From positions 105,524,742 through 105,570,854 of the forward strand of contig NC_057717.1 in the NCBI RefSeq assembly GCF_004010195.1: a stretch of DNA of 46,113 bases. The letters run 5' to 3'. Of this stretch, positions 1 through 46,113 are shown piece after piece (position 1 is the stretch's first letter; the number at the start of each line of letters is the position of its first letter). Below the pieces are notes generated by a model. It did no database searches. It had not been told where the DNA came from and saw nothing but the letters and a program-made list of their open reading frames with translations. The position numbers were made by a program, and so were the translations under genes. This DNA comes from Chiloscyllium plagiosum. Lineage: Eukaryota.

Positions 1-575
1 AAATGTGTTGCTGGAAAAGCGCAGCAGGTCAGGCAGCATCCAGGGAACAGGAGAATTGACGTTTCGGGCATAAGCCCTTCTTCTGGAATGAGGACAGTTT
101 GTCCAGCAGGCTAAGATAAAAGGTGGGGAGGAGGGACTTGGGGGAGGGGCGTCGGAAATGTGATAGGTGGAAAGAGGTCAAGGTGAGGGTGATAGGTCAG
201 ACTGGGGTGGGGGCGGAGAGGTCGGGAAGAAGATTGCAGGTTAGGAAGGCGGTGCTGAGTTCGATGGATTTGACTGAGACAAGGTATTTCCCCTCCCCCC
301 ACCTTGTCTCAGTCTAGTCCATCGAATTCAGCACCGCCTTCCTAACCTGCAATCTTCTTCCTGACCTCTCCGCCCCCACCCCAGTCTGACCTATCACCCT
401 CACCTTGACCTCTTTCCACCTATCACATTTCTGACGCCCGTCCCCCAAGTCCCTCCTCCCTACCTTTTATCTTAGCCTGCTGGACAAACTTTCCTCATTC
501 CTGAAGAAGGGCTTATGCCCGAAACGTCGATTCTCCTGTTCCCTGGATGCTGCCTGATCTGCTGCGCTTTTCCAA
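1..575. mobile_element. Inverted pair of Penelope-like element terminal repeats (family A)
   Basis: Arms ~12-285 and ~301-575 are reverse complements around a ~15 nt spacer. Each carries a hammerhead-like motif: 54-89 on minus with the core mutated to CAGAAGA, and 497-532 on plus. Confidence 0.8.
497..532 (+). ncRNA. Minimal type I hammerhead ribozyme motif (family A)
   Basis: AUUC-CUGAAGA-A-GGGC UUAU GCCC-GAAA-CG-UC-GAUU; one mismatch in stem I. Confidence 0.65.
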
Positions 576-924
576 CTATCATTGATTGAACAACTGGGGA
601 GAGGGAACCTTTAGGTTCTTCATACTGTACCTACATATCAACAACTGCCAACTGGAGAATTGAGCCCTGATTTTTCACTGCTTACAGCTCCAATTATACC
701 CAAAGAGAGAGAATCCATAAAACGTAGACTCAGAAGTAGGCCACTCAGCCCATCAAGTCTGCTCTACCATTCATGAGATCATGACTGAACTGAGAATCCT
801 CAATTCCACGCTCATCCAGTTTCCCTATGACACTTGATTCCTTCCCCTCATAGGGAAATTCCACCTTACCTGGGAACAACCTTGTAAATTGACTCTGGAC
901 TGACTCCAATGTCAGTCTATCTTT

Positions 925-2630
925 CATAAGAACTAAGACATAGGGGCAGAAATTAGGCCATTCAGCCCATTGAGTCTCCTCCGCCATTCAATCATGGCTG
1001 ATAAGTTTCTCAACCCCATTCCCTCACTTTCTCCCCATAATCCTTGATCCCCTTAACAATCAAGAATCTAGCTATCTAACTCCATGTTAAATATACTCAA
1101 TGATCTGGCCTCCACAGCCTTCTGTAGCAATGAATTCCATAGGTTCACCATTCTCTGGCTGAAGAAGTTTCTCCTTATCTCCGTTCTAAAAGGTCTTCCC
1201 TTTACTCTAAGGCTGTGCCTTGGATCCTAGTCTCTCCTTCCAACAGAAACATCTTCCCAACATCCACTCTGTCCAGGCCATTCAGCATTGTGTGTGTTTC
1301 AATTGGATCTCCCCTCATCCTCCTAAACTCCATCAAGTATAGATCCAGAGTCCTCAAACGTTCCTCAGATGTTAAGCTTTTCATTCCTGGGATCATTCTG
1401 ACGAACTTCCTCTGAACACGCTCCGGGGTCAGTACATCCTTCCTGAGATTTGGGGCTCATAACTGTACACAATACTCCAAATGTGGTCTGAGCAGAGCCT
1501 TACAGAGCCTCAGAAGTACGTCCCTGCTTTTCTATTCAAGTCCTCTCAAAATAAACGCCATCATTCCAATTGCCTTCCTAATTACTGACTGAACCTGCAT
1601 GTTTACCTTGAGAGAATCCTGGACTGGAACTCTCAAGTCCCTTTGCACTTCAGACTTCTGAATTTTCTCCCCATTTAGAAAATAGTCCATGCCTCTATTC
1701 TTCCAACCAAAGTGCATGACCTCACACTTTCCCACATTGTACTTCATCTGTTACTTCTTTGCCCACTCTCCTAACCTGTCCAAATCTTTCTGCAGCTTCC
1801 CACTTCCTCAATACTACCTGTCCCTCTACCTATCTTTGTATAGTCTGCAAACTTAGCCAGAATGCCCTCAGTCTCTTCATCTAGATCATTAATGTATAAA
1901 GTGAAAAGTTATGGTCCCAACACTGAGCCTTGCAGAACACCACTTCTCACAGACTGCCACCCTGAGAAGGACCCTTTTATCCCCACTCTCTGCTCTCTGC
2001 CAGACAGCCAAGCTTCTATCCATGCTAGCACCTTGCCTCTAACACCATGGGCCCTTATCTTACTCAGTAACCTCCTGTATGGCACCTTGTCAAAGGCCTT
2101 CTTGAAGTCCAGGTAGATAACATCCATTGGCTCTCCTTGGTCTAACCTGCTCGTAACCTCCTCAAAGAATTCTAGCAGATTTGTCAGGCGCAACCTCCCC
2201 TTGATGAAACCATGCTGACTTTGCCCTATTTTACCGTACACCTCCAAGTATTCAGAAATCTCATCCTTCACAATGGATTCCAGTATCTTACCCATAACCG
2301 AGGTCAGGCTAATCAGTCTGTAATTTTCCATCTTTTGCCTTACTCCCTTTTTAAACAGAGGTATCAGGTTAGTGATTTTCCAGTTCTCTGGGACCCTTCC
2401 TGATTTGAACGATTCCTGAAAGATCATCACTAACACCTCCATTATCTCTTCAGCTATCCATTTGGTCCAGGTGGTTTATCCAACTTCAGGCCATTCAGCT
2501 TTTCTAGCACCTTCTCCTTGGTGATGCCCACCATACTCAGCTCTGCCCCCTCACTCTTTTGAACTTTTGGGATATTACTTGTGTCTTCCACCGTGAAAAC
2601 TGACATGAAGTGATTATACAGTTCCTCAGC
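925..2630 (-). mobile_element. CR1-type LINE, 5'-truncated, disrupted ORF2 reverse transcriptase
   Basis: Fragments NYRLISLTS..GKILE, QHGFIKGR...TNLLEFF, YLDFKKAFDKVP, GVLQGSVLGP, KCEVMHFG and RGDPIET, with frameshifts and stops. Confidence 0.93.
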
Positions 2631-3344
2631 CAATTGTAAATGCCCTGACACGACATCCTTAAAAACAGACTCTAACATCTTCCCTTTGCTTAACATATGA
2701 TAAACGTTAAGTAAATTGGCCTACAGTTACCTATTTTTAATCTCCCTCTTTTTTCCCATAAGGGTGTTACATTGACAGTCTTCCAATCCTCTCAGGTTTT
2801 TCCAGAATGTCAGAATTTTTGGAAGATTATTCCCAAAGCATCTATTTTTGTAGCTACTTCTTTTAATATTCTACAAGCAACCCATCCATCCAGGGGACTT
2901 ACCAGCTTTAGCTCAGTTTCCACTGTACTTCTTCCTCTAGTAATTGTTGGTGTGTTTATCTCCTCTCCCCCCGTTACCACTTGATTATTTAGTAATTTTT
3001 GAATGTTATCAGTGTATTCTATGGTGAAAACTGATGTGAAGTACATATTTATTCAAATCCTGGTTCCCTTTTCATTCCCATTATTATTTCCTTAGTTTTA
3101 TTCTTGAAGAAACACCGTAACTTTGGCCTCTCCCTTTTACTGTATATATTTAAAAAAGCTCTTTCTGTCTGTTTTTATATTACTTGCTAGTTTATTTTCT
3201 CCCTTTTTGGTTTTTATAGGTCATCTTTTGTTGGTTCTTACAGCTTTCCCAAGCCTTTGTCACATGGCTTTTTTTTTCTTTCAATTAGATGCTATCCTTA
3301 ACTTCCTTGGTTAACCATGTTAAAAAATCACACAACACCAGGTT

Positions 3345-3431
3345 CCTGAAGAAAGGCTAATGCCCGAAACGTCAATTCTCCTGTTCCCTCGATGCTGCCT
3401 GACCTGCTGCGCTTCTCCAGCGACACACTTC
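3345..3431 (+). mobile_element. Short family A Penelope-like tail inserted into the family B element
   Basis: 12-bp direct repeat caacaccaggtt at 3333-3344 and 3432-3443 flanks cctgaagaaaggctaatgcccgaaacgtc... Confidence 0.75.
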
Positions 3432-4120
3432 CAACACCAGGTTATAGTCTAACAGGTTTATTTGGAAGCACTAGCTTTCAGAGTGCTGCTCCTTTATCAT
3501 TTAGCTGTGGAGCAGGATCGGAAGACACAGAATTTATAGCAAAAGATTACAGTGTCATGCAGCTGAAATGATATATTGAACAAACCTAGTCTTTCATCTT
3601 TCAGAATGGGTTGCAGGTTTCGGTTCATTAATATGGCAATCCCAGAACTTCTTTTAGATCACATTCTCGAGATAACTTAAAGCTTTATAAACCTTATGCG
3701 CGCACACACACCCCACACACACAGAGACGTCTATGGGATGAATTTATATTTGCAGATCCATTCTATTTTGCTCACATAACACACAATCTGCAGGCAGTTA
3801 ATACATGTGAAATGTTATAAATTCCTAGGTTGGAAATAGAACTAGTCTGACTCAAGATTGGAATGCATACAGACTCTAACTTCATATCTTTAATGCATTG
3901 TCTGAGCCTACTTGTCACTTTTAAAAAAAAAACCTTAAGTTATCTCAAGAAGGTGACTTAGAAGTTCTGGGATTGACATATTGATGAACCGAAACCTGCA
4001 ATCCATTCTAAAAGACGAAAGACTTAACAGCAATCTAGGTTTGTTAAATATATCGTTTCAGTTGCATGACACTGTGATCTTTTGCTATAAATTCTGTGTC
4101 TTATGGTCCTGTTCCACAAC

Positions 4121-4155
4121 CACCTGATGAAGGAGCGTTGCTCCGAAAGCTAGTG
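4121..4155 (+). ncRNA. Minimal type I hammerhead ribozyme motif (family B), intact
   Basis: CAC-CUGAUGA-A-GGAGC GUU GCUCC-GAAA-GC-UA-GUG: stem I CAC/GUG, 5-bp stem II, palindromic AGCU stem III. Confidence 0.7.
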
Positions 4156-4727
4156 CTTCCAATTAAACCTATTGGACTGTAACCTGGTGTTGTGTGATTT
4201 TTAACTTTGACCACCCCAGTCCAACACCGGCTCCTCCACATCCTGGTTAACTTTCCAAGAATTCTTCTTCCTCATTGTTCCTGACTTTCAGCAAAGATAT
4301 ATCCCAATGTTCTTAAAGGTTGTTCCTCAGCTGTCTGTTCTGCTAAACTTTTCTCAGTTCACCACAGTCAAGCCTGCTCTCATCTAGCTGTAGACACACA
4401 AATTCAGCACAGCTGTTTCCAAAGTATCCACCTCCCAAACGGAATGTTAAATTCTACCATGTTATGGTCACTGTTTCCCAGGGGATCGTCTACTCTGATA
4501 AGATTTATTAAACCTGCCTCATTACATGTAAACAGATCTAAGAAAACCTGATCCTTGGTTCGATCCACAATTCTCTGAAACGGTCACAAATACATCCTTC
4601 CTCATGACTATCTTCACTGAGATTGGAAAAGTCACATTAATGACGATTAAACTAATCCCTGAACAAGGTACAGCCTTTTCGATATGCCCTTGTAATCTCC
4701 TACGATATAGCTACTCTTTAGGGATTA

Positions 4728-5068
4728 TTAGAATTAGATTCCCTACAGTGTGGAAACAGACCCTTCAGCCCAACAAGTCCACACTGACTCTCTGAAGAGT
4801 ATCCCACCCAAACCCATTCCCCTACACCGATTACTCTAGCTTTCCCCTGACTAACACACCTAGCCTACGCTCCCTGAACACTACAGGTAATTTAGCACAA
4901 CCAATTCACCTAACCTGCACATGGTGGGAGGAAACCGGAGCACCCGGAGGAAACGCACACAGACAAAGGGAGAATGTGTAAACTCCACACAGACTGGAGG
5001 CTGGAATCAAACCCGGGTCCCTGGTGCTGAGAGGCAGCAGTGCTAACCACCGAGCCACAATGCTGACC
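4728..5068 (-). mobile_element. tRNA-derived V-SINE (HE1-like)
   Basis: A/B-box head (gtggctcggtggttagc, gggtttgattcc), V-domain tcctccgggtgctccggtttcctccca, and CR1-like tail ...ctgtagggaatctaat. Confidence 0.85.
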
Positions 5069-5500
5069 CACACGGACTGTTCCCATCAGTGCCTTTTTCC
5101 CCTGGTTATTTCTAACCAGCTTTGTTTCCATAATGGCTATTATACCCATCGTACTGATTAACCTCTTTGTGCCAACAATCCATTCATTTTGTTCTGTATT
5201 GCATACGCCTTTCAGTAAAGAGCCATTGATTTTGCCTCTTGCCACCACCTCCCCAACTTTGTTCCTTTTGCTATTTTCCCCATTTATATACTCTGACCCT
5301 CTCTGGAATGGACATCCAAATAGCTACCCTGTAACGTTGCCATATTCTATCATTTTGTAATCGACATTACCTTCCCGACCCCCTGTTTAGTAAGCCCTAT
5401 CTATAATCTGAGTTAGTTGTGACAGTGGTGAGCTAACAGGGAGCAGAGATTGTCCAGTGTCGATCTGTCACCATTGTCGATATCCTTACCTGTGAATTAG

Positions 5501-5601
5501 GATCTCATTCCTGAAGAAGGGCTCATGCCCAAAAAAAACGATTCTCCTGTTCCCTGGATGCTGCCTGACCTGCTGCGCTTTTCCAGCAACACATTTTCAG
5601 C
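5501..5601 (+). mobile_element. Solo family A Penelope-like tail with 17-bp target-site duplication
   Basis: ccttacctgtgaattag at 5484-5500 and 5602-5618; the hammerhead GAAACGTC has decayed to an A-run. Confidence 0.8.
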
Positions 5602-5631
5602 CCTTACCTGTGAATTAGCCCAGTACAGATA

Positions 5632-5948
5632 CTGGCACATCCCAAGGTCCAGGTCTACGTGCTGAGGGATGCACTAAAGTTTAGGGCAGCTGCTGCCAAG
5701 GCGCAGTGGGGAAAGACCACCGTCTGAGGGCTTCCTGCCCAAGGTAAATGGGAATCCGTTCAGTTATTGGACTCTCCTGGTGCCTCTAATATATTGACTC
5801 ACAGTCTGGTTCAAGTAAGAGATGCTTTTGGTTTGATTGGATAGAGTGAAACTCCAATGTTTGATTCCTTGAGCTGCTGCTGTTCAGAACGGAACTGTGT
5901 TTGCACGTATGAGTGTTTTTAGTGAATAAAGTATTTTTTGAAATAAAA
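5632..5948 (+). mobile_element. 3' end of a Tx1/L1-like non-LTR retrotransposon
   Basis: 5632-5727 translates LAHPKVQVYVLRDALKFRAAAAKAQWGKTTV*, recognised from memory as a chondrichthyan Tx1-like ORF2 C-terminus; followed by a UTR ending gaataaagtattttttgaaataaaa. Confidence 0.65.
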
Positions 5949-6015
5949 CAAGACAGAAATCCATTTTACAAGGGAATAAAGTATTGCAGAGCCAGGTACA
6001 GGGTTACACCAAATA

Positions 6016-6026
6016 TTTATTTTATT
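6016..6026 (-). promoter_or_regulatory. Candidate poly(A) signal (overlapping AATAAA x2) for the RALGPS-like 3' UTR
   Basis: Plus-strand tttattttatt reads AATAAAATAAA on minus, ending a ~2.3 kb stretch free of recognisable interspersed repeats after the stop codon. Proximal AATAAA also occurs at 7325-7330 and 7463-7468. Confidence 0.5.
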
Positions 6027-8333
6027 GTAAAAAGTCACCAAGGGCAGGCGCTGTACATGAGTGAGTGAAAATCCTCGGACAATTTCCTTTAAACACAGGT
6101 AGCTCAGGGGTTGAGGAATCAATCGCATTAAAAATAAAAAATCCATCTCCATGCAATGTATAAAACCTGAGCAGAGACAAACCCATCAGCTGAGACGGAG
6201 GTTGCTGTGACTGGTGAATATGGTCCTGTGGGTGAACACAGAGCAACAAACATCACCAAGTCCCCTGGGTTCACTCAGGGTCTGTCTACAACAGAGCAGC
6301 TGTCTCTTGTAACTCTCGCCAGCCACACTTACAGCAGGAACACATCTGCAAACATCCACAGGGCTCTGGGTGTTAGTCAAATTAATATTTACACATTTTA
6401 CATACATTTTAATTTGGTAGTCAGTTCATGAATCTTGTTAAAGGTACTTAGCAAGGGAGGAGTCAGGGGGATTTGCACCAACAGCGTTCTCTCTCTCTCC
6501 GACATTGTGAAGGGACAGGGAGTCAGGTTCTGGGTGTAACGTGGAAGTTAGTGCAGTTGGGGATGTCAATGAAAATTCAGCACCGGTTTCCCACAGGTGT
6601 CTCATCCTCGCTCTGCGGCAGAGTGAATTAAAAGATAAAGATTGTACTGTCAGGTGATCAAACCAAACCAAACCAAGCCAGTGTGCTGTAATCAGCACGA
6701 CCATAACATTCACCCTCTGAGTCAGGTTGGGGTTTGGAGGGAGTGGGGGACTGGAGAGTGGGGGACTGGAGAGTGGGACACTGCACCAGGAGCTACTGGG
6801 ATTTAACACAAAAACAAAAAGGGGAGGGTGCTGTTGAACAACTTGCTGACTTGTCAGGAGCTGGTGCTGTATTCCTCAACGACACTCGGGAAGACGGAGC
6901 TTCTCATTGGAGGCAGTGAGAGGGAGTTGTCCATTCCCATTCCAAGCACAGCACCATGAGGATGAGGCTGAAGTGATGACAGCCGGGAGGGAGATACAAT
7001 GATGGAGACAGCAACCATTCTCGTGGCCAACATGGTGGTGAGGTGAAGTGGGATTCTCGATCGGCACCTGCTTTGTGATCAGTGAGGCAGGGGTAGTGAG
7101 GGGGAAGGGGAGGACATCGTGAGGGTGAATGTGCTCAGTGACCAACTGCGGCAGCTTTTGGGGATTTAAGGAGGAGAGAAAATGGAGATGAAATTTGCAG
7201 GAAAACATCACAGGAGAGTTGGCAACTGAAACTTGAACACGCGAGTCGTGAACAACTCCAAACAATCGTACAGAACAACCTCTCTCTAACACGTTCCCAG
7301 GTGTTATATTGATGTCAGGATGGATTTATTTTGATCCCTGCTTTAAACAAAACCCCTAATGCTTTTCAGGAAAACAAGTATGAGCTGGCAAAGTGGATTC
7401 CGATTTTACATAATGAGCTCAGAGGATCCAACGTGGAATTCCTGCCCAGGGTTTGGACCTGGTTTATTTGGCAGGTAACGGTTCTGTTGGAGGTTTGAGG
7501 GTTGGGATGAGTCTGGGGGGTGTCTGTGCCAGACAGCAGCTTGTGGTCTGAGGTGCCCTGCTCTCTGTCTCTCCTCACTGGGTTTGAATGGAGGGGAACA
7601 TCAGGGGCTGTTAAAACACACAGGACACACATTAACAAAAGCCAACAGTGGAGGGAGTGGACCATGTGGACAGAGGGAGTGGACCATGTGGACAGAGGGA
7701 GTGCCCTACTCATTCACCACCAGTCAGGAGGAGGAGTGCAGTCACACCCCGATTGGGAAACATGGGGAGGTGACGAGGGAATGGCAAAGATGTCAGTCAG
7801 TGTAACAAACAGGAGCTGCAGAACTTACTCTGGCAAAACATCAAACATTTAATTGATGTGAAAAGGAATAGGAAGGGGTTAACAGTGGTTGTTGACTTAA
7901 AGAATTCCAGAGCCATTTCCACCAATAGGTTTTGTACAAATGATTGTGACTTAGCCCATCCATCCCATCTGAAAACAATGTGCAGTAAAATTCCACACAA
8001 GATCATACACAAAAGATTTGCCCCACCCACAACATCCTCATTACAATCGGAGTGACTGACATTGGATAATAATTGAGAAATACCAACAAAGTCACTGATC
8101 ACTGTCTGTTCAGTGACCAGCAGTGTCTGTAAAAGGCAGATCCCAGACCCTGCTCACTGGGAACTCAGCAGAATTCAACAATTCTCTCCCAATCTGTTTG
8201 GGACAATGGAAAATGTCCAAAGTTTGCAAACCAGGGGGTGACACTGGCATCAGTTTACAACATTTCTGTATCTTCAGCCATAAATCTGCTTCAATTTCTG
8301 AAAACATTCTGGAAATCTCCACGGCTTCCTCAC

Positions 8334-8363
8334 TCATTCAAAAGACATCAAGTTCAGGGGAGG
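8334..8363 (-). CDS. RALGPS-like terminal coding exon: PPLNLMSFE*
   Basis: Acceptor atttattgcag|CCT CCC CTG AAC TTG ATG TCT TTT GAA TGA; matches the recalled RALGPS1/2 C-termini VPANLMSFE and VPTNLMTFE. Confidence 0.92.
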   Translation of the reverse strand, partial: PPLNLMSFE

Positions 8364-11300
8364 CTGCAATAAATATTAATTAGTGCAAAATAAAATCGGG
8401 TTCTGAATCAGACAAGGTCAACGAGAGAAAGAAACCCCCAGAGAGATGGGAGGAAGGGGAGGCTGGATTGAATTGATTTCACAGCTTTATCTGAAATGGG
8501 ATAAATGTGAGGGAGTTTGACAGAGACGCTGCTGTATGCCCCTGGGGCGAAGATTCCTTCCAGTTAATAACCTGCTCTTAACAGATCCTGCACCAACTAT
8601 GGAGATCAACTAATTGTTCAATAAACATTCATCAACTGAGGTTACACAAGCCTCAGTATAGCAACAGACAGAGTGCTACACGGCCGCAGGGTCAGTATGG
8701 ATATGGGTATCATTGGCTGGAGCAGCATTTATTGCCTGTCCCTAGTTTCCCCTCGAGATGGTGACGGTGAGTTGTCTTGTTCACCTGCTGTAGTCCGTGT
8801 GCTGGAGGTACAACCACAGACTTGCTAAGGAGGGAGTTCCTGCATTCTGACCCAGCGACACTGAAGGAACGGCAGCATATTTCCAAGTCAGGATGGTGAG
8901 TGGCTCGGAGAGGAACTTGCAGATGGTGGTGTTACCATGTATCTGCTGCCCCTGTCCCTTCAGATGGAAATGGTCATGGGTTTGGAAGGTGCTGTCTGAG
9001 GGTCTTTGGTGAATTTCTGCAGTACATCTTGAAGATAGCACACATTGCTGCTACCAAGCGTCAGTGCTGGAGGGAGTGGATGTGGTGCCAAATCAAGCAG
9101 GCTGCTTTGTCCAGAGTGGTGTTGAGCTATTAGGGCTACACTCATCCAAACAAGTGGGGAGTATTCTATCACACTCCTGACTTGGGCCTTGTAGACAGAA
9201 TCATAGAATCCCTATAGTGTGGAAGAGGCCATTCGGCCTATTGAGACCACCCTGATCCTCCAAACAGTATCCCATCCATACGCACCCCAATATAACCCTG
9301 CATTTCCCATGGCCAATCCACCTAACCTGCACATTTTTGGACTGAGGGGGGGGGGAAGCAGAGCACCCGGAGGAAACCCATGCTGACACGGGGAGAATAT
9401 TCAAACTCCACACAGACAGTCGCCCGAGGGTGGAATCGAACCCGGGTCCCCCAGCGCTGTGAGGCACAGCTGAGGCACCATATCACCTCAGATGGTGAGT
9501 TACTCGCTCCTAGCCTCTGACCTGCTTTGTAGCCTGTGTGTTTATATGTTGAGTACAGTCCAGTTTCCAGTCAATGATAACTCCCAGGATGTTGAATCTG
9601 GAAGATTCAATGACAGTAACGCCATTGAAGGTCGAGAGCTGGTGATTAGACTGTCTCTTTTTGGAGATGGTCATAGCCTGGCATTTGTGTGGTGTGAATG
9701 TGACTTGTCAACCCAAGCCTGGATACTGTCCGGATCTTGCTGCATCTTTGCAGAGAAGCATGGACTGCTGCAGTACCTCAGGAGTGGTGAATGGTGGTGA
9801 ACATTGTACCATCCCCATTTCTGACCTTACCATAGGGAACAGTCATTGATGAAGCAGCTAGAGATGGTTGAGCCTAGGACGCTACCCTGAGGAACTCATA
9901 TAGAGACGGCCTGGAGCTGAGATGACTGATCTCCAACAACCACAGCCATCTTCCTACGTGTCAGGTATGACTCCAACCAGTGGAAAGTTTTGCTAGGGTT
10001 CTGTGATGTCACACTCAGTCAGACGCAGCCTTGATGTCCAGGGCTGTCCCTCTCCACTCCCCTCTGGGATTTGGCTCTTCTGTCCACGTTAGAACCAAGG
10101 CTGTAATAGGGTCAGCGCCGAGGGAGCGCCGCGCTGTCGGAGGGTCAGACACAATAGGTGGAGGGAGAAATGTGACACCTATCTGATCACTAGAGGCGTA
10201 GCAGTCCTCACTGTAGAGGGCTGGATGAACTAAATGCTCCATCAGGGAAACAGGCTTGTCTCCAAATAAGTTTGTCCTTGATTGGGTCACACTTACCTGG
10301 TTCCTGTTTCTCTCACAGGCCTTGCTTAAGTGTTTGACCCACAGTGTTGCATTCAGTCTGCTCCCTGCGTGGAATCGATAACAATGCCCTGCTTGAAAAA
10401 CAGAGGGAGAGTTGGCAAAGTTCCACCATCTCAACAGGAAAGGCCAGACTAATACCATCCCTTTACTTCAGACATGTCGGCCTCTCTCACAAACCAGGGT
10501 CACATCTGATTCCAATCCTGCTGCTCTCCATAAGCCCAACCCATCCCTTTCAGGACCATCACTCCTGCCCAAGCAACAGCTCACTGGATAGCTCTCTCAG
10601 TAAAGGAGGCAGAGAGTACAGAAGTGAAACAAAGAATTATAAAGCGAACCATGTTCCTTTAGTGAAGGGGGGGTGTGGTGGGGAACATGCTCATTAACTG
10701 TTCCCCCTCAGGAATTCTTTACAACGTTACTGAAGTGAACAGCAGATCAGCACAGGGAGTGTACCCTGGTCCTGGGAAACTCCGCAAGCTACAGCAACTT
10801 AACAGTGTTGTGAAGAACATGCTCAGTAAAGTCCTGTCGATCTACCCAATGAAGAACATTACCAGTTACTGTACACTGCAATGTTCTGTGGTCTGCCTAA
10901 CTTTTCCTCCACTCCTCCTTTCCCACCATCTCCATCAACCTGGGCGGCATGGTAGCTCAGTGGTTAGCTACAAAGGCAGTTCCTGAGGTAAGGACAGTGT
11001 AAACTCACCGTGCTCAGAGTCTGAGAGCTGGAAAACATCAACATCTGGATCTTCCATCAGAAATGGCATCCAACCAACAAGACACACTCTCTTACACCAG
11101 CTTGACTTAAACTGCTCCAAAAAAGAAACCTCACAAATCATTATCTGCAACAACTGGACAGAAACAGTTAAATTCAGCTCCAACCTGACAACTCTGTCCC
11201 TGTAGCTCAAAAATATTCCCCAAAATGGACTGTACAGTAATGAGGAAGAGGGGAGGAGAAAGGGTCAGGACCCTTTCACTAAAGAGTTATTTAGCCCAAA

Positions 11301-14300
11301 GGAGGGAGGGACAGCAGGAGCACAGACTCATTAGAATATCCAGCACTAAAAGGGTTAACCCACTGGGTTACGTTGGATAAACCTGATCTGTATCCCCGAG
11401 TTTACGAGGTTGAGAGGTGACCCCATCGAAATGTTTGACTTAAAGCATTAAAATGGGTGAGTGTCAGAAAAACCACTTGGTGCGGGATTGGGCTGATTTG
11501 GTCTGTTTCCCAGGATTACAGTTGGAGCTCAGAGGGGAAGCTTTCCGTGTTTACATTCTACAGTCCGTCTCTCTCCCCTCCCCCCACCCCCGTGGGACTG
11601 TCTGTTCTTTCCAAGTCAAGACGTGTGGTGCTGGATCATCCAAGGTGCGAGTGAGTCGACGTTTCGGGCATAAGCCCTTCATCAGGAATGCTCTCCTGAA
11701 TGTTCTTTCCAGTTTGTATCTTCCTCACATTCCAATCACTTGGAACCATCAACATCCTTTCTCCCCCAGCCCTCCACCAACTCTGCATCCTCCCCAGTAT
11801 AAACGCTGTCCCCTCTACACCTCACTCCAGCTCTGAATTTGAATCATGTGGACCCAAAACGAGAGTGTCTCTCTCCCCTTCTCCCCCCCTCCCCCCCCCC
11901 GGATTCTCCCCTTCTCCCCCCGCCCCCCCCCCCACCCCCACCCCACCGTGCCTCCCCTCCCCTCACAGATGGCCCCTTCTTCCTGCAGGTGCTCCCCAAC
12001 ATGTGTTTTCAGTCACAGCCACATGCCCTGATCAAATAAGTAAACCCCTTTCCCAATGTTTTTTTTAAACCATACTGACCTGGTTCCTTTCAGTCGATGT
12101 CAGTGACTTGGCTCCATAGTAAAACAGCTGACCTTCAGAGAGTACGACCCAATAGGTAGTCCACAGGGAGACCTGGGGACAGACAGACAACAGAGTCTCC
12201 AGTTTAGACATTCCTTCTCCAACATCACCGACCACCTAGTCCCACAATCTGTTCTCACAGGCTTCCTGCGACACACTGACCTCTCTCCGGATCCCGCAGG
12301 TCAGTTGTCAGTTAGCGAGATGGCCGATTCCTGCAGTCCCTTGGTTCAGGGCTGTATGGAGAGGATACATGGAGAGATGGTGGGGTGTGTGTGTGGGTGT
12401 ACTTATGTCTGCCTGTCAGTCTCTGTGTGTCCGTGTTGGGGGGCTACATACATTTGACCCACCAGTTTCCCCATTGGTCTCACCAGTCCCTTGTCCCTAA
12501 GTGCCATGTGTGTAATAAGAGAGCAGGTTTCTCAACTACATGGGCACGGTCAAGTGCAGGCTGACTCAATGGAAGCTGGGTCCTGGAAGGTCTGTTCACT
12601 CTAAGTGAACCATCTGTCCCCTCCCACATCACTAAAGGTGGTCATTATCACATTGCTCATTACGGGAGAGACTCACATCAGCACCTCCTTCACTGGCTGG
12701 GAAATGCTTTTGGGGGGGGGGGGGGGGGGGGCGGTGGGGTGCCCTGACAGTGACAGGCGCTACAGAAATGCAGTTCTTGTGGTTGTTTCCTTATTACGGT
12801 GGAATCAGGCCAGTTGGAGGTTTAGTGTTTCACCCCTGATTGGCGATCAGTCTCAGCACAAAATATAAAAATACAAGAACATTCTTCAACAGAAGCTGGG
12901 AGCTCCCACAAAAATTCAAAAACCGATTAGAACCAACCGCTCCATTACAGAACTTATAAACATCTGAATCTCTCCGTTAACACCAGGAGATGAAATCAGA
13001 AAGCAAACACAAGTCGTTCCTCATTGTTCCCATTACCGTTGGCTTCTTGCTGCCTTTCAGGATGGTTTTCCTTCTCAACGCACTTTGGATAGTTGCTGCC
13101 CCTCCATCAGAATGCAGTGCGGCTCTAGGTACAGCAACATTGGGATCGATTAGTCCAGGAACGTGAATTTCCACAACCCCTCATGTTCAATCTGCATGTT
13201 CAAACACCCCCCCCCATCAATTCACCTTTCTGTGCTGAGGGAGACACTCCAGCACTAGCACGTTACTGACGTGGGGAGAGAAAGGGAACCCCCCGAGGAT
13301 TCTCGGCCAGCTCTCCTCCCAAGATCAGATACAGCCCTGCAGCTCGGCCAGGGTCGGCAGGGAGTCTGTGCGATTCTCAGGCAACACACTCACAGGAGAT
13401 CGGGTTCAGGTTCCTCTCAAACATGTGTAGGGTCAGGAGGATCGGTCATGGGAAATGTGGGCTGATGGGAAATGGGTGGGTGCAGACTCGATGGGCCGAA
13501 TGGCCACTCTGTATGGATTCTATACCCCGACCTGTATATACACATGCTTCCAGACAGTGTTAGAGAGGGGGTGGGGGTTTCAGTACCTGATGGTATGTGA
13601 CAGGGTGAGGGGGTTTCAGTACCTGACGGCATGTGAGGGAGCGGGGCAGGGGGGTTTTCAGTACCTGNNNNNNNNNNNNNNNNNNNNNNNNNNNNNNNNN
13701 NNNNNNNNNNNNNNNNNNNNNNNNNNNNNNNNNNNNNNNNNNNNNNNNNNNNNNNNNNNNNNNNNNNNNNNNNNNNNNNNNNNNNNNNNNNNNNNNNNNN
13801 NNNNNNNNNNNNNNNNNNNNNNNNNNNNNNNNNNNNNNNNNNNNNNNNNNNNNNNNNNNNNNNNNNNNNNNNNNNNNNNNNNNNNNNNNNNNNNNNNNNN
13901 NNNNNNNNNNNNNNNNNNNNNNNNNNNNNNNNNNNNNNNNNNNNNNNNNNNNNGGACGGTGCGGCAGCTGCCGCACAGGGTGGGGTGAGGGGGGGGTACG
14001 TACCTCGGCAGGTTCCTGAGGGGGTTCCACATTGACGTTGTCACACGGCCCAGGGAGCAGTAAAACCCAGTGTTACTATGGAAACAGAATAAAACAAGTC
14101 CCAATCAACGCCTGCACAGTGGGGGGGGGGGGGGAGCTCACAGGAACAGCAGGGATTTGTAACCAGCTGCCTCAGCCCCATGACCCTACTACCACTCAGA
14201 GTAAACCCGAACATTTAAAACATTTCCATTATTGATTTAGTATTGATTTCCTTTCAGAGCGTTTCACACTCAGCAGCAGAGGGAGTTGGATGTGGATAAC

Positions 14301-17300
14301 TGAAGGTAGGAGGACAGTGCAGACAGAGATATGAATAAAGTGGACAACGTCCCCGGTTTTATTAAAAGGACAGAGAGTAGGAGTGCAGAGAGGTGATGTG
14401 GACCTTGTACAAGGCGTGTGTTAGACCTCAGCTGGTGTATTATGTCCACAACGTCCAGAAAGGATCCAAACCCATTGGAGAAGGTGCAGCAGAGATTTCC
14501 AGGGATATTAAACTTCCGCGGTGGGGACAGAGGGGTCGGGACTGCTCACCTGGGAGAGAGGAGGCAGTCAGTCAGAGATTTGATTGAGAGTTTTCAGAAG
14601 TATGAGGGAGAGTTGGATAGAGTAGATCAGGAGAAGCTGGTCCCACTCTTAAAAAGTTTGAGAACAAGAGATTTAAAATGATATGCAAAAGCAGCAAACA
14701 CAACATGACCAAAACCAACCTAGCCACGACGCAAGTGAGTTGGGTCGAGAATATGCTGCCCGAGAGTGGGGTCAAGACTGGTTCAGTCGAGATATTGAGA
14801 AGGGAGTTCAGTTGTTACCTGGACAGTGATGATATTGAAGTTTAACAGGAGAATGGCACCAAGAAAATCTTTTGGAGAGATGACATAGACAGGATGGGCA
14901 GATCGATCTCCTCCTACACCATTAAACATGCACCTGTCTGTGAGATTACCCCCTCACCCTCCCACACTCCTGGTAGTTTGCATCTGGCTTGTGTTCATCT
15001 CTTCATGCATGGGCAGGGGGCAGTCCAAATATTCACTTTGCTTTGCTTAAAGAGAGTTTAACTTTGAGTTAAGTTGCTCACCGTTCAAAAGATGAACAAG
15101 GGTTTCTCTCTCGAACATCACAGCTTTCTGCCTGAGGGGCTGGGAACAAGAAATTAAAATGAATCCATGAAACCCCAACCAATTGCCTCCACAATCCCCT
15201 CACATTGCCCCAAACTCTGGCCCAGTTAGTGAGCAGGTAGACTCCATGAGGTCCAGGCAAGTGATGAGGCATGAAAACTCTGTGGGTGAAATGTAGATAC
15301 TCTGCTGCTGTGGGGCTGACAAACATCGTTGGGTTCTTGGTGAAGGATGCGGGGACACAGAAACCAGAGTCTGCTATACAGCATCAGAATGTGCAGCCAC
15401 TGAAGGCACTGGACTTGGAGAGAAAGGTAGCAGGTGTTTGTGGTGTTATGAAGTTTAAGAGAGAATGCTGTTCTGCACAGAGCTTACAAGCACCTGTCAT
15501 AATGACTAGCTAGCAGTCTCAGAGTGTACTGGAAAATTGAAAATATGTAACATCTGGCTGTGAAATGGATACCTGAATTGGTTGCTGTTGACAACAATTC
15601 AAATTTAGCCAGTTTAAATTATGCCCCAGGATACTAAAACCCAATTGAGTGCGAATTTATTGTTTTGCCATCATCGAACCAATAAGATGATCAGATTTTA
15701 GGAGCATTAAGAAAGGCAGGCAGTTTGAAAGTCAGACAGAGCAACTGCCAATAAATGAATGAGAGAGTGAGACAGACAGACAGACAGAACCTCTGTATCA
15801 AAGGTACTTTTTTCATATGAAACATATTCACACTGAAAAGAAAGCCTTCGACCCAGGGAGATCGTCAGCCAGAGGAAGGCAGACACTGAATGATTTGAAA
15901 TTAAGCTGATGTTATTTTAATAAGTTTTTATTGGAACAGTATATTGGTACAGAGTTGGAGGTAGATAGTAAGCAGCTAAGAGAAAGGGGGGATTAGATTT
16001 GTGAATTGTTGTTGTTTAATGATCACCTTTTAGAGTTAAAGAATAAATTAATATTTTTCTTTAAGTAGTGGAATTTGAGAGCTCTCCTTTATTCATACTT
16101 TAACAGATTACGAGGTGAGCTGAGCTTTTCTGGGGGTTCGGTTTAATTAACAGTGGGGTTCACCACCTTGCCACAACAGTGGACAGTAAGATCCCACAAT
16201 GTGATAATGTCCGAGACCATCTGAAAGTGATAATGGCCAACAACCAAAAATAAAAATCACAGACCCCCACACCAGGAGGTTACAGGAACAAGTTCAAAAG
16301 CCTGGAGCACATTACATGAATCAAACCCCAGTCCCTTCCATCCCCAACCCCAGGGCAGCTCAGCTGGGCTCTACAGGGTCAGGGGGAATGATCCTTCAGG
16401 TGAGATGTTAAACTAAGGTTGTGGTCACAGATTTGAGAGGAGCAGGAGAGGAGATCTCTCCCTGGGGTCCTGCTAAACATTTCTTCCTCAACCAACAGCA
16501 ACTGAGCAGACAGTCCACCCTGGATCTTGCTGTGCGTACACTGGCTGCTGCATTTCCTGAGCTACAACAGCGCCTGCACCTCATTGGCTTTGGGACGTGG
16601 AGAGATTGCTCAGATCTAAATAGGGTTTCTCAAACTGCCTCCTGGTGTGACCCCCTCCCCCATCTCCATGTTGCAGACCGAGAGAACCCAGAAAGTTAAC
16701 AGCGTTCTGCTGAGCATCTTGAAAGAAGTGTTTAAACGGCAGGGATTCTTAAAAATCTTCTCACGGCCTCAAAGGCCGAACCTTCGAGGAGCCACATTGA
16801 CCACCAGAGAGAGAATGGTGAGCAGGTAAAGGACCACCCACCATTGGTGTTGTGTCAGAGAACCCCAACAGCAGCTCACAACAACACCTCCCCCACAGGC
16901 GTACCCGTTTCCCCCCCCCCACAGGGGTACCAAAGCCAAACCCCAAGTATCAGAAAGAGACCAAATCCCATTGGGTGGTAAAAGGTGCCGTTTCTGCTGG
17001 TGGGCGGTGTTTGACCTGGAGAGCGCTCATGGGTAGACTCACCCTTTGTCTGCTTCACCCACAACAAATCACCTTCCATCTCACTGTCGTCCAGGAGATA
17101 CCGAGGCAACGAGCCAGGGAAGGTGGCACTCCTCTGGGTGCTGGCATTGGTCCGTCCAGCTCTGCCAATATCCAATAGTAGATGGTGGGGGGGTGGGGTG
17201 GGGAGGCAGAGAGAGAAACAGTGCTGCAGATTAAGTGCCTTCAATCTGTAACCCAAAACCATCCCCTCACCCTTCTCTCCAATCATGTGGATCCAAACCC

Positions 17301-20300
17301 ACAGGCCCCTTCAATCACCAATGCTCCTGCAAATCCCAGAGACGGCCAACTGAAGATCAAACAATAACTACTCTCTCAGAACGTTCTGACTATTAGCTTG
17401 GCTCACCTTGGCTCAGGTCAATGGGCTGACCTCTCCCAGCATCTGCTTTTCAAGTGGCACTTCCCAAATGTCACAGACACTGACGATAGGAGTCAATGTG
17501 CTCACTCTCCACAGGCCTATACCCCCTCTCCTAGCCACCAATTCCACCCAACAAGAGCTCTGCCCCTGTCTCACTCCCACCAGCCCCTGACCCAGTGTGT
17601 GGAAAGCAAGTGGGACTGAACACTGCTGGTACCTGTTCACTGTCTCCCAATAAGGAAAACAGAACCATGCCCCAAAGCGTTACCATGTTACACAGTCATT
17701 AAAGTACCCTGAGACAGATCGTGGTTGCGTGTTCAAGAGGTATCCAGGGTCAGTATTGGTCTTGTTCCAGGGAGGAGACCCCCCAGACAGGAGAATGGCT
17801 GTGTTAGAGCGATGGGGATGTATGACTGACCTCTAACAGCCCACTGGCACAATCCAGCAGTGTCTCAGTTAAAGAGGGAGTCAAAGAGGAGATTACAAAC
17901 AGATACCCGACTGAGGTCACCACTCACTTGTAATCAACACTGCGCCACCTTCGATGTCCCCGCGTCAAGCACAGACACGTGACTGAGGCATCACCGTAAG
18001 AGCTTTCAGTATCCTCACTGGGGGAGAGGGAGCCTGAGGAAAAGACCCAGAATCCTTTACAGACTGTTCCATGGTTAAAGAGTTGTGAACACAGCCCAGG
18101 TCATCATGAAAACCAGCCTTCCTCCATTGACTCAGTCTACACTCACGTTGCCTTAAGAAAGCAGCCAACAAAATCAAAGAGTCCTCCCTCCTCAGTTATA
18201 CTCTTCCACTCCCTTTCCATTGGACAGCAGATGCAAAAGTTGAAAAACATGTATCAACATATTTGTGAACAGTTTCTTCCCCATTGTTATCAGAATTATG
18301 ACTGATCTCTCATAGGTTTGAGCTTTCTCTGAATCTGCTCTGTAGCTGTAGCACCATATTCTGGTCTATTACCCTGACGTACTTATTAGATTAGATTCCC
18401 TACAGTGTGGAAACAGGCCCTTCAGCCCAACAAGTCCACACTGACCCAGACCCATTTCCCTCTGACTAATGCACCTAACACTATGGGCAATTTAGCATGG
18501 CCAACCCACCTGACCTGCAAATCTTTGGACTATGGGGAGAATGTGCAAACTCCACACAGACAGTCACCCGAGGCTGGAATCAAACCTGGGATCCTGGTGC
18601 TGTAAGGCAGCAGTGCTAACCACTGAGCCACCGTGCCACACTTATGCAAGTTATAATTTGTCTGGTTAGTATGGAAAACAATACTTTTCACTGTATCTCT
18701 GTATAGGTGACAATAACAAATCAAATCATACAATAATGGTTATCAGGGTCACCATCATGGAGGCTAGTCCAGATTGATGAACTGAATTTAAATTCCACTA
18801 GGTGTCCCCAGAACCACTACACACCATCTCTCAATCAGCTTCAGCCCCTGAGAATTGCCCATTTGTGAATAAGGTTTATAGCAGGATTTTTAAAAAAGTC
18901 ATTCACCTTGAGATTGCCTTGAGGAGACACATTGCTGAGCACATGATGCAGGTTCAATCATCAGAGACAATCTGTAGAAAGATGTCACAACATAAAAACT
19001 TTCAGGGTTTATTCAGTGAAAATAACGGATTAATCTGGAAATTATTCAACCTTCAGTCAGTCACTGTGAGCAGGTGGATACAAATGGAACTCTGCATCTA
19101 ACTGTACGTTGAGGCTGAGTGAAGCTACCTCAATCCACTCCAAATTTCTCGATTAACACATTCACACGCCCCAACCTCTGGCATCCTCACTCAGCCTCTC
19201 CACATCATCTCGGAATCACAATGCCTACAGTGTGGAATGAGGCCATTTGGCACCGACCCTCCAAACAGCATCCCAGCAGGACCCACCCCCCACCCTGTAA
19301 CCCTGCATTTCCGTGGCTAACCCACCCTAACTTGCACATCCCTGAACACCATGGGGCAATTTCCCAAGGCCAATCCACCCTAACCTGCACATTTTTGGAC
19401 TGTGGGAGGAAACCGGAGCACCCGGAGGAAACCCACACAGATACGGGGAGAATGTACAAACTCCACACAGGCAGTCCCCTGAGGCTGGAATCGAACCCGT
19501 GCCGCCTTTACGTTATTTCTTTATGAACAAAACCCACTTCCCAGTTCCCCCTGTAATCCGGTTGAGGTGATGGAACGTTCTGAAACACAGCCAGCATTTT
19601 CCTGCCTGCTAGGTTCTATCTCATTCCTAGTTTAGGAAACTTATTGGCTGTCCTTTTGGATAACATCTTCAGTGAAAGCACAGCTGAGTACAGAACTAAC
19701 CTGTAGTTGTCCTGCTCCATGAATCCCTGCAGCTCCTCGATGTAGGTCTGGGAATTCAGGTATTTCTGCACATGAGGCAATGTTGGGAGGTCTGCAAACC
19801 AGCCAGGTGGGAATGGGAGGAGAAAACACGTCAGCATTTGAGAGACACGCACACAGGCACACGCGCACACAGACACAGGCACACGCGCACACAGACACAG
19901 GCGCGCACACGTTAACACTCTCCCTTGAGGTATCAATGAATCCACTGGACGTTGCCAGCAATTTGTTCATTATTTTGATGAAATTGGCAAATCACAGTGT
20001 GAATAGAGTGTCTCACTCATCATCACCGCCACCAGGCCCATTCAAGTAGACACTCTGCCCTGGAGCAGAGGCAATGTCACTAGTGAGACACTCAGAGACC
20101 CTGGGTTCAAATACCAGCAGGGCAGCTGGTGCAATTTAAACTCAATTAATAAATCTGGGATTGAACGCTAACCTCCGGAAAAGCTGTGGGGAAAATCCCA
20201 ACCTGCTTCCCTAACGTGAAGCTTTTACACCCCGGAAACCTTATTAAAACATAAGATTGCCAGCAGCCTGCCAGGGTAGGTTGTTTTCCCCTTGTGGGAG

Positions 20301-23300
20301 AGTCCAGGACAAGCAGAATAATCTCAGAACAAGGAGTTACTATAGAAATGGAGAGGACGTTTCTGGTCTCAGAAACAAGTCAATCTGTGGAATTCTTTAC
20401 GGTAGAGTTCTTCTTAGAAACAACGTCATTCTCAGGCAATCCAGAGTTTGTGGAGGACACTACAGAAACATTTCTTCATTTCACACAGACATCATGTCTC
20501 TCAGTAAAACTCCCTTAGTCTGTCTAGGTCATTAAGGATATTCAAGGCGGAGATGGATAGTTTTAACCAGCAAAGGAATCCAGGGTAATGGGGAAAAAGG
20601 TAGGAAAGAGAAGACTATCAGACCCAGCTGTGATCTCGGAATAGGACGGCAGATTTGATGGGCTGAATGGCCTATTTCTGATCACTGGTAGATACTGCAC
20701 GTTGTCAAATACCTCGGCTACCTCTCCTAAATCAGATGTGCCCCGTTCTATGAAGGGATCCCCTCTGCACCAGCATGTGGACTTTATTGAGAAAGGTTCA
20801 AAACAGCCACAATCTCAGTTTATCCAAAAGGTGACAAAGTCAGAAGTCACATGACACGGGTTACACAGTCCAACAGGTTAACATGAAATCACAGGCTTTC
20901 GGAGCGCTGCTCCTTCATCAGGTGAAGTGACCACGGGGCAGCGCTCCGGAAGCTTGTGATTCAAATAAACCTGTTGGACTATAACCTGGGATTGGGTGAC
21001 TTCTGACCTTGTCCAGCCCAGTCCAACACCGACACTAACACATTGAAAGACGACAGTCAGAGGCTATTACCGTATTCACAGAACTGCTGCAAATCCAAGA
21101 TGAGACGGAGAACGTTTTTGGTCAGGTCACAGCAATGCTGCTTCTGCAGGTTTCCTGTTGATGGTGGAAACGCAGCGTCGATGTAGGTAAGGTCAGACAA
21201 GTAAATCCCTGCCAGAGACAAGAGGCGCCAGGGTCAGAGACACCCGAACCTGAGGCTTCCTTCTGAAATACAAACCTTTAGTTGGTTGTCCCATTTCACT
21301 AAAAGGTGAGGGACATTAAGCTCTTGCATCACAAATGTCTCCTCACCCACCATCACTAAAGTATATCAACCAGGTCATTGACTCTTTGTACATGGGATCT
21401 TGCTGTGCACAGATTGGGAGCCTTGAATCTTAGTTTACAGAGGTTACTCTTCTTAGAAAGAACTTCATTGTAAACAATGCAGAGCTTGTGGAGGATGCTA
21501 CAGGAATATTTCACACAGACAGTGTCTGGTGTAACATCATGTCACTCAGTAAAACTCCTTCAGTCTGTCCGGTAAACGTACACCCTCTTCAGAAAAGCGG
21601 CTCCCCCCCAACCGACACTCTCTTTTGATTTGCTGCAAATGGGGAGGTGGGATTATCGCTGGGTTGTTAATACACAGACCCAGCGAGGCAAGAAGTCTGG
21701 GGACCTGGGGTCAAATCCCAACTCAGCAACTGTGGGAATGGAATTCAATAAATATCTGGGACTAAGGATCGAATGATGACTGGGAAACCATCGTTGGTTG
21801 TTGGAAAAACCCCATCTGGTTCACTAATATCCTTCAGGGAAGGAAACTTCACCCTCACCTGGTCTGGCCTGCACGTTACTCCAGACCCTCAGCAATGTGG
21901 TTGACTCTGAACTGCCCTCTGCCTAGCCAGCGACACCCCGAATGATTTTTAAAAAATTCTTTCAGTGTTGGATCACCATTTAGAGTCGTAGAGATGTACA
22001 GCATGGAAACAGACCCTTTGGTCCAACCCGTCCATGTCGACCAATTTGAACAAATTAATTCTGGAACCCTGCCCCCACCCGTCCAAAACCCGCCTGAAAC
22101 GGCAGGCTGGAGTGTGGACTGGATCCTCAACCTGAAAACTACAGGGATCCTTGAACATTTTCAATTCTCCTTGGGCAGATGCTGGTGAGCCTGTGTAGGT
22201 ACACCTTCAATCATTCATTCTGTAAGGGTTGGATCAAACGGAGGAACCCGCTCAGCTACATCGGAGAACATTTAAGAGTTAATCACATTGTGAAACTGTG
22301 TACATGACGTTAGCCAGACCAGGAATGTTCCTCTGAGACAGGCTCAGCAAATGAAGATTTCTGTAAAACCTGGCAGCTTCATTACTATTAATAGGATTAA
22401 CATTTTATTTCAGATTTATCCATTCATTTGAAATCTCCCCAGTTGGAGTTCTGCTTGAGACCATCAGTTTTGATTCTCTGGGTTAGTAACCTAGTAATGC
22501 TGTGTTACCTCGATAGAACATTCCAGCACATTACACACCCTTCAACCTCGATGTTGCGCTGACCTGTGAAACCAATCTGAAGCCCATCTATCTTACACCA
22601 TTCCATTCTCGCCCATCTGCCTATCCAATGCCCAATCAAATACCCCTAAAGTTGGCGAGTATACTACTGTTGCAGGCAGTGCATACCACGCCCCTACTAC
22701 CTCTGACCTCTGTCCTATATCTATCACCTCACAGTTTAAAGCTATGTCCCCTGTGCTAGCCATCACCATCCGAGGAAAAAGGCTCTCCCTGTCCACCCTA
22801 TCTAACCCTCTGATCATCTTATAAGTCTCAATTAAGTCACTTCTCTATCACCTCACAGTTTAAAGCTATGTCCCCTGTGCTAGCCATCACCATCCGAGGA
22901 AAAAGGCTCTCACTGTCCACCTATCTAACCCTCAGATCATCTTATAAGTCTCAATTAAGTCACCTCTCAACCTTCTACTCTCGAATGAAAACAGCCTCAA
23001 GTCCCTCAGCCTTTCCTCATAAGACCTTCCCTTCACACCAGGCAACATCCTAGTAAATCTGCTCTGCACCCTTTCCAAAGCTTCCACATCCTTCGTATAA
23101 TACAGTGACCAGAACTGTACTAAATACTCCAGGTGCAGCCACATCAGAGTTTTGTACAGCTGCAGCATGACCTCATGGCTCCGAAACGCAATCCCTTTAC
23201 CAATAAAAGCTAACACACTGTATGCCTTCTTAACAACCCTATCAACCTGGACAGCAACTTTCAAGGATCTGTGTTCCTGGACACAGATCTCTCTGCTCAT

Positions 23301-26300
23301 CTACACTGCCCAGTACTCTGTAATCCTGTTACTCCTTCCAAAGTGAATCCCCTCACATTTTTCCACATTAAACTCAATTTGCCACCTCTCAGCCCAGCTC
23401 TGCAGCTTATGTCCCTCTGTAACCTGCAATATGCTTCAGCATTATCTACAACTCTACTAACCTTAGTGTCATCCGCAAATTTACTAACCTATCCTTCCAT
23501 GCCCTCATCCAGGTCATTTATAAAAATGACAAACAGCAGTGGCCCCAAAACAGATCCTTGCGATACACCACTAGTAACTGAACTCCAGGATCAATATTTC
23601 CCATCAACCACCACCCTCTGTCTTCTTTCAGCTGGCCAATTTCTGATCCAAACCTAAATCACCCTCCACCCCATGCCATGTGACTTCTCATGTCTCCTCC
23701 TGGCTCCTCTTCACTCTCTCTTTCAGTCTTTCCTGGCTAACTTGTAACTCTGAAGCACCCTAATTGGGCCATCATATCTCATCCTAACATAAACCTTCTT
23801 CTTCCTCTTGACAAGAGATTCAACTTCCTTAGTAAACCACAGCTCCAGAGCTCGACAACTCCCTCCCAGCCTGCCCGGTACATACCTTACCCCACTGAGT
23901 CTCTGAAACAAAATCAACACCATGTTATTGCAATGGTTTCATTTTATAACCACACAGAACCACATTTCAATTAAAAAGGAACTTGGAAAGGAGACAGTTT
24001 TGAATGTTTTGAAGGTACAAGATCAAAAGTGAATTCAGATAGTTTTGGAAACTCGTGCAAAACACCAGGTCAAAGTGACACAAGCAGCCAGTGAATCCTC
24101 GATCTAATCGACAGCAACATTGGGTAAATATTCCTGTGGAAATGTTTAACACTTCTCAGTGCTGCTCCTGGGGCGGGGGGAGAAGCTCCTGACCTGCAAA
24201 CATTCACCGTGGTAGGTAACAGTCACTGAGCTGAACTGTTGGAAGGGCCTTGTCATTTCCTGTCAGTCTACCTCCTGCTCAGCCTCTCTCAACATAATCC
24301 ATCTGCTCCAACACAGAGCAATGCTCCAGCCAGCTGGGAGAGGGGGAGAGCCCCATTAGAAATACTCCATACTTGCGCTTGTCATTGTCAACGGATTAAA
24401 TAATTGCATTTATGTAGCACCTTTCACAACCTCAGGACATCCCAATATGCTGTAACGTCAATGAAGTACTTTTGAAGATAGTCACCATAATAATCAAGGT
24501 GGTGTAGCAAGCACCTACTCAACATGGTACTACCAGGGTCACCTCAAAGAGTGATGGGAGGGCAGAGATACGTATTCGAGGCCCCAGTCGATGGACTGAC
24601 TTATCGGGGATGGATGAAGGTCAGTCCCTCAGCCTGTCCTGGCTGGACATTTTACCCAGCAGCTAACTGGATCGGAACTATAAATGGAGTCACCCCTTCC
24701 AGCAGAGGGGTGGTGCAAGTTTGGATCTCAGTCAGGAATTCAAGTTGGAATGGGGTGTATGAGTACGGGTGTGCGAGATCAAGTGAGTGTGTGGGGGAGT
24801 GTGTTAGCAGGAACAAGTGTGGGCGAGAGCGTGTGCAGACAAGTGTACGTGTGTAAGTGAGTAAATGTATGTGTATGAGTGAGTGAGAGAGAGGGTGCGA
24901 GTGTGCACGCAAGAGTGGCTAAGTGTGAGGTGTACGCGCATTAGACCGAATGTGACGCTGGGAGACTGTACCAAGAACAGCAAAAACAAACTCTCCATGT
25001 CTCAATTTCAAACACAAAAGTGAAAATTGATGATACAGTGAACAATGAAAAGCAACTGATGGTTATATACTTTCTCCACAGATGATGAAATATCCTCGAA
25101 GCTTCATAAGAACATTATAAAATAAAAGATGACACTGAACCATGCAAGGAGATATTAGGGCTTGGGCAGATCGGAGGGTCTGAAAAGGAGGAAAGTGTCC
25201 TCGAGAGATTTATAAAGGCAACACCAGAGCTTAATATCCAGTACCTCACAGCTACATCACAAACCAAGGCATTGGACCAAAATTTTAACCAAACATTCCT
25301 GCTGAGTTCCTGGGTAGTCTGAGACCCTCCTGAAAACTCACCAGCAGCTCTGGAAGCGCTCACAATCAGTAAATCCGTCAGCTCAGTAAATAAACCCAAG
25401 CTCAGTGCTGCAAAACCACAGAATTTAGTGAGCCATTGTTTGGATATTGAGGCCATTGACCTGAATGTATATTTAACATCTGCTCTCACATCCATTTTAA
25501 TCACTGTTGACTCATCTCTGTAGATTTGTTTGGAAAGCCAAGTAACCTCACTTGTCCTACAAATGCCTTTCGCTTTCCCAGTTCCCACTTCCACCTTCTC
25601 CTGAAGGCAGTGGCTCACCCAGGGTTACAGGGAGCAGGAACAGTGAGACACAGCCCCCTTACCCTGACCACAGCACCACCTGGACTTCAGCTTGCTTTCA
25701 GCCCTGGGGTGCTCAGGCCAGTTTTAACATGTTAGTCCAGTCCAGCTAACATCACTGACCTGAGAACATCCGTCTGGCTCAGCCACTGATCCTTACACAG
25801 TAACAGATCTGCATTCAGTGATTTTGCTGTGACTGTCAGCACCATGACTGCTTTAAACTGGTTCCTCACTTCCTCAACCACCTGGTGATTGCAGACAGTA
25901 TTCCCACTTCAGGGAAAGACGGTCAACACTCACTTCAGGAACTGCAGTACAAAATCCAGGCCAACATCAGCAGAGGTACACTGAGGGGGTGCCACACTGG
26001 TTTAGGCCTGGTCTTTTGATCTGGTCATTAAATGGAGATCCTGTCTGGGTTTTCAGGTTGGTGTAAAAGGTTCCCACTGCACAATTTAAACATAACTGCA
26101 AAGGATTTCCCAGGGACCTGGCCAATATCTATCCCTCAACCAACATCAGAGAGACAGAAACATTGTCATCACTTGTTTGTGGCAGCTTGCAGTGACATAA
26201 ACTCCCCAACCATAAAACAATCAGGGCAGGAGTTTATTTTAATTCCCCACCACCTCCCCATTCACTGCCTGGGAACAAAGAGTCTCTCAGCAGGCACCAT

Positions 26301-29300
26301 GTTTGACACCATGCTGAGAGAGAGAAATCAGGAGTCTCCCAGTCACTCCACCAACTCTCACATGAGCTGACTATTCTTCTCGAAGTGGGGTTATTTTAAG
26401 ACTGTTTTATTGACATGACTGTTGTGTACCACACCCCCAGCTCCACTTCGTTCACAAAAACACACACACACACAGAGCACTTTTAGTTTCATGCTGGTTT
26501 CACACAGGAGACAGATCTCAACTCATTTAGTTTGAGAAGTGCCCAGCTCGAACTAAAATAATGCCAGTCCCGTTGGAAAAGACAAGAGGCTGGGAGATGA
26601 CAGGATCACTCCCAGGTCGATGCTGATCGACAGTTTACTGTGTCTGGGAGGAGCCTGGCGCAGTGGAGAAACATCAGTTATCAGCTTGACAGGCCAAACT
26701 CCGATAGGGCGGAAAGGCACAAGGAGACTGGCTGCTGATTCTGATAAAGTCGGTGAGAGACAGGGCAGAGCTGAACTGCAGCTGCCTTTCCCCACTGCCC
26801 TGTCAAACACACACAGACACAGACAGAGACAGCAGCACAAGGTGGAATGACTGACAACACTCCTCCGACCGGGAAGATTGTGAACATAAGGCTGTTGAAC
26901 AAGAGCACAGAGGGAATCCTGATTAACTCTGATCCATAGGAATTAAAGGTACAGGAGCATGTTCCTCACTGGACATTTCCCTTGTGATCTGAAGTTGAGA
27001 ATATTAGATACAGTCAGATATCCAGCTATTGGGAAGCTCAAGTCTGCTTACAGGTAAGGACTTTTTGTTATCTTACAATACTCCAGTGAAATACATCGCT
27101 TTTGTTAAATGCGACTTCTCAGGTTTTGCCAAGAAAGTTAAACAAGTTTTCTCTCAGGATTCTATATAGTGTACTGACCCACTGGGAGACAAAGACACAC
27201 CCACATCTCTTAAGAAATCAGACAAGTGAAAGGATTCCGCTATTCAGGTGGGTTAATGGTCCCAGTGATCTGAGAATTGTTAACAATTCCCATGTCACCC
27301 CAAGCCGCTCAGCAATACCCCTCCCTCAGACACTACCAGGAAACAATGGCAGGCCAATCTCTCATCTCCTTAACGGGAAAACCTCCAGCAACAATCACAC
27401 ATAAAGATATGAAGATTTACACCGTCCGGCCTGCTCCCCTTTTCAACCAGGTCATGATCCGATTACTCTGTATTTCCAATTGCCCACAACGACCTCTCAC
27501 CCTCCCTTTGCTGATCGGGAATCGAACCTTTAAGAAACAGGGTCAAGGCCTCAGTTCCTCAAAACATGGTGGAAGGAGAATTGCAGAGACTCACTCTGTG
27601 AGAAAAACCATTTCCCCTCACCTCTGCTTCAAATAGGTGAGCCTTTATTTTCAAACTGTGACCCAAGTCTGAGATTCTCCCACAAACTGAACCATCCTCC
27701 CGACTCGGTCAAGACCCCCTGGGCTCTTGTAGGTTTCAATCCAGTCAGCTTGGATTCTTATGAAAACTCCAGAGGAAGCAGGACCTAGCCTTTTCCCCAT
27801 AAAGCAAAATGCCTATTGCCAACATTAGGTGAAAGGGAGGACTGCAGATGCTGGAGATCAGAGTGGTGCTGGAAAAGCACAGCAGGTCAGGGAGCATCCG
27901 AGGAGCAGGAAAATCGACATTTTGGGCAAGAGCCCAAAGGTCCTGATGAAGGGCTTTTGCCCGAAACATTGATTTTCCTGCTCCTCGGATTCTGCCTGAC
28001 CTGCTGTGTTTTCCCAGCACCACTCTAACCTTGACATTACCAGCATTAGTCTGATCAACTTTCTCTGACCTCCTCCCAACACTTTAACATTTTCTTTAAC
28101 GAAGGGGACTGAGACGGTTCTCAGAACTCAAGATGTGGTTCTCAACTAATTTATTATCTATTCAACTCCTCTCACAATCAACAATAATATCCCATTAGTT
28201 TGTTAATTACTTGCTGCAGCTGAACATCAACCTATTGCAATTCATGAACGATGAGATTTAGATATTTCTACACACTCTCACTGTTCAGGCAACTTGCATT
28301 TTTAAAAAAAAATTCCTCCTGCCAAAATGAGCCGTTTCACTTTCCCAAAGAGCTGCTGCCTGACCTGCTGTGCTTTGCCAGCACCATACTCTGCATCTGC
28401 AGTCCTCACTTTCTCCTGAGTTCACATTTCCCACATTGTACAAGGGTGCCTCGACTTACAAACACAATCCAGTGCAGGGCTGGAATTATAAAGATCTGAT
28501 ATAAATACAGGAAATGCTCATATGAATGGTTATGTTATCTGGAGTTACATACAAAATGACTTGCAAACAGACTCCAGAACAGAGCTGGTTTGCATACTTG
28601 ACTATCTAGATCCCTTTGTAGTTTCCTTATATTCTCTTTGCGATGTACTTTTCTATGTACCTTTGTGTCATCAGCAAATGCAGCCAGCATACTTTCCATC
28701 CCTTCAGTCAAATCATTCACATGAACGTGGACAGCTGAGGTCTTAGCACTGGCCCCTGGAGCACACCACTCAGGACATCCTGCCTAGCCGAGACCCACCT
28801 TTTGATGGCTGTTGCTGTTCGGCAGTTAATCTTCCATCCTTACCAATGTGCCACCCCTACAGCACAAGCTGTGATTTCCCAAAATGACCTCTCATGTGGC
28901 ACTTCTGAAAGTCTAAGAAGTGCTACATCCACTGGTTTCCCTTCATCCTCAGCATGTCATTTCCTTAAAGAACTCCAACAGATTGGTTCAACAATATTTC
29001 TTGGTGATGCTGTCTGATCACCTTGAATCTTCCAGGGTACCTGCCGATACTTATTTATCAACAGTTTCTAACGTTTCCCCGATGACAAAAGGTAAGCGCA
29101 TTGGCCTGGAGTTGAAAAGTCAATGTGTTGCAGATGCTGGAGAACCTCAGCAGGTCTGTCAACATCTGGGAGAGAGAAAGAGTCAAGGTGGAGTTCAAAG
29201 TGATTTTTCATCATAACTGCAGTTTTCTGTCTCCCTGTTTTTGGAAGTTGTTTGCAGCTCACTGTTAAATCACTGTCCATCAATCCCCTCTCTGAAACAC

Positions 29301-32300
29301 CTTGGGATGTTTAACTATGTTAAAGGCGCTATCTAAAGGCAGAGTTGCTGAGATCAGTAAAGAAAGGCAGCAATCTTTTAATAACATGACATGAAATTAC
29401 ATTAACTATTTCTTTCTGAGAATCACTGGTCCTAAACTCTAAGAAAAAAAAAAATCAAGTGCTCACTATGATCTGGTCTTGAGTAGTAGATTGGCTTAAT
29501 CTCAGCTCAGTTTCCTCCCCAATTTATCAATCTTGAAATGTTCATTTTTGTAATTTGTGTCACTGATGTGAACATTTAAATTAAATCAGTGACTTAATTA
29601 AACAAAGTGTAGTCAATACAACGTCTTCCTTTCTCTGCCAGTACAGCCCTTCCTTTAAAGTGGTTTAAAAAAAACTATGAATTAATGGTGATGATAAATT
29701 TTGTAATCGGAGTCATTTATCACAAACTTCTTGTACTACTCAGTGAGAAAGGGACATCGCTTTTTTTTAGTTATATGGGTACCAGGATAGTAATTAACTT
29801 GTCATAACACAGTCAGTTCAACATTTTGTGTTTGCTTTGTAACAATAGTACGGCTTTAACAATTGCATTTTGTCCTGGTTTCTATTTTATTAATGAAGAA
29901 AGATTGAGACAGAGGTCTCGAGCAGTCTGCTGAAAGCCAATAACATAAACACCTTGTGNNNNNNNNNNNNNNNNNNNNNNNNNNNNNNNNNNNNNNNNNN
30001 NNNNNNNNNNNNNNNNNNNNNNNNNNNNNNNNNNNNNNNNNNNNNNNNNNNNNNNNNNNNNNNNNNNNNNNNNNNNNNNNNNNNNNNNNNNNNNNNNNNN
30101 NNNNNNNNNNNNNNNNNNNNNNNNNNNNNNNNNNNNNNNNNNNNNNNNNNNNNNNNNNNNNNNNNNNNNNNNNNNNNNNNNNNNNNNNNNNNNNNNNNNN
30201 NNNNNNNNNNNNNNNNNNNNNNNNNNNNNNNNNNNNNNNNNNNNNNNNNNNNNNNNNNNNNNNNNNNNNNNNNNNNNNNNNNNNNNNNNNNNNNNNNNNN
30301 NNNNNNNNNNNNNNNNNNNNNNNNNNNNNNNNNNNNNNNNNNNNNNNNNNNNNNNNNNNNNNNNNNNNNNNNNNNNNNNNNNNNNNNNNNNNNNNNNNNN
30401 NNNNNNNNNNNNNNNNNNNNNNNNNNNNNNNNNNNNNNNNNNNNNNNNNNNNNNNNNNGAAGACAGCTCAATCAGAGATAGTTTTTAAACGAGGAGTAAG
30501 TGGCAAGAGGAAATGCCAGAGATTATCGCTCAATTACCTGAAGGCTCGATCGCGAAGGAGTGATGGAAATGGGATGGGGGTGTGTGCGGCTGAGATGGGG
30601 CCAGAGTAGGAGAGATTACCAGATAGAGAGGGGCATGGTTTGGACTTGAAACGAGGATGACCAGGATAAAATGGGAAACATTTTCCCCTCACTGCTCCCT
30701 CAGGGCCGTTAGCTGGATTCATTCCACACGTGTCAGTGTTCCACCACAGCTCTCTCAGTCAAGGCATTTGCTGACAAAAAGCTGATCACAAACACAACAC
30801 AACGTGAGCCTTGAACTAGTTTCCAAAGATTGGGCAATTCTCCATCACAGAAACGTGAAGGAGGCCAAGTCACTGAAAATGTTCAGCAAAGAGACGGCTA
30901 CATTGTTTAAAAAACATTTTAAAGGTCTCAAGGAGTATGGGGAGAAAGTGGGGATTTGGTGTTGCGATCAGCCATGATGGTATAGGATGGCAGAACAGCC
31001 TACTCCTGCTCCTAGTTTCAATATTCCTATGTTTCAATGTGTTGTTTTTCTATGTGTCGCAGGTTTTGAACCTCCCAGCTCCTACAATCCCAGCTGGAAT
31101 GATAGTGATGTTCATCACCAACCTCCTGTTCCTGGTGGGTTTAGCAACAGCCGAAGGAGCCGCCCCAAAACCGGGCACCGGGCACCAACATGCCAAGAGA
31201 GGGGAGACCAGCAGAGGGGCCAGGCCCTCGGCTGAGAGCCCAGGGACCAGTGGGTGTACCTACACCTTCATTGTCCCACAGCAACAGCTGACAGGCCCGA
31301 TCTGCCTGAACACCAGGAGCCCAGTGTCCCACAACCACAGTGAGCTCCAGGTCATACGCCAGGAGATGAGGGAACAGCAGCAACAAATCGAAGACCTGAG
31401 ACAAATGGTGGAGGTGGACGGGGACGTGCTCAACGAGGTGAAGATTCTGCGCAAGGAAAACGTCATCATGAACACCAGGGTGACCCAGCTCTACACCCAG
31501 TTACTGCACGAGATCATTCAGAAGAAGGACGACTCCCTGGAGGTTTCCCAACTGGAGAACATGGTGCTGAACGTCACGGCTCAGGTACTGAAGCTCTCGA
31601 GCAAGTACAGGGAGCTGGAGCGCAAGTACACGGCCCTCAGCTCACTCCTGAACAACCAGAGCCAAACCATCAGTCAGCTGGAACAACAGTGCAGGCTGTG
31701 CTCTCAGGAACACCAGCAGAACCAGCAGCACAAACCCCAGGTAAAACCACGGCTTCCCTCCTTCACGCTCCTCCACATCGACTCGACAATCCAGGCACAC
31801 ACTCTCTCTCTCGCCCCCAACACCCCCCGCCCTGTGGGGAGTAGGAAGTGCTCAGTTTCACGACCCACCCCACTCCTCACACTGTCCCAAACAGGAGCTG
31901 GGACGGGACGGGACGGGACGGGGGGGGGGGGGGGGGGGATAGTAAAACAGAGCAGAACCCCACGGTAACCATTACACTGTCCATGTCACAGGGGGGGTCA
32001 CCCCGAGACCCGGACCCCCCGTCACAGGGAGGGTCACCCCGAGACCCTGACCCCCGTCACAGGGAGGGTCACCCCGAGACCCTGACCCCCCGTCACCCCA
32101 AGACCCTGACCCCCCGTCACCCCGAGACCCTGACCCCCGTCACCCCGAGACCCTGACCCCCGTCACAGGGAGGGTCACCCCGAGACCCTGACCCCCGTCA
32201 CAGGGACCTTGATGCCTTTTTTCCAAAAAGAGACTTTACCTTCAGGTCAGGGATGAAGTGCGGCCAAATCCCTCCCCGAACAAACTACAAAACCATCCCA

Positions 32301-35300
32301 CCATTGGGTTGCTGGGAGATGTGGAACATCAGGAATAAGGAAGTGGGCTGAAATAGGTGAGAGACCCAGTCCGACTTGAACTGGACAGGGCTCTGTAACA
32401 GAGAGGAGCCTCTGATCGGAACACAACCATCCTCAAAGCTCAAATCGATCACTTCCCTGCATTCCCAGGTTTGGAGGGAGGGAGTTTAGCCGCGGAAAAC
32501 GTGATACATGATTCACCCTCCGGCACCACTTCCCATCTCCCCAAACCCCATCACATTCTTGGGATTATGACCATTAGACAGTGTGCTATCTGCAACATAT
32601 TGTTGACAGTAGCGTATGTCTGTGAGCTGGTGACAGACAGAGACAGTCAGTCGCGAGCAGTTCACTCAGAGCCTGGGGAGAAGGGAGTACAGTGTGTATC
32701 TAAAGAACGCTCTGGATACCTCTTGCTGCTCGTGAACACAAACTCAACTCAGGACTTGGACATCCACCACTTTGTGTGGATGCAGAACCCAGTCTCACAC
32801 TGGCACAGCCAAGGGTTAATCAGTAAAAACTAGTTTGAGGTGAGGGATGTGACAGATTTACATGGAATGATCTCCCTGGAGGGGGGGACTTGTGTGTTTA
32901 TCAACAGGCACTAGGACAGCCACCACTCGTGGCTGTGATACCCAACACTCGGAACGCTAGCAACAACTGGAGCAAGAGCTTGGTCTCGGGCAACGAAATA
33001 CTGAAGGATCAGGATTACAGCGTGGCACAGGACAGGCTGAAGAGAAGACAGCAGTCACCTCCTCCCACAACAATCCCGATGGCAACGACCAAGACAGCCG
33101 GTGAGTAAACAGTCACCTCTCAGGGACGCTGCAGTGGGAGATACTGCCCCCTGTGTTTACCATCGGCACACCCCTTGAACCTGCTGACCACGGAGAGGAC
33201 ACTTTCCACAAGCTCTCTAATGTCACAGCTGACACGATCATTCAACACAAAATCCCCACCACATCCAATTCACTCATAATATGCCTCCAGTCATCGGGGG
33301 GAAATAGGCTCCTTACGTATTCTAGCTTCTCTGGCTCGGCCCATCCTTAATTGCCCTCGAGGTGGTGGATACCCCATGGAAAGGTGGGTAAATCACCAAA
33401 TAGCCTCGGTGTGTCCATTACCCGATGGTGTGCACACTGACTGGCTCCTTAGTTAATATTTCACCGAAATCACGTTCTACGTTTTGATTGGATACACCAA
33501 TTCTAGCTTTTGAACTTTGAGGGCTCCTTTGTTTCTCCATTCTTCATTCCCAATGAAATTATCCAATCGGCTGATGGAGCGTTGTGGCTGTGAGGGGAGG
33601 CAGTGAGATCGCCTGGGGTGGGACTGTGTCCATCCTTTCACCAGAGGGGACGGTCTTGTGTTGAATCACCCACAATCCTACACTGAGGTCAGCCAGGTAG
33701 CAACTATCCATTCAAACACAAGCAGGCTGACAACAAAGGTCTCGTCCCTAGGGTGGGACAGATCTTTAAGGGGAGGGGAAAGATTTAAAAAGGGACACGA
33801 GGGGCAACTTCCTCATAGAGAGAGAGTGGCTCATGCGTGGAACCAACTGCCAAAGGAAGCAGGGGATGCAGGTACAGCCACGATGGACAGAAATAGGAAA
33901 ACATCAGGGGCAAATGGGCCGCTCACAATGAGGTGGGACGAGATGGGGAAGTCTAGTCGGTTTTGGTTTTGCCGCTGTTTAACTATTATTTACTTATTTA
34001 TGCTACTTAACTCTGTGATCCTGCCTGTTGTTGCTCACAAGACAAAGCTTTTCGCTGTGCCTCAGTACACGTGACAATAAATTCAATTCAATTCATTCAA
34101 TGGTCCAAAAGATGCGTTTTCGTGTTGTATGACTCTATTGTTCTGCAGCTGGTGGGTGAAGTGCAGGGAAAACACATCGAAAAATTGTGCTGTCGTGGTT
34201 TTGGGGGGTGGGGGAAAGGGTGATCCTTCACCTCATTCTGTCAGTGATGGAGATTGCTCAATAACTCCCTTATCATGAGCTGGTGTCCCCCCAGGACAGC
34301 GGAAGCCAAATCAGGTCCAGAGTGGCCTCAGTTCACCAAGCATTCCCGTTTTCCAAGAGACACGAGAACAAAGAGAAACAACATAGATACAAGACAGCTA
34401 AGGAAATATTCTTCAAACTAATCTTGGTTTCTCATGTGCCCTGCTAAAAATAACCATGGCAAAGCCAGACACACAGATGTCTCACTGCCACTACCTCTGA
34501 CTGGAGGAGCTGATATCTCCCCCCTCCGCACACCCCTCCATTTGCTTCTCTCTGCTCCTGTTGCACACACTGTCTTAAAGACACATGGCAAGTTCCCCCA
34601 AAGGAGATGGTGAACTCCAATCCTGCGTGTCCCATTTCAATCCTACTCTGTGAATGTTAAAATGCTGCTTCATCACATCTGGATTTAGCACAGGGATCAC
34701 AGACTGGTGGAAAACCAAGGCCAGCCAATTCCGAGATCCCAGTGGGACAAACCTCTCTCCACCCTCCACCACCGCCCCCCCCACCCGGCAACAGGGAGAG
34801 GGGTAAATCCAGTGCCATCTCCCAACTCTCCACCCCCGGCTCAGACACCACCTCAAGGGACTGGCTTGTTTTCTTCAAAAACAGGTAAAGTCCAAACAAA
34901 TGTCTGAAGATCAAAGTAAGATTGGAATGTGTTGTGAAGCATCTTAAATAAGGCAGAAGAAAGAAGTTAAACGAAGGTCACTGTGGGTCTGGAAACATTC
35001 TCTGACCTTTTAGTAACTGCCACTCACACCACAGATTGAAGCAAGTCACAGGGCAGCAATGAACATACTCACTTTCTGTGATAATAGACCATTGCTACAA
35101 AACACAAAAGCTGCTCCCACAGCTCTAATAACATAGCAACCACTGACAATAAAACATGTGAACTACAGCACAGCTTGCTCAGTAACAGGTCTCCCTCCCA
35201 CTTAAGGCCGAGTCATCGAGTCAGAGCTATACAGCACGGGAACAGACCCTTCGGTCCAGCTCATCCATGCCAGCCAGATATCCTCAATTCATCAAGTCCC

Positions 35301-38300
35301 ATTTGCCAGCACTTGGCCCACATCTCTCTAAAGGACAAAGTGAGGTCTGCAGCTGCTGGAGACTAGAGTTGAGACTGTGGTGCTGGAAAAGTACAGCAGG
35401 TCAGACAGAATCCGAGGAGCAGGAGAGTCGGCGTTTCGGGCAAAAGCCCTTCATCAGGGATCTCCCAGGAATCTGATGCAAGGTTTTTGCCCAAAACATC
35501 GATTCTCCTGCTCCTCGGATGCATCCTGACCTACTGTGCTTTTCCAGCACCACAGTCTCGACCCATATCCCTCTAAACCCTTCCTATTCATATACCCATC
35601 CAGATGCCTTTTAAATGTTGTAATTGTAGCAGCCTCCACTTCCTCTGGTAGCTCATTCCACACACGCACCACCCTCTGTGTGTACACAAAAGTTGCCCCT
35701 CAGGCCCAACAGAAACGGAGGAATTGCTTTTGTCTTTGGTCTGGAAATCTCCTGCACAGACAGCAGTGGAGGTTGGTCATTAAATATAATCAGCACAGAG
35801 TTAGACAGATTTTTGATTGACCAGAGAATGTAGTCAGGCAGGAAATGGCCACAATGAGATCAGCTATATTCCTCACGATTCTTCGAGACTGTGACCTAAT
35901 GAGCTAAAGCACAGCCACACAGAATAGAGAAACATAGCCCCTGTCAGCACTGGTTAGTCCAGGACAGTGTGTCAGCCTGACCTGGGTCAGATTAGCTGGG
36001 CAAAAGTGAGGTCTGCAGATGCTGGAATCAGAGTCGAGAGGGTGGTGCTGGTAAAGCACAGCAGGTCAGGCAGCATCCGGGGAGCAGGAGAATCGACGTT
36101 TTGTACAAAAGCCTCATTACCGATAGAAGGGCTTATGCCTGAAACATCGATTCTCCTGCTCCTGTCTGTCTGTCTCTCAGCCTTCTCTGGATGTACTCAC
36201 TGACCCAGTCTCAACAGCTTTCAGTGGCAAAGAACTCCACAGATTGACTGAAGAAATTTCTCCCCATCGGTTTTAAATGAGTGACCCTTCATTTGGAGGT
36301 TGTGGTTTGCTGATTTGAAACTCTCCCACAAAAGCAAATTACCTCAAACAGACACTAACTCCACTTCTAACCCATTTAATCCACCCTCAACATGTCAGAA
36401 TTAGGAAGGCAATGCTTATAGATACAAGGTTTATTTTCATATTTTTTGTCATTTACATAAATGATTTTGATGTGAGCATAGCAGGTATAGTTAGTAAGTT
36501 TGCAGGTGGAGGTGTAGTGGACAGCGAAGAGGGTTACCTCAGATTACAACAGGATCTGGACCAGATGGGCCAATGGGCTGAGAAGTGGCAGATGGAGTTT
36601 AATTCAGATAAACACAAGGTGCGACATTTTGGGAAAGCAAGTCTTAGCAGGACTTATACACTTCATGGTAAGGTCCGAGGGAGCGCTGCTGAACACAGAG
36701 ACCTTGGAGTGCAGGTTCATAGCTCCTTGAAAGTGGAGTCACAGGTAGATAGGATAGTGAAGGCGGCGTTTGGTATGCTTTCTTTTATTGGTCAGAGTAT
36801 TGAGTACAGGAGTTGGGAGGTCATGTTGCGGCTGTACAGGACATTGGTTAGGCCACTGTTGGAATATTGTGTGCAATTCTGGTCTCCTTCCTATCGGAAA
36901 GATGTTGTGAAACTTGAAAGGGCTCAGAAAAGATTTACAAGGATGTTGCCAGGGTTGGAGGGTCTGAGCTATAGGGAGAGGCTGAACAGGCTGGGGCTGT
37001 TTTCCCTGGAGTGTCGGAGGCTAAAGGGTGACCTTATTGAGGTTTACAAAATTATGAGGGGCATGGATAGGATAAATAGGCAAAGTCTTTTCCCTGGGGT
37101 CGGGGAGTCCAGAACTAGAGAGGTTTAGGGTGAGAGGGGAAAGATATAAAAGAGACCTATGGGGTAACTGTTTCACATAGAGGGTGGTAGGTGTATGGAA
37201 TGAGCTGCCAGAGGAAGTGGTGGAGGCTGGTACAATTACAACATTTAAGAGGCATTGGGATGGGTATTTGAATAGGAAGGGTTTGGAAGGATATGTGCCG
37301 GGTGCTGGCATGTGGGACTAGATTGAGGTTGGGATATCTGGTCAGCATGGACGGGTTGGACCGAAGGGTTTGTGTCTGTGCTGTACATCTCTATGACTCA
37401 AATTTCTGACATCACTTGCTCCCTCGATGCCCAAAGTTGTTGTACAGAATGGACATACTGTGGTCAGGGACGAGGAGGACAATATCCTGGGAATGAGCAT
37501 CGGAATAACATACGGATAGGGCCAGATGGGAGTGGTTCTGTGGGGTTACTGGGCGATTCTGTTTTGACCAGGTCCCTGGAAGGATTGTCTCCAGGTTTTG
37601 GAAGATGGTCACCGATCCAGTGGGATCTACTTGATCAAGCCAACCACCAATCGCCTGATGCAGGTCTGGTGTGACCAGCAGGAGGGTCCCAGCGGCTGGA
37701 CCGTCATCCAGAGACGGCAAGATGGTTCGGTCAATTTCTTCAGGACCTGGGAGAGTTACAAGGTGAGTGAAGGTGGGGCATCAGCTGCCTAGCATTCCGC
37801 CCTCAGTCTGTGTCCACCTCCCTCACACATACATTTCCCATAACAGGCCCAGGCCTGGGCTGCTTCGGGGCCCAGAGTATAAAGGGCACCCTCAGTTACT
37901 GGGCACTACACACCTATCCTCGGACCTCCGGCCCACACCAGAGAAGATACTGGAGAAACTCAGCAGGTTAGTGGAGACAGAAGTTGAAACTTTATTGCTG
38001 GAACAGCACAGCAGGTCAGGCAGCATCCAGGGAACAGGAGATTCGACGTTTCGGGCACAGGCCCTTCTTCAGGAATGAGCAGAGAGTGTTCAGCAGGAGA
38101 AGATAAAAGGTAGGGAGGAGGGACTTGGAGGAGGGAAGTTGGAAATGTGATAGGTGGAAAGAGGTCAAGGTGAGGGTGATAGGTCGGAGTAGGATGGAGG
38201 CGGAGAGGTCAAGAAGAAGACTGCAGGTCAGGAAGGCGGCTGTGTTCCTACACCAACATTTCTGTCCCAGATCTGTTGCAGTGTTCCTTAACGCAAGTTC

Positions 38301-41300
38301 AAAGAACAACACTTCATTTTCCACTTGGGGATTCTGTTTCTGTTCTTCTCATTCCTGAAGAAGGGCCTGTGCCCGAAACGTCGAATCTCCTGTTCCCTGG
38401 ATGCTGCCTGACCTGCTGTGCTGTTCCAGCAATAAAGTTTCAACTTTGATCTCCAGCATCTGCAGACCTCACTTTCTCCTAGTGGAGACAGAAACAGAGT
38501 TAACATTTCAGGCTCAGATGTACATGAACAGGTAAGGTCTGGAAGGATATGGGCTGGGGGCAGGAAGGTGGGACGAGTTTAGTTTGGGATGATGGTCAGC
38601 ATAGACTGGTTGGGCTGAAGGGTCTGTTTCTGTGCTGGATGACTCTTCTTACGAAACAAGTCATTGGATTCAAAACGTTCACTCTGTTTCTGTCTGCACA
38701 GATGCTGCCACACCTGCTGAGTTTCTATTGCATTCTGGGGTTTTTTCGGGGGAATTTATGTTGTCAGGATCAGGGGTAGGTAGTGGGCAGGTTTGGGAGA
38801 AGGTTGACTCAAAGATATTCCAGTGCCCAAGCCTGAACGGGCAACGGACAGTCACAGTAATCCAGAGACCGTGGATCGGAATCTCACAACAGGGAAATTC
38901 ACAGTTAGATTAATCAAACCACCTGGCCTAACAAACCAATCCACCCTCCTTGGTAGATTCTTAACCGCGCTCTGAAAGAGCCTTGCAAGTCACTCAGGAG
39001 TGGGCAGACTCATTAAAGAGTAAAATGAATGCAACTCTACACAGGGACTGGCTCAAAGCAGTAACCTGTGACATGTTTACAGGAAAGCCAAACATCCGTG
39101 TTGGTGGTAAATACAGAATATTCTCCTCACCGTCCCACCCCTCACCTCTATCACCAGCGTAAAGACCACCCTTCCCCATCTGCTCGCGTTCTGACAAAGA
39201 GTCACCAAACACCCTCTCTCCACAGTTGCTGCCAGACGTGCAGAGTTTCTCCAGCGCTTGTTTCAATTTTAACGTACTTGCCTTTCAAAGCAGATAGTCT
39301 TTCCACTGTATTTCCCACACGTACAAGGGAACGCTATCAATAAACACTGCCTTGATTGTTATCTGTAGCAAGGTTTTGGCAACATTGACGGTGAATACTG
39401 GCTGGGCTTGGAGAACATCTACTGGCTGACCAATCAGGATAACTACAAGCTGCGGATAGTAATGGAAGATTGGCAAGGCAGGAGAGTGTTTGCAGAGTAC
39501 GACGACTTCCGGGTGGAAGCAGAGGGAGACTTCTACAGGCTGAGGTTAGGCCATTATCATGGGAACGCTGGAGATTCCTTATCTTGGCACAACGGCAAGC
39601 AGTTCACCACCCTGGACAGAGATCGGGATCTGTACTTAGGTAGGACAGTTTCCTTGGGGTTACAGTGCAATGGTCAGTCAGGTTAATGAAGGATTATCCT
39701 CACTGCTCTCTCTCTCTGTTTCCTTCCAAGGTAACTGTGCCCACTACCAGAAAGGAGGCTGGTGGTATTACACGTGTGCCCACTCAAACCTGAATGGAGT
39801 GTGGTATAAAGGAGGGCACTATCGCAGCAAGTACCAGGATGGAGTTTATTGGGCAGAATTCCGTGGGGGTGCGTACTCCTTGAAGAGAGTGGTGATGATG
39901 ATACGCCCAAACCAGATCCTGCTGTAAACCCCACTCTCTCAGCACTTGTGTCCCACTGCCCATGTTATCACCTCTTCATACTATATTACACATTGTGTTA
40001 CAGTCACCATTGTATCCACAACATTACAAACAACTGAACTACCTACCTAGAGTATACTATGGCTTGAGGAGTTTAAAGCTGTTTCTTCTGTTTAGCCTGA
40101 ACCAGAGAACTGTCCTGAGGACTAAGTTAAAAATCATGCAACACCAGGTTAGAGTCCAACAGGTTTAATTGGAAGCACTAGCTTTCGGAGCGCTGCTCCT
40201 TCATCAGGTGATTGTGGAGAACACGATTTAAGACACAGAAGTGTGATGTAACTGAAACGTTTGCTATAAATTCTGTGTCTTAAATCGTGTCCTTCACAAC
40301 CACCTGATGAAGGAGCGTCGCTCCGAAAGCTAGTGCTTCCAATTAAACCTGCTGGACGATAACCTAGGGTTGTGAGATTTTTAACTTTATCCACACCAAT
40401 CCAACGCCGGCATCTCCAAGTCCTGAGGACAGTAATGGTTAAAGGACAGAGCTCACAACAGTCACCAAATTCCATCCCAGCCTCCCATCTCCCACTGAGA
40501 TCCTCACACTGACAAGCAACACACCATTCTAATATCGCTCATCATTTATTACATTTTATAATCAGCTGCAGTGTCTTTTCAGTGAATTATAGAAATAGAG
40601 ATTTCAGGAGAAGCAACCACCGTCTTGGAAACATCAAGATAATTAGAAGCCAACACGCTATTGGCAGAGTTACGCAGTAACTGTAAGGTGGCTACAGGAA
40701 GTGAACAGGACAGGCCTCATGCAGTTCAATTAAACACAGGCCCCAAAGCAGAGGACTGCTCCATAGTTCCACACTGCCCGGGGTCACCAAGCTGTGGGCT
40801 CTACATGGGAGGGGGGGTACCGGGGTTCTACGAGTGGCGCATTTAACCCTGCAGGCAGATTTGCTACACCCTACCTCAGGTATCTGATGGGGAGACTGGG
40901 TGCCCAATAACAGAATGTGTCTTTAGATTAGATTCCCTACAGTGTGGAAACAGGCCCTTCAGCCCAAAGAGTCCACACTGACCCTCCGAAGAGTAACCCA
41001 CCCAGACCCATTCCCCTACTCTATGTTTACCCCTGACTAATGCCACTAACACTACGGGGCAATTTAGCATGGCCAATTCACCTGACCTGCATATCTTTCT
41101 GGACTGTGGGAGGAAACCGGAGCACCCGGAGGAAACCCACGCAGACACGGGGACAATGTGCAAATTCCACACAGTCACCCGAGGCTGGAATCGAACCCGG
41201 TCCCTGACACTGTGAGGTAGCAGTACTAACCACTGAGCCACCAAACTGCCCACATCTTGTTCTCTATGCCAACATCCTACACCTCAAAACCATCCCCCTC

Positions 41301-44300
41301 CTTCCAGAAAAAAGGTGAACAGATCATTAGGGTAAACATTTAAAGTTCAATACTTTGGGATGTCGATCGTCAGTTGAGGCAATTATCTGAAATTAATTAG
41401 TGGCCCCCATATCCACAAGCACCCACTCCCTCCACCACCCTGACACTCAGCAGCAGCAGTGTGTACCACCTACAAGATGTACTGCAGAAACTCACCCAAG
41501 ACCCTCAGACAGCACCTTCCAAACCCACAGCCACATCCAACTAGAGAACAGGGGCAGCAGACACATGGGAACACCACCCCTGCAAGTTCCCCTCCAACCC
41601 ACTCACCATCCTGACTTGGAAATATATCATCGTTCCTTGACTGTCACTGGGTGAGAATCCTGGAATTCCCTCCCTAAGGGTTTTGTGGGTCAACCGATAA
41701 CACATGGACTGCCTTCTCAAAGGCATCTCGGCCATATGTGCTGGCTCAGGCAGTGATGGCCGCATCCCAAGAGTGAATTTTAAAAAAACAATTGGTGACT
41801 TAGGAAGCCATTCCACCCCTTTGCCTGTTCTGGCATCCCATGAGATTATAGCTAATGGATAACCTAACACTGTTTACCTGTCTTTAATTCCACCCCCCTC
41901 AACACCGTCCCCTAAAAGAAACACCTTCAGCAATCTGAATTCTGATCTTTCTAACCGAGCCCCTTACTGTGAAGGGCAGGTGGAGATTTACATAGCCTGC
42001 GTCTCAGGAAGGGTTACAAGTTATCACTAATTATTGGTCTGGGGGGTTTGATTTTTAAAATGCTGCTTTCAACCCAGCTATCCCACTCCCAAAACCTGTC
42101 TGGAGGAGCTGGCTACTGTACTGACCCAGTCAGCTCTTTCCATTCTATTCAACGCTGGGACACCACCTCTTCATCTTCTATACTTGGAGATATAAGCCCA
42201 GTCTCTGCAAATTCTCTTCAAGTTAACTCTTTCAGCTTTAGTATTACTGCAGTCAGAGTAATAGTCGACTCCAGTGTCCCTGAAACATTTCTCTAGTTCC
42301 CATTAAATAAAATCCATGTCATTCACTCCAATCCCTCCCTCAGGGAGCGGGTTCCACATTCTCACTCCCTTCAAGTGGCTTTCTTGGGAAATATTATACT
42401 GACAGCCTCGAATTCTGCTCTTTCCCACAAGAGGGATATTTTCACACAATCAAAATCTTTAATAATTTTAAAAGGGCCTCAATTAGGTCACGTTCTGTTT
42501 TCAAGAGAAAAGACAGTTAGCCGCTCTCCTGATGTATTCACCTAAGTTTCTGGTTTCACATTTAGAAACCCCCCCTGGGCACCCTCTCCAGTGCCTGGAG
42601 GTAAAAGTGATGACCAGAACCACACTCAGTACTGTCTGCAGTCCTTTCATTCCTCTACTCCACACTTCGCCCACATCATTGACTGTACACCCCTCAGTCT
42701 GACCGGGCTCAGACACAGCAACGCTGGCCCTTAAACCCTTGTATCTCCAGAACAGGCCAGCAGGAGGCAATCACAATTCAGTTCGGATTAGTTGATCATT
42801 TCCAATCCGACCCTCTCCAAGACATTAATCACCATCATTCTGTGTGGGAACCCATCATCAGGATAATGCAACTCCCTCCGTTTGATCATCTACTCACTGC
42901 TTTAAACAAGACATGGCCCGATTTCCTAGAAAACTAACACGGAATTAGATGCATTCTCATCCTAGATATTAATCTGTTAACTCTTTATGTTTGTTTACGC
43001 TTGTGTGCTAGAAAACACTGTAAATACCAGAACAAATAAACCACTTTCTGCTGTAATATACTTTGGAGTTTGGTAATGAATCAGTGAGGTATTGGAGAAT
43101 CTCAGTATGTGTCCGAGTCAACACAGAAATCCCATTTGGGTAAAAGCAGAATGATGTGACGGTGAAACTGCTGCAGCCCTGAATTACTCAGCATCAGAGG
43201 GAGAGAGCTGGGTTTTCATTCAACCCCAGGATAGTGGGAATTAAACTGCAGAAAGAAGGTTGGGCTGTTGGTGAGGAGTGACAGTAAATACTAAAACCAC
43301 AGGACAAACCTGCCACGGGTCACAGCATCACATTCACTAACCACCATCAGTCAAAGGCCTTTCGACAGTTCTCTCTGCATGCAAATTACACAATACACCT
43401 CTCACAGGCAACATCAAACCTCCTTCAAACACAATGCTGACTTCTAACTTGTACTGATGTGCAGTTTGACTGATGTCCCTTGTAACAGCTTGTATTGGGA
43501 ACATACAAGGCTGCTGGTTGGAGCTGATGTGAAGGAGGTGTGGTCAGTGTTGTCTATGAAGTGAGGACCCACACACAATCAGACACATGGTTGCTCCAAT
43601 TCATTCCACACATCGCAAACTAAACCATGTGGCCAACATTACATTGCAGAAACAATAAACTAACACATAGGAATCGTGGATAAGAGAATGTTTCGTTAAT
43701 AGCAACCTCCTGCTAACAGTTTCAAAACTGGCATCAGGCCCAGGGGACTTATCTATTTTCACCTTTTCCAGGATTTCCAACACCTCTTCTCTACATACCT
43801 CTACATTTATTGGACTCATTGAAGGTTTTCAGACTTCAGTAACATTGATGGAGTAAAGTTCAGACGAAGTACCATTTCCAGAATAAAACTGCTCACCAGT
43901 GTTCTACCCCAAGGATCCTGATGCATTACATGTTCACTGTAATTCAAATTTTCCCCAGACAACTCTCCTCTTTGCAGAGATTAGAGGTGGATCTGTGCAG
44001 TTGTGTAGGAATGAGGCAGAGAGCAACAACCTGAAAAATCAGGCTCACTCTGTTCCCAGAGTTAATTCAGCCTGGTTATTTCAAACATGGATCACACAAA
44101 CACATCCTCCTACCTCAAAACAGCAGACGTTTTATTGTTTCTAACACACCGTGCATTAACCAGATGAGGCAGAATGGACAAACACCCATCAGTCTGGAGC
44201 TGATTTCTCCACCGCGAGAATTCTGATCCACAAGGGACAAAGCAAAAGGCAGGAAACCATCAATGAGGGTCACATCAGACACTCCCCTTCCCCCCAGTCC

Positions 44301-44651
44301 CCGGGCTCAGACTGGGGCAGACTCTCCCCCCAGTCCCCGGGCTCAGACTGGGGGAGACTCTCCCCCCAGTCCCCGGGCTCAGACTGGGGGAGACTCTCCC
44401 CCTCATTCCCCGGGCTCAGACTCCAGTCAATGGGACAGCAGGCACCAATACTGAAATATGGGAAGTTTGTAGCAGATCCTGAACATGCAGCCGCCCTGTG
44501 AGAGATAGAGGAGATTAAACTCACCTAAATATGGAATACATGGGGTCGCTTTCAAACTGCAAATATAATTTCGGAGCATTTCATAGTTATCGCCGTTGGA
44601 CGTCAGGGTCTGCAGCTTCTCAAACGTAGCCTTATCTTTCCTGCTCAACAG
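8334..44651 (-). CDS. RALGPS-family Ral guanine nucleotide exchange factor (RALGPS2-like, divergent), 5'-partial; 13 coding exons in window
   Basis: Hand-spliced exons 44651-44525, 21208-21071, 19791-19701, 18971-18907, 18033-17928, 17161-17043, 15139-15082, 14075-14004, 13124-13037, 12172-12080, 11111-11009, 10388-10297, 8363-8334 total 1182 nt, stay in frame and are all GT-AG. Motifs [43 protein letters not shown] domain and terminal NLMSFE* are colinear with RALGPS1/2 as recalled. Confidence 0.92.
8700..10110 (-). mobile_element. Degenerate LINE (CR1/L2-group) 3' portion, interrupted by a SINE
   Basis: [12 protein letters not shown]-terminal motif; same 3' end sequence as 41400-41790 on the other strand; aataaatgctg tail near 8725. 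Confidence 0.7.
9198..9485 (-). mobile_element. V-SINE (HE1-like)
   Basis: Same V-domain and B-box (gggttcgattcc) as the other copies. Confidence 0.8.
10297..10388 (-). CDS. RALGPS-like exon: (G)[30 protein letters not shown] (PH C-terminal helix)
   Basis: Acceptor ttttcaagcag|GG, donor CCAG|gtaagt; 92 nt; Y.F.AG.R.NA.LW.KHL..AC motif. Confidence 0.95.
11009..11111 (-). CDS. RALGPS-like exon: [34 protein letters not shown](G) (PH domain)
   Basis: Acceptor ttttggagcag|TTT, donor CACG|gtgagt; 103 nt; FKS...K.V...GWM....DP..D.FQL motif. Confidence 0.93.
11654..11689 (-). ncRNA. Family A hammerhead motif in a short Penelope-like fragment, sense to the RALGPS-like intron
   Basis: Minus strand reads AUUC-CUGAUGA-A-GGGC UUAU GCCC-GAAA-CG-UC-GACU. 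Confidence 0.6.
12080..12172 (-). CDS. RALGPS-like exon: [31 protein letters not shown] (PH domain)
   Basis: Acceptor tgtccccag|GTC, donor CCAG|gtcagt; 93 nt, phase 0-0; WT.YW..L...L.YY.AKSL motif. Missed by the ORF track. Confidence 0.95.
13037..13124 (-). CDS. RALGPS-like exon: [29 protein letters not shown] (PH domain start)
   Basis: Acceptor gtacctag|A, donor AACG|gtaatg; 88 nt; TIQ..LRRKT.LK..KKPT motif. Confidence 0.9.
13560..13667. repeat. Minisatellite (ggggtttcagtacctga core) running into an N gap
   Basis: Three copies at ~38-45 nt spacing before the gap at 13668. Confidence 0.7.
13668..13953. other. Assembly gap (286 N)
   Basis: N run. Confidence 1.
14004..14075 (-). CDS. RALGPS-like exon: [23 protein letters not shown](R)
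   Basis: Acceptor tgtttccatag|T, donor CGAG|gtacgt; 72 nt, symmetric phase 2-2; Y.SLG.VT resembles RALGPS2 LYHSLGPVT. Confidence 0.8.
14330..14920 (+). mobile_element. Degenerate CR1 3' fragment
   Basis: [24 protein letters not shown] and LDRVD motifs. Confidence 0.7.
15082..15139 (-). CDS. RALGPS-like linker exon: (A)[18 protein letters not shown](R)
   Basis: Acceptor ttcttgttcccag|CC, donor AACG|gtgagc; 58 nt, phase 1 to 2; ends in FER like the corresponding RALGPS2 segment. Confidence 0.75.
15495..16178 (+). mobile_element. Possible solo LTR
   Basis: Begins TGT and ends ACA, with internal AATAAA at ~16042 and composition distinct from its flanks; no target-site duplication found. Confidence 0.35.
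16390..16630 (+). mobile_element. DeuSINE-like fragment
   Basis: gagatgttaaac...cctcaaccaaca...atcttgctgtgcg...cattggctttgggacgt resembles the recalled Deu-domain consensus. Confidence 0.55.
17043..17161 (-). CDS. RALGPS-like linker exon: [39 protein letters not shown]
   Basis: Long pyrimidine tract then ttggcag|A, donor AAGG|gtgagt; 119 nt; SATFP and R.LLDDS motifs conserved in RALGPS1/2. Confidence 0.88.
17928..18033 (-). CDS. RALGPS-like linker exon: (G)[34 protein letters not shown](K)
   Basis: Acceptor tcttttcctcag|GC, donor TACAA|gtgagt; 106 nt, phase 1 to 2; [10 protein letters not shown] aligns with RALGPS2 GHRKCHSLGY (recalled). Confidence 0.8.
18070..18725 (+). mobile_element. Rex1/Babar-like LINE 3' end interrupted by a V-SINE (18386-18638, minus)
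   Basis: Degenerate [10 protein letters not shown] / [13 protein letters not shown] Rex1 C-terminal text and tail; V-SINE head ggcacggtggctcagtggttagc on minus. Confidence 0.55.
18907..18971 (-). CDS. RALGPS-like exon: (R)[21 protein letters not shown](G)
   Basis: Acceptor tctttctacag|A, donor CAAG|gtgaat; 65 nt; LSL.IEP is the motif ending the CDC25 domain. Confidence 0.9.
19209..19500 (-). mobile_element. V-SINE (HE1-like)
   Basis: V-domain and B-box gggttcgattcc. Confidence 0.8.
19701..19791 (-). CDS. RALGPS-like exon: (D)[29 protein letters not shown](R)
   Basis: Acceptor gtttgcag|AC, donor ACAG|gttagt; 91 nt; matches [26 protein letters not shown]. Confidence 0.95.
20835..21040. mobile_element. 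Small inverted family B Penelope-like element
   Basis: Arms ~20834-20915 and ~20937-21013 are inverted; the minus-strand hammerhead has GAAAGCCU in place of GAAAGCUA. Confidence 0.7.
21071..21208 (-). CDS. RALGPS-like exon: (G)[45 protein letters not shown]
   Basis: Acceptor tctctggcag|GG, donor TACG|gtaata; 138 nt, phase 1 to 1; continues the [14 protein letters not shown] motif. Missed by the ORF track. Confidence 0.95.
21640..21930 (+). mobile_element. tRNA-derived SINE of a second family (fragment also at ~20080-20220)
   Basis: B-box-like ggtcaaatccc, followed by aaaacccatctggttcactaat...agggaaggaaa...ctggtctggcct. Confidence 0.6.
22510..23900 (-). mobile_element. CR1 LINE 3' portion with internal 124-bp tandem duplication
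   Basis: [46 protein letters not shown]; 22720-22843 is repeated from 22844. Confidence 0.9.
24770..24950. repeat. Degenerate (GT/GA)n low-complexity tract; (CA)n-like tract also at 19843-19910
   Basis: Visible dinucleotide runs. Confidence 0.7.
25920..26220 (+). mobile_element. DeuSINE-like element (other fragments at ~21345-21510 plus and ~24404-24500 minus)
   Basis: ctgaggg...tgtaaaag.tccca...cctggccaatatctatccctcaaccaacatca...tgtttgtggcagcttgc resembles the Deu-domain consensus. Confidence 0.65.
27828..28030. mobile_element. Inverted family A Penelope-like pair (degenerate hammerheads)
   Basis: 27859-27935 is inverted relative to ~27950-28027. Confidence 0.75.
28150..29110 (-). mobile_element. 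Old degenerate CR1 fragment
   Basis: NDL.EG.ESML..FADDTK and LQRDLD RT motifs. Confidence 0.65.
29959..30458. other. Assembly gap (500 N)
   Basis: N run. Confidence 1.
31099..31740 (+). CDS. ANGPTL6: ANGPTL first coding exon: signal peptide [37 protein letters not shown], coiled coil
   Basis: Acceptor tgtgtcgcag|G at 31063; ATG at 31099 (alternative at 31108); donor CCAG|gtaaaa; EVDG..NEVK.LRKE...MN.RVTQLY.QLLHEII motif. Confidence 0.93.
31099..39927 (+). CDS. ANGPTL6: Angiopoietin-like protein (ANGPTL1/2/6 clade, best fit ANGPTL6), 497 aa, 5 coding exons
   Basis: Exons 31099-31740, 32908-33100, 37572-37762, 39369-39639, 39731-39927 total 1494 nt in frame. Signal peptide, CTYTFIVP motif, coiled coil and fibrinogen-related domain are present. 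[19 protein letters not shown] and a split linker exon favour ANGPTL6 over ANGPTL1/2 (recalled). The family call is near certain; the paralog call is moderate. Confidence 0.8.
31985..32205. repeat. GC-rich minisatellite (gtcaccccgagaccctgacccccc core; ~35 and ~21 nt units)
   Basis: About eight tandem core copies in ANGPTL intron. Confidence 0.9.
32908..33100 (+). CDS. ANGPTL6: ANGPTL linker exon: [12 protein letters not shown]...GNEILKDQ...TTKTA(G)
   Basis: Acceptor tttatcaacag|GCA, donor GCCG|gtgagt; 193 nt, phase 0 to 1, needed for frame; PPLV.V.P and NEI..D motifs. Confidence 0.88.
35335..35560. mobile_element. Inverted family A Penelope-like pair inserted in a CR1 3' tail (~35213-35700); similar pair at ~36000-36165
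   Basis: Inverted arms flanked by near-identical ccacatctctctaaa / ccatatccctctaaa. Confidence 0.75.
36430..37400 (+). mobile_element. CR1 LINE 3' end, relatively young
   Basis: Long open ORF2 fragment: [50 protein letters not shown]. Confidence 0.93.
37572..37762 (+). CDS. ANGPTL6: ANGPTL fibrinogen domain exon: (G)PWKDC...[23 protein letters not shown]
   Basis: Acceptor gttttgaccag|GT, donor CAAG|gtgagt; 191 nt; FReD signature [16 protein letters not shown]. Confidence 0.96.
38041..38076 (-). ncRNA. Minimal type I hammerhead ribozyme motif (family A), intact
   Basis: Exact reverse complement of 38351-38386. Confidence 0.72.
38351..38386 (+). ncRNA. Minimal type I hammerhead ribozyme motif (family A), intact
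   Basis: AUUC-CUGAAGA-A-GGGC CUGU GCCC-GAAA-CG-UC-GAAU: perfect stem I and palindromic ACGU; predicted cut after 38382. Confidence 0.72.
39369..39639 (+). CDS. ANGPTL6: ANGPTL fibrinogen domain exon: [18 protein letters not shown]...[25 protein letters not shown](G)
   Basis: Acceptor atctgtag|CAA, donor TTAG|gtagga; 271 nt. Confidence 0.96.
39731..39927 (+). CDS. ANGPTL6: ANGPTL last coding exon: (G)[12 protein letters not shown]...[10 protein letters not shown]
   Basis: Acceptor tttccttccaag|GT after a 91-nt intron; [13 protein letters not shown] and [11 protein letters not shown] motifs; TAA ends at 39927. Confidence 0.96.
40176..40210 (-). ncRNA. Minimal hammerhead motif (family B), intact
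   Basis: Minus strand reads CAC-CUGAUGA-A-GGAGC AGC GCUCC-GAAA-GC-UA-GUG. Confidence 0.7.
40301..40335 (+). ncRNA. Minimal hammerhead motif (family B), intact
   Basis: CAC-CUGAUGA-A-GGAGC GUC GCUCC-GAAA-GC-UA-GUG; predicted cut after 40332. Confidence 0.7.
40923..41253 (-). mobile_element. V-SINE (HE1-like), near full length
   Basis: A-box gtggctcagtggttag, B-box gggttcgattcc, V-domain, tail gggaatctaatctaa. Confidence 0.87.
41400..41790 (+). mobile_element. LINE 3' end (same family as 8700-9200)
   Basis: Shared cagcaccttccaaaccca...ctcaccatcctgacttggaaatat sequence. Confidence 0.7.
44278..44425. repeat. 36-bp minisatellite, about 4 copies
   Basis: cagtccccgggctcagact starts at 44295, 44331, 44367 and (variant) ~44404. 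Confidence 0.9.
44525..44651 (-). CDS. RALGPS-like exon: [42 protein letters not shown](G), CDC25 domain
   Basis: Acceptor ttggttatag|CTG, donor TTAG|gtgagt; 127 nt, phase 0 to 1; PCIPYLG is a RasGEF/CDC25 signature. Confidence 0.95.
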
Positions 44652-44939
44652 CTATAACCAAAAGAACACAAGCTTAATGACAACATTCTGCTTTTATACT
44701 AACCACAACAGGATTACACTCTCACAGCACAATGAACAACAACTGACACCACACAGGAGAACATCAGGTCCATTCAGGGAGCAAATCCCACTGCCCCAGT
44801 CCCTACTGCCCCCACCCCAATCCCACTGCCCCACTCCCGACTGCCCCCACCCCAATCCCAATCTAATCCCACTGCCCCACTCCCGCTGGTGAAGTAGAGT
44901 CTGCTGAGTCACCAGGTACATTTTTTGGGGTAGTGGCAT

Positions 44940-46113
44940 ATACATGCTGGAGGGGGTCTCAGCAATAGAGAAGAGTGCAGGTGCTGGTAGACAATACAAG
45001 GATATCGAATATTGCAGGTGCTGGAGGAGAATACATGAATATGAGTCATACAGATGCTGGAGGAGGCAACTGTGATAGGGATGGAAATACGCTGGAGGCG
45101 ATGATTGATGTAGTGAGCAGTGTCAAAACTGGAGAAGTATAAATAAATAGGAAGTTGTGCAGCGACTGCAGAACAAAAATATGGGACGGTGTAGAGCTGG
45201 TAGACATTACAGAGTTAGGAATGAAAATATTTACCGAGATCAGGAGGGATGTAGTAGCTTGAGAGGTTTATAACGATAGGGAGGGGTGTAGGTATTAGAT
45301 CTGCTTACAGAGATATGGAGAATTAAAGTGCTGGCAGAGGCTAAAACAAAAGGCATGTGTGAAGATGCTGGAGAAATCTACAGAGGTAGGAGGGCCGTAT
45401 GTGCGAGAGGGGATTACAGTGATAAGGAGGAGTCTACTAAGTAGCTGGTGGAAGTTACAGAGATAAAGAAGGGAGTTGGCGTTTGTGGGTTGTGCGAGAT
45501 AGGGAATTATGTAATTGCTGGTGCAGGTTATTAAATAGGAACGGCTCTCATTATTGCAAAGATAAAGAGGAGTTGCAAAGATAAAGAGGAGTAAAGGGGC
45601 TAGAGGATGCTTCAGCGACAGGATTATACCTTCAGAGAAGTGTACACAGAATGGGAGGGTGATTCCTCCATACAGATATCAGGAGGAACGTCGGAGCTGG
45701 AGGAGATTACGGAGTTATTGAGCGATACATTCCGCACGAGGTTCTAGCGATAGGGAGAAATACAATAACTGGTAGAGGTTCCAGTGAGAAGGAATGTTTT
45801 CGGGTCGCCAGCAAGTTCCAGAGATAGAGAGGGATGCCAGTTTTGGACGAGGTTAAAGAAACAGGAAGAAGTGTAGAAATTGAGACTTGTGTGGAGGCTG
45901 CATGAGCTTATATGAACATAAAGGTATGTACCTGCTTGATGAGATTGCACAGAGGACAATGTTTGCCGGGGGCTGAAGAAGAATACAGAGATCAGAAGTT
46001 ATGTATAGCATCGTGGAGGTTATGGAGATCGGTAGTAGTGTCGGAGCTGATGGTCACAGAGAGCATGTGGGATATATATGCTGTTGGTGGTTACAGTGAA
46101 AGGAAGAGCTGTA
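44940..46113. repeat. Degenerate purine-rich tandem repeat (ttacagagatagggagggg / gctggaggag-like units)
   Basis: Recurrent acagagat and gctggag words with strong A/G bias. Confidence 0.6.

Follow-up and report, generated by a model that had tools for sequence, protein, structure and literature searches.

A putative third RALGPS-family gene in a bamboo shark, with an ANGPTL6 orthologue nested antisense in an intron

The window analysed here, a stretch of 46,113 nucleotides from the bamboo shark C. plagiosum (NCBI RefSeq GCF_004010195.1, NC_057717.1 positions 105,524,742-105,570,854), probably contains the 3' two thirds of a third member of the RALGPS family ('RALGPS3', hereafter R3), one intron of which houses a complete ANGPTL6 orthologue on the opposite strand, a reading from sequence comparison to which we give a probability of roughly 0.78. 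PMC3141262 gives two RALGPS genes for the vertebrates surveyed, and PMC6371847 describes human ANGPTL1/RALGPS2 and ANGPTL2/RALGPS1 as antisense intronic pairs; the R3 pair is like both in having an ANGPTL of the 1-2-6 group antisense in an intron. It differs from them in its passenger, which is ANGPTL6 rather than ANGPTL1 or ANGPTL2. For ANGPTL6, a conserved angptl6-eif3g-dnmt1 neighbourhood is reported in PMC6976628. R3 would be a member of the known RALGPS family, and our literature search found no paper naming a third RALGPS.

Results

Exon models for the host were obtained by tblastn of P0121 (C. punctatum) followed by splice refinement. The RALGPS-like host has 13 exons on the minus strand (44651..8334), and the window end falls inside the gene. 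All 13 AG acceptors and all 12 internal GT donors are present, with no stops or frameshifts. The product in the window is 394 aa, corresponding to residues 157-550 of a RasGEF+PH protein, and is identical to P0121 at 387/394 positions and to the C. plagiosum RefSeq predictions P0424, P0425, P0426 and P0429 (isoforms) at 393/393. The most upstream exon (44525..44651), with an AG acceptor, a GT donor and 25/25 junction residues as in P0121, encodes aa 157-199, the end of the RasGEF core. Because this exon is 127 nt long, the next intron (21209..44524; 23,316 nt) is in phase 1 and splits PCIPYL-G-IYLSD. Exon bounds and phase thus bear out the earlier note, which had placed an ANGPTL gene antisense in exactly this intron: the whole ANGPTL coding region (31099-39927, plus strand) lies within it.

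Downstream of the intron, the exon at 21071..21208, which runs to FCEY, matches the human RalGPS1 CDC25 domain 3qxl (E 7.3e-07), and is followed by an exon at 19701..19791 that runs to DNYRL. Five linker exons follow, at 18907..18971, 17928..18033 (the site of the RALGPS2 PPTPP motif, absent here in the alignment), 17043..17161, 15082..15139 and 14004..14075. An exon at 13037..13124 lies directly ahead of the PH domain, which is encoded at 12080..12172, 11009..11111 and 10297..10391, and the final coding exon (8334..8363) carries PPLNLMSFE and the stop. Pfam places RasGEF (PF00617) on aa 48-215 of P0121 at E 1.6e-53 and PH (PF00169) on aa 439-535 at 28.5 bits (cut-off 25.1), and lists no match for the REM domain (PF00618, RasGEF_N) in this protein. 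R3 thereby resembles RALGPS2 and RALGPS1 of jawed vertebrates, in which a CDC25-type RasGEF lacking REM is likewise joined by a long linker to a C-terminal PH domain, the protein ending in NLMSFE.

The nested gene has five coding exons on the plus strand, all with AG/GT sites, and its 497-aa product is identical at 497/497 positions to the C. plagiosum RefSeq prediction P0432. Coding exon 1 (31099..31740) begins with a hydrophobic N-terminal segment, taken to be a signal peptide, and continues through the N-terminal region into a heptad-rich region, both features being read from the sequence. It is followed by a phase-0 intron in the linker; this intron and the five coding exons were anticipated correctly by the earlier note. 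Exon 2 (32908..33100) encodes linker. The fibrinogen-like domain (Fibrinogen_C, PF00147, aa 282-492 of P0005, E 7.7e-71) starts in exon 3 (37572..37762), continues in exon 4 (39369..39639), where YDDF and SLSWHN are found, and ends with the stop in exon 5 (39731..39927).

Divergence of the host is pronounced, as had been claimed from the window: between species, R3 is 63-74% identical where RALGPS2 of the same species pairs is 96-98% identical, and within a species R3 and RALGPS2 share only about 52-59% identity. Of the GEF columns that do not vary across 29 other RALGPS rows, R3 nevertheless retains 52/63 to 82/87 (83-94%), and seven full-length R3 rows retain 24/29 to 27/30 of the invariant PH or C-terminal ones, leaving out the truncated Rhincodon model. 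Besides this model, the Hemitrygon one is also odd, at 928 aa. A further difference is found in the linker. PPTPP (PxxP) of RALGPS is an SH3-binding motif, and the five RALGPS2 rows shown have [PQ]TPPS at this site (PPTPPS in four, PQTPPS in Mirounga), while all 8 R3 sequences that span the region have a gap. The oyster outgroup likewise has no PPTPP motif.

In the lists searched, close relatives of the host came from 11 species, all of them elasmobranchs (sharks and rays). Among the 120 matches listed from a search of 5.8 billion proteins, 8 were R3-type, all elasmobranch (seven relatives were 57-80% identical, Hypanus 51%), and the remaining 112 were RALGPS2-type at about 47-54%. Among the best 150 of the 50%-identity representatives, three were R3-type (P0122, P0124, P0276), all from sharks. 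No R3-type protein from a chimaera or any bony vertebrate was among the matches listed. For the host, proposed to have been kept in cartilaginous fishes, the matches listed show sharks and rays but no chimaera; and since no bony vertebrate appears there either, its loss probably long pre-dates the mammalian lineage in which it had been placed.

R3 and the nested gene are found on a contig of equal size in the nine species checked (C. punctatum, C. plagiosum, Hemiscyllium, Heptranchias, S. canicula, Mustelus, Pristis, Hemitrygon and Hypanus), and their RefSeq accessions run consecutively in C. plagiosum, S. canicula, Pristis and Mustelus; linkage in the other species is thus read from contig size and accession order rather than from nesting itself. 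ANGPTL2b is on contigs of a different size in Heptranchias, Pristis and Hemitrygon. A separate RALGPS2 gene is found in the same species, and the check for one in C. plagiosum proposed earlier returned P0186.

A careful tree of the GEF domain was built from 39 rows, with oyster and crinoid outgroups and without chondrichthyan RALGPS1. R3 forms its own clade (100/99), made up of elasmobranchs only among the matches listed, within the vertebrate RALGPS group (100/99, relative to oyster and crinoid) and outside both bony-vertebrate RALGPS1 (97/96) and a gnathostome RALGPS2 clade of 19 rows that includes chimaera, sharks and bony vertebrates (100/98). This agrees with the claim of a third paralogue outside RALGPS1 and RALGPS2, the RALGPS1 rows being those of bony vertebrates. 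The best tree joins R3 to RALGPS2 (82/91), and R3 has 3/7 RALGPS2-derived and 0/1 RALGPS1-derived states. A single clade of R3 and RALGPS1 was not rejected in this sampling (AU p=0.16). R3 as an elasmobranch-specific duplicate of RALGPS2 was rejected, as a clade of R3 with elasmobranch RALGPS2 gave AU p=0.023. The R3 branches are long, and long-branch effects could move R3 out of its true clade.

The careful ANGPTL tree comprised 38 rows, with Ambystoma as the sole ANGPTL6 from outside elasmobranchs, no ANGPTL1 row, and a very long amphioxus outgroup; the tree-building tool flagged long branches that meet. The 11 elasmobranch nested-type rows group with Ambystoma ANGPTL6 in one clade (100/100), and six chondrichthyan ANGPTL2 rows (P0031, P0032, P0067, P0070, P0085, P0088), which include separate genes of the same elasmobranch species, are placed elsewhere. 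Grouping the shark rows with chondrichthyan ANGPTL2 to the exclusion of Ambystoma was rejected (AU p=5.8e-7). Profile scores agree reciprocally: with the shark-A6 and shark-A2 profiles, human ANGPTL6 reaches 371.5 and 352.4 bits, and human ANGPTL2 474.1 and 526.7 bits, respectively. On these three lines of evidence, the identification of the nested gene as ANGPTL6 stands.

Raw scores of the nested protein, on the other hand, favour human ANGPTL2 over human ANGPTL6, including those of the fibrinogen domain (163 vs 120 bits in exon 4). The domain is very similar in chondrichthyan ANGPTL2, and human ANGPTL6 is less ANGPTL2-like than elasmobranch ANGPTL6 (81-83% in exon 4 for the elasmobranch gene), which is also much more conserved than the human gene. 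Not all of the four motifs called ANGPTL6-type in the earlier note are diagnostic: in the 38-row alignment only YDxF and SLSWHN tell ANGPTL6 and ANGPTL2 apart, and DRDRD and GGAYSL are also found in chondrichthyan ANGPTL2. At the sites of YDxF, SLSWHN and G[HYQ]Y in the nested gene, chondrichthyan ANGPTL2 reads YASF, FTWHN and GRYHG. Human ANGPTL6 shares with the nested gene the D in YDxF and the S in SLSWHN, both absent in 25/25 ANGPTL2 rows. Like the nested gene, tetrapod ANGPTL6 (AGF) has a fibrinogen-like domain. Human ANGPTL6 lies at 19p13 and is not known to have a RALGPS host; elasmobranch ANGPTL6 would differ in still sitting within one.

Discussion

Since a clade of R3 with RALGPS1 was not rejected, in trees without shark RALGPS1, our reading of the host as a third paralogue leans on the ANGPTL6 identity of its passenger. 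The same result is what would be expected if the host were a fast-evolving elasmobranch orthologue of RALGPS1 and no third paralogue existed. Several R3 proteins are in fact named 'RalGPS1-like' by NCBI, and no chondrichthyan RALGPS1 was among the best 120 or best 150 matches. These matches, however, hold almost no RALGPS1 of any species, so that the missing shark RALGPS1 is not evidence of absence. A RALGPS1 orthologue is also at odds with a passenger that is ANGPTL6-type rather than ANGPTL2-type by tree, AU test and profile scores, with elasmobranch ANGPTL2 orthologues that lie on contigs of another size than that of the nested gene in the same species, and with a best tree and derived states that point to RALGPS2; we consider it unlikely.

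Duplication of RALGPS2/ANGPTL1 or RALGPS1/ANGPTL2 within cartilaginous fishes, followed by quick divergence, could produce a host that occurs in elasmobranchs only (among the matches listed), scores nearest to RALGPS2 and has long, possibly misplaced branches. We regard this as very improbable, given that R3 is excluded from a RALGPS2 clade that already spans chimaera, sharks and bony vertebrates, that its union with elasmobranch RALGPS2 was rejected, and that the nested gene groups with tetrapod ANGPTL6, the lineage-specific alternative for it being rejected as well. Least credible to us is that the host is a pseudogene in decay, or that annotation built it as an artefact around ANGPTL6. The open frame over 13 exons with its complete splice sites, the full-length RasGEF+PH models in sharks and rays, and the retention of invariant GEF and PH or C-terminal columns all speak against decay, even though the host evolves fast, its PH score is barely over the Pfam cut-off, some models are odd, and it is known here from predicted gene models.

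If the window does hold a third RALGPS with ANGPTL6, the comparison of the three pairs suggests that the gene-within-gene arrangement is older than the early vertebrate genome duplications. One ancestral RALGPS gene would already have held an ANGPTL in its intron, and the duplications would have copied the pair, leaving RALGPS2/ANGPTL1, RALGPS1/ANGPTL2 and RALGPS3/ANGPTL6 as the three surviving copies. The third host would have been kept by elasmobranchs, with bony vertebrates probably retaining the passenger ANGPTL6 alone.

With a CDC25-type RasGEF without REM and a C-terminal PH domain, RALGPS3 is predicted to be recruited to membranes and to serve as an exchange factor for Ral GTPases. Its adaptor coupling has probably been lost or is different, as it is without the proline-rich SH3-binding motif of RALGPS1 and RALGPS2. 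For ANGPTL6, the putative signal peptide, heptad-rich region and fibrinogen-like domain suggest a secreted protein, and its gene would have its own promoter and be transcribed in the direction opposite to the host.

More tentatively, and as a possibility we still hold doubtful, the nesting may pre-date the vertebrate genome duplications and have been passed on as one unit in three ohnologous copies. The elasmobranch host, as a fast-evolving Ral exchange factor without the SH3-adaptor motif, may owe its persistence in part to the ANGPTL6 regulatory landscape within its intron, and in bony vertebrates the host may have decayed, a release that would have accompanied the faster evolution of tetrapod ANGPTL6.

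Structure of the nested gene pair

The window is vertebrate DNA in which an ANGPTL gene on the plus strand lies inside an intron of a RALGPS-like gene, the host, on the minus strand. The ANGPTL gene has five coding exons with AG/GT splice sites (31099–31740, 32908–33100, 37572–37762, 39369–39639, and 39731–39927), encodes a product of 497 aa, and carries a phase-0 first intron located in the linker. On the minus strand, tblastn recovered residues 157–550 of P0121, the 550-aa RasGEF and PH protein of C. punctatum, and after junction refinement the host consists of 13 exons running from 44651 down to 8334, with AG at 13 of 13 acceptors, GT at 12 of 12 internal donors, and an open frame that gives a product of 394 aa. 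The exon at 44651–44525 is followed by a phase-1 intron of 23,316 nt (21209–44524, minus strand), which splits PCIPYL-G-IYLSD and contains the entire ANGPTL gene on the opposite strand. The coordinates, strands, phases, and protein lengths that the earlier note had read from the DNA were all borne out by tblastn and the splice-refined models. Our nested-gene model is identical to the C. plagiosum RefSeq prediction P0432 (497/497), the host model is identical to four C. plagiosum RefSeq isoforms (393/393), and the C. punctatum counterparts are ~98% identical (P0005, the nested-gene protein, 487/497; P0121, 387/394).

Two assembly gaps (runs of N) interrupt the window. One, at 13668–13953, falls in a host intron; the other, at 29959–30458, stops ~640 bases ahead of the ANGPTL start codon, leaving some of the probable promoter sequence unread. 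Tandem arrays, whose periods are 36 bp or lengths related to it, are found at 44289–44422 (host intron, ~100 bases from the exon at 44525–44651), at 31985–32206 (ANGPTL intron 1), and at 13566–13667, abutting the first gap. Retroelement remains are also present, as a 188-aa frame at 1909–2475 (minus strand) matches reverse transcriptase (PF00078, E 2.1e-16). Two long frames, 36319–37128 (plus strand) in ANGPTL intron 2 and 22932–23300 (minus strand) in the large host intron, have an alike C-terminal motif by eye and no Pfam match.

Identity of the nested gene

Raw similarity is a misleading guide to the nested gene, as it points to ANGPTL2, exon 4 matching human ANGPTL2 (6y41) at 163 bits and human ANGPTL6 (6y43) at 120 bits. 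In a protein database search, elasmobranchs were found to carry two distinct genes of this kind, namely the window type (491–497 aa), which most species' records label ANGPTL6 and others ANGPTL2-like (P0005, P0432, P0433, and P0010 are among these nested-gene records), and another of 482–489 aa called ‘ANGPTL2b’. A careful 38-row ML tree unites 11 elasmobranch window-type rows in a clade with Ambystoma ANGPTL6 (support 100/100), which is the only non-elasmobranch ANGPTL6 row, and places six chondrichthyan ANGPTL2 rows in a separate group within bony-vertebrate ANGPTL2. Joining the shark window-type rows to chondrichthyan ANGPTL2, with Ambystoma ANGPTL6 outside, lowers the log-likelihood by 53.9 units and is rejected by the AU test (p = 5.8e-7). 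The amphioxus outgroup of this tree has a branch length of 10 and gives no useful rooting, and the software flagged that long branches come together. As a check independent of the tree, profiles of both shark groups were each searched against the PDB. The human ANGPTL6 chain scored 371.5 bits with the window-type profile and 352.4 bits with the shark ANGPTL2 profile, and the human ANGPTL2 chain scored 474.1 and 526.7 bits, respectively, which is the reciprocal pattern expected of orthologues. Four motifs had been proposed as ANGPTL6-type residues from the DNA alone; YDxF and SLSWHN do separate the groups in the 38-row alignment, and DRDRD and GGAYSL are ruled out as markers, being present in chondrichthyan ANGPTL2 too.

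Identity of the host

P0121 has Pfam matches to RasGEF (E 1.6e-53) and to PH (28.5 bits, with a threshold of 25.1) but none to a REM domain, and this combination is the RALGPS architecture. For placement within the family, a careful ML analysis of the GEF domain covered 39 rows over 273 columns, oyster and crinoid serving as outgroups; a Serrasalmus fragment (branch 1.01 in a quick tree) was dropped. The host-type proteins (R3) form a clade of their own (support 100/99), as do gnathostome RALGPS2, including chimaera, sharks, rays, and bony vertebrates (100/98), and RALGPS1 of mammals and teleosts (97/96). R3 groups with RALGPS2 and one hagfish protein at 82/91. Hagfish (Eptatretus burgeri) has two RALGPS-like proteins, P0256 and P0279, of which one groups with lamprey and the other, on a long branch, is the protein joining RALGPS2 and R3. 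P0216, a Xenopus laevis protein named ‘RalGPS1 isoform X1’, falls inside the RALGPS2 clade beside frog RALGPS2 (96/86), and is probably the second X. laevis RALGPS2 homeologue rather than a RALGPS1.

An elasmobranch-specific duplication of RALGPS2 as the source of R3 is rejected (AU p = 0.023). A clade of R3 with RALGPS1, here represented by mammals and teleosts, is not rejected (AU p = 0.16), and if the host tree were the only guide, R3 could be an elasmobranch RALGPS1 that has evolved fast. With all lines of evidence together, we consider this origin unlikely. The best tree favours RALGPS2, as do the shared derived states, R3 having 3 of 7 RALGPS2-derived and 0 of 1 RALGPS1-derived states among the 22 columns distinguishing the two paralogues. 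The gene nested in R3 also speaks against it, being ANGPTL6 and not ANGPTL2, and in Heptranchias, Pristis, and Hemitrygon the ANGPTL2 orthologues are on contigs that differ in length from those of the R3/ANGPTL6 pair. The evidence supports the proposal of a third RALGPS/ANGPTL pair.

As the earlier note suspected, the host is far more diverged than RALGPS orthologues usually are, with 63–74% identity between species pairs compared with 96–98% for RALGPS2 in the same pairs. Of the GEF columns without variation in 29 other RALGPS proteins (oyster to mammals), R3 sequences nevertheless retain 52/63 to 82/87, and for invariant columns in the PH domain or C terminus the seven full-length rows retain 24/29 to 27/30. 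Judged from these patterns and from its intact frame and splice sites, the host is fast-evolving yet still constrained. R3 differs from RALGPS2 in the linker, where all eight R3 sequences that cover it are without the proline-rich segment carried by the RALGPS2 rows shown; this segment is presumably the SH3-binding motif behind the family name. Two R3 models look wrong at their ends: P0127 (Hemitrygon, 928 aa) is ~380 aa too long, and P0122 (Rhincodon, 465 aa) is missing the PH domain and has unrelated residues at its end.

Distribution and linkage

When P0121 was searched against 5.8 billion proteins, 8 of the 120 matches listed were of the host type. Seven of these were 57–80% identical (Rhincodon, Heptranchias, S. 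canicula, Pristis, Leucoraja, Hemitrygon, and the query's own cluster), and the eighth, from Hypanus, was 51% identical over its full length. The remaining 112 of the 120 listed were RALGPS2-type, from across the jawed vertebrates, at ~47–54% identity, and among them the same elasmobranchs, C. plagiosum included, have separate RALGPS2 genes. Among 1.84 billion representatives at 50% identity, a level at which the library joins RALGPS1 with RALGPS2 and its RALGPS1 rows are mammalian isoforms and teleost fragments, the host type made up 3 of the best 150 (Rhincodon, S. canicula, and a Mustelus fragment), all sharks. A 54-aa host exon used as query matched only two proteins, and an ESM Atlas look-up returned general RalGPS2 clusters only. 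Altogether, the host gene was seen in 11 elasmobranch species, including, from a cluster look-up, C. plagiosum, C. punctatum, and Hemiscyllium; chimaera, ray-finned fish, and tetrapods yielded no host type among the matches listed. Isoforms of one host gene are named both RalGPS1-like and RalGPS2-like (P0121, P0424–P0429, P0124, and P0434–P0438 are among these host records).

The pairing probably extends to other species. Host and ANGPTL6-type gene are on contigs of equal length within each of nine species, and in C. plagiosum, S. canicula, Pristis, and Mustelus the two bear consecutive RefSeq accessions, as would be expected of neighbouring genes. In an older C. punctatum assembly, the two have adjacent locus tags on one 136-kb scaffold.

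The pair was also proposed to have been kept in cartilaginous fish, with the host lost later in the mammalian lineage. Its retention is narrower than that, as the host was seen in sharks and rays only; because the host type was seen in no bony vertebrate among the matches listed, the loss is probably far older than mammals.

Relation to known RALGPS/ANGPTL pairs

In human, ANGPTL1/RALGPS2 and ANGPTL2/RALGPS1 have been reported to be antisense intronic gene/host pairs (PMC6371847), and the accessible parts of the papers on them give no host intron number. In the available text of a Ras-regulator survey, the vertebrates studied have a RALGPS family of two genes, and invertebrates have one gene (PMC3141262). 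A 2017 study of ANGPTL evolution placed Angptl1, 2, and 6 in one cluster and regarded the angptl6 orthologues of elephant shark and little skate as still to be identified; the term ‘ralgps’ is nowhere in its main text as accessible (PMC5237311). An angptl6-eif3g-dnmt1 neighbourhood is reported as conserved in the accessible part of another study (PMC6976628). Literature searches returned no paper on ‘RALGPS3’ or ‘ralgps1-like’ and none joining ralgps with ohnolog, and the matches for ralgps with shark were unrelated by title and abstract. The human locations of RALGPS2/ANGPTL1 (1q25), RALGPS1/ANGPTL2 (9q33), and ANGPTL6 (19p13) belong to the classical 1q/9q/19p/6p paralogy group, and this placement is compatible with an origin of the pairs in the early vertebrate genome duplications.

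RefSeq already contains predictions of both genes, inconsistently named, and what is new is their recognition as a third RALGPS/ANGPTL pair. Such an elasmobranch pair would bring a further Ral exchange factor, with a predicted altered adaptor region, and would mend the inconsistent database names of host and nested gene. It would be a clean case of nested genes that passed together through whole-genome duplication, after which the host was lost and the passenger survived, and would offer a natural setting in which to study whether a host and its nested gene place constraints on one another.

Follow-up and report, generated by a model that had tools for sequence, protein, structure and literature searches.

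The window, a 46,113-nucleotide stretch of the Chiloscyllium plagiosum genome, very probably carries a third RALGPS/ANGPTL6 pair, an ancient nested copy whose host has apparently been lost in bony vertebrates. Of the third RALGPS paralogue, which we provisionally call RALGPS3, it contains the 3' two-thirds, and of ANGPTL6 the entire coding region. In the model that we propose, RALGPS3 would encode a putative Ras-independent Ral guanine-nucleotide exchange factor of the RasGEF and PH type, and the ANGPTL6 orthologue would be a secreted coiled-coil and fibrinogen-like protein, encoded antisense in the intron that interrupts the host RasGEF domain. One ancestral nested pair would have been duplicated as a unit before cartilaginous and bony vertebrates separated, the two early rounds of vertebrate genome duplication being the most likely occasion. 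All three hosts would then have been retained in elasmobranchs, and in the bony-vertebrate lineage the third host, judging from protein searches only, would apparently have disappeared and ANGPTL6 would have remained beside EIF3G and DNMT1.

The host lies on the minus strand, with 13 exons within the window (Table 1) that run from 44651/44648 down to 8337, ahead of the stop codon, and its upstream exons outside it, at C8:105575043-105638762 (C8 being the contig of the window). Its internal junctions in the window are all GT-AG (12/12), and the 393 amino acids encoded there correspond to residues 158-550 of protein P0029, with 386 identical. A run of N (13668-13953) falls within an intron between linker exons. 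At a Pfam domain threshold of E <= 0.001, P0029 matches RasGEF at residues 48-215 (181.7 bits) and PH at residues 439-535 (28.5 bits, cut-off 25.1), the PH match of P0152 reaching 34.1 bits; RasGEF and PH are the sole matches in these two proteins, in which neither RasGEF_N (REM) nor Ras-association domains were found. The guest is a complete angiopoietin-like gene of 497 amino acids on the plus strand (31099-39927), modeled by a splice-aware fit to its closest database protein, P0001 (Pfam Fibrinogen_C, 238.9 bits). All four introns are GT-AG, with phases 0, 1, 0 and 1. Exon 1, whose signal peptide and coiled coil we assigned by eye only, is 96% identical to P0001 over 215 amino acids and ends in the phase-0 donor CAG/GTAAAA. 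The intron that follows (31740/32908) interrupts the linker, and the resulting exon 2 boundary is missing from both ANGPTL paralogues of the same genome, the ANGPTL1-type gene and ANGPTL2, which have coil and linker in one exon. The five coding exons and the phase-0 linker intron reported in the initial annotation are thus borne out by the splice-aware model, and its statement that ANGPTL1 and ANGPTL2 have four coding exons is true of both paralogues here.

Table 1. Features of the host and guest genes in the window (positions counted from its first letter)
Feature	Position	Strand	Details
Host exon ending ...PCIPYL + first Gly base	44525..44651	-	donor G/GTGAGT, phase 1
Host intron holding the entire ANGPTL6 coding region antisense	21209..44524	-	23,316 bases
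Host exon beginning (G)[10 protein letters not shown]	21071..21208	-	RasGEF core end
Host exons 19791-19701, 18971-18907, 18033-17928	17928..19791	-	RasGEF region end, linker start
Host linker exons 17161-17043, 15139-15082, 14075-14004, 13124-13037	13037..17161	-	
Host PH-domain exons 12172-12080, 11111-11009, 10391-10297	10297..12172	-	
Host last coding exon	8334..8363	-	PPLNLMSFE; TGA stop 8336-8334
ANGPTL6 coding exon 1	31099..31740	+	signal peptide + coiled coil, aa 1-214
ANGPTL6 coding exon 2 (linker)	32908..33100	+	splice-aware fit
ANGPTL6 coding exon 3	37572..37762	+	fibrinogen-like domain begins
ANGPTL6 coding exon 4	39369..39639	+	fibrinogen-like domain; Pfam Fibrinogen_C 98.6 bits for the exon alone
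ANGPTL6 coding exon 5	39731..39927	+	codes to 39924; TAA stop 39925-39927

Gene fitting also confirmed the arrangement first described from the letters of the sequence, an ANGPTL gene antisense in the phase-1 intron of a RALGPS gene that cuts the Gly codon of PCIPYL-G-IYLSD after base one. RALGPS exons flank an antisense ANGPTL gene at three places in this genome, in the window and on contigs C11 and C30, and the junction IPYL-G/GT ... AG/Gx-ATT-TAC is common to all three. The C11 pair is RALGPS2 with an ANGPTL1-type guest, its host exons being 74-96% identical to named shark RalGPS2. The C30 pair is RALGPS1 with ANGPTL2: its exons read as RalGPS1-like and are placed in the RALGPS1 clade, and its guest lies within the ANGPTL2 clade (support 100/99). 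Both loci whose separate existence had to be checked are therefore present, and since their guests are antisense in the same intron with the same phase, the window holds a third pair. The pairs also differ. RALGPS2 is likewise a RasGEF and PH host, but its hosting intron measures 119 kb as compared with 23 kb in the window, and its guest has four coding exons rather than five. The RALGPS1/ANGPTL2 pair agrees with the window in nesting intron, phase and orientation, and ANGPTL2 is the paralogue most similar to our guest (82% in exon 4); nevertheless, it is a locus of its own, its hosting intron spans 231 kb, and its guest ends differently.

The third host has diverged far more than RALGPS1 and RALGPS2, as initially proposed. 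Between sharks and rays its identity is 71% in RasGEF, 52% in the linker and 64% in PH, against 100%, 93% and 96% in the near-frozen RALGPS2. Based on these values, the third host is, at the level of sequence, under much weaker or altered constraint. PxxP is a central, proline-rich SH3-binding motif that contributes to the RALGPS family name. A PxxP cluster stands at residues 317-332 in the five RALGPS1/2 rows examined (at about residue 327 in RALGPS2); the corresponding position has none in 8/8 third-host rows examined, some of which have a lone PxxP at 404-439. One could suppose from this weak constraint, from the loss of the PxxP cluster and from a PH score barely over the Pfam cut-off that the third host, although ancient, is decaying or merely transcribed, and is retained because its introns carry ANGPTL6 and regulatory DNA. 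We consider this unlikely: the frame is open, every internal junction in the window is canonical, and full-length RasGEF and PH orthologues are annotated in sharks and rays. Furthermore, of the 51 RasGEF columns that are invariant in the other RALGPS rows, 43 are kept in every third-host row, a degree of conservation that neutral decay since sharks and rays diverged would hardly have left. The third host probably still functions as a Ral exchange factor, given that sharks and rays alike preserve its reading frame and splice sites, its two domains and most of the invariant residues of the catalytic domain.

A different origin would be that a segmental duplication of RALGPS2/ANGPTL1 or RALGPS1/ANGPTL2 within elasmobranchs or chondrichthyans gave rise to the pair, which then diverged fast, its position in the trees being a long-branch artefact. 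The host tree (careful run, 36 rows x 582 columns) places the third hosts in a clade of their own (support 100/100), outside gnathostome RALGPS2 (100/99; 6 chondrichthyan and 7 bony rows) and RALGPS1 (99/99). RALGPS2 is their nearest relative, with moderate support (92/82), as a segmental duplicate of RALGPS2 would have it. The third-host stem is also long (0.49 vs 0.12 for RALGPS2), as are its tips, so that long-branch effects could push the host out of RALGPS2, and all the third hosts observed are elasmobranch. The AU test, which has the same long-branch weakness and whose groups were defined with the first tree already in view (the rival itself having been named beforehand), rejects a grouping with elasmobranch RALGPS2 (dlnL 34.2, p 3.3e-5) and with chondrichthyan RALGPS2 (dlnL 25.6, p 1.6e-4); its rejection of a grouping with RALGPS1 is weak (p 0.017). 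Its own clade and these tests support the claim of a RALGPS copy distinct from RALGPS1 and RALGPS2.

The guest argues in the same direction. In a careful run of 31 rows x 494 columns, built without mammalian ANGPTL6 and without named ANGPTL1, it falls among the 22 rows of an ANGPTL6 clade (99/99) that also takes in coelacanth, lungfish, salamander, caecilian, sturgeon, bichir and catfish, the label ANGPTL6 being based on automatic names of non-mammalian sequences and on synteny. Placement with ANGPTL2 is rejected (AU, dlnL 26.3, p 0.006). The deep order that joins ANGPTL6 to ANGPTL2 has no more than moderate support (76/41), and the guest tree is compatible with what the host tree implies, a joining of ANGPTL6 with the ANGPTL1-type (AU p 0.41). 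By raw similarity, the guest's fibrinogen-like domain is closer to solved human ANGPTL2 (6y41, 431 bits) than to human ANGPTL6 (6y43, 337 bits), which would suit a segmental duplicate; PMC5237311 describes Angptl6 as among the most divergent members. The residues that the initial annotation took as ANGPTL6-type are not diagnostic, since all three paralogues of this genome contain DRDRD, and its ANGPTL2 shares GGAYSL. The neighboring genes do bear the assignment out. DNMT1-RFD matches are confined in this genome to C8:105449877-105451325, 82 kb from the host stop codon, and the only intron-bearing genomic copy of eIF3g is at C8:105481798-105483533, 50 kb from it. These neighbors match the angptl6-eif3g-dnmt1 group that PMC6976628 describes as conserved among vertebrates. 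The identification of the guest as ANGPTL6 thus stands on clade, topology test and synteny. With host and guest outside both other pairs, other copies of both present in the genome, the EIF3G and DNMT1 neighbors, and an extra linker intron found only in the window guest, a segmental duplication is very improbable. Independent entry of ANGPTL6 into a RALGPS intron in the elasmobranch lineage would fit its lack of a RALGPS host in bony vertebrates and its absence from the embedded genes in passages of PMC6371847, but such convergent nesting is hardly credible given an identical intron, phase and antisense orientation in the three pairs and a host-tree order that the guest tree allows.

We found third-host orthologues in nine named species, only sharks, rays and skates. 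Among the records seen, the name given is "RalGPS1-like" for five species and "RalGPS2-like" for four, and these inconsistent names wrongly imply a recent kinship with either paralogue. Seven third-host matches top the protein list, after which the score falls from 654 to 581 bits; among the best 120 of 2023 matches at E <= 1e-30, the eight third-host matches placed in the tree are all elasmobranch, as are the 10 rows of the third-host clade in a 183-row tree that includes all 150 cluster representatives. Protein searches, which cover annotated proteins only, did not find the third host in any bony vertebrate or in chimaera; a Callorhinchus "RalGPS1-like" protein was considered and rejected as a third host, the tree placing it in RALGPS1. 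The proposal that the host was kept in cartilaginous fish therefore holds for elasmobranchs and not for chimaera. The same searches showed ANGPTL6 without the third host in coelacanth, lungfish, amphibians, sturgeon, bichir and catfish. The host thus appears to be missing around ANGPTL6, as proposed, but the mammalian timing given for its loss is probably too late: since many bony vertebrates have ANGPTL6 and showed no host, the loss looks much older than the mammals. We know of no RALGPS host at the ANGPTL6 locus of bony vertebrates, the human case being established knowledge. The bony-vertebrate locus therefore has an orthologous guest and the same EIF3G and DNMT1 neighbors as the window, where, unlike there, ANGPTL6 lies fully within a host intron. 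In passages of PMC6371847, the ANGPT/ANGPTL genes named as embedded number five and do not include ANGPTL6. Our literature search found no paper describing a third RALGPS paralogue.

Nested host-guest pairs are often treated as accidents of insertion, and here one can be traced through ancient duplications. The intron, phase and orientation common to the three copies would place the origin of the nest before cartilaginous and bony vertebrates diverged, and an ancient nest with loss of the third host would explain why ANGPTL1 and ANGPTL2 are nested in human but ANGPTL6 is not. This suggests that human ANGPTL6 is the surviving guest of a host apparently lost in bony vertebrates. As a broader and tentative reading, for which we hold less than even confidence, the RALGPS-ANGPTL nest would predate the vertebrate genome duplications and persist in triplicate only in sharks and rays. 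If so, the third host kept its catalytic core, shed its SH3-binding proline motif and diverged far beyond its paralogues, and may therefore either have taken on a new, narrower signaling role or serve mainly as a regulatory housing of ANGPTL6. The ANGPTL6 of bony vertebrates, human included, would then be a guest orphaned when the host surrounding it was deleted, and former host introns may have supplied part of the regulatory DNA that it has now. Comparing ANGPTL6 regulation in elasmobranchs and bony vertebrates would offer a natural experiment on a guest after its host has disappeared, and the vertebrate set would gain a third, fast-evolving putative Ral exchange factor.

A parallel is found in DOCK7/ANGPTL3 and DOCK6/ANGPTL8, where, according to PMC6371847, paralogous exchange-factor hosts also carry antisense ANGPTL guests; these differ from our pair in that the hosts belong to the DOCK and not the RasGEF family and the guests to another ANGPTL subfamily. 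In the genome studied here, PBX-family (PBC) genes, a single family, occur on C8, on C30 at 2 Mb from RALGPS1, and otherwise on unplaced scaffolds. In human, RALGPS2/ANGPTL1 lies at 1q25, RALGPS1/ANGPTL2 at 9q33 and ANGPTL6 at 19p13.2, and chromosomes 1, 9 and 19 share paralogy.

The nested arrangement in the window is one of three in the genome of Chiloscyllium plagiosum. Its three RALGPS loci each come paired with one of three ANGPTL genes that are close relatives of one another (see the table), and at all three loci the guest lies antisense in an intron of identical site and identical phase (IPYL-G/GT...AG/Gx-ATT-TAC). Contig C11 carries RALGPS2 with an ANGPTL1-type guest, and C30 carries RALGPS1 with ANGPTL2, the C-terminal residues of which are those of Xenopus angptl2. 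The initial annotation had proposed a third nested RALGPS/ANGPTL6 pair and would have been refuted by the lack of any other copy of that pair in the genome; as both separate nested loci are present, this refutation does not apply. The proposal is supported by the other two loci, by the trees of both host and guest, and by synteny. ANGPTL1/RALGPS2 and ANGPTL2/RALGPS1 have been described as antisense embedded pairs, and the portion of that article used here gives five embedded ANGPT/ANGPTL genes, with ANGPTL6 absent from the list (PMC6371847). According to the sections drawn on from another study, which nowhere mention RALGPS, elephant shark and little skate were species whose angptl6 had yet to be found (PMC5237311). 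Our literature searches, supplements aside, returned neither a description of a third RALGPS nor the name 'RALGPS3'; those on RALGPS with ANGPTL6 gave nothing on evolution, and those on RalGPS with shark nothing relevant.

Coordinates of the three nested pairs (window positions for the C8 genes, contig positions for C11 and C30)
Feature	Position	Strand	Basis or remark
C8 pair	window's host and window's ANGPTL		hosting intron 23 kb
Host stop codon (C8)	8336-8334	-	mapping of P0029
Guest coding exons (C8)	31099-31740, 32908-33100, 37572-37762, 39369-39639, 39731-39924	+	splice-aware fit
Guest stop codon TAA (C8)	39925-39927	+	splice-aware fit
C11 host exons	84311530-84574923	-	74-96% identical to named shark RalGPS2; hosting intron 119 kb
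C11 guest ANGPTL	84401919-84455330	+	
C30 host exons	30938174-31434388	+	reads like RalGPS1; hosting intron 231 kb
C30 guest ANGPTL	31030603-31062464	-	single exons 64-90% identical to those of Xenopus angptl2

The third host was mapped with P0029, a C. punctatum protein of 550 aa named RalGPS1-like, which aligns to the minus strand in 13 exons between 44651 and 8337, with GT-AG at 12 of 12 internal junctions in the window and 386 of 393 encoded residues identical to P0029 residues 158-550. Four further upstream exons (P0029 residues 18-50, 67-97, 95-125 and 125-157) lie beyond the window, up to C8:105638762; no place was found for residues 1-17 and 51-66 in this upstream mapping. The entire ANGPTL coding region lies antisense within host intron 21209-44524 (23,316 bases), which interrupts the Gly codon of PCIPYL-G-IYLSD after base 1. 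An N run (13668-13953) sits in a host intron, and a minisatellite of 36-base units (44289-44422) lies some 100 bases downstream from the donor site of the host at 44525. On the minus strand, an ORF at 1909-2475 is retroelement debris matching Pfam RVT_1 (60.7 bits), and another at 22932-23300, which matched no Pfam family, looks by eye to be of the same kind.

The window is C8:105524742-105570854 of a 3.56-Gb assembly, and by protein identity its source lies very near C. punctatum. The guest was modeled by tblastn with its best database match, P0001 (C. punctatum angiopoietin-related protein 6), plus a splice-aware fit. Its plus-strand ORF is complete, with 497 aa in five coding exons, and its four introns are all GT-AG, in phases 0, 1, 0 and 1. 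The additional intron in the linker is peculiar to this guest, coil and linker being a single exon in the C11 and C30 genes. These fits to P0001 and P0029 bear out the initial annotation on the 497 and 393 aa of the two proteins, on their coordinates, on the five exons and on the phase. The residue markers that it took as ANGPTL6-type proved not to be diagnostic: DRDRD is shared by the three paralogues of this genome, and the ANGPTL2 on C30 has GGAYSL too. A 500-base N run (29959-30458) lies about 640 bases upstream of the start codon and leaves the promoter or 5' UTR of ANGPTL6 incomplete. Intron 1 holds a minisatellite of 36-base units (31985-32206), about 245 bases downstream of the exon-1 donor, and intron 2 a plus-strand ORF (36319-37128), retroelement-like by eye, that matched no Pfam family.

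The host phylogeny (IQ-TREE, LG+C20+F+G4 by PMSF; 36 rows x 582 columns) included three cyclostome rows, with oyster, crinoid and butterfly as outgroups. The third host forms its own clade of nine rows (100/100), outside gnathostome RALGPS2 (100/99; six chondrichthyan and seven bony-vertebrate rows) and outside RALGPS1 (99/99), which contains the C30 gene, the Callorhinchus protein P0143, a lemur and ray-finned fishes. RALGPS2 is its sister (92/82). With the caveats of a long third-host stem (0.49) and of groups typed after the first tree was seen, AU tests reject its union with elasmobranch RALGPS2 (dlnL 34.2, p 3.3e-5), with chondrichthyan RALGPS2 (dlnL 25.6, p 1.6e-4) and, more weakly, with RALGPS1 (dlnL 15.0, p 0.017). 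Three proteins recorded as RalGPS1/RGPS1 (P0056 of Xenopus laevis, P0038 of Corythaeola and P0256 of Sciurus) fall inside the RALGPS2 clade and are thus probably misnamed; they were left out as RALGPS1 anchors.

The guest tree (31 rows x 494 columns) was built without mammalian ANGPTL6 and without the distant fibrinogen-domain outgroups of this genome, whose branches measure 4-8 changes per site. The window's protein falls in a 22-row ANGPTL6 clade (99/99) of 12 elasmobranch rows with coelacanth, lungfish, salamander, caecilian, sturgeon, bichir and catfishes. The seven ANGPTL2 rows, including the C30 gene, stand apart (100/99), and the AU test rejects grouping the window-type sequences with them (dlnL 26.3, p 0.006). 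The branching order of ANGPTL6, ANGPTL2 and the ANGPTL1-type gene is poorly supported (76/41); since the AU test does not reject ANGPTL6 with the ANGPTL1-type gene (p 0.41), the trees of guest and host are compatible. What speaks against the ANGPTL6 label is that the guest's fibrinogen-like domain scores 431 bits to the solved domain of ANGPTL2 (6y41) and 337 to that of ANGPTL6 (6y43). This agrees with an effect of rate, as the part of the study consulted counts Angptl6 with the members that diverge most from fish to human (PMC5237311). The natural reading of the pair's origin is the early vertebrate genome duplications, the evidence here being the tree shape and the PBX-family genes on C8 and on C30.

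Gene order backs the ANGPTL6 assignment independently of the guest tree. DNMT1-RFD matches nowhere in the genome but at C8:105449877-105451325, 82 kb past the host stop codon, and the only intron-bearing eIF3g copy lies at C8:105481798-105483533, 50 kb past it, as in the syntenic group angptl6-eif3g-dnmt1-s1pr2-cdc37-tyk2-raver1, given as vertebrate-conserved in the passage of the paper on which we draw (PMC6976628). An intronless eIF3g match elsewhere (G000:C27:35596166-35596504) covers nearly the whole domain with four in-frame TGA stops and is probably a processed pseudogene. The Brix profile (for PPAN) gave one weak match in the genome, on an unplaced scaffold, and CDC37_N gave none, either in the genome or in any control. 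In human, SHFL is the direct neighbor of ANGPTL6; here two tandem UPF0515 (SHFL-type) copies lie at C8:101166897-101249502, 4.3 Mb from ANGPTL6 and not adjoining it. Fibrinogen-domain exons between these copies (C8:101209308-101211991) may belong to another ANGPTL-type gene, also 4.3 Mb from ANGPTL6.

When P0029 was searched against annotated proteins (best 120 of 2023 matches listed), the top seven matches were all elasmobranch (C. punctatum, Rhincodon, Heptranchias, Scyliorhinus, Pristis, Leucoraja and Hemitrygon); below them comes a drop in score from 654 bits to 581, where RalGPS2 proteins of every vertebrate class begin, with an eighth third-host protein, of Hypanus, further down. When 1.84 billion cluster representatives were searched exhaustively with HMMER, a 183-row FastTree that included all of the best 150 matches added one row, Mustelus asterias, to the clade. 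Neither set of matches contained a third-host protein of a chimaera or bony vertebrate. The claim that the host was kept in cartilaginous fish thus holds for elasmobranchs, but not for chimaeras among annotated proteins; its loss fits the absence from annotated bony-vertebrate proteins, but probably long predates mammals, in whose lineage it had been placed. In Heptranchias, Scyliorhinus, Pristis, Hemitrygon and C. punctatum, the matches for ANGPTL6 and for the third host come from contigs of equal length, which suggests that the two genes share one contig. Source names vary ('RalGPS1-like' in five species, 'RalGPS2-like' in four). Sorting 407 proteins crudely by bits per residue put 21 in the 'third type', of which eight were true members; P0032 (Amazona) is a RALGPS2 fragment, and for hagfish P0267 and the remaining distant rows the three references differ only marginally.

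P0029 carries RasGEF (181.7 bits) and PH (28.5 bits; cut-off 25.1) domains and no REM. Among the 51 RasGEF columns that do not vary in RALGPS1, RALGPS2, cyclostomes and invertebrates, 43 are conserved throughout the third-host rows. The PxxP cluster (RALGPS1/2 residues 317-332) is absent at the homologous place in 8 of 8 third-host rows. Shark-ray identity is 71% in RasGEF, 52% in the linker and 64% in PH, versus 100%, 93% and 96% for RALGPS2, in line with the strong divergence noticed initially; judged from these identities, constraint on the third host is much weaker. From such sequence features, we infer a probably still-functional but altered Ral exchange factor.

A contiguous match to RalGPS2 residues 291-356, which span more than one exon in the C11 gene, occurs at G000:C28:15833690-15833885 in two reading frames, at 84% and 72% identity, and resembles a processed RALGPS2 fragment with a frameshift. 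In the eel Synaphobranchus kaupii, the unnamed genes SKAU_G00004060 and SKAU_G00004080 (P0147 and P0018), on one contig with near-adjacent locus tags, are RALGPS1 and ANGPTL2 by tree and probably represent a teleost case of the known nested pair that lacks annotation.
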